From assembly GCA_963695855.1 (NCBI GenBank), contig CAVOHZ010000010.1, positions 1,312,001 through 1,376,000 of the forward strand: 64,000 nt of DNA, given 5' to 3'. Under the pieces are notes generated by a model, which saw only the letters and a program-made list of their open reading frames with translations, had not been told where the DNA came from and did not search any database. This document shows, piece after piece, positions 1-64,000 of the stretch. The DNA comes from an uncultured Nitrososphaerales archaeon (GTDB lineage Archaea > Thermoproteota > Nitrososphaeria > Nitrososphaerales > Nitrososphaeraceae). Both the position numbers and the translations under genes were made by a program. How positions within the stretch are numbered: position 1 is the first letter of the stretch; each line of letters begins with the position of its first letter.

Positions 1-83
1 TCTTCATTTCCTTGTATAGGAAATTGGTTTCATCTATAGAAACAAATCTTGAATATTAGCAAAAATATGACTCCACGAGTGAA

Positions 84-105
84 GCGCCGAGTGGGACTCG
101 ACACC
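84..105 (-). repeat. tRNA-3'-end-like fragment, third type (minus strand TCGAGT-CCCAC-TCGGCGC)
   Basis: Fits T-loop/T-stem/acceptor-strand spacing. Same orientation as most other att-like sites. Single copy only. Confidence 0.35.
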
Positions 106-287
106 AGAACTTTGGTTTTATGTATAGCTACTAGTCTCACAAGGTCTCTTTAAGATTGATGTATAAAATTATCAAAAATTTTTAAAAATACTATTTTTGA
201 TGAAGGAATTATAAAATATCTCTGAATTATTGTATTTCTATAAAAAATATTACAAATCATTTGGGGTAACAGAGCCTTGATACTATA

Positions 288-341
288 CGGGCTCAGAGGG
301 CTTCGAGTACTATATGTAATTGGGATTGGTTTTCTATTATT
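288..341 (+). repeat. att-like dispersed repeat, GGGCTCNGAGGGCTTCGA head, tail type II
   Basis: cgggctcagagggcttcgagtactatatgtaattgggat; homologous to 46998 and to 49843 (minus). Confidence 0.75.
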
Positions 342-673
342 TAATTTTATTTTTTACTATCAAGAATAGTGTAGACACAAAATGTTAACTCGGGGGGTTA
401 TGATTCGAACCCTACCCAAAATCTCAGGGGTTAATATCAAAAGTGTCAATACGTAATGCAGTTATTTAGATCAATATACCTGCACATATTTTCTATTATA
501 AATAAAGATAAACCACTTTATCGTAATTGCATATACAATAAGCCTCGTATCGACATCTCGGCTTGTATATCTGGAATGAAGAAAGTGATTTTTTCTAATA
601 CCTTTAACAAAAAAGTACAGTTTAAATTCAAGAATTAAAGTAAAATCCTAAATTTTAATAATGGATACACATT

Positions 674-1123
674 TTAACTTAATTTCTTGACTTTCCCTCT
701 GATTTTCCCATTTGGTTTATCCACTGTTAAAATATTTACATAGGCTTTTCCATCCTCTATTTTGTTGACTAATTCTTCAGTATCTTTTCCTTCTAACGGA
801 CCTTTAAGATCATGTGAACTTATATCCCCTTCACATAATTTGCCCGTAACTTCATCTTATGGAATTTCCTATTTATACAACTCTGCAATTATTTCTTCTC
901 CTTCACCGTATTTTCCTATATCAATATTGACTTGCTTTATCTTGCTCATTTCTGTAATCTTAACAGAGAAATTCAGATCACTATTATCTTGGGATTGAAA
1001 TGTCGCTAAGGCAGTATCTAAGGTATAAACTAGTGGAACTTGTTCTCTACCAGTAAGTATTGCGAAATAATCAACATATTCAATATCGTCATTATTCCTT
1101 TCATTATTATTAGAAAAATTCAT
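674..1123 (-). pseudogene. CHRD-domain protein with two in-frame stops
   Basis: N-terminus AILTGREQVP. Reading through TAG (869-871) and a TAA three codons later gives DLKGPLEGK...GKAYVNILTVDKPNGKIRGKV, the CHRD C-terminal motif. Confidence 0.75.
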
Positions 1124-1373
1124 GTGTTGATGAGCACACCATTTTAAATAGTTTCAGTACAACTTTATAGTAATTATTAATCTAATTAAATTATAGTCTC
1201 ATTATAATTAATTATCTTTTACAAAGTTTTTATATCATGATTCGTTTCTGGCAAAGACAAATTTTTTCTTAACTATTTGCCTGCTATGACCTCCAACACC
1301 AAAATAGCCTTTCTGTTATTGTAGTAAAAAAAGAAATCCTTTATTCTATTAGTTACTACTATATTGTATTACT

Positions 1374-1763
1374 ATGGCAAAATTTGTTGAAATGGACGAG
1401 AGAGTAAATTTTAAGGATCAGATTCAAGAAAAAGAAATTGAGGGTTCTGTAATTCTAATAAACAAATTCAATGTAGAACCAGATAAGGTTGACCAGTTTT
1501 TAAAGGATTGGGCAGAGGATGCTACTAACTTTAAACAGCAACCAGGATTTATTTTCACACAATTGCACAAAGGGATTGGAAAAAGTACCGTATTCATTAA
1601 TTATGCAGTTTGGGAATCCATAGAGCACTATAAGGAAGCGGTTAACAAAATAATATTTAGTTCCCATACAAAATCATCACTTTTAAAATATGATGATGAT
1701 AGTTTAGTAGTCTCGCCACATTTATTCAAGAAGGTCCATGTTCCAGGAATATGTGTAGAGTAA
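1374..1763 (+). CDS. Antibiotic biosynthesis monooxygenase (ABM) family protein
   Basis: VILINKFNV...FKQQPGFIFTQLH...FINYAVWES. Confidence 0.85.
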   Translation: MAKFVEMDERVNFKDQIQEKEIEGSVILINKFNVEPDKVDQFLKDWAEDATNFKQQPGFIFTQLHKGIGKSTVFINYAVWESIEHYKEAVNKIIFSSHTKSSLLKYDDDSLVVSPHLFKKVHVPGICVE

Positions 1764-1793
1764 TAGGTGAAAATATAAACTAAAGATGTATAG

Positions 1794-1840
1794 GGGCTCG
1801 GAGGTGTGTAAACCTATTTTCACACAATTTTGTAGTTCAA
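1794..1840 (+). repeat. att-like dispersed repeat, GGGCTCGGAGG head, dyad tail type I
   Basis: gggctcggaggtgtgtaaacctattttcacacaattttgtagttcaa; close to the 4129 copy. Confidence 0.8.
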
Positions 1841-2047
1841 TTCTATGGTTATAATGGATATTAGTTGAATGTGATCATTTTCTATCTAAATAAGTTTTTT
1901 TAATTTTAAAATAGAGAGATTATAAATATGAATGAATGTAAAATAAGAACATTATTTTAGTATAGTGATAACTATTAGCTAGTATCCTTGACAATGCTTT
2001 ATACTTTATAGAAAAATGTATGACTAAGTGTTGCTTACTTATTTCCT

Positions 2048-3685
2048 ATGGATGAAAGAGAAGGGCAACCACACGAAGAGGAAAATATTCCAGCATCCGG
2101 TTTGAGTCCTTTTAGTTCGAGTCTGTACAGGACGTTGTGGATTGCTGCTCTCTTTTTATTTATTGGGGCAGCTATGTATGATGTAGGGGCGTCGTGGTTA
2201 ATGACTTCACTTGCTCCAAATCCTTTATTCGTTTCTCTGATCACAACAGCGACTACTCTACCAATTTTTCTCTTTGCATTACCATCTGGGACATTATCTG
2301 ATATTTTTGACCGGCGTAGAATACTCCTTATTTCATGTGCATACATGTTTACAATATCCACAATACTGGGAATGCTCACTCTTGTTGGTGTGACTACCCC
2401 AACGGTATTGTTGATACTTACTTTTGCGCTAGGAGCAGGTATGACTATGATTAGGACTCCAATTATTCCTATCATGACTGGACTAGTATCAAGCTCAGAA
2501 ATACCTTCTGCTCTCACCCTTAGTGCTGTTGCTGGTAACATAGGGCGTATCATTGGCTTTGCAGTTGGTGGTTTTATTGTAGCAGCAATTGCACCTTGGG
2601 CTGTCTTTTTTCTTAATTCAGCTTCATTTATTGGAATGATTATAGTCCTGAGTAGATTACCAAGAAAGTCTCATGTGAACCAACAAAGTTCTCTGCCTCC
2701 TGAGAATATAATTCGAGCTATTCGAGCTCAGATACGTTATGTACGCTATTCTCAAGCAGCACATGTATTAATAGTCCGTGCAGGTTTATTCACATTATGT
2801 AGTAGTGCATTATTATCTCTCTTGCCACTCTTAGCTAAAAATGAATTAGGACTTGATTCGACAGGTTTTGGACTTTTATTAGGATCTTTTGCTATGGGTG
2901 CAATAATTGGTGGAATTGTAATTTTGCCAAAATTGCGATCTAAGGTTTCAGTAGAATCTCTTATTACAGGTTCCATAGGGTTACTTGCAATGGTAATATT
3001 CACAACGGGATATATACGAGATTTTGCTATTCTTTGTATAGTCCTAGGGCTAGGAGGAGTAGCTTACATCACGATATTATCCAGATTTTATACCATTGGA
3101 ATGAAATCTGCGCCAAAGTGGATTGGAGCCAGAGTACTAGCAGTTTATCTGCTTGTACTAAATGGTGGTTTAGCAGTTGGAAGTATAATATGGGGTACAA
3201 TAGCTAACACATTTGGCATCCCAATCACCCTATCAGTAGCTTCGTTAGCCTTAGGTGCAACCATTATCGCTAGTAAGCGTTACAGCACTACTTTGTTGAA
3301 TGACCTCGATTTTACAGCAGCAAGTGACCACTGGTCACTTCCTTCTGAGCTCACAGTTGATCTTTCACAAAATGATAGTCAAGCCCTAATAACAATCGAC
3401 TATAAGATTGATCCTAAATTATCTGACGAGTTCGAACAGAGTGTACGTGAGTTAGGACGTATTCTTAAGAGCGAGGGAATGGCCTATTGGGAATTATTCC
3501 AGGACCCAGCAGATATTGGTCACTATATCGAAATCAGAATTGCAGATACATGGACTGACCATATGCGTCAGCATGAACGCGTTACCAAGAACGTTCAGAT
3601 TATGGAAGATAGAATCCGATTACTTCTCAAAGACGGCCCGCAACCAATAATCTCTCATTATATCGGAAAATCGACTCCTAAATAG
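2048..3685 (+). CDS. MFS transporter (MFS_3/DUF894 type with C-terminal soluble domain)
   Basis: About 12 TM segments; GTLSDIFDRRR motif A; C-terminal WELFQDP...W.DHMRQHER. Confidence 0.9.
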   Translation: MDEREGQPHEEENIPASGLSPFSSSLYRTLWIAALFLFIGAAMYDVGASWLMTSLAPNPLFVSLITTATTLPIFLFALPSGTLSDIFDRRRILLISCAYMFTISTILGMLTLVGVTTPTVLLILTFALGAGMTMIRTPIIPIMTGLVSSSEIPSALTLSAVAGNIGRIIGFAVGGFIVAAIAPWAVFFLNSASFIGMIIVLSRLPRKSHVNQQSSLPPENIIRAIRAQIRYVRYSQAAHVLIVRAGLFTLCSSALLSLLPLLAKNELGLDSTGFGLLLGSFAMGAIIGGIVILPKLRSKVSVESLITGSIGLLAMVIFTTGYIRDFAILCIVLGLGGVAYITILSRFYTIGMKSAPKWIGARVLAVYLLVLNGGLAVGSIIWGTIANTFGIPITLSVASLALGATIIASKRYSTTLLNDLDFTAASDHWSLPSELTVDLSQNDSQALITIDYKIDPKLSDEFEQSVRELGRILKSEGMAYWELFQDPADIGHYIEIRIADTWTDHMRQHERVTKNVQIMEDRIRLLLKDGPQPIISHYIGKSTPK

Positions 3686-3759
3686 TTCACTCGCCTACAT
3701 TGGCTCCACTTTTTTCCAGATATTTGAGTCAAAATTGCCATAATTTCATTATTCCTTTC

Positions 3760-3980
3760 CAATCTAAATTGCGGATCTTAGGAAAGAATTGAATTCTGGT
3801 TAAATATTAAGACTTAGACCATTTGGAAAAACACTACAATATGGCTTAGATAATGTAAAAATTGATCCCAAACATGGCTACGCTATATGGATAGAAGAGG
3901 ATTTATTGTACTCCTCCATTAGTCATGGAAAGAGAAAGTGTTCTTGATAAATATTTTGAGGATATTACAGTTCATCTTAT
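3760..3980 (+). pseudogene. Decayed conserved hypothetical protein
   Basis: Frameshifted pieces read PFGKTLQYGL...YAIWIEED / YCTPPLVMERESVLDKYFEDITV. Boundaries approximate. Confidence 0.4.
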
Positions 3981-4128
3981 TGCCTCAAAAAAAAGGCTAG
4001 ATAGGATTGACAATATTTCTGGACTTGACTAAATAGAATGGAATATTGAATTAAAAAAGAAAGCCAATAATTAAATCGTAAATTATTATTAAATGGAGCT
4101 TTAGATTTACAGATCGTTGCAATTATCC

Positions 4129-4175
4129 GGGCTCGGAGGTGTGTGAACTGATTTTGACACAATTTTGTAGTTCAA
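4129..4175 (+). repeat. att-like dispersed repeat, GGGCTCGGAGG head, dyad tail type I
   Basis: gggctcggaggtgtgtgaactgattttgacacaattttgtagttcaa. Confidence 0.8.
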
Positions 4176-4246
4176 AATAAATCATTTTTTAAAAAGAAAT
4201 AATCTTTTGATCTAACTTATAGTATTCTACTTAACTAATAATACTA

Positions 4247-4681
4247 GTGCCAGAAATGTCTAAAGATGAAATTAGAAATTTTCTTTTGCAAGGAACTTTT
4301 ACAGGAAAACTAGGAACAATTAACAAGAATGGGACACCACATGTAGTTCCAATATGGTTTACCCTAGACGATGAAGATAATATCATATTTAATACTGGTA
4401 GCAAATCCATAAAAGCAAAAAATATTCAACGTGACAATCTAGTTCGTTTATGTGTAGACGATCAAGTTCCACTTTTCTCATTTGTTACTATTGATGGTAT
4501 TGCAGAAATAATTAGTAATAAGCCAATTGAAATTTTTAAGTGGGCTAAAATAATAGCAGCAAGGTATATGGGTGATGATAAAGCAGAAGAGTATGGTAAG
4601 AGAAATAGTTCAGAAGGAGAACTCCTTTTAAAAATAAAACCAACCAAAGTTATTGGTCAAAAAGATATAGCAGGATGGTAA
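4247..4681 (+). CDS. PPOX-class F420-dependent oxidoreductase
   Basis: GKLGTINKNGTPHVVPIWF...KAKNIQRD..V.LCVDD. Confidence 0.9.
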   Translation: MPEMSKDEIRNFLLQGTFTGKLGTINKNGTPHVVPIWFTLDDEDNIIFNTGSKSIKAKNIQRDNLVRLCVDDQVPLFSFVTIDGIAEIISNKPIEIFKWAKIIAARYMGDDKAEEYGKRNSSEGELLLKIKPTKVIGQKDIAGW

Positions 4682-4770
4682 TTAATTCAACTTTTCATAA
4701 AGAATCTATTTTTTTTATCTATTCCAAATTAAATGTTAAAACATATTTCATAAGTGATTGATATTATAGT

Positions 4771-4787
4771 TGTTCTGAGTGCTTCGA
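4771..4787 (+). repeat. Degenerate att-like head only
   Basis: tgttctgagtgcttcga versus ggttctgagggcttcga. Confidence 0.4.
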
Positions 4788-4888
4788 CGATTACATTATT
4801 GAAATTTGTAAACTGGTATTCAGCTATTTGGTAACTTATTTTAAATACTCGTCATAAAATTTCTGATAGAACTATTAAGAAACAAAAG

Positions 4889-4936
4889 GAATTCAGTGGG
4901 ATTTGAACCCTTCTATCAAGTGGGACCAGTTATTTT
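4889..4936 (+). repeat. att-like repeat of second tRNA type (AGTGGGATTTGAACCC...GGGACCAG)
   Basis: Reverse complement gggttcaaatcccact is a canonical T-arm. Homologous to 31686-31727. Confidence 0.7.
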
Positions 4937-5320
4937 TGAATAAATATTATTATCTATCTATTCTTTAATTTTGCATTCTTATTTTGAATTTTTACTACTT
5001 TTGCTTATTGTTTTACGTTAAATACTCCACAACTATTATTTGCACATAAAATAACGATTCTAGATGGTATTGTGTGTGCCCTATAAATATATAGAGATAG
5101 ATATTACATTTCCAAAATCAAGAAAGAATGATTGTAATCCTTCTCGAATAAGAAGTTTTTTTAAGATGTATCATTTTTCTTAGATAACATAAAGTTAGGA
5201 ATCTGTCCGTACTTTAACCACCAAAATTGTAGTAAATTTATATCTTCTTAAGGAAACGATTATCAAACTTTTTCTATTTTAACCAAAAATCTTATCTCTT
5301 ACTTATCACTTTTTTATATA

Positions 5321-8224
5321 ATGTTAAATAACAAGACAGCTAAAAACTGTAATGACATTTTTTTAATTTTTGTTAGTATTAGTCTCATTATACCACTTTT
5401 GATGTTTTTTATTCCTGCATCATATGGTCAAGGCCCTGATGAACCTTTAGAGGAGATACTTAATGAAACTGTTAGTTCCTCAAATGCCACAGATCAACAA
5501 GGACTAGAAGAAGAACAACCACCATCAGAAGAACAACAACAACAACAAGAACAACAAACATGTCTTGAAGGTGAAGTACTCAATCTAGAGACACTGACAT
5601 GTGAGCCAGCTACAACAGTAGAAGGACTAGAAGAAGAACAACCACCATCAGAAGAACAACAACAACAACAAGAACAACAAACATGTCTTGAAGGTGAAGT
5701 ACTCAATCTAGAGACACTGACATGTGAGCCAGCTACAACAGTAGAAGGAGAAGGAGGAGAACAAGAACAAGTACCTGCAGCAAATACTACAGCAGAAACA
5801 ACAACAACAGATACTACAGGTACAGAAACAACTACTGATCAAAACCAAACAACAACAACAACACCAACAGACCTAGCAGAGCTAATAACAACTCAAGAAA
5901 CAACTACTGATCAAAACCAAACAACAACAACAACGCCAACAGACCTAGCAGAGATAATAACAACTCAAGAAACAACTACTGATCAAAACCAAACAACACC
6001 TAAAGCACCAATAACACCTAAAGCACCAATAACACCTAAAGCACCAATAACAGCTACTGATCAAAAACAAACAACAACAATACAGAAAGAGATCACCTGT
6101 AATCCCTCCGAGGAGTTATTGAAGAAAGGCTCTTCTGGAAATGCAGTTGAGACTCTACAAACTATTCTTCAAGGAATGGGTTATTATACAGATGACATAG
6201 ACCAAAAATTTGGACCAAATACTGAAAAAGCAGTTAAACAATTCCAAAAGAAAAATGATTTGAAGCCAATAGATGGTAAAGTTGGAAAAATTACATGGGC
6301 AAAGTTATGTGCATTATATAATAAGAAAAATATAGTCACACAACAACAACAACCAACGGCTACAGACTTAGAACAGCTAACAGTAACAGGCCAAAGCCCA
6401 CCAACAGCAACAGGAACAACTAGTACTGGTGCAGTAGCAACACCAAAAGCAACTAAACCTTTTTATCAATCACAACAGTTCAATTGTGATCCTAAATCTG
6501 CCACTTTGCAAGTTCCTGCAAAAGGGAATAAAGTTATAGAATTGCAGACATATTTGACTGACTTGGGGTATGGTGATTTACTAGACCCAGAAAAAATCGA
6601 TGGAAAATTTGGGCCACATACAAAAAATTCGGTAATGGCGTATCAAAAAGATTTTGGTTTATCTGTTGACGGAAAGGTTGGTCCTCAAACTTGGGGTTCG
6701 CTCTGTGAACAAATTTCATTGTTGCCTACAACATTTCATAAGAGTTCCGCAACAACAACATCAACACCAACCTCTGAAGATGGTCAAGCCAATACTGCTA
6801 CGCCTACTGGTGTAGTTCTGCAGTACTACTGTAGTCCCTCATCTCCCACTTTAAAGATAGAAGCAAAAGGATCAGCAGTTACTAACTTACAGAAGATACT
6901 AATAGATTTGGGATATGATGTTGGGTCTAATGGTGCTGACGGTGACTTTGGAGGAGATACTCAAAAAGCAGTCATAAAATTCCAGCAAGACAAAGGATTA
7001 GAGAAAGTTAACGGGGAAGTGGGACCAGAGACATGGGAGGCATTATGTGCAGCTGCATCTCCAGCATCTTCTACTACACCGGCAGCATCTTCTACTACAC
7101 CGGCAGCATCAGAGGTAGATTGTGATCCCTCAAACGCTGAGATAGTACATCCGAGTAAGGTATACCAAAAGGGAATGTGGTCGTTTACTTATGGAGTCTT
7201 TAAGGGGCAAGGATTAACCATAAAACCTCTTTTTGCTAACCACAACCTGCTTCTTGATAGCCTAAGTGTACCACACTTCAAAATCGATTATGGAGGAGGA
7301 AAATCAAAAATCGTAAGATTCTGCAACGATGAAAATACTTTTCCACCTGAGATTTTTAGCGAAGTCAACCAAGCAAAGAAAAAATATGACAGGTTAGAGT
7401 GGGGTTTTAAAAAGGTCATAAATGAGCCGGATCTGAAAGGAGTGTTGCATATTCTCTATAATATTATTATAAGAACAGATCCAGTGACCAACTGCGAATT
7501 CTCTACTGCCGAATGTTATAGATTTATACCGATGATCACATTCAGTTGGTCCGGATGGGCAGGAGTAGGTCAGGATCCTATTGGTCCACTTCCTGAAAAA
7601 TTTGACAAGTTTACAGTATTCTACAAGTTAGATTATGGCGAAAATTCTGGATTAGTAGAGTTTAGGGACTATAATTTTAACATTGCCAACCTTTATGCAA
7701 GTGGGTTCAGAGATTTCGTCCCAAATGAAATTAATCTACGAGCGGTAACAAATGGTCAAGAGGGAAAGACTGATAATTTTCATAATGCACACTTGGGGCA
7801 GGATGTCATGCTTCCAGGATGTAGATCAACAGCTGGAGATTGTCTCCATATTCATTGGAGGTGGGGAGATATGACTCCTACGATAGATCCTTTGGTCGAC
7901 ACAGTAACTGATATGCCAGTGGATGACAGCAAAGAAGGTAAACCATATCTGGTTCCAGGACAAACTATTGATGTCACAATAGCTAGATATCATCCTCAGG
8001 AGGCGTTTTCCACGGATCCAACCACATTAGTTAACGGTGAGATAGTTGGTTCTACAAAAAGAGAAGATTATCCAGATCCAGCGACGGGGTTGCCTCCTGT
8101 AAGCGTGATTCGTACGCTCGCTTCTTCACAACATCCCGTTGTCTGGTACATGGCATCAGTGTCAGATTCAAACGAGAACGAGTTTTTCAGACATGGAATG
8201 TTTGTCTTAGACAGCACAAAATAA
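5321..8224 (+). CDS. Secreted/surface protein with three PG_binding_1 domains, Thr/Gln-rich repeats and an unknown C-terminal domain
   Basis: N-terminal signal/TM segment. Three copies of L..G..G..V..LQ..L...GY.....DG.FG..T..AV..FQ....L..DG.VG..TW..L. Confidence 0.88.
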   Translation: MLNNKTAKNCNDIFLIFVSISLIIPLLMFFIPASYGQGPDEPLEEILNETVSSSNATDQQGLEEEQPPSEEQQQQQEQQTCLEGEVLNLETLTCEPATTVEGLEEEQPPSEEQQQQQEQQTCLEGEVLNLETLTCEPATTVEGEGGEQEQVPAANTTAETTTTDTTGTETTTDQNQTTTTTPTDLAELITTQETTTDQNQTTTTTPTDLAEIITTQETTTDQNQTTPKAPITPKAPITPKAPITATDQKQTTTIQKEITCNPSEELLKKGSSGNAVETLQTILQGMGYYTDDIDQKFGPNTEKAVKQFQKKNDLKPIDGKVGKITWAKLCALYNKKNIVTQQQQPTATDLEQLTVTGQSPPTATGTTSTGAVATPKATKPFYQSQQFNCDPKSATLQVPAKGNKVIELQTYLTDLGYGDLLDPEKIDGKFGPHTKNSVMAYQKDFGLSVDGKVGPQTWGSLCEQISLLPTTFHKSSATTTSTPTSEDGQANTATPTGVVLQYYCSPSSPTLKIEAKGSAVTNLQKILIDLGYDVGSNGADGDFGGDTQKAVIKFQQDKGLEKVNGEVGPETWEALCAAASPASSTTPAASSTTPAASEVDCDPSNAEIVHPSKVYQKGMWSFTYGVFKGQGLTIKPLFANHNLLLDSLSVPHFKIDYGGGKSKIVRFCNDENTFPPEIFSEVNQAKKKYDRLEWGFKKVINEPDLKGVLHILYNIIIRTDPVTNCEFSTAECYRFIPMITFSWSGWAGVGQDPIGPLPEKFDKFTVFYKLDYGENSGLVEFRDYNFNIANLYASGFRDFVPNEINLRAVTNGQEGKTDNFHNAHLGQDVMLPGCRSTAGDCLHIHWRWGDMTPTIDPLVDTVTDMPVDDSKEGKPYLVPGQTIDVTIARYHPQEAFSTDPTTLVNGEIVGSTKREDYPDPATGLPPVSVIRTLASSQHPVVWYMASVSDSNENEFFRHGMFVLDSTK
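5501..5746 (+). repeat. 123-bp intragenic tandem duplication (41 aa x2)
   Basis: Units start at 5501 and 5624. Further 63-bp and 15-bp Thr/Pro-rich repeats follow at about 5825-6050. Confidence 0.9.
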
Positions 8225-8653
8225 TGAAGCAAACTGTGACTCCTTACATCATCGAAACGATTCTCCATACTAAAGGTTCCTGGGGTAGTCCCTGTCAGCC
8301 CCCTACAGCCGTGCGATAGAAAAGGTAGAGGATACCTTGAACACATTTATAGCCCATCCTCAACTGTTAAGCCAGAAAGAGGTCATTTTCAAGAGCCGTT
8401 ACTTTATATGGGTAACATAAAATAATAAAATGGAGCTCCTTTACATATGAGTTCTTTTTTTTGTAAGTCTAGAATTACCTCATCATTACTATGACTAATA
8501 TTATGTACAGTAAAACTTTGAGCCATTATTTGTTGACAATCGTAATCATGTTGTTACTTGTTTATAAGAACTATGTGTAATAACATGAACAGTACGGAGG
8601 ATATAGGATATAATACCTACCTTTTGAAATTTATTATTATTCTTAAAATAGAT

Positions 8654-9706
8654 TTATAATTTTTGTGGCGTCGTTATCAGTTTTCCAAATAATTGTGATT
8701 CCATCATTTTTATGTGACCCATTACCATATTTTCAAAAGGATAAACTGTATCTATTATTACTTTTAATTTTCCTTTGTTTATCCATTTAATAACTTCATC
8801 TAGTTCTGCACGACTTCCTTGGGTAAATCCAAGAATATTTAGACCTCTAAAGAAGAGATATCTCAAGTCTATTTCTGAATCATATCCTGTTGTTGCTCCT
8901 GTAGATACTAAAGTTCCACCCATTTTTAAGAGGCTAACTTCTTTTGGAAATACAGATTTACCTGTATGTTCAAAAATAACATCTATGCCTCCTTGATTAT
9001 TTGTTAAATTTCTAACTTTCTTGTACCAATCAGGTTCTCTATGGTTTACAACATGATCAGCACCTAATTCAAGACATTTATCCATTTTTTCCTGTGAACC
9101 AGCCGTAGCAATAACATCACAATTGAATAACTTTGCAATCTGAATACCTGCTATTCCCATACCACTTCCGCCTCCCATAATCAAAACGGTTTGCCCTGGT
9201 TGAATATTAGCTCTAGTAACTAACATGTGCCAAGAAGTTACTCCCACCATAGAAATAGCTGCTGCATCTTCAAACGAAACATTATCAGGAACTTTTATAA
9301 CATTGACTTCTGGTAAATATGTATATTGAGCAAATCCTCCCCATAAAGGACCTGTTTGAAAACCCCATACTTGTCTATGACGACAATCATATTCTTTTCC
9401 AGAAGTACATTCCTTACATATTCTACAGGTTAAAGTAGAATGCCCCACTATTCTATCTCCTATTTTAATATCTAAAACATTTTCTCCCACATCTACTACT
9501 GTACCTGAAACATCACTCCCAGAAATGTGAGGAAGAGGAATCTTAATAGGTTCTCCCCATATTCCCCAAAGATCATCATAATTATAAGAAGCTGCTTCAA
9601 CTTTTATAAGAACTTGGTTATGCTTGATTTTCGGAATTTCTATCTCTTCTATTTTTACAACTTTTCTTGGATCTTTATTATGTTCATGATATACAGCTGC
9701 CTTCAT
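8654..9706 (-). CDS. Zinc-binding MDR alcohol dehydrogenase/enoyl-reductase family
   Basis: PHISGSDVSG; structural Zn CRICKEC...C; GGGSGMG. Thaumarchaeal family that includes acryloyl-CoA reductase candidates. Confidence 0.9.
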   Translation of the reverse strand: MKAAVYHEHNKDPRKVVKIEEIEIPKIKHNQVLIKVEAASYNYDDLWGIWGEPIKIPLPHISGSDVSGTVVDVGENVLDIKIGDRIVGHSTLTCRICKECTSGKEYDCRHRQVWGFQTGPLWGGFAQYTYLPEVNVIKVPDNVSFEDAAAISMVGVTSWHMLVTRANIQPGQTVLIMGGGSGMGIAGIQIAKLFNCDVIATAGSQEKMDKCLELGADHVVNHREPDWYKKVRNLTNNQGGIDVIFEHTGKSVFPKEVSLLKMGGTLVSTGATTGYDSEIDLRYLFFRGLNILGFTQGSRAELDEVIKWINKGKLKVIIDTVYPFENMVMGHIKMMESQLFGKLITTPQKL

Positions 9707-9980
9707 TTCACTAAAAAATATACAATAGGAAATTTAAAGAATAGGTTTACAAAGTATTAAAAAATAATTATCACAAGAGAAAAAAAAACAATCTGCAACG
9801 ATAAATCTAAAGTAATTTAAAGCAAGAAGGAGATTGTAAAAAATCTGCCTGTTTGTAAATTAAGAGAGTTAATTGGATATCATATCCTCGGTTATTAGTA
9901 ATATATTACAAAATATATTTTGCGTTTGAATTGAATTTAGTTATATAACAAAAACTTATAGCTGTAAAGAGACGATAATC

Positions 9981-10009
9981 AACTGATTTTGACACAAATT
10001 TGTAGTTCA
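9981..10009 (+). repeat. Half copy of type I tail (head lost)
   Basis: aactgattttgacacaaatttgtagttca. Confidence 0.7.
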
Positions 10010-10192
10010 CAAAAAAGAAATAGTTTATCAAATTTAAGTCTGGCAACATTGCTGCACTGCATTAACTGCAAAATTTACTAATAAAATTTCTTACAGGTGA
10101 TACGTTAGACATTTCGCCAGGGATATCTTCAGATTTATAATTCAATCTAGTAACCTATTTTGTTTCAAAAAATATTATGGTTTTGATTTAAT

Positions 10193-10552
10193 CTAGACAA
10201 TACTTTTACTTACTAATTTTTTGCTTTGCCATAAACCAAAAGTATTTTGTTGCTGATCTTGTAATGTAGCATAAAAACCTTCAGATATCTCCTTTTTGTT
10301 AATTAACATCTTTGCACCTTGTTTTTGAGATTTAGTTATAAAGTCATCTATTGATTCTACCATAATATAAAATGTAGGAGTTTGATTATTTTCTCTTTTT
10401 GAAGTTATTGCTCCTTTTATTCCAGCATTTTTTATTAACCAATACTTTCCTCCTCCTCCTCCTCCTCCACTTTTCTCAAATTTCCAGCCAAACATATTCG
10501 AATAGAATTTTTTTGTTTCTTCAATGTTGTCTGTTGGTATTTCTATATATCT
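10193..10552 (-). pseudogene. VOC/glyoxalase family protein with damaged 5' end
   Basis: Frame extends upstream as YIEIPTDNIEETKKFYSNMFGW with no usable start; C-terminus D...NTFGLWQ. Confidence 0.7.
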
Positions 10553-10581
10553 ATCCTATTTGATATAATTACATAATAGTA

Positions 10582-10986
10582 ATGAAACATCAGGTAATCA
10601 TTCCACAATTTGTAAGTAATGAATCTTTTAGAAATTATATTCCGCAAACTGTCAAAATTCAAAAAGGAGATGCTATAACATGGATCAATACGGATAATGA
10701 ATCTCACCATCTATACTTTGTTAAAATTGATCCTGACCCAACAAATATTGAAGTATTAGATGAAAAGCTGTATCTAAACTCTGGAGAATTAGGAGAAGTT
10801 ATTTTTAATTATAATTATGAACGAATAGATTATGTATGTAAAATGCATAGAAGAGAAGTTAATAGTATTACTATTTTTACTGAAGACTATGAAAATATGA
10901 GCAATATTCAAAGATTAAGATATCTTCATAAGAGATATAATATCAAGATTCCCAACCTGTCAAGCTATCTTGATGGAAATAGATAA
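10582..10986 (+). CDS. Cupredoxin-like domain protein without signal peptide
   Basis: YIPQTVKIQKGDAITWINTDNESHH...DYVCKMH. Confidence 0.7.
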   Translation: MKHQVIIPQFVSNESFRNYIPQTVKIQKGDAITWINTDNESHHLYFVKIDPDPTNIEVLDEKLYLNSGELGEVIFNYNYERIDYVCKMHRREVNSITIFTEDYENMSNIQRLRYLHKRYNIKIPNLSSYLDGNR

Positions 10987-11000
10987 TTGGTGTAAATATA

Positions 11001-11759
11001 ATGGCTAATCAGAATATTACAGATAATGATCCTTATTCTAAGGAACAACTAAGTATGTATTTTGATCCATTCATATACAAACATATTAAAGAATTAAAGT
11101 TAGATGGAATCAACCTCAATAAATTCATTATTGTATTTTGGGATATAAGTAAATTTTCTGCCTTAAATAAAGAATTAAAAGCATTAATGAAAAAACGAAT
11201 GAAAAAACATGGTCTTATATTTCATGAACTAGAATACTTATTAAGAGATTATTATAGTGAAGCAACAAGGGTGATAAAAAAAAATAATGGGATATTGGAT
11301 AAATTTATAGGTGATGGAATTTTTGCTTATTTCGGTTACCAAGATAAAAAATTTGATATAGTTTATTCAAAAGCAATGGATGCTGCTTTAGAGTTAAAGA
11401 TGAATTTTATAAAAATTAAGGAAAAACATATGAAAATTTTATATTCTCATTATGATTACAAACCTACTACCAATATAAATTTGAAATGTGCCATGCATAT
11501 TGGTCAAGTTCTGTTTGGATATTGGTATTCGCCTCTTCGAAGTCAGATTACTGCTATTGGAGATGATGTTAATTTCTGTAGTAGACTTGAGGGATTTGCT
11601 GATAATGATCAAATTATCATTTCAAAAGAGTTGAATAATGCATTAAGTAAGATAACTAACAATACATTTAGAACTAAAAAAATAAAAATACCAGATGATA
11701 AGAAATTGAAAACTTATGAACATGTTAATTATGTTTATGAGTTAATAGGCAAAAAATAA
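11001..11759 (+). CDS. Class III adenylate/guanylate cyclase
   Basis: VFWDISKFS; DKFIGDG; TAIGDDVNFCSRLE. Confidence 0.9.
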   Translation: MANQNITDNDPYSKEQLSMYFDPFIYKHIKELKLDGINLNKFIIVFWDISKFSALNKELKALMKKRMKKHGLIFHELEYLLRDYYSEATRVIKKNNGILDKFIGDGIFAYFGYQDKKFDIVYSKAMDAALELKMNFIKIKEKHMKILYSHYDYKPTTNINLKCAMHIGQVLFGYWYSPLRSQITAIGDDVNFCSRLEGFADNDQIIISKELNNALSKITNNTFRTKKIKIPDDKKLKTYEHVNYVYELIGKK

Positions 11760-12339
11760 GCAAATTCTAAATTGAATATTTATGAACATTACGATTCAAT
11801 GCTTTTAGTTGAAGGATTTGTTAAAGAAGATGTTATTTTATAATATTGGTTCCCTATTTTGAATTTTGATCAATATATTATATAATTATATACTAGTATA
11901 AGAATACTTAATGTATGCAAATAATTGCAATTCTTTTTGTTATTAGACCTCAATAGTTCCCTAATCGGTATTCATTCAATAATACTCTAGCGAATCATTA
12001 TCTTTACTAAATAATAGCATTGGTTTATCCAAGAGTACATCTGGCTCTGAACCTGATTACATTTGGCTTTTGGAATAGGCTGTTAACTTTTTAATACTTT
12101 TTTGGACTACAAAAATCTTTTTCTAAAAAATTCTAGATAGACATATTTATGAATACCTTTTTTTAATATTCGATTCTGTTCTTTTACTAGTTGTAGAATA
12201 CTGATATTCATTAATTATTTATTTTTAATTATTGTTATTAGCATTATTCTTATTATTATTTTTAAATTATTGAAAGTGTTAAATATACTAAAAAGATAAG
12301 GTTATATTTTATAGTTTTTTATCCACGTTTAATTTCTTT

Positions 12340-12628
12340 CTATATACTTCTCTGGAGATATACAGAACAGGCAATAAAAAAATGTAAGAGACTCTCCAAA
12401 AAGAGTTAATATTTTTAAATCCAAGTTAGAAAATACTGGAGGTAAACTATAGAAACATATTATACGTTTGGTAAATATGATGGGGTATCAATAGTGGAGA
12501 CTCCTAATTATGAAGCATTGATGTGTTGTCTATTGTCTATTGGAAGTCAAGGTAATGCACTTACTGTAACTTTAAAAGCCTTTATCTATGATGAAGCTAC
12601 TAAAATAATTGAGAATATACAACAATAA
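12340..12628 (+). pseudogene. GYD-domain protein remnant
   Basis: Pieces KLENTGGKL* and GKYDGVSIVETPNYEALM...GSQGNALTVTLKAF. 5' boundary approximate. Confidence 0.6.
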
Positions 12629-12729
12629 TCCAAAACTTTCATTTCGCGTTATTTATATCTTCATATAATCTTGAATTTATTTGTTATAAGAAACAAAAAA
12701 CGCATTGATAATGACATTATTAGAATATG

Positions 12730-12780
12730 GGGTTCTCAAGGTTTCGATTTCTCATTATGGGAGGGTTTGGTAACATAATA
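12730..12780 (+). repeat. att-like dispersed repeat, tail type II (degenerate)
   Basis: gggttctcaaggtttcgatttctcattatgggagggtttggtaacataata; homologous to 15256 and 16919. Confidence 0.7.
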
Positions 12781-13254
12781 TTTAAGTTTTGGAATAAAGT
12801 TTATAGCTAATTTCGGTTAATTTTGAAATTCATTGCAATAACAATTCAAAGCAGGACGTGTGAGTTGAAGGCTCAGTTCGCTGTCTTACTTTTTGATTCT
12901 TCATAAGATACCAAATTGAATTGAAGGTATTTTTGGTTTCGAATTTTCAAATTTTTATTAGTCTTGCGCCAGTGGTTATTTTCAGAAAAATTAAGATACT
13001 GATAAATGATATCATGCTGTTGATTTTCAAGTACCAAGATAAAATGAGTTTAATGTACATGTTACAAGATATGCTGATATTTCTGAGTGCAGAATTGATA
13101 TTCAAATGACAATTACTATGATAGACAAATAGATAGATGGAGAATCTAACAAATAAGACTTTGTATAATGACCTAATTCACTACTACACTTTTTAGCCCC
13201 TGCTACTGATTACAAAGATATTCAAAGTAAATAAATATCTGCAAATTTTATTTA

Positions 13255-14562
13255 TTATCTATTCTTAGTTTGGAAACGTATTGGCAAATGTGATAATCCA
13301 AGGAAAAGAGAACTTTTGAGTGGAGTAACTTTAGTATATAGATCTTGTTTACCATTATAATCAAAATTAAGTTGAAGATTATCAAATCTTTCAAGAAGTA
13401 TTCTTAATGCTATTTGTCCTTCAAGTCTAGCTAAAGGAGCCCCTAAACAAAAATGAATTCCAGTTCCAAAAGCCATATGACGTAGGTTTTTCCGAGTAAT
13501 ATCAAATCTTTCAGGATCTATAAATACTGATTCATCATGGTTGGCAGAACCCAAAAATAATATTATCTTTTGACCTTTCTTTATTTCTTGTTTCTCCATT
13601 TCTTTTCCTTCTCCTCTTTTTCCTTCTCCTTCTTCAGATAAAGTTACATCATCATTTGCAATACGAATTACTAATTGTACTGGTGATCGATATCGTAAAG
13701 TCTCTTCTATTGCAGGTTTGATTAAGGAATTTCTATTCTCTTGTAATCTTTTAAATTCTTGAGGATTCTCAAGTAACGAAAAAATCGAATTTCCTATTAG
13801 ATTAACTGTTGTAATATGTCCAGCATTTAAAAGAAGATGAGAAAAAGTAAGTATTTCTTTTTCAGATAACGAATGTCCATCTACTTTAGCTCTAATGATA
13901 CGACTGATAAGATCATCCTCATCATTTGTTGAAGAATTTATCTTTTTTTTTCTCTCTTCTATTAATTTGCCAAAATAAATATCCATTTCATCAATAGTTT
14001 TGGATACTTTTTTAATGTAATCAATATCGCTATTTTCTTCAAGACCTACTATCACATCTGCCCATTGATGGTAAGTATCTCGATCTTCAGATGGTACTCC
14101 AAGGAGTTCTGCAATTACAGTTGCAGGTAAAGGATAAGCAAAATCTGATATCAAGTCCATTGTATTCGTAGTACTATTATTACCATTATTTTTTTCAATG
14201 ATCTTATCAATCAGTTCATTTACAATATTTTCAATATGTGGTTCTAATTTAGATATTTCTATTGGAAAAAATAATGTATCAACAATACTACGCAGCTTTC
14301 TATGATATGGAGGATCTGAGGTTATAAGACTTGGTCGGTGAATATTTTCTTCATATTCGACGGGTGTTCCTAGAGGTAAATCAAGTGGACCAAATTTACT
14401 GGAAAACTTTGAAGGATCTTTTAATATTTTTTCAATATCATTATAACGATATACTCCCCATCGTTCATTTTCTTTATCAAAAACAATGGGATTGTTTTTT
14501 CTCATTGATGAATAAAATTCAAAAGGTGAAAATCTTTGTTCTATTGGAGGATATATTTCCAT
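13255..14562 (-). CDS. Cytochrome P450
   Basis: DPPYHRKLR; I-helix AGHITT; EETLR; FGTGIHFCLGAPLAR. Confidence 0.95.
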   Translation of the reverse strand: MEIYPPIEQRFSPFEFYSSMRKNNPIVFDKENERWGVYRYNDIEKILKDPSKFSSKFGPLDLPLGTPVEYEENIHRPSLITSDPPYHRKLRSIVDTLFFPIEISKLEPHIENIVNELIDKIIEKNNGNNSTTNTMDLISDFAYPLPATVIAELLGVPSEDRDTYHQWADVIVGLEENSDIDYIKKVSKTIDEMDIYFGKLIEERKKKINSSTNDEDDLISRIIRAKVDGHSLSEKEILTFSHLLLNAGHITTVNLIGNSIFSLLENPQEFKRLQENRNSLIKPAIEETLRYRSPVQLVIRIANDDVTLSEEGEGKRGEGKEMEKQEIKKGQKIILFLGSANHDESVFIDPERFDITRKNLRHMAFGTGIHFCLGAPLARLEGQIALRILLERFDNLQLNFDYNGKQDLYTKVTPLKSSLFLGLSHLPIRFQTKNR

Positions 14563-14984
14563 ATATTTTATATATAATAGAGATTTATATTTATTTTTAT
14601 TTTTGATAATTTCAGATTTCTTCTTATTGATTGTCTGTCTCTATGTTATAGTTGTTTATATTCTTCAACTTTTTTACATCAATTACATTTAGTTTGTAAT
14701 GAAGCAGAAGAATCCAATATTGAATTGGCAATAAGAGTATAAAATATGTACTACCAGCAAGAGAGATAAAGATCTTCTCATGGAATAATATTATTTTAGA
14801 TAATGAAAATATTTATCGAATTATTAATAACATATATATAAATGAGTGTTGATATTGTAAAAAATAAAATTATTTGTGCACAACCAATTGAATTCATTGT
14901 TAAGAATTAAAATTATTCAATATGACAAGTGCTTCAGAAATGAGATTTCCAAAGGTATTAGAATATTGCAAATAATACTTGGAA

Positions 14985-15196
14985 TTATGCTATAACTTGT
15001 TCTTTCTTCTGTATATTCATAAGATTGTCATCGACAAATTCTGAAAACTTTACAAGAACCTTTAGAATATCACTTTGGTATCGTTCAGACGTCCTAAGAG
15101 CTCTCAAATATTCATAAAACTCAATTAACAGATCTGAATTTGACTTGCTCTCAAGTTTCCTAACTTTTTCTAAAGTATCTATGAGTTTGTAGACAT
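14985..15196 (-). pseudogene. Tyrosine integrase N-terminal stub (copy 1)
   Basis: DTLEKVRKLESKSNSDLLIEFYEYLRALRTSERYQSDILKVLVKFSEF...KKEQVIA*; paralog of the stub at 16650-16854. Confidence 0.65.
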
Positions 15197-15255
15197 TTTT
15201 GTTAGACCTTCAATATTATATTCCTTCCACCAGTATATGAGCCCAATTGGTTGAG

Positions 15256-15306
15256 GGGTTCGGAGGGCTTCGAATTCTCATTATAACAGGGTTCGGTAAC
15301 ATAATA
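15256..15306 (+). repeat. att-like dispersed repeat, tail type II
   Basis: gggttcggagggcttcgaattctcattataacagggttcggtaacataata. Confidence 0.85.
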
Positions 15307-15373
15307 TATCAAGGTATTATTATCAAAATGTAACTATCACGTATAGTCATTATTCATTAAAAAGAAACTAAAC

Positions 15374-16264
15374 TTAATATCCTTTGATATGCAATCCTTT
15401 ATCATCATATACAATATCCTTCATCTGAAAAATTTTATATCCATTTTCAAACAAATATTCCATTTCTTTTTCAAATAAATCTGGATTTAGACTGTAATCA
15501 TCATTAGCGTAACTTATTCCGTGATAAATGAGAATAGGAATTGCTCCAATTGTATTTTCAGTATTATATTTGGTTTGACTTTCTACAATGTCTATAAATT
15601 CTTCATACATTTCATCGTCTGAATATCCGCCTGATTTTTTATATGCCTCATGACTTAGTCCAGTTATTGTATACTTTTTGAAATCTAATTGTAATTCATT
15701 TTCATTATTTTTAGTTGAATAATGGGATTGATTTTCGTATTTACCATCATCAGGAAAACCTTCCTCATTTCTACATTGAAATAACATAAGTGGTTCTGAA
15801 GCAGTTCGAGCAATATAGTAATTGTCAGCAATAATTTTTAGTATATTTGTGTCATTATCGCCATCATTAAATGGAATTTAAAAACTGGTTACATTAAATG
15901 CCTTCTCTTGTAGACATCTTTTAGATTCTATAATTTCATATTTCATTTTTTCATCAGATAGTTTGCTCAATTTTTTATGATTCATTGAATGAGAGCCAAT
16001 TTCATGTCCTTCTTCTTCAAGTGTCTGGATATTGTTCCAATTCATTCTATTTTCTTTATCTACAGCATTACAAATTATATAAAATGTTGCCTTAAAATTA
16101 TATTTATCTAAAATTATTTTTGCATAAGTGTACTGGCTTAATCTTCCATCATCAAATGTTATAATTGCTGCTTTAATTGGTTCAGCCAAGGAATAAGAAA
16201 TCAGAACTTGAGAAGATAATAATAAAATTATCACTAAAAATAAGAATCTTGTTAAACAACACAA
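15374..16264 (-). pseudogene. Secreted polysaccharide deacetylase (NodB-type) with one in-frame TAA at 15878-15880
   Basis: ITFDDG; HEIGSHSMNH; ILIYHG. The two track ORFs are in the same frame. Confidence 0.85.
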
Positions 16265-16545
16265 AGTGAGAATATTAAAAAAAGATATTTATATATTGCT
16301 TTAAATTGATCATGTAAATTATTATAATACTTTATGCCGATAGTCAAATGTACAAATTTAAGTATTAGTATAATTTACAAAAAACATGATTAATGATTCC
16401 ATAATCCTTCTATTTCTTCGTATTTCTAAATATTGAAGTTCCTCTCGTTCTTTTTGTATTTGTAATTTCATTATTATCTAATAATCCCTTTATTCTGATT
16501 TTTTAATTGTCTTATCATATCCCAAATTGAATTTGGTTTAAATAG

Positions 16546-16854
16546 TCAGTCAGTAGTAAGGTTACAAACTAATCTTGCATTGAGTTCATTTTTGCAGGGA
16601 TGTTCATTTAGCCAATCAGGTACATAAGGTGGTGAAAATGTTGAAGGAATAATCTGTTCTTTCTTCTGTATATTCATGAGGTTGTCATTGATAAATTCTG
16701 AAAACTTTACAAGAACCTTTAGAATGTAACTTTGATATCTTTCAGCGGTTCTAGCGCTTCTCAAATATTCATAAAACTCAATTAACAAATCTGAATTTGA
16801 CTTATTTTCTAGTTTCCTAACTTTTTCTAAGGCATCTTTAAGTTTTGTACGCAT
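16546..16854 (-). pseudogene. Tyrosine integrase N-terminal stub (copy 2) fused to an unrelated tail
   Basis: NSDLLIEFYEYLRS..T.ERYQ...LKVLVKFSEF...KKEQII resembles the N-terminal domain of Nitrososphaeraceae integrases (recognised from memory). No catalytic domain. Confidence 0.65.
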
Positions 16855-16918
16855 TTCTTTATTAGATGACCTCCATCATTATCTTCCACTTACTAGTATA
16901 TGAGCCCAATTGGTTAGC

Positions 16919-16969
16919 GGGTTCGGAGGGCTTCGAATTCTCATTATAACAGAGTTCGGTAACATAATA
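16919..16969 (+). repeat. att-like dispersed repeat, tail type II
   Basis: Differs from the 15256 copy at one position over 51 bp. Confidence 0.85.
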
Positions 16970-17520
16970 GATAAAGTTTATTATTTCATAATTTTATGAA
17001 TAACAATTCAATAGTGAAGTTGATTTGCAGATTTAGTTCAATGTCTATACTTGAGAGTTTTATTCTGGAAACATTTTTGGTATTCCCTCATTTTCAATTG
17101 AAGATTCATTCAATTAATAAAATTTTTTTATATGTTCAGAAAAGATTAATGAAAAAAATATAATGTTAAACTAAATAATATGGGATCATTAAATACAATA
17201 TTCTAATTTTTTATTGCAATGTGAAATTAATCTTTTTACGTCTTCATATGTGGAAATTCACTTGGATGAATATATGTTTTATATGTTCATAACAAAAATG
17301 CTTAGAACGAATAGAACATTGATTTATAGTTGATTCTGACAATTAGGAATTGCACAAACAGGCATTTTATTGAATTTATCATCTTTTCTTTCTTAGATCA
17401 ATTACTGGACTCATATGGGATATATTTAGAAAAAGATAGTTAAATTTGCTCTTTATCACTATTGCGATATCACAATTTTGAAGAAGGATATGGTTTTAAG
17501 ATAATAATTAATTAAGATGA

Positions 17521-18096
17521 ATGAGTAATGAAAATGAAGAGGAGAAGAAGGGGGATGAGAGAATTAAGTTAATTGGAGGAGAAGTAAACAACAGAAAAGA
17601 CGATGATGATGATGATGATAATGATGATGATAAAGAACTCAATAACAATAAAGAAGAAGTGGACAAAAAAATAAGAAATAACGATATAATAGAATTATTG
17701 ACTAAAGGGAAAATCGAACTTTCACAAATATTTATTGCACCTGCAATTGTTGCTTTTGGAATTCTACATATTTTAAATGGTGAAACTTCTCCCATGACTT
17801 GGCTAGTTCTTTCTATAAGTTATTGGCTAATCTTTATTTTAACACTATTCTTATTTTTAACTCAATATATTAGAATAATAACATTCCAAATGGTTATCAA
17901 AAAAAGATATGGCCATGAGTTTAATGAAGAAATAGATAGTACTACGGAATTTGGTAGTCATAAATTTTTAAAAAAGATTTTTAATATGTATTTTAAAAGT
18001 TCAGAAAAGAATTTATTTAGGCTTTTGTATATTATTATATTCATATTCATTCTAATTGCTTTTTCTGTATGGTTTACTGTATCTTATCATCTTTAA
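17521..18096 (+). CDS. Hypothetical membrane protein with acidic N-terminus
   Basis: ORF of 191 aa with about 3 hydrophobic segments. Confidence 0.65.
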   Translation: MSNENEEEKKGDERIKLIGGEVNNRKDDDDDDDNDDDKELNNNKEEVDKKIRNNDIIELLTKGKIELSQIFIAPAIVAFGILHILNGETSPMTWLVLSISYWLIFILTLFLFLTQYIRIITFQMVIKKRYGHEFNEEIDSTTEFGSHKFLKKIFNMYFKSSEKNLFRLLYIIIFIFILIAFSVWFTVSYHL

Positions 18097-18741
18097 CCAT
18101 AAATTTTTGAAAGTAAAACATTTATAATAAATGATTTGTTTACCTGATCTATATTATTAATATCATTCTAAATGGCTAAATCTAGTCTTCTTTATTGAAT
18201 CGGGAGCGAGTCCTTCAGATACCTTCGTAGTATTATTCAAAGTGCGAATCTGTAATTTGTAACGACTAACGACCTAGATTTTACGCACAAATCCAATATG
18301 TTGCTGAAGATGTTTTCAAAGGTCCACAGTTTAGAACGGGTGGTTACACTTATGACCAATTCGTTAATAGTTCATGGGAGTTAATGGAAGAAATGCAACG
18401 GACTACAGGCGGCCGGTCTATGTGGGAGCACTGGAACAAGCACGATGTCAAACAGAGACAGGAAAACTTTAGGAAATATCAGCAGGTAACATAACCATCA
18501 TTTTTATTTTTTTTTCAATTCTTAGTAATTGATTAACTAACTAACCATAGTCTAATGTATGATATTATTACAATATTTCATATTGTACTTGTAGATCAAT
18601 TGCTGTTCTTCTTACTGTCAATAATTCAGAATCTTGAAATATTACAACATTAGATAATGTTTCTTAGTGTATCTACAAACAAATACATTATTCCTAGTCA
18701 CTACGATTTATTTTAATAAAAGATATTAAAAATATTTTTAG

Positions 18742-19239
18742 TTAGTTCGTTGCTTCTTCTTGTTTCTTAATCACTTGTGCAGATTCTGCAGGAATGTTGT
18801 TTTTCTCTCTTTCATTTATAATCTCTAACATTACTGCTTCGACTGTCTCTTTTTTCATCCTTTCATTTTCACTGCGTTGAGCATTCGTCCAATTAAGTCT
18901 TTTCCAGAATTCTACATCATCCTGATATAGCCTTAATATAAAACGTAATTCCTCTTCAGTTGGACGTGGTTCAGTGAATAAAAATCTGTTACACGTAGAT
19001 GAATTATTGACATGTGTATCTCCAAAAATATCTTTTCTTTTTGTTCCACTATATATTGCGTCCATTCTTCGTATACGATTACGAAGGCATTTTTCAATCC
19101 AAGTCATTCTAGGTGAATCCCATTCTGGATGTTTGCATTTTGCACAGCATCTGGGTTTAGGTTTTTCTATACGACTAATCCATTTATAGCCGCACCTCTC
19201 ACATTCATACTCTACTACTTCTATTCTTCTTTGAGTCAT
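18742..19239 (-). CDS. Zinc-ribbon protein
   Basis: CERCGYKW...CAKCKHPEWD. Confidence 0.75.
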   Translation of the reverse strand: MTQRRIEVVEYECERCGYKWISRIEKPKPRCCAKCKHPEWDSPRMTWIEKCLRNRIRRMDAIYSGTKRKDIFGDTHVNNSSTCNRFLFTEPRPTEEELRFILRLYQDDVEFWKRLNWTNAQRSENERMKKETVEAVMLEIINEREKNNIPAESAQVIKKQEEATN

Positions 19240-19320
19240 TTAATTAGTCATTACCAGACATTTACTAATGGTAAAGGTTAGACAATATCTAATATTATTG
19301 CTATAGGTAGAACTCATTTT

Positions 19321-19458
19321 TCAATCCAATGCGTCTTCAATGGTTATTTTCAGAGGTTTGCCTTTGAAGTTTTTTAATATCTCTTGATGATAGTCTTTAG
19401 GGACATAGATCACCACTTTCTTTTCTCCCATAGTGCTGATACGTCCGATAAACTTCAT
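19321..19458 (-). CDS. Small AbrB-like DNA-binding protein (45 aa, not in ORF track)
   Basis: MKFIGRISTMGEKKVVIYVPKDYHQEILKNFKGKPLKITIEDALD; swapped-hairpin-like pattern. Confidence 0.6.
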   Translation of the reverse strand: MKFIGRISTMGEKKVVIYVPKDYHQEILKNFKGKPLKITIEDALD

Positions 19459-19654
19459 ACTCAGACAATATTGTATTCAAAATTGGAGGTAAAATAGTCT
19501 TAAGTTAACACAGCCCTTTTTTGTTTATATTTTAGTATAATAGGTTATATCATTTAGAAATTTCTAGACAATTTCATTGTTAATCTATAAAAAATCTTAA
19601 ATTGACAGTGCAAAATTTGAGAATCCTATTAAATATTCAGTTTAGAATTATAAA

Positions 19655-20056
19655 TTATATCCATTCCCATACTTTATACACGATATTATCGTACTTGTCT
19701 ACCGAAGCTTCATGAACTCCTACAAGGTTATTCAAAATTGATAATTTTTCTGTTATTGAAGAACGATAGAAATTAGAACCGGCAACTACTTTTGATAACT
19801 CTCCATGTCTACTAATACCTTTTGTTATGACAGTAGCCATTTCATCACTTCCTTTAATAGTGACAATATCCTTACCTTCTACAAAAAATAAGTTATATGA
19901 TGTAGGACAAGTTGTAAATGTCCCTACCTCTACAACGTCGATTTCCCTCATTTTTCCTTCTAAAAGATATGAATTTTCTATCTTTGGTCCTTCCAAATCT
20001 AATACTCTCTTAGAGGTAATTCTTCGTTTTGCTTGATATAATAAATCTCCTAGCAT
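19655..20056 (-). CDS. Hypothetical protein
   Basis: ORF; likely start at MLGDLLY. Confidence 0.55.
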   Translation of the reverse strand: MLGDLLYQAKRRITSKRVLDLEGPKIENSYLLEGKMREIDVVEVGTFTTCPTSYNLFFVEGKDIVTIKGSDEMATVITKGISRHGELSKVVAGSNFYRSSITEKLSILNNLVGVHEASVDKYDNIVYKVWEWI

Positions 20057-20361
20057 GTTAATAATGTGTAAGAACCTCAAATAATTTAAAAAGTAAATCA
20101 ATAGAAAAGACAATCTACAGAAAAGAGGGAGATATCCAAATGATTTTTATATCATTAAGAAACTAAATTCTATAATTCTCTAAATTCTTAAATGATGCAG
20201 AAATAGATTTAGCCTAATTTTACTTTAAATTGATTTAACGGTGTATTTCTCGGTTTAATAAAAACAAATCTTAATTTTGAATATTATATAGGTCGATGAA
20301 AGAATTACTCATCCAATAAAATTAGAAATTAATAAATGAATGACTAGGTATTATTATATTA

Positions 20362-20469
20362 ATGTCATCAGAAACCAATCTCAATAAATGTAAAGAGTGT
20401 GGTGAATCATTTGGCTCTGAACATGAACTTAATAAGCATATAAATCAAGAACATGTAGGAAATGCTTGA
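20362..20469 (+). CDS. Stand-alone C2H2 zinc-finger microprotein (35 aa, not in ORF track)
   Basis: CKECGESFGSEHELNKHINQEH = C-x2-C-x3-F-x5-L-x2-H-x4-H. Confidence 0.8.
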   Translation: MSSETNLNKCKECGESFGSEHELNKHINQEHVGNA

Positions 20470-20915
20470 AATACTCCTTTTTTATTTATATTTTTGTTTT
20501 AATTCTTAGAAATACCATCTACCACTATCAGTGTAAAAAAATAAAATTATTATGAAGAGTATCTATCTGATATTATTTTATCAAATTCTTCATCTGAAAT
20601 ATCATGAATATGACCGATTACTAATCTTATAACTTGTTAATCCAACGTTTTGAAATTGAACGGATTAAATACTTGTGATGCATCTTCTCCAGTACCAGAA
20701 TAGAATTTATGAAGAACTGTTTTTATTAATTTTTGACCTTTTCTCATTATCTCTATCTTATATAACTTATAATATCGTTATTTTATATAATATATCTTTA
20801 GTATTTTTAAATATCTAGTCTAGACAAGGGGAGGAGAAGACTTTTACATGTATTGAACACAACAATAAGAAATAAATTAAAATATGTCGAAAACGTATAT
20901 TATATAAAATATAAA

Positions 20916-21053
20916 ATGGGATGTGATTTCATGATACTAGCTGGTGTAAGTGGATTATTAATAACTGCTGCAGCTCTGGTAATACAATTCTTTTCTGATA
21001 ATAGAAAAGTAGAAGATGAATTAAAAAAGAAAGAATCAGTCTTTAATACATAA
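20916..21053 (+). CDS. Small single-TM protein
   Basis: MGCDFMILAGVSGLLITAAALVIQFFS followed by a charged tail. Confidence 0.45.
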   Translation: MGCDFMILAGVSGLLITAAALVIQFFSDNRKVEDELKKKESVFNT

Positions 21054-21629
21054 CTATTGAAAGTAGACATTTATAATCACAGCTAACTTTACGATATATT
21101 TTGATTAACGTTTTAAATCATTGAACAAAAAATATATTATTATCAATATATGCAGATTATAATACATCCTCTTCAGACAGATGTTGATTATGATATCTTA
21201 ATTTTATTAGATGATTCTATATCAAACGAATTTAGAGGTCTCAATGTCACTATTGGTCCTACATTAAAATTTAATATTCAAATTTTTATTGACAAAGGTA
21301 GGAACCAGCTTAATTCACGGGACTTATTACACTAGCTTTTTAATAAAATAAAACCAACAAAAAGAATGAAGATTTTACTTATCTGTGATAGGGATGCTTT
21401 TTCAGATGATTTGAATTTTGGAATAGGTGCGTATAATAATATTGGAGATATACTAAACAATCTTTTCAAGAACCCTCGTAATCCTTTGCAAAGTAATCTC
21501 AATAATAATATTGTGGGAGAGCTATTGAGTGGACTATTCAATAATCCTAATAGTGTTGCTATTAATAGAGATAGACAGTAATTAATCAAAAATATGATAG
21601 ATTTATTTGAAGTTTTATTATTACATCTA

Positions 21630-22284
21630 AAAACTTAATTGGATACTACTCAAGTATAATGAAATGTTGATGATTCAAACGTATGTGGATTGATGGTTTG
21701 AAATTATATGATGAAAAAATTGGTATCAACTGGAAATGGTAATCAATAGATGGTGTTATAACCAAAGCACCGCTTGGGGGAAAAAGGTAGAGGACCAAAC
21801 CCCACAGACAGAAGTAAATCCGGTACAAAACGCAGTATCTTGGTACATGGTCAAGGTATTCCTCTTGGAATCACTGTAGATAGTGCTAACAGACATGATA
21901 TGAAGATGACAAAAGCAACACTTCAGAGTATTGTTATCTGCAGACCCACTCCTCCAGTACTATATACAAAATCTCAACAACAGCATATCTGTCTTGACAA
22001 GGGTTATGACTATCCTGAGGTATACGAGTTACTTGGAGAGTATGGTTATACCATGCATGTTTGCAAGAGAGGAGGAGAAGAATACAATAATGATAACAAA
22101 AAGAAGAGAAGGATACCAAAATACAGAGCAAGACGATGGGTTGTTGAAAGAACGCACTCCTGGATGAATAGATTCAGGTGATTATTGATTCGATGGGAAA
22201 AGAAGCAAGACAACTATATTGCAATATTACATTTTGTCTATGCTTGGATAACATATAAGCGAGGAGGGGTTTTCGGATAGGCTC
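21630..22284 (+). mobile_element. IS5-family element, 5'-truncated, transposase decayed
   Basis: GPNPTDRSKSGTKRS, CLDKGYD, RWVVERTHSW; right TIR ttttcggataggctc followed by TTAA. Confidence 0.9.
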
Positions 22285-22413
22285 TTAATAACAGAAACCA
22301 TTTTTTTATTTTTATATTTTTATAGATTTTCGTTAGTAAGGTAACTTATAATTCCTCAAATACAAATAATTATCTCATAGTTAGTATAATACTCCTACCA
22401 TGATATAATAAGA

Positions 22414-23427
22414 TTATCTCTCAGATGATTTGCTAATAGTCTTTATATAATTATAATAACTTTGGACAACGCCAGAGTAAAATTTAGACGCAAATTCTAT
22501 TGACTTAAGAAATGTGTCCATATTGTTATCCATAATATCATTTATTATTCTTGTAGTATTAGTTTGATTATCCATTAGATTTCGGTTTATTTCACTATAG
22601 GTGTTAGAATATTCTTCCATAGTCTTTGGATTATTAAAATTATCATCAATTATTTCATCTAATTGTTTAGAATATATTGAATAATATGTATTGATGATAT
22701 TCTTATGTTCTTCCATGAAATTGTACTTAATTTCTTTCATAGTCTTCTTGATTGTTTGTTGATAACTAACCAGATCATCAAAATTGCTATTTTTAGTGAT
22801 TAAATTATAGAAGTATTGCAACGAGTATTCATTTTCTATATCAATTCTAGCATTATGAAAATCGCCAATTTTGTTCTTTATATTTTGTTCTGATTCTTCC
22901 TTAAAGACATAGTTAGGATGAGGGCATACTACAGTAATATCTTTGTTATTTCTTTTCCAGTCTGAATGAACTTCCTGCCACCATTTTTCTAAATCTATAC
23001 ATTCTTTAAAATTTCTAGTCTCATATAAATTACAAGCTACATCGCCAACGATTAGTATTTTATCTTTTTTTCCTTCAGAAAGACGCTTATACAATATATA
23101 TTCTAATTCTGATTTCCACTTTTCAAATACTGTTAAATCTCCTTTTAGTGCAAATTCATAATAAGGTCTAGAATTGATAAATTTTAGATTCTCATTCTGG
23201 ATATTTTCTTCATAATTTATTATTCTCAAAGATAAACTATCTATCAGCGAAATACTTTTAGAATTATCTATATCTACAGATGCATATATACAATAACAGC
23301 CATTTTTTAATCCTTCATTAATAATATCTATGATAAAATTATTACGCTTAACCCTATCTTCGTATAATAACATGATATGTTCATTGCATAAAAGATTAGT
23401 ACTATTATTATTATCAAAATATCGCAT
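22414..23427 (-). CDS. MEDS sensory-domain protein with helical C-terminal extension
   Basis: EHIMLLYED...INEGLKNG..CIYAS...LEKWW...VVCPH. Confidence 0.75.
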   Translation of the reverse strand: MRYFDNNNSTNLLCNEHIMLLYEDRVKRNNFIIDIINEGLKNGCYCIYASVDIDNSKSISLIDSLSLRIINYEENIQNENLKFINSRPYYEFALKGDLTVFEKWKSELEYILYKRLSEGKKDKILIVGDVACNLYETRNFKECIDLEKWWQEVHSDWKRNNKDITVVCPHPNYVFKEESEQNIKNKIGDFHNARIDIENEYSLQYFYNLITKNSNFDDLVSYQQTIKKTMKEIKYNFMEEHKNIINTYYSIYSKQLDEIIDDNFNNPKTMEEYSNTYSEINRNLMDNQTNTTRIINDIMDNNMDTFLKSIEFASKFYSGVVQSYYNYIKTISKSSER

Positions 23428-23663
23428 TACAGGGTCTATTATATGTAATAGCTATTATTATATATAAAACTATTAGTAGTACTAATCAGGAAAACTATAT
23501 TTTCAAATATTTATTCTAAGAGTATATAGTTCTCTAGTTATTCCCATACAATTAATAAAAATCTAAGTGTATTGAAATTTCTAGAGGATTCTCCTAACCA
23601 GACAAAAGGAGTCTATTATTCTACAATTATTTTAATTTCATATAAAACAAGAATGGTAAACAT

Positions 23664-24062
23664 TCAATTTATTAATATAGAATCATCTACATTAAAGAAC
23701 CTAAGTTCACCTGAATAGGGAATTGATTCTTTAAACATTCTAGCATCTTTAACTAAGAAACCGTATTTGTATCCATCAAAATATTTACTAAGAATAGAAA
23801 AATGTTTTTGTTTATCTTTGTTAAACTCTTCTTGATTTTTATACTCTTTAACATCATATAAAAAAGCAGAACCAATTATTGCACCTTTTGTAATCGTATC
23901 AATATCAATATCTAGTCTTTCACAAGCTTCTATATCTATATTTTTTGAAGCATGAACAAGAAATTTACCTCTAAATTTGGTACTCCATTTTCTTAACTCT
24001 ATTGTCTTTTCACCATGAGCTAAAAGGTCTGCAAAAGGTTGTTTTAAGGATAAACACTTCAT
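23664..24062 (-). CDS. ASCH domain protein
   Basis: LSLKQPFADLL..GEKTIELRKW...RG..LVHAS. Confidence 0.9.
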   Translation of the reverse strand: MKCLSLKQPFADLLAHGEKTIELRKWSTKFRGKFLVHASKNIDIEACERLDIDIDTITKGAIIGSAFLYDVKEYKNQEEFNKDKQKHFSILSKYFDGYKYGFLVKDARMFKESIPYSGELRFFNVDDSILIN

Positions 24063-24252
24063 GGCTTGATATAATACTATGAAAAACCAAATTTATTTTA
24101 TCTTTCTGTTTTATAGAATTTTATTGACTTTACTTTAGATACTTTTATGTTCTAAACTTCTAAAAATGGTTTTACATAAAATGCCTGTTTTATAAACCAT
24201 GAAATTATGTATAGATCATTATATCATTTAGTCAGTAACTGCTACTACCACC

Positions 24253-24431
24253 TTATTCTTCTATTTTCAATGCACGAGAAGGACATTCATTTACTGTTTT
24301 AAGGATCTGATTTTCTGGAGCACCATCTTGGATTATAATAAATTAACCATTTTCTACCTGAAAGACAGAAGAAGGCTTTTTACACAATTACCAGAATGAA
24401 TACATATTTTTTCATCCCATGCTACTTTCAT
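24253..24431 (-). pseudogene. Divergent 4Fe-4S mono-cluster ferredoxin (Fer4_19/YjdI-like) remnant
   Basis: MKVAWDEKICIHSGNCVKSL / SVFQVENG*...VNECPSRALKIEE; one frameshift and one stop. Confidence 0.75.
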
Positions 24432-24735
24432 TTACTGTTATACTACAAATATGTGTTATAAATATTTGAATCAAAAGTTACCTTCATCCAAATAATATCA
24501 ATATGGTTAGGACGTCATAAGTCTATTTATTCGAAAAGATTAGATATGATATTTATAAAATGATGAGAAAAGTGTTCCCAACAGCAGAGATAAGTTCATA
24601 CTATTATAAATAGAATCAATATAAGATAAAAACTAACTAGAGTTAAGGTTCTATCCGTGTATTTTTTGACCATCGTTATCAAGTAAAAATAGACTAAACA
24701 GAATATTTATATCATAAAAAAATTCTATAAAAATA

Positions 24736-25446
24736 ATGAATGTTGAAAAAATAATTTTATTCTCAATTTTATCTATGTTGACAATATATTTAGCTATATC
24801 TTTTGTTTCAAGCGGAAATATAATACAAAATATTTCAGCACAGTCATCAAATGAAGGTGAAAACAACCAGACCAGTACCACAACGTCAGCAACAACAACT
24901 GAAGAAAAACAAGAACCTGCAATAGGTGAAACATTTGTCTGGCAAGGTACTGTTTCCTCCATGCAAGATCCATTGAAAGGACATGAATCTCATCAAGTTA
25001 CAGTATTGCTTCCACCTAGAGAAGATAAAGCTGTATATTCAGGACTACTGACTTTTATTGCAAGCAAACCAGTTGAAGCAGTAACATTGCACTATTATGA
25101 TACAGAAGGAATGGATATTCCACAGGAAGTTTTAGATGAATATGGCTTGGTTATGAATGCACCAGCTCCATGGAGTGAAGGAGATTCGGTTGCAACAGCT
25201 ATGATGGCTTTACCATATGAAAAGAATACACCTACGTTTTCCAACAATGTATCATTCATAGGTAATGCATTAGGATTACATACGACAGATGGAGAACCAT
25301 TCATGGCAACATATACGGTTAAAGCAACGGTACTAGAACCTGAAATTAAGAATAATTTAGACAGCTTGAAGAAGGTAGTCGGAGCTTCAGAAAATACAAA
25401 TGTAACAGTTTCAGATGATAGTAGTAATGATGTAGATGGAGAATAA
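24736..25446 (+). CDS. Secreted hypothetical protein
   Basis: Signal peptide, Thr-rich linker, DPLKGHESHQ motif. Confidence 0.8.
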   Translation: MNVEKIILFSILSMLTIYLAISFVSSGNIIQNISAQSSNEGENNQTSTTTSATTTEEKQEPAIGETFVWQGTVSSMQDPLKGHESHQVTVLLPPREDKAVYSGLLTFIASKPVEAVTLHYYDTEGMDIPQEVLDEYGLVMNAPAPWSEGDSVATAMMALPYEKNTPTFSNNVSFIGNALGLHTTDGEPFMATYTVKATVLEPEIKNNLDSLKKVVGASENTNVTVSDDSSNDVDGE

Positions 25447-25520
25447 AATAAACGATCTATCTGTTCATCTAGCTAAATATTTTATCCTTTTGATTTTACA
25501 GCCAAGATCTGGTTAAAAAA

Positions 25521-26252
25521 ATGGGAAGTATGTCAATATCAAAATCTTTTATTATTGCTATTTTACTACTACTGGGTATATCCCTATCATTATTATTTCC
25601 TTCAAATTACAATTCCTTTTATGTAAATGCACAAGAAAATAATGAAATGCGTGATGACGAATTAAAATTATCAATTAATAATATTATTATTAACAATAGT
25701 AACTCTCCGACTCTTGGCAATCCAGATGCTCCCATATCAATAATTGATTTCAGTGATTTTCAATGCTCAATGTGTGCTAGATATGTAAAAACAACTGAAC
25801 CAATAATAAATGAGACTTATGTTCAAACAGGTAAAGCAAAACTAGTCTTTAAACATTTTCCAATACGTGGATTTGACTCCGTGGGAGCTTCAATGGCAGC
25901 ACAATGTATAAATGATCAAGGACAAAGTAAATTCTGGAAATTTCACAATCTTTTATATCATAATCAAGGTGTAATAGATTCTGGTTGGGTAAGTAAAGAA
26001 AACCTAAAGAATTTTGCATCACAGATATCTCTATTGGATATGGACAAGTTTGTTGAATGTCTAGATAGCGAAAAATACAAAGAATATGTGCAAAATGATC
26101 TAGAATTAGCTAAAAAATTTAAATTTACTGAAAGTCCATCATTTATTATCCTAAACAAGGATGGAACAGATCCTGAATATCTTTCTGGTGCTCATCCTTT
26201 CCCTTCCTTTGCTTCAATTATTGATAAAAAACTGGAAAGGTTAAATAAATAA
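25521..26252 (+). CDS. DsbA-family thiol-disulfide oxidoreductase
   Basis: LGNPDAPISIIDFSDFQCSMC; N-terminal TM segment. Confidence 0.92.
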   Translation: MGSMSISKSFIIAILLLLGISLSLLFPSNYNSFYVNAQENNEMRDDELKLSINNIIINNSNSPTLGNPDAPISIIDFSDFQCSMCARYVKTTEPIINETYVQTGKAKLVFKHFPIRGFDSVGASMAAQCINDQGQSKFWKFHNLLYHNQGVIDSGWVSKENLKNFASQISLLDMDKFVECLDSEKYKEYVQNDLELAKKFKFTESPSFIILNKDGTDPEYLSGAHPFPSFASIIDKKLERLNK

Positions 26253-26259
26253 AATAGTA

Positions 26260-26748
26260 ATGAACCTAATCCCTTTTTCTTTCAGGATTGTCTTTTCGAA
26301 ATTCATCTACATATTAATCGCAATAGCAATAGCTATTGGCTTTTGGATATTATTAAATACATTTGATAAACTTCTTTTCTTTTCTCCAGTATGGACATTT
26401 TATCTTCCAGAAGATGCCATTTCAGGCTTTATCTTGACGAATATATCTTCGATATTGTTGGGAATTCTCATAAGTATGAATATCTATGTAATAAAGACTG
26501 TAAAACTAAAGATAAGCAATAAATCTTCATTGTTCTCTGGAACTACCTTGGGAATTTTATCCAGTACCTGTGCCAGTTGTTCATCGATAGGGTTTGTAAT
26601 AATTTCAACATTGGGAGGAACAGGTATAGCCATATCTAATTTCCTGGAAATCTATGCAATTCCTTTACGTATAGTATCTATTCTAATACTTGTCTATGCG
26701 TTATATTTAATACATAATAAGCTTACAAGAAGCTGTGTAATAAAATAA
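26260..26748 (+). CDS. Membrane protein with CxxC (CASC), probable DsbA partner
   Basis: About 4 TM segments; STCASCSS; starts 7 bp after the DsbA stop. Confidence 0.75.
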   Translation: MNLIPFSFRIVFSKFIYILIAIAIAIGFWILLNTFDKLLFFSPVWTFYLPEDAISGFILTNISSILLGILISMNIYVIKTVKLKISNKSSLFSGTTLGILSSTCASCSSIGFVIISTLGGTGIAISNFLEIYAIPLRIVSILILVYALYLIHNKLTRSCVIK

Positions 26749-26817
26749 ATTTTGGTTCAAAAGAAGCCAATATTAATGAATAAAAATAATAGTAATATCT
26801 GAAATTATTTTATATCT

Positions 26818-28506
26818 TTAAAATAAGTACAATTCTGTGGCAACAATATGCTTGCATTTATTTTTTCTAAAATTAAAATCAGAACATGTACATGTTTTAT
26901 TTTCTATATCGACATCATAATATTTGTTTTTTTCCTTTAAACTACTTCTAACTCTAAATAGTCTTCTATTACTGTTTTCTGGTATATTTTGATTATTATT
27001 GCTTTCTCCACCACTACCACTAGTCGCATCTCTGTAATCTTTTAATTCAATTATCATAGGTTCAATTAGAGAAGATTCTATAATCCTGTATGCCTTTTCA
27101 AGTCTTCTTTTTTCTGCAGGTTTTAGAGATTTCATTTTATTATTTATAGGAGAATCTCTTTCCCCTTCTTGATCTTCTATCGAATCCACTATTTCTGTTG
27201 TAGTTGTTATTGCATTTCTTATTACTTGAAGAATATCATCATCTTTTGTATCTGAAATATATATTACATAAATTAATGCTAGATCTTTTCCCTCATACTT
27301 TCTAATAACTCTACCAATACGCTGGATTACCTGATTCATATTGGAAGTTGTTGCTAAGATAATCTCTATTCTAACCTGCGGTATATCGAATCCTATTTCC
27401 AGGGTATGTACTGAAAGAAGTGGATAGAAATCTTTTCCCCATTGATTCAAGATTTTCTGTCTTTTGCTGGAACTTGTTTTACTATCTATTACTTTAGATT
27501 TTGTTCCATATAACTCAAGCATGTCTTTAAGTTTATTTATAGAGTCAATAGTTTCACTAAAAACCATGATTCTTTCATTTGGAAATTTTTTTGTTATTAG
27601 ATTTACAGCAGATATCAGTTTATTTTCTGCGCAGCTTAACAAAAGTTTCCTTTTTCTTACGTTTAGAAACCATGCTTTAGCCATTCCACTGACAAAACCA
27701 CCTTTTCTTAACAATACTGTCATTGACTGAGCATCATATTTTTTAAAACGGTTTGAAATTTTCTTTATTTTAGAAGAAAATGTATCGTATTCTTCCTGTT
27801 CTTTTTCAGTAAGGCTTACTTTAACTGGAATAACTATTGGTTTTGCTAGTCTTTTATCGCTAACAGCTCTTTTGATTTGATATCTTTTTACTGGAGGTAA
27901 CAATGTAAGAATTGTATTGTATTTATCCAGATCTGCTTCATCAAGCGTAGCGGTAAGACCAAGAATTGCCTTTTTATGATCTTCTAATACTGCGTCGAAT
28001 ATGTTTCTAAATACTTTTGCTGAATCACTTACCAAATGAATCTCATCAAAAATCACCATGTTGGATTTACGAATAATATCAAGATTTCTAATAATGCTTT
28101 GATAGGTAGCTATAGTTATCTCTCTTACTTCTTTTCTTTCCCCAAAATATGAGCCTATATTTTCTCTTGGTATGCCATATGAGACTAATCTTTTGATATT
28201 CTGTTCTATCAGGGTAATTCTAGGTACAAGTAAAAGAATATTGAAAGGAGAATGAGAAGTAGGTGGAATAGTAATAGTAGTAGAAAAAGAGGAGGAGGTA
28301 GAATTATCAAATGTACTAGTAGCAACTCTTTTTGCACATTCAAAGGCTATTTCAGTCTTTCCAGTTCCAGTACTATACAAGACTGTACCTCTGAAATCGT
28401 TTTCAATCCATGCGTTTACTGCCTCAACTTGATCTTTTTTGAGAGAAAAAGGGAATTTTAGTTGAGAAATAGCAGTAGAGGCAGCGGCAGCGGCAGACAC
28501 AGACAT
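26818..28506 (-). CDS. XPB/Rad25-like SF2 helicase with C-terminal SWIM zinc finger
   Basis: TGTGKT; DEIH; TAT; QRIGR; CTCSDF...CKH. Confidence 0.9.
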   Translation of the reverse strand: MSVSAAAAASTAISQLKFPFSLKKDQVEAVNAWIENDFRGTVLYSTGTGKTEIAFECAKRVATSTFDNSTSSSFSTTITIPPTSHSPFNILLLVPRITLIEQNIKRLVSYGIPRENIGSYFGERKEVREITIATYQSIIRNLDIIRKSNMVIFDEIHLVSDSAKVFRNIFDAVLEDHKKAILGLTATLDEADLDKYNTILTLLPPVKRYQIKRAVSDKRLAKPIVIPVKVSLTEKEQEEYDTFSSKIKKISNRFKKYDAQSMTVLLRKGGFVSGMAKAWFLNVRKRKLLLSCAENKLISAVNLITKKFPNERIMVFSETIDSINKLKDMLELYGTKSKVIDSKTSSSKRQKILNQWGKDFYPLLSVHTLEIGFDIPQVRIEIILATTSNMNQVIQRIGRVIRKYEGKDLALIYVIYISDTKDDDILQVIRNAITTTTEIVDSIEDQEGERDSPINNKMKSLKPAEKRRLEKAYRIIESSLIEPMIIELKDYRDATSGSGGESNNNQNIPENSNRRLFRVRSSLKEKNKYYDVDIENKTCTCSDFNFRKNKCKHIVATELYLF

Positions 28507-28635
28507 TTACTAATGTAAGACAAGGAATTTCATATTAGTATTTGTAATTTACCAAGAATTTTTGAATACTTTATTTGTGGGCTTTGCTGTAATTCAATTC
28601 TTAATTTCTTTTTAACATTTGTTAACTCTGTTATA

Positions 28636-28915
28636 AATTCTATGTCTTGATAAAGCATATCATTCCAAAGAAGTAGAACAAGAAATCATCAAGAGAGAGG
28701 ATACATTCCACATATCCGACACAGAAGAGAAGAAAAGATATTTTGTGGAAAACATCCATTAAGACGATGGGTTGTAGAGAGAACAAATTCATGGCACAAT
28801 AGATTCAGGAAATTATTTACAAGGTATGAAAAGAAGGATGATGAGAACTATCTTGGTCTTGTACAATTAGCAAATAGCATAATTGTTTATAGAAGGATAA
28901 TTTTGGGATAGGCTC
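28636..28915 (+). mobile_element. IS5-family right-end remnant
   Basis: LCLDKAYHS...RWVVERTNSWHNRFRKL; TIR ttttgggataggctc; close relative of 44334-45238. Confidence 0.9.
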
Positions 28916-28996
28916 TTAATGTTGAAATCAATATCATAACTGGTTAATAAAACTTATTTTCAAGATTACAAGAAAATGACAAAAAAATAACATTAT

Positions 28997-29559
28997 ATGA
29001 CGAATTTTCAAATTCATTTCAATACATCCCAAAGGCTATGTTCTTTACCAAAGGTAAGGGAATTCATTAAGATTACTTAATTAGTTTCGAGCTTACCTTA
29101 CATGATGCAAGGATCTCAGAACTCGATATTGTAACTGTTTCTGGTATCTAATCTCCGAAATGTAAAATCATTACGATTTCAGAAAGAAGAAAATATCCTA
29201 TCCCTGGACTATTTATTTTCGCTGTCATTGCAAGATCATCTACCAATGAACCTGATAGATTAATTGCTGCCTCAATTGGACTAGCAAATCGTAAAGAAGA
29301 GGTAAATACGGATATTTATCAGAACGTCAGACTACAAGAGAAACAGATAAGAAAGCTGGAAATTATGCTGAAGATATGGCAGCGGAAATGTTAACTACAA
29401 CTATGGGTCTTCCACGATCCTCTTTAAAATGGGATGATAAACAGAGCAATGGAGATATCAGGTAAAACTTACAAGAGCCAAAATTATACCTAACCTGCCG
29501 AAGGTATTATGGATGGATCGTAGTCCATAGTTCTAAGTGCAGCAGTTTTCATCATTTGA
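28997..29559 (+). pseudogene. pdaD: Pyruvoyl-dependent arginine decarboxylase remnant
   Basis: YIPKAMFFTKGKG..SFEL.L.DA, STNEPDRLIAASIG, YAEDMAAEML, AAVFII; several stops and frameshifts. Confidence 0.8.
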
Positions 29560-29775
29560 TGGGTAAATAATGTATGTGTTTTTGATTACAAATCTTGTTT
29601 GATTAATAAAAAAATGGAGCAAAACTCTATCTTCGATTTCTAAAACTGGCAATAGTATTATTGTTTACAGGAGGATAATTTTGGGCAGCTCTTTATATAA
29701 AAATTGTTTGAGAGAAAAAGATTGTTGTAACTTAGGATCAATTTAATATCATTCAAAATGTAAAAAATTATAATA

Positions 29776-30252
29776 ATGGTCCTAATAGAATTCCTTACTG
29801 AAAATGAAATAAAATTTCTAATTGGAATAGGTATTTCTTTATTTGCTGGATTTGTTATCGGAATCGAACGAGAAACAAAAAAGAAACCTACCGGGATAGG
29901 TACTATTACATTGGTTGTTGCAGGTGCAATGATATTCACTAATCTTTCAAATATTGTGGATCCAAATTCTACCTCTCGTATAGCTGCTCAAATAGTTACA
30001 GGTATAGGATTTTTAGGAGCAGGAATTATTATTAAAGGACCTGAAACCACTAAGGTAAAAAATGTTACCACCGCAGCCACGGTATGGTTTGCTGCTGCAA
30101 TAGGAATGGTAATTGGGTATGGTTTTTATCTAATAGCAATAGTCTTAGTAGTTTTTGCTGCAACAGTGCCCAGAATACCCCATATTACTGATCTAAATTT
30201 CTATAAAAATAAAAAGACAATATCAAACGACACACAGGATGATGATATTTAA
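29776..30252 (+). CDS. MgtC/SapB family membrane protein
   Basis: IGIERE; SRIAAQIVTGIGFLGAG; TTAATVW. Confidence 0.92.
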   Translation: MVLIEFLTENEIKFLIGIGISLFAGFVIGIERETKKKPTGIGTITLVVAGAMIFTNLSNIVDPNSTSRIAAQIVTGIGFLGAGIIIKGPETTKVKNVTTAATVWFAAAIGMVIGYGFYLIAIVLVVFAATVPRIPHITDLNFYKNKKTISNDTQDDDI

Positions 30253-30331
30253 TGCAATTTTTAATGCGTTTAAAATTTTGTCGTTATACACTTTCTTTCC
30301 TTCTTTTCTATAATTGCTGATCTATCTTCTT

Positions 30332-30700
30332 GGTGCTGTTAAGTTAAGACTATTTCGCCTCCAATTTTGAATACAATATTGTTTCTTATTTTTGCATTAT
30401 ATAGATAAATAAATAATTTGATCCAATTGTATACATGTTTTAGGTCACATTTTATACTATTCATGGTACATGCGTAGTAATCATCAAAAGATTCAATTCT
30501 ATCCTTGAAATACTGCATCACTCTTTCTATCAGACTTTTCTCTAAAGGAGAATGAAATCTGTGTTTTAGATGCAAAAAGTTGCATGGTTGATGATACCAT
30601 GTACCTCCATCAGTGTAAACTGTATGTCTACCATATTTGGAGACAATGATCTGGATACGGATAGCAATTGACCCAGTTCACATCTGTACTTGGTATTATG
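30332..30700 (-). mobile_element. IS6-family transposase remnant
   Basis: YTDGGTWY; EKSLIERVMQYFKDRIESFDDY; end ggtgctgttaagtt. Confidence 0.8.
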
Positions 30701-31016
30701 AATATCAGTGTACCATAATCCACTAGCATTAATTTTTATTAGAAATTGATTAGCGGATGGTTTTGGAGTTTCAATTTCTTGTATCTCTCATTTACTATTT
30801 AGTAAAGAATTGCAGCCCTCATTATTCTCATGTAATAAAAGTATTATACATATGTCATTGACTTATTTGGTGAACAGTATTATCATTACATTTATTGATA
30901 TGATATTTCTGACAACGGTAAAAATTTAGTTGTATGACTGTAACATTACAAAACAAATTTATCCCAAGAGACACAGATATAAAAAATTACAATAATAATA
31001 ATAGAGAAGAAATAAA

Positions 31017-31586
31017 TTGGCTAAAATTGCTATTATAGTTGGATCTGTAAGACAAAATAGACAAGGTATCAAAGTTGCTCGTTGGATGGAAGAAAAATTA
31101 AAAGAGAGAGATCATATCGTCTATTTTATAGATCCAGTCGAACTCAATTTACCACTTTTAGATAAAATGTACAAGGAGATTATAGATCCACCAGAAAATC
31201 TAAAAAAATTGAGAAATCAAATTGTAGAAGCAGATGGATATATGCCCATAACTCCAGAATATAATCATAGCACCTCTGCAGCAATGAAAAATACGCTAGA
31301 TTATTTTCTTGAAGAATATTATTTTAAGCCTTCAGCGGTTGTATCATATTCTGTTGGTGGATCTGGAGGTGTTAATGCTGTACAACATCTTAGAGTAATA
31401 TTTGCAGAATTAGGAGCACCATCTATTTCATCATCATTTTCAATATCCAAAGTTCAAGATGTATTCGATGATGCTGGTAGATTAAGAAATCCACTTTATG
31501 ATAAAAGAGTAAAACGATTTATTGAAGAATTTGAATGGTATATAGACGCATTCAAAAATCAACGCGCCAAAGGCACTCCGTATTGA
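31017..31586 (+). CDS. NADPH-dependent FMN reductase
   Basis: GSVRQNR; TPEYNHS..AAMKNTLD. Confidence 0.92.
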   Translation: MAKIAIIVGSVRQNRQGIKVARWMEEKLKERDHIVYFIDPVELNLPLLDKMYKEIIDPPENLKKLRNQIVEADGYMPITPEYNHSTSAAMKNTLDYFLEEYYFKPSAVVSYSVGGSGGVNAVQHLRVIFAELGAPSISSSFSISKVQDVFDDAGRLRNPLYDKRVKRFIEEFEWYIDAFKNQRAKGTPY

Positions 31587-31685
31587 AGAGGAAAAATTTT
31601 AGTATTTTTAGATTATAACAAAAAAAATATTTTACATAAAATATTAAAAATACTTATTATCTGTTTAAAAAATACTAAAGCTAAG

Positions 31686-31727
31686 AGTAGGTTTTAAAAC
31701 CTTCTATAAAGTGGGACAAGCTACTTT
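31686..31727 (+). repeat. att-like repeat of second tRNA type (degenerate)
   Basis: agtaggttttaaaaccttctataaagtgggacaagctacttt aligns ungapped to 4895-4936. Confidence 0.65.
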
Positions 31728-31939
31728 TTTTATTTAATTTAATAATTCTATAACTTGCCATGTTTTATGTAGAATAAAATTAGTAAATAGAGTATATTTC
31801 TAGAACTGACAAATTGGCATTGAAACTTAATATCCAATAGGTTGAGATATATCGAAAAAATTCTTTCTTATAGACACTTGTCTTTCTATTAATAATTTTA
31901 TTTCCAATAGCGTACTAATTAAATAAAAGAAAAAGGGTA

Positions 31940-32614
31940 TTGATCATGGATATGAAATTAGAAGTTTTGTTCATACCTGTCTCTGACGTCGATCGGGCCA
32001 AGCGCTTCTATGAGAAACTGGGATTTCGCTTGGATATCGACTACGTCGCCAACCAGGACTTTCGGGTGATACAATTCACTCCTCCAGGTTCTGAGGCGTC
32101 GATCATCTTCGGCAAGGGGATTACTTCCTCTCCGGCGGGCTCAATCGACCCCCCAGTCTTGGCGGTGTACGACATAGACGCCGCCCGAGACGATTTGATC
32201 GCCCGAGGCGTCGACGTAAGCGAGGTTTTCCACTACGCCGGCGGCCCCTTCAATAACGCCGTGGAGAATCCACGCGTCGGAGGACACGACCCGCAAGGTC
32301 GTTCTTATTACTCGTTTGCCTCCTTCGAGGATCCAGACGGGAACGGCTGGCTGCTCCAGGAGATCCAGACACGGCTTCCAGGCCGCGAGTGGAACTTGAC
32401 GCGACCACAGGCCATGGACGTTGCAACCTTGGCAGGGCTCCTCCGCGAGACAGCAGAACATCACGGCCACTTCGAGAAGACACACGTCGAGCATAACTGG
32501 TGGGACTGGTACGCGCCTTATCTGAGTGCTCGTCAGAGCGGCACCAATTCAGAGGAGGCAGCAGCCGTCGCTGATCGCTATATGGAGGAGGTCCTTCACG
32601 TTCTTCCACGATGA
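31940..32614 (+). CDS. VOC/glyoxalase family protein, GC-rich bacterial type
   Basis: IPVSDVDRAKRFY; FEDPDGNGWLLQE; C-terminal HNWWDWYAPY extension. Confidence 0.92.
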   Translation: MIMDMKLEVLFIPVSDVDRAKRFYEKLGFRLDIDYVANQDFRVIQFTPPGSEASIIFGKGITSSPAGSIDPPVLAVYDIDAARDDLIARGVDVSEVFHYAGGPFNNAVENPRVGGHDPQGRSYYSFASFEDPDGNGWLLQEIQTRLPGREWNLTRPQAMDVATLAGLLRETAEHHGHFEKTHVEHNWWDWYAPYLSARQSGTNSEEAAAVADRYMEEVLHVLPR

Positions 32615-32924
32615 TACCGTTCGAGTGGCACCATTATTCGAGTACGTCGGCCGCTGGGGTGGCGGCGGGGGCTTACTCGCGCTCATGCTCAGAAGCGACG
32701 CACAGTTCCGAGTTGTTCTGATGGTGTGAAGTCTGCCGACTCTATCGTGCGCCGCAGAGCTGCACCATGGCCCGGAAGAAAAGAAGGAATCGAAGTGAGT
32801 TTGATAGTCTAATAATTAATCGATTACCAAAAAAAGACTTTTAGATTTATTGTTCAAAAAACAAGAGGCTAATAGTTGTTTTTTGTGGTTGCTCTTTTTT
32901 CCATCTTTTTTGCTAATTATTCTT

Positions 32925-33042
32925 AAAGTCACCTACTGCTACCGGAGAATGGCGCATCTGCAACTGTGAAATTATTTGCAGTACCAAACGCGCCGTCAGT
33001 ATTTCACAAAAGTATAGACACGTTATCATTATCCTAATTAGC
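32925..33042 (-). pseudogene. FG-GAP-like repeat fragment
   Basis: DNVSILL*NTDGAFGTANNFTVADAP / VAVGDF. Confidence 0.5.
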
Positions 33043-33446
33043 ACTTCATGCAGAATATAGATTAAGATTTTGATCTATATTCTACTATTTAATTAATGAC
33101 TAGTAGATTCATTTGGTATTTTACAAATATCTGAATTATCTAGCATTTGATAACAACCAATTTACCTCAAACAATTGATTTTGAAAATCAGTTTTTTATT
33201 TATTGGTTGAAAAAGTACAATTAAGTTTATCATAATTATTAGTTGTTGTAATATTAAAGAACCGGTTTTTATCTAATATTATTATCATAAAAGAATTTAA
33301 CTATGTTTTCATTGTGGAATTATTTGATGGACGTATTTCAATATTTGGATTATTTTTAAGCATTTTAGAAAGATAATTAAGATCAGTATTAATTTTATTC
33401 CGTAATAAAATTCTAGTTTTTGTTTCTTTATTGTGATTTAATAATT

Positions 33447-33650
33447 TTAATAATAATTGAAATAAGTTGGGAGATGTGTTATTTTGTCTCGAGCTGAATT
33501 ATAAGGCAAAGGAGAAACTCTCCCTGCGTAATCAGCATTTAGTCTTTCAATGAGGCCTGCTGCCTTCAGCGCATCAGGAAAAAGTTCTACTCCTGTTGGT
33601 CGTAATCCTAGAATTGAAGGGGTATCTATAATTGTAAAATGTGACGGCAA
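33447..33650 (-). pseudogene. Arginase-family N-terminal fragment
   Basis: IIDTPSILGLRPTGVELFPDALKAAGL; the rest of the gene is missing. Confidence 0.65.
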
Positions 33651-33700
33651 TATTATCTTTTTAAGAATAATTGAAGAGTTTATATAATTATAGTTAGTTG

Positions 33701-34717
33701 TGGTTTGTTGCATAACTCGTTTAACCAATCGTTCTCATTATTATATAATTGATTGATAATTATGTAACAGTTATACTTTGAAACCAGTTATACAACGATG
33801 CTTTCAACATTATCTCTCTTATCATGTTCTCTAACCTGATAGCAGTAACATATTCACCAAACATTCTCTTCATAGAGGAAAAAACAGATTCTACCATCCA
33901 TCTTTGTCCATAGCGTACACTATCTTTCCATTCTTGCAAATCATTCTTCTGCATTTTCACCATCTTGTTTCTAAGGTAATGATTGGTCTTGTTTCTGCAT
34001 CTAGAATTCTTTCTTACCTTTATTGCTGGTTGTATGCCTTTAAATGATAGAAACTGAAAGATCTTGTTGCTATCATAGGAACCATCCATGATAGCAGTAT
34101 CTATTACCTTATTCTGTTTTATTGCTATATAATCAACCAATTTTGGAAGTACTTTTACATCATGTACTTCTTCACTAGTAACATCTAATGATAGAATTCT
34201 CTTCTTTTTTATATCGACTGCTAAATGTATCTTTAGATATCCTCTTTTTACATTCCACTTGTGTCTAATCCATTCACCCCTCTTAGATACCTTTATACCG
34301 GTAGAATCAATTGCAATAACAAAATTATCATCATGCAAGTTAGATTTGGTTATATCATCAGAAATCTTGATATCCAGTCTATTTATTCTTCTGCTAATGT
34401 TACTATAATCTGGAATTGATGGCAAAGTGTTTGAAGCATGTTCTCTTACTACTCCTTCAGTTTGTCTGTAGGGTAAGTGAAAGTATGCTCTCATGTATCC
34501 CAATAACTTGACAAATGAATCTGGATATACGAATTTCCTACCTTCCTTTTCCTTATTCATCTTCTCTAGTTCAGTATTCCAGTTATCTATAACATCAAAA
34601 TCCAGTAATACCTCACCACGTTTAACAAGAGATTCGTTGTAATTTCTCCAGTTCACATAATATGACTAGAATTGGTTAGCTAAATGTGTTGAGAAGAACA
34701 AGTTGTGCAACAAGGCA
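33701..34717 (-). mobile_element. Complete IS5-family element with imperfect 16-bp TIRs and 8-bp target duplication GTTAGTTG
   Basis: Left end tggtttgttgcataac; right end gttgtgcaacaaggca; TSD at 33693-33700 and 34718-34725. Confidence 0.85.
33760..34656 (-). CDS. IS5-family DDE transposase (intact ORF)
   Basis: NWRNYNESLVKRG; IDSTG; DGSYD; RWMVESVFSSMKRMFG. Confidence 0.95.
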   Translation of the reverse strand: MNWRNYNESLVKRGEVLLDFDVIDNWNTELEKMNKEKEGRKFVYPDSFVKLLGYMRAYFHLPYRQTEGVVREHASNTLPSIPDYSNISRRINRLDIKISDDITKSNLHDDNFVIAIDSTGIKVSKRGEWIRHKWNVKRGYLKIHLAVDIKKKRILSLDVTSEEVHDVKVLPKLVDYIAIKQNKVIDTAIMDGSYDSNKIFQFLSFKGIQPAIKVRKNSRCRNKTNHYLRNKMVKMQKNDLQEWKDSVRYGQRWMVESVFSSMKRMFGEYVTAIRLENMIREIMLKASLYNWFQSITVT

Positions 34718-34856
34718 GTTAGTTGCTATATAATAGCGAGATCTCTTCATTCATAACCGTGATATGATTCTCTTTTTGGTTTTCTTTGATGAATTGTAAC
34801 TACTAACTATACTTTTACTCTACTTATTTTTATAATATACATAGTATAGTGAAACC

Positions 34857-35285
34857 ATGAGTAAATCAAATTTAATAGAAAAGAGAGAGAAAGAAAAGAA
34901 CGACTTTGGAGATGAAGTCCAGACAGTTATTTATCATTTTCCAAAAAAGGATCATGATAAAATGGTAGAATTTACTAAGCCATTTACTGATATATTTAGG
35001 AAACATGGTGTTCTACACTGGGGTATATTTCAGCTAAAAGATACTGAAAATATGGTAGAATTTACTAATATAGCCAAAACCCTATCAGCTAATTTAGATG
35101 AGGAAGAAGTATGGATAGAGATATTTTACTACAAAGATAAAAAACATAAAGATGAGGTTATGGAAAAAATGAAGAGTGATAAAAGTTGTGAACAGAGTTT
35201 TCAAGAATTTATGAAACTTGTAACCCCTGGATCTAGTGTGATCATTGGAGATTTTAATAGTGTCAAGGATATAGAGTTTATTTGA
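34857..35285 (+). CDS. DUF1428-like protein
   Basis: Dimeric alpha-beta barrel pattern; EEVW....YKDKKHKDEVMEKM..D. Confidence 0.65.
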   Translation: MSKSNLIEKREKEKNDFGDEVQTVIYHFPKKDHDKMVEFTKPFTDIFRKHGVLHWGIFQLKDTENMVEFTNIAKTLSANLDEEEVWIEIFYYKDKKHKDEVMEKMKSDKSCEQSFQEFMKLVTPGSSVIIGDFNSVKDIEFI

Positions 35286-35388
35286 AATTACAAGAAAATG
35301 GATGTAAATGTTATAGGCAATCAAAATAGATCCACAATTGTAATGGTGTATAACTCGTGATAAATAATAGCATAGATAGGAGTACAGC

Positions 35389-35581
35389 AATGACTGAGGA
35401 AGTGGAAAAAGAAGTTGATAAGACTAACCAATATCAAAAATCATATGGAAGTAAATTACTACATGATAAAGTAGCTATTGCTGTACATGGAGCAGTTGGG
35501 AGTCAGATTGCTCGTAAATTTTCTAAAGGAGATAAAGGTTTTCCTTTAAGGACAACTTGTCCAATGATAGTTGAGAGTTGA
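35389..35581 (+). pseudogene. SDR N-terminal fragment
   Basis: LLHDKVAI...GAVGSQIARKF. Confidence 0.4.
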
Positions 35582-35594
35582 AGAGTTGAATATT

Positions 35595-36650
35595 ATGAAA
35601 AAGATAATACCATTTTCAGTTTTGACAGTATCAGTAAAGAACATATTCTTAATTTCAATAATTATAATTATTGCTATTTTTCCATTCTTTATCCAACAAC
35701 AAATGATGGCACAACAGCAACAACAACAACAGATTCTATCTAATCAAAAAGTACCAAATATAGAAAGCCCAATTAGGGGACCTGATAATGTTCCTATGTT
35801 TTCCCATCATAAAATATATGTTAATGGTATTGAGCTTCACTATGTGATAGGTGGAGATGATATGCAAGGAGACCCCATAGTCTTACTGCATGGTTTTCCA
35901 CAAACTTGGTATGAATGGCGACACATTATTCCGCAATTAATAGCCAATAACTATACAGTAATAGCTCCAGATATGAGAGGTCTAGGAGATTCAGAAAAGC
36001 CACAAACAGGATACGACAAGAAAACTGTTGCAGAAGATATTTACCAATTAGTAAAGAAGTTAGGATATAGTAAAATCTATCTTGTGGCACATGATATGGG
36101 AGGACCAGTTGCATATTCTTATGCAGCTGCACATCCTCAAGATGTACGTAAAATGGTTATACTTGATACTCTATTACCAGGCTTTGGGGTTGAAGAAGCA
36201 GCAAACTTTTCACCAAAGGGATTATGGCATCTTTCATTTCATGCAGTGAGAGATCTACCAGAGAAATTGACTGAAGGAAAAGAAGACATATATCTTAATT
36301 GGTTTTATGATCATTACTCTTACAATCAATCTGCAATAACATCAGAAGATAGAGAAGAGTACATTAAACAATATTCTAAACCTGGTGCAATGCGTGCAGG
36401 TTTTGAATACTATAGAGCAGTTTTTGAAGATGCAGAACAAAACAAAGAATATGCCAAAGAGAAACTTGATATGCCAATATTGACAATAGGTGGAGAAGCG
36501 GGAGTAGGTAACTTGACTACAACTTCATTTCAAAGAGTTGCAAACAATGTTACAGGAATAACGTTACCAAATACAGGGCATTTCATACCAGAAGAAAGAC
36601 CAAATTTCCTGACAAAACAGGTACTAGAGTTTCTCAAATATCTTTTTTAA
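35595..36650 (+). CDS. Membrane-anchored alpha/beta hydrolase, epoxide hydrolase-like
   Basis: HGFPQTWYEW; nucleophile AHDMG; EYYRA; GHFIPEE. Confidence 0.92.
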   Translation: MKKIIPFSVLTVSVKNIFLISIIIIIAIFPFFIQQQMMAQQQQQQQILSNQKVPNIESPIRGPDNVPMFSHHKIYVNGIELHYVIGGDDMQGDPIVLLHGFPQTWYEWRHIIPQLIANNYTVIAPDMRGLGDSEKPQTGYDKKTVAEDIYQLVKKLGYSKIYLVAHDMGGPVAYSYAAAHPQDVRKMVILDTLLPGFGVEEAANFSPKGLWHLSFHAVRDLPEKLTEGKEDIYLNWFYDHYSYNQSAITSEDREEYIKQYSKPGAMRAGFEYYRAVFEDAEQNKEYAKEKLDMPILTIGGEAGVGNLTTTSFQRVANNVTGITLPNTGHFIPEERPNFLTKQVLEFLKYLF

Positions 36651-36792
36651 TAAAATAAATTTATTTTTTTTTGTTGGAAGAGACTATATTTTAGAAATAT
36701 TATTTACCAATCTCAAACATACATAAATCTTTCACTTTTTCTTATTTAGAATCCTGTCGAAATGATGGTATGATAATATGAAAAATTATTAG

Positions 36793-37548
36793 TTAGATCT
36801 GTGCCATACCTCCATCAACGGAAAGGTCGATGCCAGTTATATAACTACTTTCATCTGATGCAAGAAATGAAACCACTTTTGCTACTTCGTCAGGACTACC
36901 CATCCTATTCATTGGCACTGCGATTATTAGGTTCTTCTTTATTTGTTCAATCTGTTCTTTATTCTGAACCAAGCCTTCAACGGCAGGTGTATCTATTGGT
37001 CCAGGACTTACAGCATTAACACGGATTTTTCTGTTTCTCAAATCAACTGTCCAAGTTCGCGCAAACGAACGAACTGCAGCTTTGGTCGCATTATAAACAC
37101 TAAATGCCTCTATTCCTTTGGATGCAGCGATAGAAGCATTCAAAATGATAGAACCTCCATCCTGAAACAGCGGAAGTGCTTTTTGTACAGTAAAGAGGAC
37201 TCCTTTTACATTAATACTAAATATTTTATCAAAGTGTTCTTCAGAGATTTCTCCTAATGGAGAAAATTCTCCAATACCTGCATTTGCAAATAGAATATCA
37301 ATATGGTCTTTCTGCTCTTTCACAGTATTGTACAATTTATCAAGATCTGCCAGATTAGATACATCACCTTGAATACCAGTTACGTTTTTACCGATCTCTG
37401 ATACTGCTGCATCAAGTTCACTTTGACGACGACCTGTTATGAAAACATATGCACCTTCTAATATGAACCTCTTTGCAGTAGCTAAACCAATACCACTGGT
37501 TCCTCCAGTAATAACCGCAATTTTTCCTTCAAGTTTATTTTCATTCAT
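36793..37548 (-). CDS. Short-chain dehydrogenase/reductase
   Basis: TGGTSGIG; NAG; YNATK. Confidence 0.95.
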
Positions 37549-38041
37549 CTTAAACTCACCTATTGTTATTAGATAACATAAGGTAATTATTTAAAGTAGT
37601 AAGTAATAATATAGTTATCAAGTAAATTTTTAGTAAGTTATTAAAAGAGAAAAGTGAGACACCGATTATTATTATATACATGATAAGAAATTTAGTTACC
37701 AATTAGAAATGAGAAAATTAATAATTTCAGTAGTCTAGATAAAAGTGATTGGAGTCAAGTAACCGTAACAATGATTGAAACAATTGTATCTTTATAGAGA
37801 AGTGATCTTGAAGAACACTTTACATATCTAATGTTAAGAATTCAAAAAAGATTTGATATTGAGATGTGTAATATTAGAGGTATCAAATGTTTTTCTTTTT
37901 TGAACAAGAATGAAAACTGACAACTTTTGCTAGTACTAATCAGGCCAGAGGTATAATGCTAGAACGGCAGAGTTAGACGAATAATGTCATTTTTCAACTC
38001 CGAAGTGTTTTTAACCTAACTCGGCCAGATAAAGTTGAAAA

Positions 38042-38266
38042 ATGAATGCGGAGGAAGCCAAGGCATTGTTGAAGGATAGAGGAGTTTCCGTTATGAATAT
38101 GCCTCATGGCTATATTGTAACGGTATCCAGACGGGAAGGCAGTCCGTCTCGTCGTATAGAAATGGATGAAATGGATGCCATCCTAGCACTTGGCAAGATT
38201 ACATTGCTTGCTGTTGAGGACACGGTTGGAGATATCCTTATCGAATGTTCGAAAAGGATCAAATAG
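38042..38266 (+). CDS. Hypothetical protein
   Basis: 74-aa ORF with GC above the flanks. Confidence 0.5.
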   Translation: MNAEEAKALLKDRGVSVMNMPHGYIVTVSRREGSPSRRIEMDEMDAILALGKITLLAVEDTVGDILIECSKRIK

Positions 38267-38502
38267 GTCGTCAAATGAAGTCATCTTTACCAAGCATATC
38301 CTCTCCATTCTCAACAGCCATCCTTAACAATAGAGCAAATTGTTATATCTGGGATGAATAGCAACTAAACCTTTTTGATATTCAAGTAGTTGCTAAATGA
38401 TCCGATAAACCAATACCAATAATTACAGAAAATATAGTAAATAGAATGGTCACTAAATCTTCTAAAGTTTAATAAACTCTATACAGGATGCTTATAATTT
38501 TC

Positions 38503-38890
38503 CTAAAGTTGGTTATAATTAATTCCAAAATTCTTCCATGCATTTGGATATATTTCTGCTAGCTTTTCTGGATCATGTAATACATAATGCCTTCCACTAA
38601 CCGAACTAAATCTTCCCTTCCAGCTAATACTTTCGCCTCATCTACACTTAACATCTCTTTGAATCTGATTAGGTTATAATGCGTTTTTCATATTGCAATA
38701 TTATGCAATTCTTGCTTTCGCAACTTGAAGATAAGCTCTGCATAACAGGAAGAACTTGCTCTAAAATATTGATTTAAATCCTTACATTTGGATGGTGAAC
38801 TTCTTTCTTTTGTTCTTATCGGCTCACAATATGGAAACATCTGTCTATCTTCATTTTTGCCTATCAGTTTTTGCATTCTTACTTTCTTCA
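38503..38890 (-). pseudogene. Tyrosine recombinase catalytic C-terminal remnant (archaeal SSV1-C-like)
   Basis: Frameshifted pieces KTHYNLIR...EAKVLAGR / SVSGRHYVLHDPEKLAE.Y..AW match the GR...HY catalytic end. Confidence 0.55.
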
Positions 38891-39528
38891 TTAGTAGGCC
38901 TTTCAAAAAATAGTTTCGTTTGTTAAATAATAAATTAAATTTGAGAATATTTATAAACCCCATATGTAAATTGTCTATGTGTCAGGCACAAACATGCAAT
39001 ATTGGTTACCATTTCATAGATTACTAGTTTGCCTAATTGGGGTCACTTTCTGAATAAGCCTAATCGTAGGTTTAGTTTCTGAGAATTCTTGGGCCCAAGA
39101 CTATAAAGCTAATAATGAACAAGGTTACTATGATTCAGTTTATCTGAGGAATTTGGATACTCATTCTATTAGATTTTCTTTAATGGCCCAACCTGAATTT
39201 GATCCTGTTGATTTTTATATAATATTTTATTGAAATTCCAGAAATAACCTTGATCATTAACACATTGAGATAGTTTCACGGCAGTAATTGAAAATAATAA
39301 TAGAAAAAATCTTTCCTTTAATCAAGAAAGAATAAGAAATGAAAAACGAAAAACTGACTTTCACTTATTATTATAGCGAGATAATGCTTATATGACTAGT
39401 TCTAGCACAAAAATAATTGTAGACATTCTACTACGGTTAAGAAACTAACAATAATGACAGTTTAATCATCAAAAAAGGAAGGATTAATTATGGTATTTTT
39501 ATTTCCGTTAAAAAAGGGATCTAAATCT

Positions 39529-40846
39529 TTACCAATAATTTGATTTGTTGTTGCTGCTGTTGTGGGGTATAATACATTCTTTATTTTCTTTGATCATTTG
39601 CTGCGATTTGAAGTACGCCATATTAAATACTAATAGATCTAACAACAAGTTATTTAGGGTGGTATTATACTTCTCGATTGTATCTACAAATTGTTTGACT
39701 CGTATAATGTCATTCTCAGTTAAACCTTTATCAAGTAGATTTCTCAAAATAATTCCTGTTGAACCCTGAGATAAAAGAATTAATCTCTTATTTTGTATTT
39801 CTTTATTTAAATCATATATCAAGTATTCAAGTCTTTTCTTTTCGTTTTCTAATGCTATATTTTTTTCATAACTTGAAAGAATTTCAAAAAATCGTTCTTT
39901 TATTTCTAGTGGATTCCTATCGTTTTCGGATGAGATCTCGTTTAAAACGTCTCGTATTTTTTTTAGATCCGGAAGACCGAAACCTAGTTTTTTTAGTTCA
40001 TCTAAACAATTTAACAATAGGGTTTTTGAGCTCAGAGAATCTGAATATTCGGAATCAATTTTCAAAGTTGTTTGAATGTCAATTTTTATCGTGTCACGTA
40101 TTCTTTTATTAGATTCAATTTGTTTGTCCAAACCTTCAAGAATCATTAATTTTTTGTAAGATTTCAAAAATATCCTTGTCCCTATATTTTTTTATTTTTT
40201 TTATAGTTGTAGCTAAAAAAGATATATCGTCGATTGGTATACCTTCCTTTTCTAAACCATCTTTAATATTCACATACCAGTCAAGTTTTGCCGATGATAT
40301 ACCAATTTTATCTTTCACCAAAGCATAATTCTCTTCTGCATCAGATTTTTCTTTTTCAAGGTTCTGAATATCCTCGGTCAAATTTTTAACTTTGTTTTCC
40401 AGTAACGCTTTCTCTTGTCTTTTTCCCTGGATAGATTCTTTCAATTGTGAAGGTGGGATCTCTTCTTTTGCTATTCTAATCATTTCCAGCAAACAATCCT
40501 GCATAACAGCCTTATTCACATCCAATTGGTTGCATAAACGATAAGCGTCTTTGAGGAAGATTTGTAGATTTTCATCATCAGATATTCCCAAATTATCAAG
40601 AATGTTTTTATATCTATATCCAAGTGCACATTCTTTTACAGTGAGATTTTCTTTTCTCAAGTGTACAACGAACTCTCTAATGGATTCAAGATCATATCCA
40701 GCTAGGGAATCTGAAAAAGTCTTGATTATGTTCGTGACAGAGCCCGTACTGATGCCACAATCTGCAGCATTTTCATCTCTAGCCATTCCCATTAGCCAGT
40801 TCTGTTTTACTTTAAATTCAATATATGATTCAATTTTTTCTGTCAT
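39529..40846 (-). pseudogene. HTH plus long coiled-coil protein split by a frameshift near 40140
   Basis: WLMGMARDENAADCGISTGSVTNII HTH; two overlapping same-strand ORFs. Confidence 0.7.
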
Positions 40847-40888
40847 ATGAAAGTTATTCGAAAAAAAATTATTTAAAACTTTGAATGA

Positions 40889-40948
40889 CGTCAAGATATC
40901 CGTCAAGTGGTCATCAAAACAGTCATTTCCGTCAAGAAATTCGTCAAG
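40889..40948 (+). promoter_or_regulatory. Four CGTCAAG direct repeats in two 12-bp-spaced pairs
   Basis: Copies at 40889, 40901, 40930 and 40942, just upstream of the HTH gene start. Confidence 0.55.
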
Positions 40949-41458
40949 TTGTCTTGAATTGTGATCCAGGAGTTATCAATAGGCATGAAGATATAGAGGA
41001 CGATAAACTGAACAAACGTTAAGTTGTAGAGGCAAATTATGAAACTGAAATAATCGAATTATTTTATGAGCTAAAGGTCGCTAGACGTCGCTAATGAATA
41101 AATTTACCAACAAACGATAGAATAGATTATTTTAAAAAATTTAAAATTACTAAATCTTGATGAACTGATAGAGATTTATTGAGCATTCGTTCTCAATTAT
41201 TCTTATTTTAAATTTTTATAACTCGGTAAAAATATCAATTATCAATTCTCATCATCTAGTCGATTTACAAAGATATACTCAAGAATTACCTCACCAATCT
41301 TATGTCTCAGCGCTTTCTGTATCTCCAGAGCCTTCCTGTGGTATACAAGAGTCCTGTTATAGTAGTGTAGAGTTTGGTGGATGAGGTAAAGATATGTTCC
41401 TATATTTTCACCAATTTGTTTTCCAGTTTTCTCTTCCTCTAATATTTAATGCAAAATC

Positions 41459-41585
41459 TATATGTTCTAACGGTGGCAGAAGTTATTCTAGATAGATTGA
41501 TTCCTTTACAGATATTAGTTATATATGTTCTAACGCCGGTAGAAGTTGTTCTAGATAGATTGATTCCTTTACAGATATTAGTTAT
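41459..41585. repeat. 63-bp tandem duplication within a decayed minus-strand, TPR-like gene
   Basis: Units start at 41459 and 41522. The downstream minus strand reads YHRKALEIQKALRHKIGE. Confidence 0.65.
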
Positions 41586-41713
41586 TTTGGATTCTTCTAC
41601 TTTAGGTATGATAGACCATGGTCTAGTCTTCAGAGGATCCTACTGAGATCGAGTATCATTTATCTTATGTTATAGGATGTTATAAGATGTAACCAAAAAA
41701 TTTAAGACTTACC

Positions 41714-42067
41714 TTGTGGTTGGCAAGTCCGCTGGTTAGAAAAAAAGTTAAAGCTTATCATCTTCACGAACCAGAAGATGCTTTAGTATCAGCAATGATC
41801 AACGACAAAAAAATAACAAATGCAAAACAATCAAGATCATTTGTCATAGGAGATATGGATGAAAAGGATATCTCCTATCTACAAAAACAAGGTCTAATAG
41901 TTCAAGTAATAGAAGATGATCCAATCGTTAAGACTCCTGGGACAGATGCAAAGAAGCTTTGTAATATAGATCTTGATCAAAATCTGAATAATGAGATTCA
42001 ATTTGCAGAAAATCTAAAAATACTTTTAATCTCCTTGGGTATTGCCTTTTGTTTCTGGTGCTTTTAA
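41714..42067 (+). pseudogene. N-terminal fragment of a larger unknown protein
   Basis: Protein-like N-terminus running into a low-quality tail. Confidence 0.35.
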
Positions 42068-42206
42068 TGCATACAAGAAATTACCTATGGCATTATTTTC
42101 TACATTGTGGTCAAACTGACTATCTGTTTGATTTTTTTGCTCTTGCTGCACCAATATTACAATATTATTATTGGTATGGGCCTAAATAAAATGACATTTT
42201 TGACAC

Positions 42207-42254
42207 GGGCTCGGAGGTGTGTGAATTGTTTTTGACACAATATTTTTGGCCCAT
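42207..42254 (+). repeat. att-like dispersed repeat, GGGCTCGGAGG head, dyad tail type I
   Basis: gggctcggaggtgtgtgaattgtttttgacacaatatttttggcccat. Confidence 0.8.
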
Positions 42255-42329
42255 ATGCTATCTTTGATTTATAATATCATGAGTTGATAAATAATAATAT
42301 TCTAAATAATCGTCCAAAATATTGATACG

Positions 42330-42530
42330 TTAATGGGTAGAAACAGAACAAAAACCAGAATGAGCTTCAAGCCATGCATAAAGATCCCTTATAACAGACT
42401 GCTGTATTGGGCCTATACCAGTTTGCCATTGAGATGAGGGATAGAATACATGACCAAGATTTGGATATGTGATTAGCATATGATCAGGATGTCTTACATC
42501 GGCTCTGACTATATGAAAATCTTTATTGGT
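42330..42530 (-). pseudogene. C-terminal fragment of an alpha/beta hydrolase
   Basis: HMLITYPNLGHVF...GPIQQSVIRDLYAWL. Confidence 0.55.
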
Positions 42531-42861
42531 ACCAATCCCTTCTGTATTCAGGCTAGGTTCAAAGTTAACATACTCCGTACGAGAGTGAGGCTCTGACTGA
42601 ACCAATATCCGAGCGGCTATACTACTACCTCATAAAGAAGGTGAATAGATGTTTGCCGCCTGTTAGCCGACATAAAAAAAAGAAAATAAAATAAAAAAAG
42701 AATGAAAAAAAGCAAAATCAAGGGAAAGTAACAAGTATAGCATATGCTATTTTAGATAATTTTTAATATGATGAATTATAATAGAATATTACGCTTAACA
42801 GGAACATAAGGATGACCTGATACAGATAGAGATTTTCATAGATGTTAACTTAACGAAAGAT

Positions 42862-44280
42862 CTAACTATATGTGAAGAGTCAAGTGAATCCAAATCAGAC
42901 AGTAAGTTATGCTCTAACAGTAGTATGATGTATGTAGGAATGGATCTCCATAAGAACTACTTACAGATTGGAGTAATGGATGAGAAAGGAAAAGTAATCA
43001 GCAATAGCAAAATAGAGAATGATATACAACAGATAGGGGATTTTTTGACCAGATCAATAAAATTAATAAAAATGATGATGGTAAGAACTGCTGCCACAAT
43101 CATCAAAAGATAGTAATGGAATCATCATGTGTGTATGGTATAACTATACGAATACTGGTCTGAAGAAAGAAATCTGGATGTAATACTATCAAATCCAATT
43201 AAAACAAGAGCAATTGGATCAGCAAAAAAAATAAAGACAGATAAACTTGATGCAGTAAAACTATCTAGTTTACTGAGAGGGGGATTCATATCAGAATGTT
43301 ATGTACCTAATAAAAAAACTATGGAACTACTTGATGAGCTGGTAAGACATAGAATTGCACTGGTGATGAGAATGAGAACCAGATTGAAGAACAAGATCCA
43401 TGGGATAATGCATATGAAAGGAATGCGAATTAATAGTAACAATAATAGTACTGCTCGCTTCACAATAGAGTATATCAATAAACTACAAGCATTGAACGAT
43501 TATAGAATTGATGCTTACATTCGTTTGATAGACTCATTTGATTATGAGATTAAACAGGTATCCAAGCAGATTCCTGCTGTGTATGCAAAAGAAGATATTG
43601 CAAGATTATTGGTGACAATACCTGGTATTAGATACCATATATTCTGCTCTTCTTCTTCTAATAAGTGAAATTGGCGATATTAACAGATTTACAGATTCAA
43701 ACCATCTTTGTTTGTTCGTATTCGGGATTGATACCATCCATCAACTCATAGTTCTTTCTGGTGGAATAACATATCATGGTAACATAACTAAAACAGGCAG
43801 TAGCAAATATCTAAGATGGATAATGGCTGAATGCATGCGTTCTCATATCAGCAGAACTCAACCTGACAGTAACATAACAAAATTCTGTTATAGACTGGCA
43901 AAAAAGAAGGGAAGTGCTAAAGCAACAGTTGCAGCATCATCCAAACTGTTAAAGATATATAGTCTACTGGATAATGAAAGAGAAGAGAGAATATACACAT
44001 ACAAATAACAACAATAACAATGATAAAATCGAAAGAAAGATTTAAAATTTATTATTATAGTTAAGGTGATAACAAATTATTATTACAGTCACAAGACATC
44101 TATTGAGGGAAAGCCTCGTCGATCTAACTGTGGTAACTCCTTAACAAATGGATAAAGACGGTAATGAGGGAAAGCCTCGCATGGATAAGTATCCGTTTCT
44201 ACAAATAATGAGGAGATGAATAAATAAAAAAATAACCATGATGAATTAAGATAAATATTTAATAATACTTCACATGGATA
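42862..44280 (+). mobile_element. IS110-family (IS1111-like) element with frameshifted transposase and about 270-bp right non-coding region
   Basis: GMDLHK, MESSC, KTDKLDA (DEDD); TIPGI, GNITKTGS.YLRW; sub-terminal inverted repeat atgtgaag (42870) / cttcacat (44268). Confidence 0.88.
44040..44215 (+). ncRNA. Putative bridge/seek RNA of the IS110 element
   Basis: TGAGGGAAAGCCTCG hairpin twice (44104, 44165); segments match both element ends. Confidence 0.45.
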
Positions 44281-44333
44281 TAGCTGTGAATGTCTTGCTT
44301 GTTTTTTATTTTATGATAGTATTCTTAAATTTA

Positions 44334-45238
44334 GAGCCTATCCCAAAAATAGATAGGAATATAGCTCGTTTGTTTCTTATCATATCTGATAATGTTTAAG
44401 AGTAAAAAGTATGTTAGAACAATTACACGCATTCCAGATGATCTATGGAATGAAATTAAAAATATTTTGCCAGATGAAAAGCCAGAGAACACTATAGGTC
44501 GTCCAATTGTTCCATATAGAAAAGTGTTTGATGGTATCATGTTTATCCTGAGGACTGGATCTCAGTGGAAAATGTTACCAATATAATATGGTTCTGGTTC
44601 TACATGCCATAGAAGATTTCAGGAATGGAGAGAATTAGGTATTTTCGATATACTATGGACTAGCTTACTAAAAATATATGATAACAAAAAAGGAATCAAA
44701 TGGTCATGGCAATCACTCGATAGTATATCTGTAAAATCGCCTTTAGGGGGGGGGGCGAAGACAGGCCATAATCCTACTGACAGAAGCAAATTAGGCAGTA
44801 AAAGACATATTCTTACAGATAAAGATGGTATTCCATTGTCTGCTGTTATAACATCTGCCAATACTCATGATGTTACTGTTGCAATTGATACAGTTGACAG
44901 CACAGTTATCAAAAGACCATCATTATTATCCAAACCAAAGCATAACCAAATGAAACAGAATCTGTGCCTTGATAAAGCATATCATTCCAAAGAAGTAGAA
45001 CAAGAAATTATCAAAAGGGGATACATACCACATATACGACACAGAAGAGAAGAAGAAGAAAGAATATTTCATAGAAAACATCCCACAAGAAGATAGGTAG
45101 TTGAGAGAACTAATTCATGGCCTAACAGATTCAGGAAATTATTTACAAGGTATGAAAAGAAGGATAAAGACTATCTTGGTCTTGTACAATTAGCAAATAG
45201 CATAATTGTTTATAGGAGGATAATTTTGGGATAGGCTC
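44334..45238 (+). mobile_element. Full-length IS5-family element with 15-bp TIRs, TTA target duplication and inactivated two-ORF transposase
   Basis: gagcctatcccaaaa / ttttgggataggctc; TTA at 44331-44333 and 45239-45241; nonsense codons at 44584 and 45094. Confidence 0.95.
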
Positions 45239-46264
45239 TTAATTATTCTTCCAATCATTTACAAGCAAGTCCATAGCTCCATCATTTATGATTGTATTGT
45301 AATTTGAAGGATTTCGATAACCCATGTAACCACAATGGTTATCTCCCCATGTTGGAGATAAATCAAATTCTAGACAGTCCCAAAGATAATTTGCATCTGC
45401 ATCATACAAATAAGGGGGTATCTCATATCTAACGTTATACTCTGAATAATAATTTTCGGCTGGTGTTCGTATACCAGATTCACTTCCTTTTAAGCCCAAT
45501 GCCGAATCTGGTTCAGCTTCAGGATAAGATCTTTGTAACAGATTGTCTTCTGGATTATATAAATTATAGAATTTTTCCACAACTTTTTCTATAGGTTTAC
45601 CAGAACATGATAATTGAGGTTGATTAGATATACAATCTGATGCGTCAATGGATACTTGCTCATCATCAATGGCAGCACCTAAAAGATGAATCGATGAAAT
45701 TCTAAAATTTAATAGAGGCTCATTAAATAGACTGTTGATTGCTGAAAAAGTAACTCGTGAACCAAGTGAATGAGCGATAATTCTCAAATCAGTATCAGAG
45801 CATTTACCTTTGAAATCTAAAATAAATTGTGCAAGTTTCTTGCCATTTGCATTCGCTATTTTCTTACCTTCTTCCCATCCTCCAGTAAAATCAAAAAATG
45901 AAGGAGGAGCTAAATTAGAATCCCATGTGAAGCTAATAACAGGTATTAAATAGTTCTTATCTCTAAGAACTAAATTTATTCTATCAGATTCTTCTTGAGC
46001 TTGATCTTCATCACGTAAAAATCCATGAACATATATTACGGATTCACCAGGACAATTTCCTATCTGTAATCCTGGAACATTAATAGCGTTATATTCATTT
46101 ATTGTATAATCCGGTTTTAACTCTCCACTATCAAGATCAAAGTGATTACGTGTAGAAACCTTAATAGAAGATTCTTGTGAAATAGATGAATCCAAAGGCA
46201 GATTAATAAATATTGATGCGGCCATTAATATAATACATATTAAAACGATATTATTGTTTATCAT
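45239..46264 (-). CDS. Secreted alpha/beta hydrolase (DUF726/DUF900-like)
   Basis: Signal peptide; YVHGF; AHSLGSR; HLLGAAID; NHCGY. Confidence 0.85.
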   Translation of the reverse strand: MINNNIVLICIILMAASIFINLPLDSSISQESSIKVSTRNHFDLDSGELKPDYTINEYNAINVPGLQIGNCPGESVIYVHGFLRDEDQAQEESDRINLVLRDKNYLIPVISFTWDSNLAPPSFFDFTGGWEEGKKIANANGKKLAQFILDFKGKCSDTDLRIIAHSLGSRVTFSAINSLFNEPLLNFRISSIHLLGAAIDDEQVSIDASDCISNQPQLSCSGKPIEKVVEKFYNLYNPEDNLLQRSYPEAEPDSALGLKGSESGIRTPAENYYSEYNVRYEIPPYLYDADANYLWDCLEFDLSPTWGDNHCGYMGYRNPSNYNTIINDGAMDLLVNDWKNN

Positions 46265-46339
46265 TATAACAAAATAATAACGGAATCATATAACTTTATT
46301 GTTCTATGTACAAGAGAAGAGAAAAGCATGGTTATCAAC

Positions 46340-46389
46340 ATGGGACCAGTGGTTTGTGAATTGTTTTTGACACAATATTTTTGGCACAT
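46340..46389 (+). repeat. att-like repeat with GGGACCAGTGG head and type I tail
   Basis: atgggaccagtggtttgtgaattgtttttgacacaatatttttggcacat. Confidence 0.8.
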
Positions 46390-46530
46390 CTTATAAGACA
46401 ATTAAAGTAGAACTGGAATTTGACTATAAGTGATAGTGTTAGGAATATAAGGAGTGCAAAAAAACTGAGATAACAGTTACTAATCTTTAATATTTATAAC
46501 TCTATTTGAAGATATAAAAAAGAGGGAATA

Positions 46531-46911
46531 ATGGGAAGAAAGAAGCGAGTTATTCTGATCGGCCTGAACCCTTGGGAAGTCGACTATAGCAATTGGCCTG
46601 ATCTAACTCCAGAAAAGGTCATGGCAGCATTTAAAGCGGACGAAGCGACTCTTAATTCTCTCGGCTATGATGTACAATCGTGTCTAGTTGACCCTGATGA
46701 GACGGCTGAGACTGTCGTCACCCAGAAACTGATAGAGACCACGTTTGATTGCGTCATGATTGGCGCTGGAGTCCGTACCATTCCGGATAAATTTCTTTTA
46801 TTCGAGAAACTCATCAATATCGTGCATCAGCACGCGCCGGCAGCAAGGATTTGCTTCAATACGAAACCGAGCGATACGGCTGAAGCTGTGCAGCGGTGGC
46901 TCCCACCGTAA
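46531..46911 (+). CDS. Conserved hypothetical protein, bacterial-type, elevated GC
   Basis: FDCVMIGAGVR...FEKLINIVHQHAP.ARICFNT.P.DTAEAVQRW. Confidence 0.85.
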   Translation: MGRKKRVILIGLNPWEVDYSNWPDLTPEKVMAAFKADEATLNSLGYDVQSCLVDPDETAETVVTQKLIETTFDCVMIGAGVRTIPDKFLLFEKLINIVHQHAPAARICFNTKPSDTAEAVQRWLPP

Positions 46912-46997
46912 GCTTGACGGTGATTTTAATTTTGTTATAATCTTTTAGTAACTTTTTTGTATATTTTTTTCAAAGTATATGTTCCTAATTGGTTAAC

Positions 46998-47050
46998 TGG
47001 CTCTAAGGGCTTCGAGTCCAACATGTAGTTGGGATCTGTAAACTATTATT
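46998..47050 (+). repeat. att-like dispersed repeat, tail type II
   Basis: tggctctaagggcttcgagtccaacatgtagttgggatctgtaaactattatt. Confidence 0.75.
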
Positions 47051-47281
47051 TATTAATTTAGTAACTTATTAAAATATATCCAAGCTTTAGCTGAGTATAT
47101 AATATTATGAGAAACATGGGAGAAGGATAAGCGATATATTACAGATAGGACTAATGAATATGATTACACAACTGTTAACACAGCTCTATTTTAGGATTGA
47201 AAGCAACCCAAACAAATATCTAAGAATGCATTTTCTTTTGATTTTAATCATGCTAGTGTGTCAAAAGTTGTAGTTTCAAAC

Positions 47282-47456
47282 CTATTTTAGTCAAATTCAA
47301 ACGGTGTCAAAAAATTATACTATTTTAGTCAAATTCAAACGGTGTCAAAAAATTATACTATTTTAGTCAAATTCAAACGGTGTCAAAAAATTATACTATT
47401 TTAGTCAAATTCAAACGGTGTCAAAAAATTATACTATTTTAGTCAAATTCAAACGG
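47282..47456 (+). repeat. Perfect 38-bp tandem repeat, 4.6 copies
   Basis: ctattttagtcaaattcaaacggtgtcaaaaaattata at 47282, 47320, 47358 and 47396; partial copy at 47434. Confidence 0.95.
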
Positions 47457-47664
47457 AATCGAAGGTCGCACATCCTCGAGCTCCCCAGAGACAACCACAA
47501 AGAACGGTGCCCCGGTGTCCCTGCTCATAGGACACTTCGCCACCATTCATCGCACGTATGTGTCCATGCGCTGCAATGCGAGTAAGCTGTGCTGGCGTTA
47601 ATTTCGGAAATATTTGTTCAATACGAGAGCTGATTATAGGAAGTCCCCTGCGCGTATTTGACAT
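47457..47664 (-). pseudogene. Truncated 5' paralog of the cNMP-domain thioredoxin-reductase-like gene
   Basis: MSNTRRGLPIISSRIEQIFPKLTPAQLTRIAAHGH versus MSNIRKGLPLTSSLIEKIFPKLTPAQIRRIAAHGH at 59307. Confidence 0.85.
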
Positions 47665-47924
47665 ATACTTCCAGTGTGGTTGCTTCTCATAAATCATCGC
47701 TTGAATATTTCTTCTGTCTTTATCTGATACGAACATAGTTAGTTCGGCTGCAAGTATATACATGCAGTCAAATCAGATTCCCATAAGAGGTTCAAACCTT
47801 TCGTTTCCTTCTTTGGAATCCCATAATAATATGACATTCATTACAGGTTCTTTTACTTCAGAATAGTTCTTATTTACTAGTTTCCGTAGCAGGATTACCA
47901 CTAAAGAAATTATTAAGTAATTTT

Positions 47925-48044
47925 ACTAGAAAAACTGGCTCTGCTCTTCTGGAATCCAATGACCTGAATTTTGAACTATAATACTATGCACATTTGTAGC
48001 TAATCCTAGCTGTTGTATAGACTTTAATGTACTGTTCCCAGGAA
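47925..48044 (-). pseudogene. C-terminal fragment of an epoxide-hydrolase-like gene
   Basis: LATNVHSIIVQNSGHWIPEE. Confidence 0.7.
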
Positions 48045-49364
48045 TTAACCGAAAGTAAATGTATAGAATTGAAATCCTTTTCCTTTAACATCAATTCCAA
48101 TATAATGAGCAGCGTAGTTGTTATGTATAGCTAAATTATATAGTCTTTGTCCGTCAATTCTGAAACTACCATCAGGTGATAGATCCTCTCCTAGCGATTT
48201 GTTTGATATTCTCGATGTTGACATCGCAGATGCTTCTTCTGCTCCTTTATCATTAAAAACAGCTCCTCCACCTTTTCCTCCTGCTATTATATTTACAGAT
48301 TTTGCATAATATGTCAAAACAATACGCCCAGTATCACTTTGTAATTGCATATTATCAGGGTTGTTTTTCCAAATGCCTTGAAGATATGCTATATGAGGTT
48401 TGAAATTTGTATTAGATGGGATTGAGTATGAAATTGTCTGATCTGGTTTGAAGCCCTCAGGATTTCCGATCGGGGCTCTCGCTTTATCATACCCTATGTA
48501 TATTTCTGGTGTGGTGCTCTGTCTTAAATCTACATATTGCAGACTTCCTGGTTTAATTACTGTAGTAGGTCTTGTATTGAAGCTTATCTCTTTTGCACCC
48601 ATTAGAGCAGCACGTTCTGCTAGCAGCGATTGAATTGCTTTTTCAATTTGATCATAACTACCTTCACCTATGTGATCGTATCTTATATCTCCTTGAGTAT
48701 CAATCAAGTAAAACCTAGGCCAATACTGGTTTCCATAAGCATCCCAAGTTCCATGGTCACTATCTAGTATTACAGGATAACTTATCCCAAATCTTTGGAC
48801 AGCAGCCTTCACATTGGTATAATTCTTTTCAAACGTAAATTCAGGTGAATGAAGACCAACTATGACTAAACCGTTATTAGAATATTTTTGATTCCAATCG
48901 TCAATGTAAGGCATAGGACGAATCGAGTTAATGCATGTGTATGTCCAAATGTATACTAAAACTACTTTTCCTTTAAGAGATGAAAGTGTTAGCGGATTAT
49001 TATTAGGTGTATTAATGTAGCCACTTATTTGAGCAAATTCAGGTGCCTTTTTGAGTTGTAACTTGTCAATGTGCTGGAACTGAGTCTTATTGATTTTCAT
49101 AGTTACGGTATGATTTCCTATCGTTGTATCTAATATTGCAGGATTAGTTATCCCAAATCTTTGCACAGCAGCCTTCACATTGCTATAATTCTTTTCAAAC
49201 GTAAATTCAGGTGAATGAAGACCAACTACGAGCATGTCTTTGTCTTTTTGTTGTATTGGCCATACATTATTAAGACCAGGGTTGTTAAAATATATTGTAA
49301 AACCAAAGATAACATATAGTACCGTTATTGCCACCATTAATGCACTAATATTATTTCGATTCAT
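48045..49364 (-). CDS. DipZ-like redoxin with C-terminal beta domain, N-terminal TM and internal duplication
   Basis: LKGKVVLVYIWTYTCINS; GLHSPEFTFEK twice; NQYWP; FYTFTFG C-terminus. Confidence 0.88.
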   Translation of the reverse strand: MNRNNISALMVAITVLYVIFGFTIYFNNPGLNNVWPIQQKDKDMLVVGLHSPEFTFEKNYSNVKAAVQRFGITNPAILDTTIGNHTVTMKINKTQFQHIDKLQLKKAPEFAQISGYINTPNNNPLTLSSLKGKVVLVYIWTYTCINSIRPMPYIDDWNQKYSNNGLVIVGLHSPEFTFEKNYTNVKAAVQRFGISYPVILDSDHGTWDAYGNQYWPRFYLIDTQGDIRYDHIGEGSYDQIEKAIQSLLAERAALMGAKEISFNTRPTTVIKPGSLQYVDLRQSTTPEIYIGYDKARAPIGNPEGFKPDQTISYSIPSNTNFKPHIAYLQGIWKNNPDNMQLQSDTGRIVLTYYAKSVNIIAGGKGGGAVFNDKGAEEASAMSTSRISNKSLGEDLSPDGSFRIDGQRLYNLAIHNNYAAHYIGIDVKGKGFQFYTFTFG

Positions 49365-49842
49365 TGTTTAAGTTCCACTCCATTCTTTCTGTCTTTGATC
49401 ACACGCATATACATCGTGGCAAAAGTAAATAAGGATTCTCATTTCCATTAAAGCATTTTTATTTTCTATAAGATGTGAAAATCACAATGGCTAGCTTTGG
49501 CTTTTGTTCTTATATAGTTTAATAAAAGCAATAAAGTACTTCATAAAGGCCCAAACGCAAATGACCCTAATCCATCATTTAACAAGTAATGTCAGTAGCT
49601 TTTTCAGCACTACACAAGATGTTAAAATCTGATCCAAAAATGATTAACATAATTTACAAAATACTGACTACAAATGATCGTGAGCAATATAAAGATAATA
49701 ATAACAACGATATCGCTATCAAATATCTTAACCAATAATGATAACATATTAGACTTCGAAAAACATTACGAAAACCTTTTTCTATAATTCTATTGGAAAT
49801 TGTTCAGCAATATTGTAATAAGTTACTAAAAATATAAAAACA

Positions 49843-49889
49843 AGTTTACAGATCCCAATTACATGTCATACTCGAAGCCCTCAGAACCC
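49843..49889 (-). repeat. att-like dispersed repeat, tail type II, inverted orientation
   Basis: Minus strand gggttctgagggcttcgagtatgacatgtaattgggatctgtaaact. Confidence 0.8.
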
Positions 49890-50124
49890 TTATATCAATT
49901 AAAGTTATTTTAATAATGATTCATTAATGAACCAATAATTTATTTATGAAAAAATAATTTATTATTTACTATCCTGCAATATCATTTTGACCAATAACTT
50001 TGGTTGGTTTATTTTAAAAGAAGTTCACCCTTCTTAGATAGTGAATGTACCAATCGTACAAGGTAATTGAATATTAGGATAGTTTACTACAATGTTTATT
50101 ACATACTCATACATAGATTTAACA

Positions 50125-51153
50125 ATGAATGAAAAAAGCAGTTCTTCATTTCATTTTTCATTTTATCTGGTAACAATATTTCTTACAATTCTTGTTGTAA
50201 CCGTAATAATTTTTAGCTCATTAACATTAAATATAAATCAACCCGCAATAGCAGAACAACAACCATCACCTTTTCTTGAAGACATCTCTTTTGATATTGA
50301 TAATGTTACTTTTTCTCATCATATAGCATCTGTCAATAGAATTCAAATGCACTATGTAATTGGAGGTAAAGGAGATCCTGTTGTACTGTTACATGGATTT
50401 CCGCAATCATGGTATGAATGGAGACACATAATGCCGGCATTAGCCAAAAATTATACTGTTGTAGTGCCTGATCTTAGAGGATTTGGTGATTCTTCAAAAC
50501 CTATAACGGGTTATGATGGTAAGACTACTGCTGAAGATATTTATCAATTGGTATCTCAATTAGGTTTCAATAAACCAATTTTTCTCGTAGCACATGATGT
50601 AGGCGCGCAGACAGCTTATTCATATGCTTTCTCTCACCCTGCTAATGTATCAAAATTAGTAATCATGGATTTCCCATATCCAGGTTTTCTACCTGCCGAA
50701 TTTGGTAAGAATGGACCTTGGTGGTTTGCTTTTCATCAGACACCTAATTTACCCGAATTTCTAGTAGAAGGTAAAGAACGAGAATATATATCATGGTTCT
50801 TCAAAGAGTTAGCCTACAACCCATCTGCAATTACAGAAGAAGATATAGATATATTTGCGCATCAGTTTTCATCTCCTGGTACAGCGCGTTCAGCATTTGA
50901 ATATTTTAGAGCTTTTCCAGTTGATGCAGAACAAAATATAGAATCATCCAAAACCAAGATAACAATACCTGTATTAGCATTAGGTGGTGATATTTATCCA
51001 GGGTTAGGTGGCGACATACCTGGCAACTTTGCAGCAAGCTCGTTACAATCACTAGCTACGAATGTAACTGGAGTCACTGTTCCACTTTCAGGACATTGGA
51101 TTCCTGAGGAGCGTCCAGACTTTGTAATAGACCAACTTTCAAAATTCTTTTGA
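50125..51153 (+). CDS. Membrane-anchored epoxide hydrolase-like alpha/beta hydrolase
   Basis: HGFPQSWYEW; AHDVG; EYFRA; GHWIPEE. Confidence 0.92.
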   Translation: MNEKSSSSFHFSFYLVTIFLTILVVTVIIFSSLTLNINQPAIAEQQPSPFLEDISFDIDNVTFSHHIASVNRIQMHYVIGGKGDPVVLLHGFPQSWYEWRHIMPALAKNYTVVVPDLRGFGDSSKPITGYDGKTTAEDIYQLVSQLGFNKPIFLVAHDVGAQTAYSYAFSHPANVSKLVIMDFPYPGFLPAEFGKNGPWWFAFHQTPNLPEFLVEGKEREYISWFFKELAYNPSAITEEDIDIFAHQFSSPGTARSAFEYFRAFPVDAEQNIESSKTKITIPVLALGGDIYPGLGGDIPGNFAASSLQSLATNVTGVTVPLSGHWIPEERPDFVIDQLSKFF

Positions 51154-51443
51154 AATAGGAATGATAACGAAAGTGAATAAAAGTAGAGTACACATATTTA
51201 CTATGGATTAACCAAGTGTGAAATATTGAAATATGGTGGTTAAATCACATGATTCACGATTCAATCATCTAAATTACAATCTTATTTTTTTATCGTTTAA
51301 TAATTTGATTATATTCTTTGTATATACTATCTGTATCGTTAACAGTTTAATACAATATTAAGAATCTATTATTGAGATTATAAATATTAGATTTTATTAT
51401 ATAATGTAATACATAAATATTAAGAATACTAAAGGAAACTTAA

Positions 51444-51614
51444 ATGGCTATCAACAAGGAGCCAAAGAGTCTAGGTATGCCTTGGGAAAAAGAATACGAT
51501 TACGCCCAGGCGGTCAAAGTTGGAGATACTATTTATCTATCGGGACAGGTAAGTCATGATGATGAGGGCAATATCATGGGTCTATTATATAGATTCACTC
51601 GAAACAAAAAATAA
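51444..51614 (+). pseudogene. RidA-family N-terminal fragment
   Basis: PWEKEYDYAQAVKVGDTIYLSGQV; truncated. Confidence 0.75.
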
Positions 51615-51980
51615 AATCATTAGAAGAGAAATATAAAAAAGAGATACAATCGATAAAAGAAGAGATTGAGAATAAATTCAGCTGATACTATCAAAAATAA
51701 AATTAAAAAAATTTGTCTAACAACAACTTTAATTCTTTGGATAAAGACAATTAATTGAAGATAATATATATTGAAAAAAACTTTATGAGATATAATCCCT
51801 AAATTCGAAAAGTATTTCAAATTCAAGTAAATATTTCTATATAAGAAACAAAATCAAGGTCACATTTGTTATATCTTTGTCTATTGATATTTTTTGCAAT
51901 TAAATTTTATAACTATTAAAATACAATTTGAAGGAGAAATTCAATTCCCGTTGATAGTATTCTTCTAATTGTTACTTTTA

Positions 51981-52481
51981 TTATGTAGCCTTTTTCTTTG
52001 ACATTTCTGCGCAGAAACCTTCGGCTGCTTTTTTAATCTCATCTAGAGAAAGGTCTTTCTTATGAGTTGCTATTGACCATTGATATCCAAATGGATCTTT
52101 TATCGATCCAACACGGTCTCCCCAGAATGCATCGTTGACTGGGTGTACTACAGTGGCACCTGCAGATACAGCCTGATTAAAAGTTGAATCTACATCATTG
52201 ACATATAGATAAAGCCAAACTGGATTTCCTCCAACAGATTGAGGTGAAAAAGATTTCATTTCTTGGGATTCCTCAGATAACATAATAGCAGAATCTCCTA
52301 TTATAATTTCTGCGTGCATGATAGTCTTATTATCAGGTCCATACATGCGATGACGTTCTTCCGCATTGAATGATTTTTTATAAAATTCTATTGCACGTTC
52401 TGCATCTTTTATGATTATAAAAGGTGTAATGGTATGGTAGCCATCTGGTACTGGTTTTACATTAGCTGTCATATTTGTCAT
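51981..52481 (-). CDS. VOC/PhnB-family glyoxalase
   Basis: PDGYHTITP; AIEFYK..F; DAFWGDR.G..KDPFG..W. Confidence 0.92.
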   Translation of the reverse strand: MTNMTANVKPVPDGYHTITPFIIIKDAERAIEFYKKSFNAEERHRMYGPDNKTIMHAEIIIGDSAIMLSEESQEMKSFSPQSVGGNPVWLYLYVNDVDSTFNQAVSAGATVVHPVNDAFWGDRVGSIKDPFGYQWSIATHKKDLSLDEIKKAAEGFCAEMSKKKAT

Positions 52482-52656
52482 AATTATTATTACTTTATTT
52501 AAAAATATCCTAAAGAGACTAAATAGAAAATATTTTAAAAGAATTCTAATAATTTAGGTTTAGTATATTAGACTATACTCTCATTGTAAGGAGAATTTGT
52601 TCTGTTTGGTTTTAAACTACATATTACGAATTAATTTCACATCCATAAAACTTGGG

Positions 52657-52705
52657 ATGGGACCAAAATTCATGTCAAATTTGTTGCACATCCCACTGGC
52701 CCCAT
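52657..52705 (-). repeat. att-like palindromic repeat with GGGGCCAGTGGG head and type I-like tail, inverted orientation
   Basis: Minus strand atggggccagtgggatgtgcaacaaatttgacatgaattttggtcccat. Confidence 0.7.
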
Positions 52706-52777
52706 TATATAAGTGGGTTCATTTATGGTGAGTTTGATCTTATGGATTGAAAATACAATAAGGAGAAAATAGGATAA

Positions 52778-52936
52778 ATGTAACAAACTATCTACAAGAA
52801 TAGGGAAAATTCAAAACATACCTAATATAAAGAATAAAGAGATTGTAAATGAGTTTCTTGAATATATGAGAAGTAATGGTTCCTCTGAACATCTTCAAAA
52901 TAATAAATTAAAAGTTGTTATAGCATTAGTAATTTT
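52778..52936 (+). pseudogene. Tyrosine integrase N-terminal stub (copy 3, divergent)
   Basis: KLSTRIGKIQNIPNIKNKEIVNEFLEYMRSNGSSEHLQNNKLKVVIA; homologous pattern to the stubs at 15196 and 16854. Confidence 0.65.
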
Positions 52937-53323
52937 TTATTTCTCATCTATCGAACGTAATCCACTATCTTCTTGTATAACCTCATCTACATAATGTGAA
53001 TGAATATCCCAATCATCATATATGTCACCGACTTTGATATACTTTTGTCCTTCATCATCCTGTATTTCTGATACAGTAGCCATTAGATCTAAGCGAACAG
53101 GAGGGATGGTAGGTAATAATTCCTTAATAGTCAAAGGTATATCATCATCCATTTCATCTTGATAGTAATAAATATTCAAAGCAAAGGATCTACCATTAAT
53201 ATTGCCTAATTCTATTACAGTAGGTTTAGATTCTTTGGATTTTTCTAAATTAGATATAATAGAAAATATTTTGTTATAGCTTAACTCGATAGCTTTTGCT
53301 AATTTATCTTTATCTCCATCCAA
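52937..53323 (-). CDS. Hypothetical acidic protein, possibly a 5'-truncated fragment
   Basis: ORF of 128 aa. Confidence 0.5.
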   Translation of the reverse strand: MDGDKDKLAKAIELSYNKIFSIISNLEKSKESKPTVIELGNINGRSFALNIYYYQDEMDDDIPLTIKELLPTIPPVRLDLMATVSEIQDDEGQKYIKVGDIYDDWDIHSHYVDEVIQEDSGLRSIDEK

Positions 53324-53687
53324 AAACGGTTTATTTAATTTATTAGCTAAGTGTATGAATGAGTCTTATATTCTTATTATCATATATTTCTACATCTTTT
53401 TTAAACTAACGATCTATATGTATACTCTTTTTTTTACTATAATGTAATTCAGGTTACTCATCCAGATAATCCTGTATCTGAAAAATAAATAATTGTTCTC
53501 GGTTACACAGTTTTTGCTAATAAGATCATAGTCATAAAATAATCCATTCTCAGTTTGACCAATTTTTTGACCAAGTACTAGAAAAAAATATCCAGATATG
53601 ATTAATATTTCTTTCTTTTTCAATTCTTTACATATTGTCCATAAATTATAATATCAGAAAGGTTACTAAATCAATCAATAGTAAAGG

Positions 53688-53798
53688 GCTACGAGAAAAA
53701 TTGGTTTATTGAAACCTAATTGAGATACCAATTGATAAATATCTTCAGCAGTAGTCTTACCATCATAACCCGTTATAGGTTTTGAAGAATCACCAAAT
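53688..53798 (-). repeat. Exact 111-bp inverted copy of 50481-50591
   Basis: Base-by-base reverse complement of an internal segment of the hydrolase gene. Confidence 0.92.
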
Positions 53799-53874
53799 TA
53801 TTTCACATTGCTTTAACAGATTTTTCACATTATTAAAAAATTCTTAAATCTAGTTTTATAATTCTACATATATA

Positions 53875-55161
53875 ATGACTAGTACAAAAAAGCAGATTCC
53901 ACTTTATCCTCTATTACTGATTAATTTTATAGGAACTCTAGGTTTTAGTATTGTTTTACCTTTTTTGGTATTTCTAGTCATAGATTTTGGAGGGAATGCT
54001 ATAGTTTATGGAATACTAGCGGCGGTTTATCCTGCATTTCAATTAGTTGGAGCTCCAATACTAGGAAGATGGTCTGATACTTATGGACGAAAAAAAGTAC
54101 TTCTTGTCAGTCATGGAGGAACATTGATTGGTTGGATATTTTTCCTTTTTGCATTATTTTTACCTGTTGAAAATCTTTTTAGCATTGATTCTCCACTTTT
54201 TGGAACTATTGTTATAACTCTGCCATTACTTGTATTATTTTTTGCCCGAGCTATTGATGGAATTACTGGTGGTAATGTGTCTGTTGCCAATGCATATCTC
54301 GCAGATGTTTCAACAGATGTGAACAGAAGCAAAAACTTTGGTAAAATGGCAGTATCTTCTAATCTTGGTTTTATTGTTGGTCCAGCAATAGCAGGAATTT
54401 TAGGTTCAACTATTTATAAAGAAGTTTTACCTGTCTTGGCAGCTCTTATTCTCTCTCTAATAACCTTATTTGTAATAGGTTTCACTTTAAAGGAATCCAA
54501 ACCAGCAGCAATGATACAAGTTCCAGAAAAAGGAAATATTGGAAAAGTTTTTGCACAGGAATGCAAGGAATGTTACAAGATTGTCAATCCTAAAAAAATT
54601 AAATTCAAAGACGTTTTCAAGCTAAAATATGTTTCATTCTTGCTTTTCTTGTATTTTTTTATCTTTCTTGGGTTTAACATCTATTATACTTCATTTCCAA
54701 TTCATGCAGTTGGTAGTTTACATTGGTCTATAACACAGATGGGAGTATTTTATGCAATCTTAAGTGGGATGATGGTTTTGATTCAAGGTCCAGTTCTACG
54801 TAAGACATTACAAAAATTCTCTGAGGAAAAACTAGTTGTAATTGGTAGTATTATTTTAGGTACAAATTTTATTTTGTTTGTATCAAATGAAACCTTCTTA
54901 ATTTATGTGGCTGCAATTTTGTTTGCAGTTGGAAATGGACTTATGTGGCCTTCTTTCCTGTCAATACTCTCAAAGCGCGCTGGGTATGTTTATCAAGGAG
55001 CAGTACAAGGTGTTGCAAGTAGTTTTGGAAGTCTAGCAAGTATTATTGGACTAATAATAGGAGGAGTTTTGTATAATTTAATTGGTGGATTTACTTTTCT
55101 AATTAGCGCTGGAATTATATTCGTAGTTTTTATCTTGTCTTTTAAATTATTAAAACTATAA
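53875..55161 (+). CDS. MFS transporter, TetA/DHA1-like
   Basis: GRWSDTYGRK; ARAIDGITGG; GFIVGPAIAG. Confidence 0.92.
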   Translation: MTSTKKQIPLYPLLLINFIGTLGFSIVLPFLVFLVIDFGGNAIVYGILAAVYPAFQLVGAPILGRWSDTYGRKKVLLVSHGGTLIGWIFFLFALFLPVENLFSIDSPLFGTIVITLPLLVLFFARAIDGITGGNVSVANAYLADVSTDVNRSKNFGKMAVSSNLGFIVGPAIAGILGSTIYKEVLPVLAALILSLITLFVIGFTLKESKPAAMIQVPEKGNIGKVFAQECKECYKIVNPKKIKFKDVFKLKYVSFLLFLYFFIFLGFNIYYTSFPIHAVGSLHWSITQMGVFYAILSGMMVLIQGPVLRKTLQKFSEEKLVVIGSIILGTNFILFVSNETFLIYVAAILFAVGNGLMWPSFLSILSKRAGYVYQGAVQGVASSFGSLASIIGLIIGGVLYNLIGGFTFLISAGIIFVVFILSFKLLKL

Positions 55162-55471
55162 ATTTTGACTATTAATTAAGGACCTAAAGAAAATCTTACA
55201 CCTAAACTTCAGGTAGCTGAATTTCCCGGTGATAGAAAGCCATTGACTGAAATAGATTGGAAGATATTTTAAAGTAACATAAAAATATTGATTAATCTAT
55301 ACTTTTAGAAATTATCAAAAAATCTAGCAGAATTAAAACAAATTTTGAAGAGTAAATATGACTATTATTGACCTTTTTATTAACAAAAATTAACCTTTCA
55401 TTTTAGAGAAATTGTTAATTAATTGTTTCTAATATATCAACTTAAATAATAACATTCTTTATCATTATTCT

Positions 55472-56512
55472 ATGACTGAAAAAAGCAACCGTTCATTTCA
55501 GTTTCCATTTTATTTTGTAACAATATTTCTTACAATTCTTGTTGTAACCGTTATAATTTTTAGCTCATTAACATTAAACATGAATTATACTACAATAGCA
55601 CAACAACAATCACCTTATAATGAAGATATATCTTTTGATATTGATAATGTGACCTTTTTGCATCATATGGCATCTGTGAATGGTATTCAATTACACTATG
55701 TTACAGGTGGTCAAGGAGACCCTATAGTCTTGTTACACGGTTGGCCAGAAACATGGTATGAATGGAGGCATATTATGCCAGCTTTAGCTAAGAACTACAC
55801 TGTTATTGCGCCTGATCTGCGAGGCCTTGGAGACTCTTCAAAACCGTTTACGGGATATGATGGTAAAACCGTAGCTGAAGATATACATCAACTAGTTACT
55901 CAGTTAGGATTTAAAACAATTTTCCTAGTTGGTCACGATATAGGAACACAGGTAGCCTACTCTTATGCAGCTGCACATCCTACGGAAGTAAAGAGGTTAG
56001 TAGTCATGGATTTAACTATTCCTGGGTTTGAACCTCCCGGAATGATGCCAATATGGTGGCGCTCATTCCATGAAACACCTGATGTACCTGAAGCCCTTGT
56101 AAAAGGAAAAGAGATGATGTATTTATCATGGTTCTATCGTAATCTTGCGTATAATCCATCTGCAATAACGCAAACGGATATTAACGAATTTGTTAGTCAT
56201 TATTCTGCTCCAGGCGGAATGCGTGCCGGATTTGAGTATTATCGAGCCTTCCCACAGGATGCAATTCAAAATATGAATTATTCAAAGACAAAGCTTACAA
56301 TGCCAGTACTGGCGCTAGGAGCAGGATACATTCCAACATTTGGAGGTAATATTACTATGCCTACTATCGTGTATGGGATGCAGCAATTGGCTCAAAATGC
56401 TACGGGTATTACAGTTCCCAATTCGGGTCACTGGATTCCAGAAGAGCGGCCAGACTTTGTAATAAAAATGCTCGACAATTTCTTTGCTTGTAATTCTACT
56501 AAATCTAAATGA
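55472..56512 (+). CDS. Membrane-anchored epoxide hydrolase-like alpha/beta hydrolase
   Basis: HGWPETWYEW; GHDIG; EYYRA; GHWIPEE. Confidence 0.92.
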   Translation: MTEKSNRSFQFPFYFVTIFLTILVVTVIIFSSLTLNMNYTTIAQQQSPYNEDISFDIDNVTFLHHMASVNGIQLHYVTGGQGDPIVLLHGWPETWYEWRHIMPALAKNYTVIAPDLRGLGDSSKPFTGYDGKTVAEDIHQLVTQLGFKTIFLVGHDIGTQVAYSYAAAHPTEVKRLVVMDLTIPGFEPPGMMPIWWRSFHETPDVPEALVKGKEMMYLSWFYRNLAYNPSAITQTDINEFVSHYSAPGGMRAGFEYYRAFPQDAIQNMNYSKTKLTMPVLALGAGYIPTFGGNITMPTIVYGMQQLAQNATGITVPNSGHWIPEERPDFVIKMLDNFFACNSTKSK

Positions 56513-56596
56513 GAACTATTATCCCATTAATTCAAAGATACTGTGAATACCATATCACCAAATTACTCATGTTTAACAGCAAAAACATCCACATTG

Positions 56597-57106
56597 ATGG
56601 AGCTTATACACATGCCTAATGGTAGTGAGCGGATTACCAGCAGTCCAAGTTCACGTGTTCGCGAGCTTGGGTTGGCTTTGCCAACGCCTCCGACCCCGTT
56701 AGGTGCTTATATTGAGTCTTCGGATGCCATGAATTTGCTTTTTCTCAGTGGCATGCTTCCATTTGCTAATGGGAAACTCGCTATTTCCGGCAGACTGGGT
56801 GACAACCTTTCGGTTGAGCAGGGCCGTGAAGCAGCTTTCATGGCTTCGCTTAACGCCCTGTCCGTAGCTAAGGAACATCTCGGCGATCTGGATCGGCTGA
56901 AAAAGTTGGTCAAGTTGACAGTGCTGATAGCATCAACGGAGCAATTTACTGAACATGCGTCCGTGGCTGATGGAGCGTCAAACTTGTTCGTTCAGATTTT
57001 TGGGCCCAATGCAGGCCATGTTCGATTGGTATATGGAGTACAAAGCTTGCCCGTTGGTGCACCTTTGATTGTTGACACCGTATTCGAAATCGAGCCGATG
57101 TCTTAA
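56597..57106 (+). CDS. RidA/YjgF-family protein, elevated GC
   Basis: ELGLALP.PP.P.GAY; LFLSGMLP; VADGASNL; GHVR..GVQSLP. Confidence 0.88.
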   Translation: MELIHMPNGSERITSSPSSRVRELGLALPTPPTPLGAYIESSDAMNLLFLSGMLPFANGKLAISGRLGDNLSVEQGREAAFMASLNALSVAKEHLGDLDRLKKLVKLTVLIASTEQFTEHASVADGASNLFVQIFGPNAGHVRLVYGVQSLPVGAPLIVDTVFEIEPMS

Positions 57107-57513
57107 TCAAGCACCAAATAGCACAAATACTGTGAACAATTGAACTGACACTTCCTTTACGCGGCTCTTACGTGTCAAATATCCCATTATCAGGGGACCC
57201 TTCGGGCGAGGTTCGTCGTCTGTTCAATGACATCCAAAAAAAATTTGAAAATACATCATGCAATACATAGTGAGATAATTTTGAAATTGTTACTACAAAA
57301 ACAAGGTCATAGAAAAGCTCTAGCCACGTTGCATGACGTTCTTCATTTTTATTTTTTTATCTTGATTATTATCCATTTTATCTAAATAGTATTATTCAAA
57401 TTGTTATATTGATGATATTCTGAAGAACTAATATTTCTCATATAGTCACGAAATTCATATATTTATAATATTGTCAAAGACTATGAAGATAAAATAAAAA
57501 AATAAGGGATATG

Positions 57514-58593
57514 TTATTTGTACACAAACGTACTATTTTGCAACAATGCCTGTGTAGTAGGATCTATCCTTCCAGCCTGAGACATAGCGAAGCAAAGAGT
57601 CGACATTACTTCTCGTGCACCACCTAGTTTATTTTCCCATTTTGGCAACATATCTTGTACACATTTTTCGTTGACAGCATCAATATACTTTGAAAAAATC
57701 AACCAAGGATTATCAAAACTTCCTACTTGTTTTGCAATATCGCTAAAAAGGATTTCATTGTTAGATTTTCCAGCTGCCTTTTCCAAGTCAGAGATAAATT
57801 CTTTTTGTACTATTACATCATTAATTGTTCCAAGTCTAGTAAGATGTCCCCCAACAAAGGTATCAAAATCATAATTGCTCAGAACTATGTCATGTGCTTT
57901 GATATAACCAGCTATATCTTTAGATACTGCAAGATATGGAAATGGTACCCAGCCTGGAAATATTACATCAACTAGCATGAGCACCTTTTGTTTTGGAGCA
58001 TAAATGAATATGTTTCCAGGCAAATGGTTATTGCCATAATAGTCTAGTTGAAGGGTTTGGTTTCCAATCTGCAAAGTATAATTATTTGAGAAGGTTTCAG
58101 TAGGTATTGGTGGAACCATAGAAGCATTTGTCGCCACGGTTTTAGCTCTTTGTAATTCTGCAGCAGTTTCCTGCTGAGCTATAATAATAGCATTTTCTGG
58201 AAATATTCCTGCAGCACCAATATGGTCTATATGGGCATGACTGTAAATTACATGGGTAACAGGTTTGTCAGTTACCTCTGATATAGCTTTAAGATAATTT
58301 TTACCAATGGTAGGAGGAGCATCAACTGCTACAACACCTTCGTCTGTTACTAGAAATATTGTATTATATGCACCCTCTGTTACCCAATATAGTCCATCAC
58401 GGATTTCTTCAACTAGATATCCTTTCGAAGGAATAGCAGGACCTTTTGCGGCTTCAGGTATTTGATTTTTTGTTTCTGTTTGCTTTTCTTGTGCATAAAT
58501 AGAGTTAGATAATGATATAGTAATAATAGCAAGAATTGATACTGTTGATAATAAAAATAATAGTAACAAAGGGGGATTCCTCTGTATTTTCAT
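57514..58593 (-). CDS. Secreted metallo-beta-lactamase-fold hydrolase
   Basis: Signal peptide; SHAHIDH; NHLPG; VGGH. Confidence 0.9.
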   Translation of the reverse strand: MKIQRNPPLLLLFLLSTVSILAIITISLSNSIYAQEKQTETKNQIPEAAKGPAIPSKGYLVEEIRDGLYWVTEGAYNTIFLVTDEGVVAVDAPPTIGKNYLKAISEVTDKPVTHVIYSHAHIDHIGAAGIFPENAIIIAQQETAAELQRAKTVATNASMVPPIPTETFSNNYTLQIGNQTLQLDYYGNNHLPGNIFIYAPKQKVLMLVDVIFPGWVPFPYLAVSKDIAGYIKAHDIVLSNYDFDTFVGGHLTRLGTINDVIVQKEFISDLEKAAGKSNNEILFSDIAKQVGSFDNPWLIFSKYIDAVNEKCVQDMLPKWENKLGGAREVMSTLCFAMSQAGRIDPTTQALLQNSTFVYK

Positions 58594-58824
58594 TGATTAT
58601 AGGTAAAAAACATAGTATTTTAACTTTTAATTTACAATCTCATTACCAGGTTCTTGTTACCATAGAACCATTAAGATACAAATAATATGTTTAAGGAACA
58701 TAAACGAATTATTAAATGAACAAAAAAAGTTAAGGTTTTGAGTCAAGATTACTGAATGGTGAATAATTATGATTCTAACATGTGTCAACAAATCTCACTA
58801 CAACTTTAATCCATTTTGATTATT

Positions 58825-59075
58825 CCTATTTCCAAAGAATTTGGATAGTTGGTCTAGTATAAAGACTGGATGCTGATCTGAAATTCAGTGTTAAGAATAT
58901 GCAACTATTTTACATTGCACATTTTTCTGAAGCCTTTACAGAGTTTAATGTAAGACTGTCTTGCAATTCTCCTCCTAGAGCTGGATATACATCACCTGAC
59001 AAAACAAGAACTGGCATTGAAAGTATTCCCATTGTTACTGATTCCTTGTTGTCTTCTGTCTTATACAATTTAACA
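58825..59075 (-). pseudogene. C-terminal fragment of an epoxide-hydrolase-like gene
   Basis: MPVLVLSGDVYPALGG...; ILDQLSKFFG, matching the C-terminus of 50125-51153. Confidence 0.7.
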
Positions 59076-59115
59076 TACAGTAAGCATATTAGAATGTAGA
59101 AGCATATCACAAAAT

Positions 59116-59175
59116 ATGATATCTAAAACTCTTGTTGCTATGGATGGTTCAGAGTCATCGTTAAATGTCTATCAA
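59116..59175 (+). pseudogene. Universal stress protein N-terminal fragment
   Basis: MISKTLVAMDGSESS. Confidence 0.5.
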
Positions 59176-59306
59176 TATACCTCTTTTAGAGATTTTGGGC
59201 TGACTATTTGGAACAAGCTCAAAATGTCAAAACACGACTCCTTAGATTACGCTCCAAAGTTCCGAACAATGATTTGCGAAGGCCAACCGAACCGGAAACG
59301 ACCTCT

Positions 59307-60983
59307 ATGAGCAATATACGCAAGGGACTTCCCCTAACCAGCTCTCTTATTGAGAAAATATTTCCAAAATTAACTCCAGCTCAGATTCGTCGTATTGCAG
59401 CGCATGGACATATGCGTACGGTTGAGCGTGGCGAAGTGCTTGTCGAGCAGGGAGACACCTCCGTACCGTTATTTGTGGTTGTCACTGGGGAACTCGAGGT
59501 TGTGCGACCTTTGTTTCCTGTTGAGACCCTTGTCACAGTCCATGAAGCCGGCCAGTTCACTGGCGAGGTCGGTACACTCTCAGGTCGGCGGAGTCTCTTC
59601 CGCGTTCATGCCACTAAGCCAGGTAAAGTAATAGAATTAGATCGGCAACAAATGCAAGCTTTGATACAGACTGATGCGGAACTTGGTGAGATACTGATGA
59701 GGGCTTTCATCCTACGTAGAGTAGAGTTAATAGCTGCTGGTGTTGGGGATATTGTTCTAATTGGATCAATACATTCCGCCAGTACGCTTCGGATCAAAGA
59801 GTTTCTGATGCGCAATGCACATCCATATTTCTACATGGATCTAGAACGCGATCCTGATGTACAGAATCTGGTAGATAGTTTTCAAATTTCTGCTAGTGAA
59901 ATACCTGTGTTGATTTGTCGAGGCCAAATGGTACTGCGCAATCCCAGTAACCAAGAAATTGCAGACTGCCTTGGTTTCAATGAAACTATTGATCAAACAC
60001 ATGTGCGAGATCTCCTAATCATCGGTGCAGGTCCCTCAGGACTGGCTGCTGCAGTGTATGGTGCATCAGAAGGGCTTGACGTTATGGTACTGGAAACGAG
60101 TTCTCCTGGTGGTCAGGCTGGTTCAAGCTCCAAAATCGAAAATTACTTGGGATTTCCAACTGGCATATCCGGCCAGGAACTGGCAGCTAGAGCATATCTT
60201 CAAGCTCAAAAGTTCGGGGCAGATATACTCATTGCTAAGGCCACACGGCTTATCTGCGATCGTAAACCGTACGTTGTTGAACTTGGGAATGGAGCCCAAA
60301 TTTTTGCACGTACTGTTGTCATTGCCACTGGTGCTCAATATCGAAAGTTACCATTGGAAAACCTGTCCCGATTTGAAGGTGCAGGCATCTATTATGCTGC
60401 GACCTATGTCGAAAGGCAGTTGTGTGGAGGGGAGGAAGTAGTGGTAGTTGGCGGAGGGAACTCAGCTGGCCAGGCCGCTGTGTTTTTAGCACAGACTACA
60501 AAGCGTGTACATTTGCTGGCAAGATCTACCAGTTTAGTTGCTAGTATGTCACGCTACTTAATCCGTAGGATCGAAGAAAGTCCTACAATAATATTCAGAC
60601 CACAAACAGAAATTGTAGCATTAGAAGGAGGAGGTGATCACCTTGAATCCGTTTACTGGAGAAACAGTAAAACAGGACAAACTGAAAAGTATGGAATCAA
60701 GCACCTATTTGTCATGACGGGTGCCAATCCAAACACCAGTTGGCTCAATGACTGCCTCGCACTTGACGCTAAAGGTTTCATAAAGACAGGCCTTGATCTG
60801 TCCCCAGAAAATCTGAGTGATGCAGGCTGGCCTATTACACGTCCACCATATTTGCTTGAAACCAGTTTACCAGGTGTTTTTGCGGTGGGTGATGTACGAG
60901 GCGGCAATATCAAGCGTGTCGCATCCGCAGTGGGTGAAGGATCAATCGCAATCTCATTTGTTCATAAAGCACTACAGGAATAG
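59307..60983 (+). CDS. cNMP-binding domain plus thioredoxin-reductase-like FAD oxidoreductase
   Basis: GQFTGE cNMP fold; GAGPSG; IENYLGFP; GGGNSAGQAA; ETSLPGVFAVGDVR. Confidence 0.92.
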   Translation: MSNIRKGLPLTSSLIEKIFPKLTPAQIRRIAAHGHMRTVERGEVLVEQGDTSVPLFVVVTGELEVVRPLFPVETLVTVHEAGQFTGEVGTLSGRRSLFRVHATKPGKVIELDRQQMQALIQTDAELGEILMRAFILRRVELIAAGVGDIVLIGSIHSASTLRIKEFLMRNAHPYFYMDLERDPDVQNLVDSFQISASEIPVLICRGQMVLRNPSNQEIADCLGFNETIDQTHVRDLLIIGAGPSGLAAAVYGASEGLDVMVLETSSPGGQAGSSSKIENYLGFPTGISGQELAARAYLQAQKFGADILIAKATRLICDRKPYVVELGNGAQIFARTVVIATGAQYRKLPLENLSRFEGAGIYYAATYVERQLCGGEEVVVVGGGNSAGQAAVFLAQTTKRVHLLARSTSLVASMSRYLIRRIEESPTIIFRPQTEIVALEGGGDHLESVYWRNSKTGQTEKYGIKHLFVMTGANPNTSWLNDCLALDAKGFIKTGLDLSPENLSDAGWPITRPPYLLETSLPGVFAVGDVRGGNIKRVASAVGEGSIAISFVHKALQE

Positions 60984-61299
60984 CAAAACTACAATTAAAG
61001 TTACTCATAGATAGCATAGTTACTAATGGGTAACTATGCTGCGATTTCTGTCTGCAAGAATAGCAAAAACATTTTGAATACAATTGAAGGCTCTATCTAC
61101 AAAGTTTTGCAAGACTCTATCATGTTCAAAAATTATAAACTTCAGATAAACTTCCAGTCCCAAAGAGTGCCTTAATATTATTTCTTCGCTTCTCATCTAC
61201 AAAAATTATCTCTGGTTCATACTTTACTGAACGAAGCGATCTCTGCCGAGATTCCTTGTACAGCCATACCTTTTTTGGTGGGGTAAGTACATGAAATAG

Positions 61300-61904
61300 A
61301 TTACAATCCTCTTTTTGCATATACGATAATAGTCATCAAAAGATCCGATTCTATCTTTCAAATATTGGTTGACTCTTTCCATCAAAATTTTTCTGAAATG
61401 GTGAGTGTAGATAATGTTTTAATTCAATTATGTTTCATGCTTTATCATACCATGTACCTGCATTATCTGTATACACGGTATGTTTTCCATATTTTGATAC
61501 AAGAGACCTTATGAACTTTTCAGCGACTATCATGTTTCTCTCTTCTGAGAGATAGACCCCAAGCACAGATTTATGAACAGGTTCAATACAAAACCATAAC
61601 CAAAGTGTTGATTACCAATCTGAATTATAGTTTTATCTATGATGAACGCTGATACTCTTTTTCTTTTATACATCTGACAGGATCCAAATCGTTGAATCCA
61701 TTTCCAAACAGCAACATAACTTCTTTTTTGGTCATTAAAAGGTTCCAATGCTTTGGATGTATCTCGTAGACTGAGACCAAGAAAATACAGATAAAGAGAA
61801 TACATTACAATAAAAGAAGATGTTTTATTTCTTTCAAATTTAATTTTCATGGAAAATTTAGAACATTCTCAGCTATAGCTTTTACTGCTTATCTGAACAG
61901 AGCC
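61300..61904 (-). mobile_element. IS6-family element remnant
   Basis: YLYFLGLSLR...VAVWKWIQRF; FIID.T; YFKDRI..FDDY; end ggctctgttcagat on the minus strand. Confidence 0.85.
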
Positions 61905-61915
61905 GCGAAAAACAA

Positions 61916-62818
61916 TTACTTGTTATTATTTTTTGATCTTCTAACTATCAACGCTACACCTATCAAAATAACAATTGTAGCGATTATAGTTAGATATGTT
62001 ACTGATTCGTCAAGAATAGCCCATCCCAAAAAGACTGCTACAATAGGTGCTATATAAGCAAAAGTATTAGCAACCGGTGCTGTACTAACTTTGAGTAACC
62101 AATAAAATTCAGCAAGTGGTATAACAGTCCCGATAAATATTAAAAATATGTAGGATATAATCAAGTTTAAATCTATATCTGAATAAGAAGGAAGTAGATT
62201 TAGTTCTCCACTTAAAACACTAGGAATTAGTAGTAACGATCCGCCGATTAATGTAACCATTCCTGCAGATAATAAAAAATTTTGAGGCATGGAAACTTTA
62301 CTGGAATAGATAGATCCTACTGCCCAAAGCAATGAACTTATTAACAATGATGCAATTCCTACTAGACTTAACTGCTGATCTCCTCCAATCGATGGTCCAA
62401 CAAGGATGATCATGCCGCTAAAACCAAGAGCAAGACCAATCTTTGTTAAATTTGTTATTTTATTGTGGAATATCAAGAACATAAATAATGCTACCCATAA
62501 AGGAATTGTTGAATTTAGTAAAGAGGCAATTCCTGCAGAGAGGTATTGAGCTCCATATGCTATCAATCCATGTCCACCAAGTATCAAAAACGCACCAATA
62601 ATCAAAGCATTTTTCCAAAGTTTAATGTTTGTAATCTCTTGGCTTTTTCTATCAAAAATATAAGAAACTAGTATTAAAATACAGCCTGTAATCATAAATC
62701 TAATATTAAAAGAAAATAAAGGCGGTATAGAATCAAGAACAATTTTGATAGCTATGAAACTTGAACCAACAGTTAAAGATAAGGTAATGATTACTATCCA
62801 TAATTTTAACTGGTTCAT
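61916..62818 (-). CDS. EamA/DMT family transporter
   Basis: About 10 TM segments in two EamA repeats; AYIAPIVAVFLGWAILDE. Confidence 0.92.
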   Translation of the reverse strand: MNQLKLWIVIITLSLTVGSSFIAIKIVLDSIPPLFSFNIRFMITGCILILVSYIFDRKSQEITNIKLWKNALIIGAFLILGGHGLIAYGAQYLSAGIASLLNSTIPLWVALFMFLIFHNKITNLTKIGLALGFSGMIILVGPSIGGDQQLSLVGIASLLISSLLWAVGSIYSSKVSMPQNFLLSAGMVTLIGGSLLLIPSVLSGELNLLPSYSDIDLNLIISYIFLIFIGTVIPLAEFYWLLKVSTAPVANTFAYIAPIVAVFLGWAILDESVTYLTIIATIVILIGVALIVRRSKNNNK

Positions 62819-63044
62819 AGATACATATTTGCATAAATCATTTAACTTATATCTGTCTCTATTATTGCTCTAGAATTACTATTAAATAGAAACAATCTCT
62901 TTTTGTAGGATCAACTCAGTATCAAAATAATTTATAGAATAATCATCTTATCTTACTACTTAGATACTATATCTTACAATTAATAGTTACGATAGTCAAT
63001 AAGTTCTAGATTGAGCTCATTTGATCTAATTCCCTTACATACAA

Positions 63045-64000
63045 TTATTCTTCTTTTCCGACTGCTAGAGACCAGGGATGTTGCAAAAGATATTCTTTGG
63101 GCCATGGGATATCAAGTGCTTTCCAAGAAAAACCTGAATCAGTAGAGCTAAATATTCCACGGTTATTGAGAGCATAAAATTCTCCACCGATAATTGGATT
63201 TGGGCAAAGTATCATAATTATCGTTGCTTTAGATTCGGGAAGACCTTTTGAAACAGTTTTCCAGTTTTCGTTGTCATCATTTCTCCTATATACCATTGAA
63301 TTAGCATTTTCGATAGAATGTGCTTGCCAAGCCCCTAAAGAAGCTGAAACAATTACGCATTGGGGATTAATTGAATCTACAGCAAGGCCATGAAGGTAAC
63401 GATGCCTAAGCCCTGTTGTAATTCTATTCCATGAATTTCCATAATCAAAGCTTTCAAAATAACCATCACCAGCAGAACAATATAGTCTTTTAGGTGCCTT
63501 TTTATGAGTTGCCAAAGTGTAAGTATCATAAGGACCCTGCTTCACTCGATCTATCCAAGTTCTACCCCCGTCATGGCTTTTAACAAGAGCTCCTGCCTCT
63601 ATTGCAACGAAAATATAGTTAGAATTATTTATGTCTGGTTCAATCCAACGGACATGACTCGTCCAAGGCCTTGGAGGAAAGCTCCATGAACTTGATGATT
63701 CCAAATTGTTAATGCCGGTCATTCTTTCCCATGATTCACATTCATCGCTTGAAATGTATAAGGCAATAGGTTCAGTTCCAACGTATACCTTATTGAATCC
63801 ATTATTTCCTTCTTTCAAATGGCTAACTGAAACCGACGTTATATTCCGAGTGAAGATTTGATTCTTTCCGATACTATACCAACTCTGTCCATTATCATTA
63901 GTTTTCCATAAACCATCTCCAAAAGTTCCGCAATATGCTGTGCCTGTCTTCAAAGGATCGAATATTATACTTTGTGGATGACTTCCTTTCAAATTCTCGT
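63045..64000 (-). CDS. BNR/Asp-box beta-propeller protein, 5' end outside the window
   Basis: Repeated S.D.G.TW boxes; WSFPPRP.TSHVRWI. Confidence 0.85.
   Translation of the reverse strand, partial: ENLKGSHPQSIIFDPLKTGTAYCGTFGDGLWKTNDNGQSWYSIGKNQIFTRNITSVSVSHLKEGNNGFNKVYVGTEPIALYISSDECESWERMTGINNLESSSSWSFPPRPWTSHVRWIEPDINNSNYIFVAIEAGALVKSHDGGRTWIDRVKQGPYDTYTLATHKKAPKRLYCSAGDGYFESFDYGNSWNRITTGLRHRYLHGLAVDSINPQCVIVSASLGAWQAHSIENANSMVYRRNDDNENWKTVSKGLPESKATIIMILCPNPIIGGEFYALNNRGIFSSTDSGFSWKALDIPWPKEYLLQHPWSLAVGKEE

Follow-up and report, generated by a model that had tools for sequence, protein, structure and literature searches.

tRNA-derived att junctions bounding small gene modules in a Nitrososphaerales archaeon: a probable accretion array of mostly integrase-less mini integrative elements

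Introduction

Genomic islands that grow by repeated integration at tRNA genes are known from several lineages. In Prochlorococcus, tycheposon islands are described as tRNA-anchored, with elements lying side by side and parted by partial tRNAs only; they contain scattered fragmented integrases and partial tRNAs, carry niche-adaptive cargo and involve tyrosine recombinases (bioRxiv 10.1101/2020.12.28.424599). In streptococci, integration into the 3´ end of a tRNA gene is followed by decay into integrase-less elements (CIMEs) that keep attL and attR and by further integration at att sites, and composite excision patterns occur (PMC5704250). Among the Thaumarchaeota elements surveyed by Krupovic et al. 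(2019; PMC6563490), 39 of 68 reside in tRNA genes, with hardly any away from the 3´ end; the att sites have a short median length of 17 bp (minimum 8 bp), and re-use of a site can form arrays.

Two further systems shuffle small modules. Integrons, including the archaeal ones, hold small, unrelated and often adaptive modules between recombination sites, and many arrays have no adjacent integrase; as defined in the preprint describing them, they need an IntI with a specific extra domain, attC sites that fold as single strands, an attI and mostly co-oriented ORFs (bioRxiv 10.1101/2022.02.06.479319). The dif modules of Acinetobacter are small accessory modules with short sites whose context is shuffled by a recombinase encoded elsewhere (PMC13141974, PMC6449649).

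The genomes of soil Nitrososphaerales are large and variable, and little is known of the way in which accessory genes are gained and shuffled in them. Here, we describe a window of 64,000 nucleotides from contig C10 (CAVOHZ010000010.1) of an uncultured Nitrososphaerales archaeon and compare it with these systems.

Results

tRNA-derived sites between small gene modules

An initial annotation of the window had listed 16 intergenic sites resembling tRNA 3´ ends. All 16 are present and lie between ORFs, the modules between them comprise 1–4 unrelated genes each, with ORFs on both strands, and, as had been stated, the window holds no complete tRNA (ARAGORN; Rfam at E<=5). Site profiles built from the window copies and then run genome-wide recovered 12 of the 16 at E<=0.01 (289, 1794, 4129, 4771, 12730, 15256, 16919, 42207, 46340 and 46998, and 49843 and 52657 on the minus strand) and 9981 at E 0.04; the sites at 84, 4889 and 31686 were confirmed by direct comparison instead. 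Allowing at most one mismatch, GGGYTCGGAGG has nine matches in the window against 0.24 expected, a number reached by none of 100 shuffles. Seven of these are listed sites, and the remaining two, at 3047 and 56687 (minus strand), fall within ORFs. For GGGRCCAGTGGG there are two matches against 0.03 expected.

Each of the three head types corresponds, in reverse complement, to the 3´ end of a different tRNA gene in the same genome, as the initial annotation had anticipated. Type 1 derives from tRNA-Arg(TCG) (C10:1147352-1147426; Rfam 54 bits), located on the same contig 165 kb upstream of the window, and matches over 18–19 nt. Type 2 derives from an intron-bearing tRNA at C8:91508-91603 and type 3 from an intron-bearing tRNA at about C2:4436-4560. 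Each site is made up of a tRNA-derived core of 11–19 nt and a conserved arm of 30–50 nt of family A, B or C, and these families are common to elements targeting different tRNAs.

On the plus strand, the type-3 site (84..105) is the reverse complement of the C2 tRNA 3´ end plus part of its downstream flank. Type-1 sites are found at 289..345 (tRNA-Arg(TCG) core of about 18 nt and arm C, with a GAGCC motif in the pre-flank), at 1794..1841 and 4129..4177 (11-nt core and arm A) and at 42207..42255 (11-nt core and a variant of arm A). Degenerate type-1 cores occur with arm C at 4771..4830 (profile C, E 1.8e-4) and with arm B at 12730..12790. Only a degenerate head precedes arm A at 9981..10009, where a full head and arm A precede the same module in four relatives. 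A left-arm pre-flank (TATATGAGCCC... at 15222) is placed before the type-1 core and arm B at 15222..15309 and 16885..16972, which contain sites 15256 and 16919, and before a degenerate type-1 core and arm C at 46964..47052, which contains site 46998. The latter faces an inverted copy in tRNA-sense orientation on the minus strand (49835..49889; type-1 core and arm C; site 49843).

The type-2 site at 4889..4934 (plus strand) is split: its T-arm half, in which 17 nt of the C8 tRNA T-arm are matched, is cut after ...CCCACTG, and an 11-nt spacer separates it from the other half, ACTGGTCCC. A degenerate relative at 31686..31725 (plus strand) was recognized by eye and has no profile match. Type-2 cores are joined to the arm A variant of 42207 at 46340..46389 (plus strand) and to arm A2 at 52655..52703 (minus strand; site 52657). 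Truncated type-2 cores end after ...CCCACTG in 4/4 cases, which points to cutting at a fixed position.

A divergent integrase family and its remnants

An intact integrase of 436 aa (C10:1147485-1148792, outside the window) starts within 60 nt after tRNA-Arg(TCG). It is followed by a 154-aa ORF and a SIR2-like gene in a 4.6-kb element, also outside the window, that has direct att copies at both ends, the second at 1152036. A replication module is absent from this element, the one intact element examined. The expectation that full-length integrases matching the stubs would be found elsewhere in the genome was borne out. Apart from stubs, the window has no integrase ORF. N-terminal stubs adjoin sites 15256 (14988..15188, minus strand; residues 12-78, 63% identity to the tRNA-Arg integrase), 16919 (16477..16872, minus strand; pieces matching residues 7-77 and 200-271) and 52657 (52785..52952, plus strand, beside 52655-52703); thus, some of the modules, at least, were once mini elements with an integrase and have since decayed.

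In all nine integrase loci read in relatives (six organisms), a tRNA 3´ end or fragment is followed by about 10 nt, GGGYTCATATAC and then the gene. One of these is a tRNA-Arg(TCG) with integrase in another species, and the same layout is seen in the present genome. The family numbers 0–20 copies per genome, many of them broken. The protein is very divergent and has a C-terminal CxxC...CxxC ribbon. Its assignment as a putative tyrosine recombinase is borderline, with scores of 28.1 and 26.3 bits against PF00589 (cut-off 27.1), 31–36 bits for paralogues that are 29–30% identical, and invariant R180, K208, R298, H299, W320 and Y330 in an alignment of five sequences. A sequence search found no relative in the PDB, and the structure model is poor (pLDDT 52).

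The sites had been proposed to build an integron-like array. In such a platform, the mobile unit would be an integrase-less cassette with one site, captured at a fixed site by a resident integrase. The modules are indeed small, discrete, recurrent and of constant length, the site arrays are dense and co-oriented with an integrase at the tRNA-proximal end, and flanks reassort (see below). However, an NCBIfam scan of the integrase found no IntI-type or other integron-integrase match, only a sub-threshold XerA-type match (28 bits, cut-off 220), and attC-like folding is absent: as DNA, eight sites fold with dG -1.3 to -9.2 kcal/mol and z -3.2 to +0.1, and only 2/8 have z below -2. The genes run both ways. 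The integrase is undetected at E<=1e-20 in 6 of 25 genus genomes, is present in up to 20 copies in others and, being multicopy and decaying, is no fixed platform; the stubs mean that cassettes once had their own integrase, and many indels lie away from sites. We therefore set aside an integron-like array in the strict sense and regard a capture platform as improbable. The broader proposal of cassette accretion, with att-type junctions from tRNA 3´ ends bounding small modules, is supported.

Arrays of sites within the genome

Genome-wide, the profiles match 62 sites, 48 of which are concentrated in two arrays amounting to 9.5% of the genome. The array containing the window, with a median site spacing of 3.4 kb, begins at tRNA-Arg, directly followed by the integrase. 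Over most of its length, the window included, the sites are oriented opposite to this anchoring tRNA, which would require an extra, hypothetical inversion. Modules of the CIME type, without integrase but with att on both sides, are found at 1794-4129 and 4129-4771 in the window, and on four metagenome contigs with two sites each (L082, L090, L101 and L107). The glyoxalase module bounded by 52655-52703 recurs in the C8 array at 97% identity, the homology stopping inside the core.

In its short length (about 50 nt), its relation to tRNA, its intergenic position and its many copies, the repeat looks like a MITE- or SINE-like or regulatory intergenic repeat spread by transposition. We consider this origin highly improbable, because the copies are clustered rather than scattered, are co-oriented within arrays and adjoin integrase genes or stubs at a fixed distance. 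An Rfam search of the window gave no family matching the site copies, and a transposed repeat should keep its own pair of flanks, which is not what is seen in soil metagenomes.

Reassortment of modules in relatives and soil metagenomes

Congeneric species and soil metagenomes have the same modules of 0.6–5 kb, parted by the same sites but arranged in other orders. Relatives have 48 sites in 154 kb on 11 contigs, with a single site orientation per contig and the window modules reordered. To the left of a cyclase module, each of four genomes has a different neighbour, and in two of them the right neighbour differs as well. Metagenome contigs diverge from the window at 4128 and, in 17 contigs, at 4177, that is before and behind the site at 4129..4177. 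By manual count, 17 of 30 metagenome joint ends fall inside a listed site or at most 5 nt from one, where about 0.8 would be expected; one joint (16919 to 4130) goes back and may reflect the gene order of another strain. In 58 metagenome copies of site A, left and right flanks assort almost independently: of 63 pairs alike in the right flank, only 14 are alike in the left flank too.

It had been anticipated that variable gene boundaries would coincide with the sites. This held in part: breakpoints are enriched at sites, with 14 of 70 HSP ends no more than 30 nt from a site edge where 4.8 would be expected, but the other 56 lie farther away. On the syntenic contig of one relative (G035:C11), 11 indels are seen, 9 of them at no recognizable site. 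One is a clean cassette indel between two A sites that leaves a hybrid site in the relative; its crossover lies inside arm A, not in the tRNA-derived core, and the left copy is headless, which fits homologous recombination between repeats no less than integrase action. For one cassette found in two contexts, homology ends 120–220 nt before the next site. Module identity between species (82–97%) is within the range of syntenic blocks (88–96.5%) and gives no sign of recent transfer.

These observations bear on a further reading, in which the sites are inert scars: each module brought its own integrase, which then decayed; no integrase acts on the array today, and new combinations arise only from independent integrations and homologous or illegitimate recombination. 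The stubs at three window sites, the many broken integrase copies, the crossover of the clean indel in a 23-nt arm repeat of a headless copy, the absence of a site at either break of 9 of the 10 further indels relative to G035:C11, and cassette identities like those of the syntenic background all agree with it. It is harder to reconcile with the fixed nucleotide at which truncated type-2 cores end, and with free assortment of flanks across a repeat of only 48 nt. The same is true of the cyclase module, which has no integrase and whose neighbours differ on either side in two genomes, and of the left-arm motif, which persists at 24 of 67 junctions whereas only 5 of 71 contigs contain integrase remnants. 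Intact integrases of the family are, moreover, still present in the genome. On balance, we find inert scars unlikely, though less so than a capture platform.

Discussion

The sites are probably att junctions of genus-specific, very small integrative elements that target tRNA genes and have been reshuffled at att copies. Each such element would consist of an integrase and 1–4 cargo genes. Read in tRNA sense, a site is the right arm (A, B or C) of one element followed by the core, i.e. the last 11–19 nt of the host tRNA, and, in about a third of copies, by the left arm of the next element (about 10 nt and the GGGYTCATATAC motif), with the integrase start just after. Elements would have piled up into arrays by integrating again and again, either at the tRNA gene or at att copies already in place. 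Most elements appear to have lost their integrase, which survives as a stub or not at all, and this loss would have left cargo modules of 0.6–5 kb bounded by att sites. Recombination between att copies may then delete, invert and re-join modules, giving differing combinations across species and soil populations; a likely catalyst would be an intact family integrase still in the genome, e.g. the one beside tRNA-Arg. The tRNA-derived cores, their arms, the arrays, the integrase with its stubs and the reassortment at sites are direct observations, from which we infer that the integrase, rather than homologous recombination, performs this reshuffling and that it is ongoing. A stronger version, which we hold only tentatively and think somewhat doubtful, is that the integrase-less modules are working cassettes, for which a site of about 48 nt (core and arm) would suffice for excision and re-insertion by integrases acting in trans.

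We thus read the region as an array built by accretion of mini integrative elements, most of them without integrase, that resembles tycheposon islands and CIME accretion. The tRNA-anchored island, partial tRNAs and integrase remnants described for tycheposons are all found here. Here, however, the host is an archaeon, the integrase is divergent and has the C-terminal ribbon, the intact element comprises only the integrase, the 154-aa ORF and the SIR2-like gene, without a replication module, the sites are far denser, as in the C10 array, and arms are common across tRNA targets. The streptococcal CIMEs are matched by the integrase-less modules with att sites on both sides, but the tandems described there comprise two or three conjugative elements of 10–100 kb (PMC5704250), as opposed to dozens of small modules here, and the window showed no transfer genes. 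The Thaumarchaeota elements come from the same host phylum; those described are single or double insertions (PMC6563490), whereas arrays of tens of sites and reassorting integrase-less modules are found here. With integrons the region shares small unrelated modules parted by recombination sites, but not the defining features; in the main text of the integron preprint, the terms Thaumarchaeota, Nitrososphaer- and tRNA do not occur (bioRxiv 10.1101/2022.02.06.479319). The Acinetobacter modules use XerC/XerD pdif sites on plasmids (PMC13141974, PMC6449649), as opposed to tRNA-derived att sites on a chromosome.

In conclusion, the region offers a concrete route for the gain and shuffling of accessory genes in these archaea, in which tRNA-targeting mini elements pile into arrays of tens of sites. 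Among the cargo are redox and detoxification enzymes, transporters, cyclases and a SIR2-like defence gene. The cargo is found re-joined in numerous ways throughout the genus and in soil samples of several studies. If the integrase does the reshuffling, this would be a tractable case of modular gene exchange in archaea, with sites that are short and defined and a small integrase amenable to in vitro tests. Otherwise, the region still illustrates, with unusual density and resolution, how an island grows by accretion, and can be compared with the tycheposon islands of marine cyanobacteria. Should the modules be working cassettes, hundreds of accessory genes would form an exchangeable pool common to the genus, and archaea would have a functional counterpart of integrons that relies on tRNA att sites and on an unrelated tyrosine recombinase with a zinc ribbon.

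tRNA origin and distribution of the sites

The window is C10:1312001–1376000 of the host genome (3.55 Mb, 11 contigs, ~31% G+C), and its closest public-record relatives are MAGs of uncultured Nitrososphaerales or Nitrososphaeraceae. The type-1 head motif occurs nine times in the window (0.24 expected) and the type-2 motif twice (0.03 expected); seven of the nine type-1 matches are sites listed in the initial annotation and two lie within ORFs. The sites extend beyond their heads, and repeat finding separates three families by the 30–50 nt that follow, referred to as arms A, B and C. The listed sites are real: of the 16, profiles of these families recovered 12 at E≤0.01 and the one at 9981 at E 0.04, and those at 84, 4889 and 31686 were recognized by eye and by comparison as other kinds.

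The initial annotation had derived the heads from tRNA 3´ ends, and all three types match tRNAs of the host; the first outcome it had named as refuting, heads unlike any host tRNA, is not borne out. Reverse-complemented, the type-1 head equals the final 18–19 nt of tRNA-Arg(TCG) at C10:1147352–1147426, a gene 165 kb upstream of the window with an Rfam score of 54 bits. The type-2 head matches the end of an intron-bearing tRNA at C8:91508–91603, and the type-3 head, at site 84, matches that of a second tRNA with an intron, on contig C2, called by ARAGORN with relaxed settings only. Two of the three loci with a type-3 core are without a full tRNA; the third is this C2 locus, which ARAGORN alone called. 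ARAGORN finds 36 tRNAs genome-wide; within the window, it agrees with Rfam (E≤5) that there is no complete tRNA, as had been claimed, and the Rfam scan at this threshold gave no relevant match.

Genome-wide, the profiles give 62 distinct matches, two of which are real tRNA-Arg genes. The matches fall into C10:1147–1398 kb (34, at a median spacing of 3.4 kb), C8:90–175 kb (14, downstream of the type-2 tRNA) and other places (14). The 250-kb region on C10 is a candidate single island. Its sites lie in tRNA sense near the tRNA, in antisense at 1217–1359 kb, which includes most of the window, and again in tRNA sense beyond window position 49.8 kb. This switch would be accounted for if one large inversion had taken place between two arm C sites, those at C10:1169896 and at window position 46998.

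Site anatomy and the integrase family

Read on the window plus strand, which is antisense to the tRNA, a site consists of a pre-flank with TATATGA[AG]CCC at many sites, ~10 nt, the head and the arm. In sites with arm A, the tRNA sequence that remains is only 11 nt for the Arg core and 13 nt for the type-2 core, and those with arm B or arm C keep 18–19 nt; the arm A family is joined to two tRNA cores, at 42207 and 46340. Truncated type-2 cores with T-loop context end at the same nucleotide, after CCCACTG, in all four cases in the genome. This pre-flank is also found at the real tRNA-Arg gene, where the integrase gene begins ~60 nt after the tRNA. In relatives, each of nine integrase loci read (six organisms, four different tRNA cores) has a tRNA 3´ end or fragment, ~10 nt and GGGYTCATATAC upstream of the integrase gene. 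One of these loci has a full tRNA-Arg(TCG) and an integrase, 74% identical; another runs without a break from arm A through the 11-nt core and the left arm to the integrase, an arrangement to be expected of an internal array position or an attP. From the layout of the integrase loci, the pre-flank is an element's left arm, and the right arms are of families A, B and C.

Some copies of site A (head plus arm A) are variants in which NCAAAC replaces the first six head bases or separates these from GGAGG. This variant, or one with a GAGTGC head, is seen in the metagenome contigs L071, L086, L103, L108, L116, L119, L120 and L133, and such head variants also adjoin the window module 9981–11830 in the relatives' genomes G003 and G004. 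A 26-nt arm A word had no exact match among viral contigs.

PF00589 matches 13 places in the genome, one of them directly after tRNA-Arg. Searches with the integrase family (tblastn) found N-terminal stubs adjoining the window sites 15256, 16919 and 52657, and more elsewhere in the region. The first element after tRNA-Arg is intact: 4.6 kb long, it holds the integrase (C10:1147485–1148792; L020:7485–8792), a 154-aa ORF and, as cargo, a SIR2-like gene (C10:1150377–1151744; L020:10377–11744), and it ends with an att copy that has arm B. Without its integrase, this element would be a module of 1–3 genes, of the size found in the window. The SIR2-like protein matches Pfam SIR2_2 and stays far under the cut-off of the NCBIfam anti-phage SIR2 model. 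Positions C10:1151998–1156400, on the main contig, are 100% identical over 4.4 kb to C7:5650–10052, on a contig of 10 kb, and their divergence sets in precisely where arm B of the att copy at 1152036 ends. Either the segment was duplicated very recently, or the sampled population contains a second arrangement.

The integrase family is highly diverged and has borderline Pfam and NCBIfam scores; a 5-sequence alignment shows no variation at R180, K208, R298, H299, W320 and Y330. An AlphaFold2 model from this alignment has a mean pLDDT of 52, with values below 50 in the catalytic part. A C-terminal CxxC-x10-CxxC (residues 360–385) is conserved and followed by a long predicted helix; it weakly resembles ribosomal zinc ribbons, and sequence searches of the PDB, with the single protein and with a profile, gave only a zinc-ribbon likeness to eL40/S31 (E 0.4–1). 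The family is matched at E≤1e-20 in 19 of 25 genomes of the genus, with 0–20 copies in each, many of them broken, and is not a fixed platform.

Reassortment of modules among relatives

Modules are reassorted at the sites. Window positions 1–20000 are matched by all 18 same-genus genomes searched, only piecewise, and the pieces often begin or end at sites, e.g., at 9981 (four genomes), 4129–4934, 15256–16318 and 657–1838. Eleven contigs of relatives (154 kb) contain 48 sites, in a single orientation per contig, and carry window modules in other orders. The cyclase module (9981–11880) has a full site A in front of it in four genomes, with different sequence ahead of that site in each of the four; in two of these another site A follows immediately on the module, and the sequence beyond it again differs. 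The glyoxalase module of the window has a second copy in the C8 array at 97% identity, and the homology stops inside the core, after CCCACTG. Arm A is present in five of five sampled genomes of the genus and essentially absent outside it: 18 genomes from elsewhere in the family gave a single 3-mismatch match, and a further 127 from the order gave one.

It had been anticipated that variable gene boundaries would coincide with the sites. Several results speak against a simple cassette picture, among them the lack of attC-like folding (see below). At 19 loci on relatives' contigs, only 14 of 70 HSP ends lie ≤30 nt from a site edge, with 4.8 expected, and 9 of the 70 lie ≤10 nt away, with 1.9 expected. 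Most ends are at gene borders; in one cassette the homology stops 120–220 nt short of the next site. Cassette identities between species are not above the syntenic background. A relative's contig (G035:C11) syntenic with C10:1192–1274 kb is without a 3.25-kb cassette that lies between two A sites in the present genome, and has a hybrid site at this place, with the crossover within the arm A core. Ten further indels separate the two sequences, nine of them without a site at either break.

Homologous recombination between the 50-nt repeats is a rival explanation of the reassortment, and the one clean indel, that of the 3.25-kb cassette, fits it as well as it fits an integrase. The fixed truncation point, the retention of the arms and the existence of intact family members point to an integrase as the agent that would perform the reassortment. 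We read the sites as att junctions of mini integrative elements, and the window as the distal portion of an array that grew by accretion and whose elements are now mostly without an integrase of their own.

Soil metagenomes

Contigs from four runs of four studies were compared with window positions 1–20000, parts with little or no cover not being counted as evidence. They join site to site (289 to 4130, 4175 to 4893, 4175 to 15275 and 16919 to 4130), and loose contig ends accumulate at 4128, 4177, 4894, 4932 and 15308/9. In total, 17 of 30 joint ends are in, or ≤5 nt from, a listed site (~0.8 expected). Since the sites are repeats, these joints derive from related organisms and not from this strain. 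The joint from 16919 back to 4130 was not counted as a circle, being indistinguishable from the gene order of another strain, and L090, a contig with a site near each end, is not circular, as neither the sites nor their flanks agree between its two ends. In three soil runs, contigs also break off on either side of a 50-nt stretch at 19465–19517; it resembles no site family and is possibly where another repeat ends.

An exact site A is found in 71 public metagenome contigs. Its 58 copies with both flanks fall into 35 left-flank and 32 right-flank clusters; pairs with a common right flank also share the left in 14 of 63 cases, and pairs with a common left flank share the right in 14 of 47. Of 67 junctions, 24 still have the left-arm motif, as compared to 6 of 201 control windows, and an integrase remnant is present in only five of the 71 contigs, always to the left and 63–188 nt from the head. 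Cassettes of near-constant length recur (~600, ~880 and 1650–1740 nt), and all sites have the same orientation in the metagenome contigs listed.

Cargo and other features of the window

The modules, with genes on both strands, encode enzymes (ABM monooxygenase, PNPOx-like proteins, Zn-dependent alcohol dehydrogenase, P450, glyoxalases, FMN reductase, SDR, alpha/beta hydrolases and redoxins), transporters (MFS, EamA and MgtC), adenylate cyclase, a helicase and IS fragments. A 967-aa ORF at 5321–8224 has three peptidoglycan-binding domains and internal tandem repeats of 72 and 123 nt, an unusual find in an archaeon. At 47244–47471, a 38-nt unit is repeated five times head to tail, with three identical copies, and these look like iterons or a protein-binding array; they sit within a 2.8-kb segment between the inverted att copies 46998 and 49843. 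A repeat of ~920 nt at 44304–45243, with related ends at 28728–28920 and 22097–22213, is probably IS-like and non-autonomous; it has at least 10 copies in this genome (84–88% identity) and occurs in many of the searched genomes of the genus.

Comparison with known systems

The initial annotation compared the array with an integron; the system fails the defining tests of integrons (bioRxiv 10.1101/2022.02.06.479319), both in a scan with integrase models and in site folding, the sites having no attC-like fold. The closest counterparts are the tycheposon-shaped islands of Prochlorococcus (bioRxiv 10.1101/2020.12.28.424599) and CIME-type accretion in streptococci (PMC5704250). In Thaumarchaeota, tandem integration at tRNAs, with short att sites, has been described before (Krupovic 2019, PMC6563490). 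The excerpts returned by our literature search contain no description of dense cassette arrays with tRNA-att sites, either in Nitrososphaerales or in ammonia-oxidising archaea. New here are the density of the sites, the very small size of the elements, the arm families common to elements with different tRNA cores, and the recombination of integrase-less modules, which is genus-wide and soil-wide.

Follow-up and report, generated by a model that had tools for sequence, protein, structure and literature searches.

Accessory arm sites are textbook material for the integrases of bacteria and phages. In lambda-like systems, attP carries the arm-type sites P1, P2 and P'1-3, which are unlike the core sites in sequence and are bound by a separate N-terminal domain, together with host bending proteins. 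The FRT site of the yeast 2-micron system has a third symmetry element, an extra direct recombinase-binding copy beside the minimal site, which abuts the core and is an exact repeat. We know of no experimental work on site recognition by thaumarchaeal integrases.

Integrated elements of Thaumarchaeota use tyrosine recombinases and target tRNA genes, intron-bearing ones included; their att repeats are short (median 17 bp), and one site can be re-used, giving rise to arrays (Krupovic et al. 2019, PMC6563490, accessible text). That portion of the paper does not contain the name 'Nitrosocosmicus', and neither it nor the accessible part of the review PMC8371274, which includes a passage on arm binding, gives binding or recombination data for thaumarchaeal integrases. 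In haloarchaea, SNJ2-type att sites have a 14 bp core at the tRNA 3' end and conserved P and P' arms; an accessory DNA-binding protein has been proposed for these arms (Wang et al. 2018, PMC5861418, available sections).

The sites analysed here, in which a box lies at a set distance from a tRNA-like core, are not a new kind of system. Their 20-bp core fits the short att repeats of the elements in PMC6563490, the accessible text of which treats att sites solely as a direct repeat; the arm motif, the fixed spacing and the integrase-side box were not found there. With lambda-like attP they share short conserved repeats outside the core, on both arms, in opposite orientations and at set distances, which are split between attL and attR; unlike the lambda arm sites, the box has a likeness to the T-arm and to the GGG-rich half-site on the tRNA side, and only one box per arm is seen. 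The SNJ2-type sites likewise join a short core at the tRNA 3' end to conserved flanking arms, but they belong to another integrase family and another phylum, and the available sections of PMC5861418 do not describe a repeated box at a fixed 33-bp spacing. Like the third element of FRT, the box is an extra copy, in direct orientation, of a recombinase-binding-type element (its binding here is putative), but it lies three helical turns off and is only loosely like the acceptor-strand end of the core, here called the head.

Host setting and anatomy of the sites

The window, which is the whole stretch of 64,000 nucleotides that was analysed, comes from a Nitrososphaeraceae archaeon (soil ammonia-oxidising) and lies within a graveyard, about 310 kb long, of integrative elements with tRNA-Arg(TCG) as their target. 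In a Type II site, 20-24 bp are copied from the 3' end of a tRNA, namely the acceptor strand (head), T-stem and T-loop, and an element-borne arm follows; sites are given throughout in the orientation complementary to the tRNA. The first-pass annotation had assigned these sites to two different tRNA specificities, and this is borne out. The Arg-type sites have a 20-nt block, TCGAAGCCCTCCGAGCCCGT, in common with tRNA-Arg(TCG) at G000:C10:1147352-1147426, as a direct repeat identical to the 3' part of the tRNA. The second family has its T-arm and acceptor end in common with an intron-bearing tRNA at C8:91508-91603, to which ARAGORN gave no identity and which we read as Pro(GGG) from its likeness to tRNA-Pro(TGG) of the same genome. 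The features of the window are listed below, with scores giving the matching positions out of 8 between head and octamer.

289..333, plus strand: Arg-type site; head GGGCTCAG (289-296), T-stem/T-loop copy (297-307), 14-bp spacer, octamer GGGATTGG (322-329); 5/8.
4889..4933, plus strand: second-family site with a Pro-type T-arm; degenerate head GAATTCAG (4889-4896), T-arm copy TGGGATTTGAACCC, octamer GGGACCAG (4922-4929); 4/8.
12730..12774, plus strand: decayed Arg-type site; head GGGTTCTC (12730-12737), octamer GGGTTTGG (12763-12770); 5/8.
14988..15188, minus strand: remnant of an integrase N-terminus (tblastn, residues 4-70, 63% identity to the intact integrase beside tRNA-Arg), directly adjoining the motif at 15233.
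15233..15300, plus strand: attP-like tandem junction; integrase-side motif GTATATGAGCCC (15233-15244, complement of GGGCTCATATAC), 11-nt spacer, head GGGTTCGG (15256-15263), T-stem/T-loop copy, octamer GGGTTCGG (15289-15296); 8/8.
16501..16854, minus strand: integrase remnants (tblastn, residues 1-69 and 192-263), adjoining the motif at 16896.
16896..16963, plus strand: attP-like tandem junction; GTATATGAGCCC (16896-16907), head GGGTTCGG (16919-16926), octamer GAGTTCGG (16952-16959); 7/8.
31680..31724, plus strand: decayed second-family site, unnamed in the first-pass annotation; TAGGTTTTAAAACC and TTCTATAAAGT; head GCTAAGAG, octamer GGGACAAG (31713-31720); 4/8.
46975..47042, plus strand: Arg-type site; degenerate integrase-side motif GTATATGTTCCT (46975-46986), head TGGCTCTA (46998-47005), octamer GGGATCTG (47031-47038); 5/8.
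49845..49889, minus strand: Arg-type site in the opposite orientation; head GGGTTCTG (49889-49882), octamer GGGATCTG (49856-49849); 7/8.

Most of these sites are decaying remnants beside broken integrases. At the 15233..15300 junction, the plus strand folds into a long, imperfect palindrome (z -3.2) that pairs the two motifs with each other. The site at 46998 and the minus-strand site at 49889 bracket 2.9 kb with a thioredoxin-like gene, their arms facing inward.

On the explanation that we favour, and that taken as a whole is on balance probable, Type II sites are element-side junctions: either attR, or attP-like junctions between tandem-integrated elements. They would be the leftovers of Nitrososphaeraceae integrative elements whose 436-aa tyrosine recombinase inserts them at the 3' ends of tRNA genes. 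Where another element follows, such a site would begin with an integrase-side arm (GTATATGARCCC and a 10-nt spacer) and continue with the 20-24 bp tRNA 3' end copy, in which the crossover is placed, then a 14-bp spacer of free sequence, the arm motif GGGWYCNN-T (the '+33 octamer') and the element interior.

Among nine orthologous tRNA-Arg loci in the genus, three carry the integrase, two the motif only and three neither (L197, L200 and L202), while one is cut by a contig end. The three loci with neither are empty target sites, and their 3' flank has only the first T in common with occupied sites. In contigs from four soil or rhizosphere metagenome runs, the same 20-bp core is joined to other arms, and loose ends are found at the left edge of the core (10 contigs) and at or just past its right edge; no circular junction was found in the contigs of these runs. 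Judging from these loci and contigs, the crossover must lie inside the tRNA-end block.

Spacing and origin of the +33 octamer

According to the first-pass annotation, each site repeats its own head octamer exactly 33 bp downstream. The spacing and coordinates are right at all seven of the window copies that it named (one base early at 288, which is 289), but the repetition itself is only loosely true: one copy scores 8/8, two score 7/8 and three 5/8, and the second-family copy scores 4/8. Across the 17 Arg-type copies genome-wide, the score is 8/8 in two, 7/8 in six, 6/8 in two, 5/8 in five, 4/8 in one and 2/8 in one. The likeness of head and octamer at +33 is beyond chance, because, among all offsets from 9 to 65, +33 ranks first (on average 5.94 of 8 positions match, compared with 1.85, sd 0.97, over all offsets), the window has 8 occurrences of GGGTTCNG where 1.96 are expected, and, when the gap is left free (offsets 26-42), 12/13 own-genome sites fall at exactly 33 while a reversed-genome control yields a single match, at 35. 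The pattern behind this free-gap search requires GGG heads and GGGWYC, so that sites without these are missed. Furthermore, the lag-33 likeness spans the whole box-spacer-octamer unit in the best sites (56% and 49%, each reached by 0/2000 shuffles).

The spacing is conserved in a larger set, as the first-pass reading demanded: 69 of 80 sites fetched from other genera keep +33 although their 14-bp spacer sequences differ, and the other 11 have the box at 31-37. It is not universal, since five Ser-type sites have the box at +37. A search with the same GGG-requiring pattern found it in 90/238 family genomes and 13/18 genera. The spacers of the families are unlike one another (TTCTCATTATAACA, TATGACATGTAATT, CCCTTCTATAAAGT, TCCATGAGGTACAT, TATGGTAGGTAAAG, CCTTGCTGGTAGAT and CCCTGCATGTAGTA), and GGG..C follows them. 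A conserved motif at a fixed distance outside the crossover core, as is characteristic of arm-type sites, is thus present both in this genome and in its relatives.

The arm could also be conserved only through young descent from a few elements, with motif and spacing hitch-hiking passively and having no function of their own. The sequence is common to kin, many second-family copies are nearly identical across species (the second-family arm 22-mer, with at most 2 mismatches, occurs in 19/21 other genomes of the genus), and the window sites are mostly decayed. However, dissimilar spacers that nevertheless keep a length of 14, with GGG..C next, in a pattern spanning this many genera argue against passive hitch-hiking, which we consider quite improbable.

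The octamer belongs to the element and not to the tRNA. The arm motif, GGGWYCNN-T, is common to the whole family; it lies 14 bp past the T-loop in 12/13 own-genome and 69/80 fetched sites and neighbours at least eight different tRNA 3' ends. The first-pass claim that the +33 element is no passive tRNA scar holds: parent tRNA-Arg has TTCCGAAG at +33, which matches at 1/8, and identity to the tRNA ends in the T-loop. A scar or tRNA pseudogene, in which the arm would be the decayed anticodon-arm part of a longer tRNA copy, is largely refuted and very improbable. tRNA-Arg does have CGGTTCCG at +30 (not +33), 6/8 to GGGTTCGG, and tRNA-Pro has CGCCCCAG at +33, 4/8 to GGGACCAG; but the Arg register is wrong, colinear likeness is lacking in the 14-bp spacer and beyond the T-loop, the same box follows the cores of unrelated tRNAs, and neither ARAGORN nor Rfam finds a tRNA in the window. 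The likeness of octamer and head is partly generic, since GGG opens archaeal acceptor stems and a single base separates GGGTTC from GGGCTC, the Arg acceptor complement; it is also partly peculiar to two lineages in this genus, to which the high likeness (7/8, at consensus level) belongs. The octamer is probably not a true copy of a tRNA end.

The integrase-side motif and the putative role of the box

The intact integrase, a 436-aa ORF at C10:1147485-1148795, begins 58 nt after tRNA-Arg. Its PF00589 score is 26.3 bits for the whole protein, just below the cut-off of 27.1, and 28.1 bits in the genome scan, and it has an extra C-terminal CxxC...CxxC segment. The tyrosine recombinase gene is thus at the tRNA-proximal junction, and 80 related Nitrososphaeraceae loci have the same layout. 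The integrase-side motif, GGGTTCATATAC, adjoins the integrase gene 10 nt past the tRNA end; it is present in 68/80 integrase loci with a spacer of 8-11 nt from the tRNA end, 58 of them with 10 nt. The arm motif resembles GGGTTCATATAC in inverted orientation, the arm 12-mer having on average 8.1 of 12 identities to it, so that copies are found on both arms; in the window's own genome, the octamer matches the head (7/8) as well as it does the integrase-side motif (6/8).

In an attP of these elements, a pair of inverted GGGTTC-type boxes, spaced about 44 bp from each other, would enclose the tRNA-like core. We infer this layout from the tandem junctions, because viral contigs gave 0 matches to a free circular attP; an intact integrase on the head side, the attP position, is absent in 47/47 metagenome loci. 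Short-core 'Type I'-like arms use the same integrase-side motif without the box, and hence some elements of this integrase family can do without it.

The first-pass annotation further held that the +33 sequence co-varies with the head. This did not hold up, as co-variation is nil within families and weak overall. In the second family, the octamer is constantly GGGACCAG under varying heads: the GGGGCCAG head is present in 4/30 genus loci and 13/46 metagenome loci, and the loci without it carry the ends of other tRNAs. For the Arg family in other genomes of the genus, an octamer ending TG stands under none of eight GGGTTCTG heads among the matches listed, and at least four GGGCTCGG heads have the octamer GGGATCTG. 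In 49/68 sites of other genera, the arm 12-mer has more in common with GGGTTCATATAC than with the head of the site, against 7 sites in which the head is the closer and 12 ties.

These counts bear on the possibility that a second core-type site lies at +33, copied directly from the acceptor-end half-site, evolving together with the head and contributing to target specificity. Consensus head and octamer do match at 7/8 in both families (GGGCTCGG/GGGWTCGG and GGGGCCAG/GGGACCAG), positions 7-8 agree in 4/6 tRNA-specific families of the own genome and in 32/68 sites of relatives (shuffle mean 16, maximum 26), and the lag-33 likeness extends over the spacer. Nevertheless, 26 of the 32 agreeing sites are one Met-type lineage, GG-ending octamers stand under 0/19 GG-ending heads in other genera, and TCTG octamers under 0/8 TCTG heads of the Arg family among the matches listed. 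Lys-type sites (CGGGATTYGA core), 6/6 at +33 plus two at +32 and +36, have GGGTTCTA whatever the head, and the same GGGACCAG arm follows heads of the Pro, Lys and Arg types as well as sequence that is not tRNA. A second core-type site is therefore unlikely. With similarly little likelihood, attP could consist of a 33-bp module present twice in tandem, so that the recombinase meets two successive imitations of a tRNA 3' end. Either module would combine an acceptor-like octamer with an AT-rich spacer and a GGGTTC box resembling a T-arm, and the distal octamer would be a tunable third half-site. If so, this octamer would approach by drift the acceptor sequence of a lineage's main target, the Arg and Pro lineages of the genus being examples; at three helical turns' distance from the core, it would seat an extra protomer and thereby bias directionality or the choice of target.

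Alternatively, the box might be conserved for expression rather than recombination, as a BRE/TATA-like promoter element or some other signal acting on the first gene within the element's distal end, which we consider improbable. ATATAC is part of the box's inverted twin, which is located 44-90 nt upstream of where the integrase starts, the sequence after the box is rich in AT, and several copies have a further conserved motif, TTGGTAACTTATTT-AAATA, about 40 nt past it. However, a same-direction ORF of at least 60 aa starts within 400 nt in only 15/44 second-family sites, scattered from 21 to 391 nt, and an ORF converges on the box in 23/44; no gene start at a fixed distance past the box was found in these 44 sites. 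Nor would a promoter give any reason for a T-loop distance that is exact to the nucleotide while the spacer sequence drifts.

Accordingly weighed, the +33 box is probably an accessory binding site for a recombination protein; this is the best reading of the sequence data because the box is not tRNA, its spacing is conserved and no fixed gene start lies beyond it. From the original proposal of a second recombinase binding element, the non-scar origin and the conserved spacing are kept, the recombination role stays putative, and co-variation with the head is dropped. The box would be bound by the integrase or an accessory protein during assembly of the recombination complex, and after integration the two boxes would sit at opposite ends of the element, in attL and attR.

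Implications for thaumarchaeal integration

Thaumarchaeal att repeats are unusually short. A box at a fixed distance from the core, on both arms, in 13 genera and beside at least eight tRNA 3' end sequences provides a concrete, testable attP layout. The minimal substrate would measure about 70 bp, with the tRNA end between one box at a distance of 10 nt and a second at 14 nt. The box also offers a practical marker for the ends of elements and for tandem arrays in the genomes of ammonia-oxidisers, in which direct repeats are by themselves not long enough to be reliable.

Spacing and origin of the +33 box

The first-pass annotation had described sites whose head octamer recurs exactly 33 bp downstream. 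The head is the acceptor strand of a copied tRNA 3' end and is followed by T-stem and T-loop. Every coordinate named in the annotation holds and the spacing is exact; the repeat itself is loose, ranging from 8/8 to 2/8 identity among the Arg-type copies of the genome.

Sites in the window, with the match between head and +33 octamer
15256 (octamer at 15289), plus strand: Arg-type site, no mismatch
16919, plus strand: Arg-type site, one base different
49889, minus strand: Arg-type site, one base different
289, 12730 and 46998, plus strand: Arg-type sites, three bases different
4889, plus strand: second-family (Pro-type) site, four bases different
31680-31720, plus strand: additional second-family copy, decayed

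Seventeen Arg-type copies are found in register genome-wide, and their head and octamer agree at 8/8 positions in two, 7/8 in six, 6/8 in two, 5/8 in five, 4/8 in one and 2/8 in one. When offsets from 9 to 65 were scanned, 33 was the best: on average 5.94 of the 8 positions matched there, compared with 1.85 (sd 0.97) across all offsets. With the gap left free, 33 was recovered in 12 of 13 own-genome sites and the reversed-genome control gave one match; a generic regular expression for the arm, the element-borne side of the site, performed about as the reversed control did (6 vs 5 matches).

Together, the head and the next 11 bases are complementary to the 3'-terminal 19-20 nt of tRNA-Arg(TCG) (C10:1147352-1147426), so that the acceptor 3' strand, the T-stem and most of the T-loop are copied. 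Identity between site and tRNA ends in the T-loop, and the tRNA sequence in register with the +33 octamer is TTCCGAAG, a match of 1/8. The tRNA-scar reading of the arm, which the first-pass annotation had disfavoured, fails the register test; the +33 octamer belongs to the mobile element and does not derive from the tRNA. Two Arg subfamilies of arm and one Pro-type family can be aligned with one another around the octamer.

Two further readings of the sites were rejected: (I) a coding sequence, as the tRNA-sense frame runs for about 25 codons to a stop (by eye); (II) a structured RNA, as six folds (three sites, both strands) gave a single outlier, 15233-15320 on the plus strand (z -3.2), the remaining five lying between -1.0 and +1.5. 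Separately, the Arg-type sites at 46998 and 49889 are in opposite orientation, with their arms towards the enclosed 2.9 kb, which carry a thioredoxin-like gene; their left flanks are unlike. The pair may have arisen by inversion or may bound a cassette with inverted ends, and a MITE or transposon is a further candidate.

The tRNA-Arg integration array

The genome (3.55 Mb, 31% G+C; window at C10:1312001-1376000) has introns in its tRNA genes, and all 80 loci encoding relatives of the local integrase belong to Nitrososphaeraceae (Nitrosocosmicus, Nitrososphaera and MAGs); the host is a soil-type ammonia-oxidising archaeon. Neither a tRNA gene nor a match to Rfam is present in the window, whose ORFs are mixed cargo-like genes (MFS transporters, hydrolases, P450, cyclases). 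A bacterial integron attC array, suggested by such genes together with the repeats, was dropped, since the tRNA introns and integrase relatives indicate an archaeon; inverted R''/R' boxes are also absent from the sites by eye.

A tyrosine recombinase of 436 aa starts 58 nt past tRNA-Arg(TCG), and the 4.7-kb island that carries it with a SIR2-like protein is closed by the next same-orientation site (C10:1152054). An SSV-type split integrase was rejected, as the frame through the tRNA end stops ahead of the integrase start. Integrase N-terminal remnants lie on the tRNA-distal side of sites 15256 and 16919, which are junctions of tandemly integrated elements. In three aligned integrase paralogues a CxxC...CxxC segment past the catalytic domain is invariant (residues 364-381 of the 436-aa integrase, L001:286-1593) and is possibly an extra DNA-binding zinc ribbon.

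Nearly all 17 Arg-type sites fall within about 310 kb (C10:1147352-1459000, window included). The first four share the orientation of the tRNA-Arg gene, and most copies in C10:1.217-1.359 Mb oppose it, which points to one or more inversions of the array. The region has the look of an integration hot spot of long standing. Among the cargo, genes with an adenylate/guanylate cyclase domain turn up more than once, in separate array remnants (window 11001-11759; locus L225:6696-7907). Contig C7 (10,052 bp) shares with the region past the first island (C10:1152000-1157000) the attR site, a 404-aa ORF and a 189-aa ORF for an rve-type transposase, and is either a second copy or an assembly duplicate.

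Among nine orthologous tRNA-Arg loci in the genus, three have an integrase, two the integrase-side motif only and three neither, and one ends with its contig. Past the tRNA, empty loci match occupied ones at the first base only; hence the crossover must lie inside the 20-bp block common to tRNA and sites, and the 10 nt between tRNA and integrase-side motif are ruled out as its position. Metagenome contigs from four soil or rhizosphere runs join the same block to other arms. In 10 contigs the loose end falls on the left edge of the block, and other loose ends fall at or slightly past the right edge; one contig runs from the block into the empty-locus flank. The original chromosomal flank of tRNA-Arg was not found in the own genome. 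Run contigs contain no joint across the 4.7-kb island (at most 0.13 of sampled words per run), which has no bearing on excision.

Conservation of distance and the question of co-variation

To follow the box through the family, the pattern GGG-N10-TTYGA-N(8-24)-GGGWYCNNT, which presupposes GGG heads and GGGWYC and is blind to sites lacking them, was run against 238 family genomes. It matched in 90 of these and in 13 of 18 genera (both tallies counting in four unpublished genomes), with controls at 0-3 per genome. The 101 rows listed outside the own genus included four from unpublished genomes, which served for the tallies only, and 17 were dropped as chance-like (lengths 36-51 nt, none 42). Of the remaining 80 fetched sites, 69 have the box at +33, and the spacing is thus kept in the larger set. 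In these sites the box follows copied tRNA 3' ends that read as Met-, Arg(TCG)-, Arg(GCG)-, Pro- and two Lys-type, or other tRNA-like ends. Their 14-bp spacers are mutually dissimilar in sequence, which argues for selection on spacing; pure hitch-hiking of the arm does not explain a constant spacer length where the spacer sequence is free.

A survey of the own genome, tRNA by tRNA (about 12 tRNAs), found the same kind of arm (CATCAAATGT GGGTTCTR) in five Ser-type sites, with the box at +37, not +33. Short-core arms of another kind are without the box.

Ser-type sites with the box at +37
C3:471153
C8:167197
C10:1276965
C10:1795000
C10:1478615

In a second type of tRNA-downstream flank, TGGGYCTAWAWAAG..ACAG.T....AT, the acceptor end is nearly repeated in direct orientation some 29 nt past the tRNA; this flank may belong to another integrase family (C8:91602, C6:114393, C10:908108, C3:66015; fetched loci L130, L134, L141 and L159). 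The tRNA at C8:91508-91603, whose intron-bearing sequence the Pro-type core matches, received no name from ARAGORN; comparison with tRNA-Pro(TGG) suggests Pro(GGG), interrupted by an intron within the anticodon stem.

The claim that the octamer co-varies with its head did not survive within families. In the second family the arm is nearly constant and the heads are variable: GGGGCCAG heads only 5 of 20 own copies (3 of 23 were left out for indels) and only 4 of 30 genus loci. Among 46 metagenome loci with the exact second-family 32-mer, the head is GGGGCCAG in 13, a close variant in 8 and another sequence in 25, including GGGTTCGG three times and GGGCTCAG. For the Arg family in other genus genomes, none of the eight listed GGGTTCTG heads has a TG-ending octamer, and four GGGCTCGG heads, as read from the listing, carry GGGATCTG.

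Between families the outcome is mixed. Octamer positions 7-8 agree with the head in four of six own families (Arg-TCG, Pro, Met and Arg-GCG; not Lys or Ser), and in 32 of 68 sites of other genera (shuffle mean 16, maximum 26), 26 of the 32 coming from one Met lineage. However, none of the 19 GG heads in other genera has a GG octamer, and the default octamer GGGTTCA[AG] will match heads ending in AA or AG even if it does not track them.

The integrase-side motif and a putative role for the boxes

On the other side of the core, 58 of the 80 integrase loci (L005-L084) have the motif GGGTTCATATAC 10 nt past the tRNA end, and 68 have it when spacers of 8-11 nt are allowed. The motif occurs independently of tRNA identity and precedes the integrase start by about 45-130 nt. 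It resembles the tRNA T-arm (GGGTTCAAATCC).

Integrase-side motif GGGTTCATATAC in the window
15233-15244
16896-16907

The arm 12-mer shares on average 8.1 of 12 identities with GGGTTCATATAC vs 6.3 with its own head; of 68 sites, 49 are nearer to the motif, 7 are nearer to the head and 12 are equally near to both. In the best-kept sites, likeness at lag 33 spans the whole box-spacer-octamer unit (56% and 49%; 0 of 2000 shuffles reach either), and it is weak in the other window copies. The 33-bp period is set by the geometry of the tRNA and the 10-nt spacer together: counting from the GGG of the T-arm to that on the integrase side gives 3+7+5+7+1+10. The attP would then consist of a tRNA-like core flanked by two inverted GGGTTC-type boxes. 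Free attP gave no match on viral contigs with two patterns; in metagenome contigs, none of 47 loci with the exact second-family 32-mer has an intact head-side integrase, and two have a truncated integrase on the arm side.

That the box is a promoter is unlikely, because the 44 sites considered have no fixed ORF start past it: same-direction ORFs occur in 15, at 21-391 nt, and converging ORFs in 23. Several copies of both the Arg and the Pro type have a further motif, TTGGTAACTTATTT-AAATA, about 40 nt past the octamer, which may itself be a promoter.

Copies of the TTGGTAACTTATTT-AAATA motif
47055-47075 in the window
49815-49835 in the window, minus strand
4828-4850 in the window
C10:1157900, C10:1169900 and C10:1458900

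In the literature searched, no description of the arm box was found. The parts consulted of a 2019 survey of thaumarchaeal integrated elements (PMC6563490) report short att repeats in tRNA genes and arrays and describe no arm motif, and those of a review of archaeal tyrosine recombinases (PMC8371274) hold no arm data for this phylum. At SNJ2-type sites, according to the sections seen of PMC5861418, the arms are conserved and an accessory protein has been proposed for them. The first-pass annotation had suggested a second recombinase binding element. We infer a binding function for the box: the integrase, or else an accessory protein, would attach there and aid assembly of the recombination complex.

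Follow-up and report, generated by a model that had tools for sequence, protein, structure and literature searches.

In integrons, a recombinase gene heads an array of short cargo units, each of which carries an imperfect-palindrome attC site with extrahelical bases, and the order of the cassettes varies. Streptococcal cis-mobilizable elements (CIMEs) are att-flanked units without recombination genes of their own, which accrete in a site-specific manner at the att sites of ICEs and IMEs, and Xer-dependent pdif modules comprise many sites without a recombinase gene of their own. In Thaumarchaeota, according to the part of the survey used here (Krupovic et al. 2019, PMC6563490), att sites have a median length of 17 bp and go down to 8 bp, tRNA genes host 39 of 68, almost without exception at 3'-distal positions, intron-bearing tRNA targets are included, and re-use of an att site builds arrays; the name Nitrosocosmicus has no occurrence in the main text of that article. 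In Prochlorococcus islands, as described in the portion of a study used here (Hackl et al., bioRxiv 10.1101/2020.12.28.424599), older elements are displaced inwards by newcomers and the cargo consists of adaptive metabolic genes. Xer/dif sites have an 11-6-11 geometry and Thaumarchaea are without xerA, as given in the sections of PMC2958812 that were considered.

The locus described here resembles the thaumarchaeal elements, as far as the part of PMC6563490 used here presents them, in the tRNA 3'-distal targeting by a tyrosine integrase, the short att sites and the arrays, but it differs from them in having dozens of sites per tRNA, mostly 1-8-kb units without integrase, and a conserved dyad-bearing arm that is common to elements aimed at different tRNAs. 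With the tycheposons and tRNA-linked islands of Prochlorococcus, as portrayed in the portion of bioRxiv 10.1101/2020.12.28.424599 mentioned above, it shares a tRNA-adjacent island, partial tRNAs, fragmented integrases and cargo; however, the host is an archaeon rather than a cyanobacterium, no more than 11-13 bp are identical to the tRNA (versus about 40 bp), and the likeness is one of island layout. As in streptococcal accretion, the units are att-flanked, recombinase-less and accreted, with a putative mobility in trans by a related integrase, but no conjugation genes are involved here. We favour, with a probability of about 0.68, the reading that these Type I sites are att junctions of small integrative elements that target tRNA 3' ends, rely on IntArg-family tyrosine integrases and have built an accretion island. 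On this reading, the sites belong to a known kind of tRNA-tail gene-shuffling island and not to the Xer/dif or integron sites.

The window, i.e. the whole stretch of 64,000 nucleotides that was analysed, lies on contig C10 of an uncultured Nitrososphaerales archaeon. An initial annotation had described in it a recombinase-like dyad, AGGTGTGTGAA-CTGATT-TTGACACAATT, which is indeed found exactly at 4137-4164, where 8 of 11 arm positions are complementary by reading, and a pattern search located the variants that it had reported at 1794, 42207 and 46340. The pattern GGTGTGTGAA-N4-TTTTGACACAAT, with up to 3 mismatches, has four matches in the window, all of them on the plus strand (1803, 4138, 42216 and 46351), and this number was reached in 0 of 100 shuffles (mean 0.00). 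The window contains the following features.

289..349, plus strand: tRNA-Arg head GGGCTCAGAGG with a different tail, T3 (GCTTCGAGTA...), which keeps tRNA T-loop bases.
1794..1839, plus strand: T1a (Type I) site; head GGGCTCGGAGG at 1794-1804, left arm GTAAA at 1808-1812, spacer CCTATT, right arm TTCAC at 1819-1823, tail through GTAGTTCA; family match E 3.7e-06.
4129..4174, plus strand: T1a site; head at 4129-4139, GTGAA at 4143-4147, spacer CTGATT at 4148-4153, TTGAC at 4154-4158, tail ACAATTTTGTAGTTCA; family match E 9.3e-12.
9981..10010, plus strand: T1a tail with a decayed head, ATCAA-CTGATT-TTGAC...; E 0.0069.
12730..12790, plus strand: degenerate T2-type site, GGGTTCTCAAGG...
14988-15188, minus strand: IntArg-like N-terminal stump, just left of the following site.
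15256..15316, plus strand: integrase-proximal arm TATATGAGCCCAATTGGTTGAG, then head GGGTTCGGAGG, then T2 tail.
16919..16979, plus strand: site arranged as at 15256, with integrase stumps at 16648-16854 and 16501-16710, both on the minus strand.
42207..42254, plus strand: T1b site; tRNA-Arg head, GTGAA-TTGTTT-TTGAC, tail end TTTTTGGCCCAT. The 10-mer TTTTTGACAC also immediately precedes this head.
46341..46389, plus strand: T1b tail on the second-tRNA head TGGGACCAGTGG.
46996..47052, plus strand: degenerate tRNA-Arg head TGGCTCTAAGG with a T3-like tail.
51902..52698, minus strand: single-gene glyoxalase unit headed by the following site, 96.7% identical to C8:96247-97036; when the two are aligned, there are 4 differences within the tail part and none in the stretch of roughly 200 bases shown behind it.
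52657..52705, minus strand: second-tRNA family site, ATGGGGCCAGTGGG-ATGTGCA-ACAAAT-TTGAC...TTGGTCCCAT in minus-strand reading; E 2.5e-11.

The last of these sites is the 49-bp imperfect palindrome singled out previously, which is as it had been described and turns out to be a minus-strand member of the Type I family. ARAGORN and Rfam (at the gathering threshold) detected nothing in the window, and no intact integrase was found in it.

The term 'tRNA-type heads' proved to be literal: the heads repeat, in reverse complement, the final 11-13 bases of actual tRNA genes. The 11-nt head GGGCTCGGAGG corresponds to the end of tRNA-Arg(TCG), located 165 kb upstream at C10:1147352-1147426, and the 12-13-nt head TGGGGCCAGTGGG to the end of an intron-bearing tRNA on another contig, at C8:91508-91603, which Rfam did not recognise, its only match being one of 18 nt between the T-arm and tmRNA. 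The tails at 42218-42254 and 46353-46389 agree at 35 of 37 positions and follow unlike heads (GGGCTCGGAGG vs TGGGACCAGTGG); the modular nature ascribed to heads and tails was borne out and extends to the left flanks, and metagenomes, the genome and the window all offer cases of one tail joined to different tRNA heads. In a different tRNA family, the corresponding place is taken by another dyad, CACCG-ATAG-CGGTG. The sites of the C8 array (91-173 kb) and those at C10:1147-1170 kb are direct relative to their tRNA, and all Arg-type sites from C10:1217385 to 1354207, those of the window included, are inverted relative to tRNA-Arg; the att-junction model must assume an unseen inversion.

In the genome, 17 of the 23 matches to GTGAA-N6-TTGAC stand at a constant distance behind a tRNA head, and the other spacer lengths from 3 to 10 yield 2-13 matches; outside contig C7, the family matches that extend over the dyad part number 49. 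The tail motif was present in 15 of 18 genomes of the same genus versus 1 of 12 from other genera, and the reversed pattern, as a control, had no match in any of the 31 genomes searched. In one scan, the tail motif was found on more than 131 metagenome contigs, and viral contigs gave 0 matches to either tail pattern, no free or viral form being found among them.

A 436-aa integrase ORF begins 59 nt after tRNA-Arg(TCG) and reached 28.1 bits against PF00589 in one search and 26.3 bits in another (cut-off 27.1). The ARP, KT, RHS, W and RY positions, which we take to be the tyrosine-recombinase catalytic set, and a C-terminal CxxC...CxKC are common to 6 of 6 members of the IntArg family; these integrases resemble phage-type integrases with a zinc ribbon, and no PDB sequence was matched by IntArg in a phmmer search at E <= 0.01. 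For three different tRNAs, the prefix side of sites bears integrase genes or stumps, in every case with GTATATGA(A/G)CCC in front of them, and the tail, on the opposite side of the site, is the integrase-distal arm. Among the relatives, what follows the tRNA in 6 of 7 readable tRNA-Arg loci belongs to one of three recurrent kinds of flank, and none of the 7 could be identified as an empty target. An intact IntArg homologue lies behind tRNA-Arg in G010 (74% identity) and G003 (59%), and no second head or tail marking the far end of an element was found within 4.6 kb (G010) or 15 kb (G003) of them. Most sites have no integrase nearby, the sites far outnumber the integrase genes, and only 2 of 64 metagenome loci having more than 600 nt on the prefix side showed an IntArg-like stump.

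According to the reading that we favour, a site would have three parts: a left flank, which where intact would be the integrase-proximal arm with GTATATGA(A/G)CCC and an integrase gene reading away; a head of 11-13 bp identical to the tRNA 3' end, which would be the core common to the target; and a tail of about 35 bp, which would be the integrase-distal arm, with GT(G/C)AA-N6-TTGAC and, behind it, ACAATTTTGTAGTTCA or a related sequence. Elements would have inserted again and again at one tRNA, most integrase genes would later have been lost, and this, with recombination among the sites, would have produced an island that may be a 200-kb-plus stack of 1-8-kb cargo units, the window being one part of it, and the retargeting of related integrases or elements to different tRNAs would lead one tail to carry two heads. 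Strand exchange probably takes place within the head, whose 3' half is kept more often than its 5' half, which fits a crossover inside it: among 71 distinct metagenome sites, CGGAGG is kept in 50-63 and GGGCT in 39-52, with at least two other sequences standing in for the 5' half. The polymorphisms of these 71 sites, compared by eye with the left and right flank types, were too noisy to place the crossover. The left dyad arm, at the position of the tRNA T-loop (ATGTGAA vs ATTTGAA), may be a core-type contact of the integrase, and TTGAC together with two TTTTG repeats may provide further protein-binding sites.

That the sites are related to recombination, as had been proposed, is in agreement with an indel bounded by two of them: the 3.25-kb segment C10:1241904-1245157 is flanked by two sites, at which the relative G035 has a single hybrid site. 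The left flanks of the two sites are unlike (Arg head vs other head), and the tail is the main part that they share. Among 9 indels inspected against G035, this was the one clear case, the other 8 not being site-bounded on both sides. One of these 8 begins right at the end of a tail. The cargo modules of the window (MFS, PNPOx, ABM and ADH) occur in other orders and on other contigs in 24 relatives. Depending on the pair of copies compared, homology ends ahead of the head, at the head-tail boundary or past the tail; for 42207/46340 and for 46340/C8:192531 the switch lies between head and tail, left of the whole dyad. On positions 1-20000 of the window, soil metagenome contigs begin or end at 4128/4129, 4173-4177 and 15308/15309, and joints link 16917-16919 to 4128-4130, a pattern that any multi-copy repeat would give and that comes here from mixed organisms; at most 0.49 of the sampled words are present in any single soil metagenome run.

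The tail ends sharply. It is also more conserved than the head derived from the tRNA, which is unexpected for passively decaying scars and suggests selection on the tail or its frequent renewal. It is possible, though we think it doubtful, that the arrays are not debris but a working integron-like gene-capture system of soil ammonia-oxidising archaea, served by a few tRNA-adjacent IntArg integrases acting in trans. Hundreds of integrase-less cassettes of one to few genes would then be excised, captured and reshuffled in trans, each with a tag of about 50 bp consisting of a tRNA 3'-end mimic and the GT(G/C)AA-N6-TTGAC arm, and selection on the arm would make it better conserved than the head.

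Because a small set of discrete spacer classes is encountered repeatedly in different species (CTGATT, CTGTTT, ACAAAT and TTGTT(T/A)) and 21 of 32 Arg-type copies have a perfect GTCAA/TTGAC arm pair, the dyad GT(G/C)AA-N6-TTGAC could also be taken for a simple dif/lox-type core, with two monomers on the arms, exchange in the 6-bp spacer and an enzyme provided in trans. The sites would recombine together and swap whatever stands to their left, which would suit both the main sharing of the tail by the unlike-flanked sites of the 3.25-kb indel and the excess of sites over integrase genes. The imperfect inverted repeat around a 6-bp spacer and the many sites without a recombinase gene are indeed like Xer/dif. 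Nevertheless, we consider this explanation unlikely. No XerA-class recombinase was detected in the genome with NF040815 (best score 64 bits vs a cut-off of 220, 0 over the cut-off), and the dozens of copies, joined to tRNA ends, are unlike a single dif site; the analogy drawn in the initial annotation is not supported. Its 11-6-11 geometry shrinks family-wide to a 5-6-5 core with only 5 symmetric bp per arm: arm pairs 3-6 are complementary in only 1-12 of the 32 Arg-type copies, and pairs 1-4 and 6 in 0-5 of the 20 second-family copies. The left arm is the less conserved half of the dyad, 17 of 20 second-family and 52 of 71 metagenome copies have G.G as the central arm pair, the switch points of 42207/46340 and 46340/C8:192531 leave the whole dyad on one side, and the identity with the tRNA target lies outside it.

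A role of the tail that is mainly regulatory or insulating, whether as the operator of a dimeric DNA-binding protein or as a T-tract terminator against read-through, in an element that travels with the cargo, its adjacency to the core being secondary, appears slightly less probable still. The sharp end of the tail and its conservation above that of the head would suit such a role, as would two T4-T5 tracts noted by reading, the frequent pairing of the same tail with the same downstream cargo leader at metagenome sites whose left flank differs, and the glyoxalase and PNPOx genes, which begin 70-220 nt past a tail on its same strand. However, the fixed distance to the tRNA head, the CACCG-ATAG-CGGTG dyad in the same place in a different tRNA family and the site-bounded indel argue against it, and the 424 ORFs around the 49 sites include no recurring neighbour protein family, only scattered cargo paralogues.

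The proposal that the sites act as attC-like folded single strands, in which outer arms like a tRNA acceptor (ATGGGGCCA/TGGTCCCAT) and inner arms would form a bulged hairpin for a recombinase, is highly improbable: the concentric inverted repeats centred on the spacer in 52657-52705 and about a dozen relatives, the conserved inner-stem mismatch resembling extrahelical bases and the punctuation of an array of cargo units by the sites do recall integrons, as do the one recombinase gene at the array head, the palindrome-tagged short units and the varying order among relatives, but AAC/GTT ends are absent by reading, the genes are found on either strand, a tRNA 3' end forms the core, Arg T1a tails are without any outer partner, outer pairing lost by head swap is not restored (42207, 46340), and the DNA folds are weak (MFE -2.7 to -7.7 kcal/mol, z +0.44 to -2.65), 9 of 10 strand folds of the palindromes being no better than shuffled sequence and fewer than 5 of 200 shuffles equalling or surpassing the fold in only 1 of 10. 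Compensatory double changes in the dyad, whose lack the initial annotation had named as evidence against its own reading, were 0 in the 32 Arg-type and 20 second-family copies, which rules out a selected hairpin and is still compatible with a double-stranded protein-binding site. Taken together, the lack of XerA, the uncompensated 5-6-5 symmetry and the weak folding argue against the Xer/dif and attC readings, and the earlier interpretation as a whole is partly supported.

The att-junction reading offers a testable account of how a soil ammonia-oxidising archaeon may gain and shuffle genes for transporters, oxidoreductases, hydrolases and defence. Under this proposal, accessory genes would arrive in stacked tRNA-tail integration units marked by a genus-wide 35-bp arm, which is a handy sequence tag for such units in genomes and soil metagenomes. 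Should the integrase-less units prove to be mobilised in trans, archaea would have here a counterpart of integrons or of tycheposon islands.

Type I sites consist of a left flank (prefix), a tRNA-type head and a tail, at the start of which lies an inverted repeat, GT(G/C)AA-N6-TTGAC, hereafter the dyad. The copy described in the initial annotation, AGGTGTGTGAA-CTGATT-TTGACACAATT, was found at 4137-4164, and searching the window for the dyad pattern with up to three mismatches gave four matches, all on the + strand (1803, 4138, 42216 and 46351; shuffle mean, 0.00). As also proposed there, the sites at 42207 and 46340 share a tail (identical at 35 of 37 positions) behind different heads, and a 49-bp imperfect palindrome is present at 52657-52705; a profile search identified the latter as a minus-strand member of the Type I site family. 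At 47244-47471, 200 bp past a degenerate site at 46996, a 38-bp unit (CTATTTTAGTCAAATTCAAACGGTGTCAAAAAATTATA) is repeated head to tail about six times, with three perfect copies; each copy contains GTCAAA and GTGTCAAAAA, similar to the arm motif of the sites.

The heads correspond to tRNA 3' ends. Within the window, which occupies positions 1312001-1376000 of contig C10, a tRNA gene search and an Rfam search at the gathering threshold gave no match. When the genome of the window (contigs C6, C7, C8 and C10 among others) was scanned for GGGCTCGGAGG with at most one mismatch, 24 matches were obtained: one is the reverse complement of the 3' end of tRNA-Arg(TCG) (C10:1147352-1147426), two are other tRNAs, six resemble chance or coding matches, and 15 are sites of the kind noticed initially, two of these lying in contig C7, which repeats part of C10. 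Three kinds of tail follow this head, namely the Type I tail (T1) and two others, T2 and T3, which retain T-loop bases of the tRNA (GCTTCGA...). The second head, TGGGGCCAGTGGG (TGGGACCAGTGG at 46341), corresponds to the 3' terminus of an intron-bearing tRNA (C8:91508-91603) and of another locus on C6, and it occurs in about 30 copies, the majority in the same orientation along C8:91-173 kb. Intron-bearing tRNAs fit an archaeal host. The 3' ends of other tRNAs are likewise present in many copies, each with its own tail; the end GGGCCCGTCGGGA has 24 copies (at most one mismatch, the tRNA itself counted), one of them at C8:2734-2821, and is followed by GTAA(C/T)ACCGATAGCGGTGC. Most GGGCCCGTCGGGA copies have an unlike tail with its own small dyad, CACCG-ATAG-CGGTG, and two of them adjoin integrases 58-61% identical to IntArg, the putative tyrosine integrase beside tRNA-Arg(TCG). 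It was also observed that an alternative 'head', TAGGCGCTCAAACGGAGG after ...TTATACG, recurrently replaces the tRNA-Arg end before the T1 tail, as follows.
L049, L051 and L056, metagenome loci
G035:C11 about 123211, in a relative
C10:1241883, in the genome of the window

The dyad had been read as an Xer/dif-type site of 11-6-11 geometry, but only a 5-6-5 core stays symmetric across the family. Among 32 Arg-type copies (those of the genome of the window outside C7 plus those of G035:C11), 21-30 show complementary bases at the inner five arm pairs and just 1-12 at arm pairs 3-6; 21 have C-G as the central inner pair, 4 have G.G and 3 have A.G. The second family, represented by 20 copies, has G.G as its central pair in 17 of them, and complementarity at outer pairs 1-4 and 6 is limited to 0-5 copies. 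No two-sided compensatory change was found at any position in these 32 and 20 copies. In 71 distinct metagenome sites, picked by the right half of the site, the fixed G faces another G in 52 cases, a C in 13 and an A in 6. The likeness to foldable attC sites did not hold up either: DNA folds of both strands of five window sites reached -2.7 to -7.7 kcal/mol (z from +0.44 to -2.65), and for only one of the ten strand folds did fewer than 5 of 200 shuffles fold as stably or better. A search of the genome for a XerA-class enzyme found none (best NF040815 score, 64 bits against a cut-off of 220), and Cortez et al. (PMC2958812) give xerA as absent from Thaumarchaea.

The genome (3.55 Mb, roughly 31% G+C) contains 23 matches to GTGAA-N6-TTGAC, 17 of them with a tRNA-type head upstream at a fixed distance; other spacers within 3-10 gave 2-13 matches. 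A profile search of it returned 69 matches at E < 10, of which 49 include the dyad part (contig C7 left out). Among 18 genomes of this genus, 15 contain the pattern GGNNTGTGAA-N6-TTGAC, each with 1-46 copies; of 12 other genera in the order, one has it. The reversed control pattern had no match in all 31 genomes searched. The pattern of T1a, a subtype of the Type I tail, matched at least 131 metagenome contigs and gave no match in a scan of viral contigs.

The ORFs of the window are accessory genes (MFS transporters, alcohol and short-chain dehydrogenases, P450, alpha/beta hydrolases, glyoxalases, FMN reductase, MgtC, thioredoxin-like proteins and IS transposases), with no intact integrase among them. 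The same picture is given by the arrays on C8 and next to tRNA-Arg. IntArg is a 436-aa ORF that starts 59 nt past tRNA-Arg, at C10:1147485-1148795. Six members of its family keep ARP, KT, RHS, W and RY, which we take to be the tyrosine-recombinase catalytic set, as well as a C-terminal CxxC...CxKC motif. Sites of three different tRNAs have members of this family directly to their left, on the prefix side, as genes, pseudogenes or N-terminal stumps (in the window, stumps at 14988-15188 and 16648-16854), always preceded by GTATATGA(A/G)CCC and oriented away from the site. The DNA behind the tRNA belongs to one of three recurring flank types at six of seven readable tRNA-Arg loci of relatives, and G010 and G003 carry an intact IntArg homologue there. 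These data identify the left flank as an element's integrase-proximal arm and the tail as its far arm. The modular look of prefixes, heads and tails would arise because an array junction would combine the arms of two neighbouring elements.

Several other features of these regions were recorded. The integrase element beside tRNA-Arg encodes a 455-aa SIR2_2-domain protein, possibly a defence gene (C10:1150377-1151744). A 967-aa ORF (5321-8224) with in-frame tandem repeats of 123 bp and 72 bp at 5499-6078 has three peptidoglycan-binding domains, which are not expected in an archaeon. An IS of roughly 1 kb (33682-34723; DDE_Tnp_1 transposase, 298 aa) has at least 11 further genome copies at 98.7-99.9% identity and older copies at 70-95%. 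Four dispersed repeat families, with dozens of copies each at 70-95% identity, occur on most contigs, and the 920-bp unit ends in the 285-bp one.
28635-28920, repeat of about 285 bp
30332-30657, repeat of about 320 bp
44324-45245, repeat of about 920 bp
61284-61904, repeat of about 620 bp

Several comparisons support recombination at the sites. The relative's contig G035:C11 is collinear with C10:1.192-1.274 Mb (88-97% identity) and lacks C10:1241904-1245157 (3.25 kb), which in C10 has a T1 site on either side; at the gap G035 has a single site whose left flank is that of the C10 left copy and whose right flank is that of the right copy. This was the one clean site-bounded case among nine indels inspected against G035, and a second indel starts at the exact end of a tail. 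Contig C7 (10 kb) matches C10:1151998-1156400 with 100% identity along 4,403 bp, and the match stops precisely where a T2 tail has its outer end; C7 may represent either another locus or another state of the one beside the tRNA-Arg integrase element. A glyoxalase unit (51902-52698) is 96.7% identical to C8:96247-97036, and the cargo modules of window 1-10100 were found in 24 of 24 relatives searched, on other contigs and differently ordered.
about 1303-1775, ABM
about 1845-3715, MFS
about 4122-4787, PNPOx
about 8603-9782, ADH
Relatives (L013, L015) have a small ORF (about 110 aa) upstream of the MFS gene, and in the window its 5'-truncated copy (3776-4110) follows that gene just before the next site, which indicates that this unit was locally rearranged.

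Site pairs with the same tail and unlike heads (46340 versus 42207 and versus C8:192531) switch between head and tail, left of the entire dyad. Of the 71 metagenome sites, 50-63 retain the 3' half of the head (CGGAGG) and 39-52 the 5' half, whose replacement by other sequences falls into recurrent classes. Together these comparisons would place the crossover in the head, although the evidence is indirect because some other pairs lose homology before the head or after the tail.

We propose that the head is a short core common to site and tRNA target, and that the integrase would contact both sides of it. The tail-side contact would be the left arm of the dyad, which lies at the T-loop position of the tRNA (ATGTGAA versus ATTTGAA in the second family). 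Many intact prefixes have a TTGAC or GTTNAC-type motif right before the head (GGTTGAC/GGGCTC; TTTTTGACAC/GGGCTC at 42207), the putative contact on the other side, which forms with GT(G/C)AAC an inverted pair around the head. The TTGAC 6 bp beyond the left arm and two TTTTG repeats may be additional positions at which the integrase or a directionality factor binds. With repeated integration into the regenerated target, older units would be driven inwards, integrase genes would then decay, and site-by-site recombination would delete, invert and reshuffle units.

Several observations do not fit this scheme. An integrase stump was seen at just 2 of 64 metagenome loci with enough left flank, the window sites are inverted relative to tRNA-Arg, and the tail shows stronger conservation than the head, with an abrupt end, which suggests selection on the tail or its constant renewal. 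Moreover, we found no empty target among the seven readable tRNA-Arg loci of relatives, no free element among viral contigs, and no far end of the integrase elements within 15 kb in G003 or 4.6 kb in G010. These observations leave room for a bolder reading, in which integrase-less units may be mobilised in trans, by analogy with integron cassettes.

Precedents exist. In Thaumarchaeota, short att sites in tRNA 3' ends and arrays formed by site re-use have been described (PMC6563490), and the Prochlorococcus tycheposons (bioRxiv 10.1101/2020.12.28.424599) form tRNA-adjacent islands in which adaptive cargo occurs together with partial tRNAs, found scattered, and broken integrase genes. A literature search of limited coverage returned no paper on these sites in this genus. 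Type I sites belong to an already known kind of system, from which they are set apart by a conserved arm common to several tRNA targets and by the many sites per integrase.
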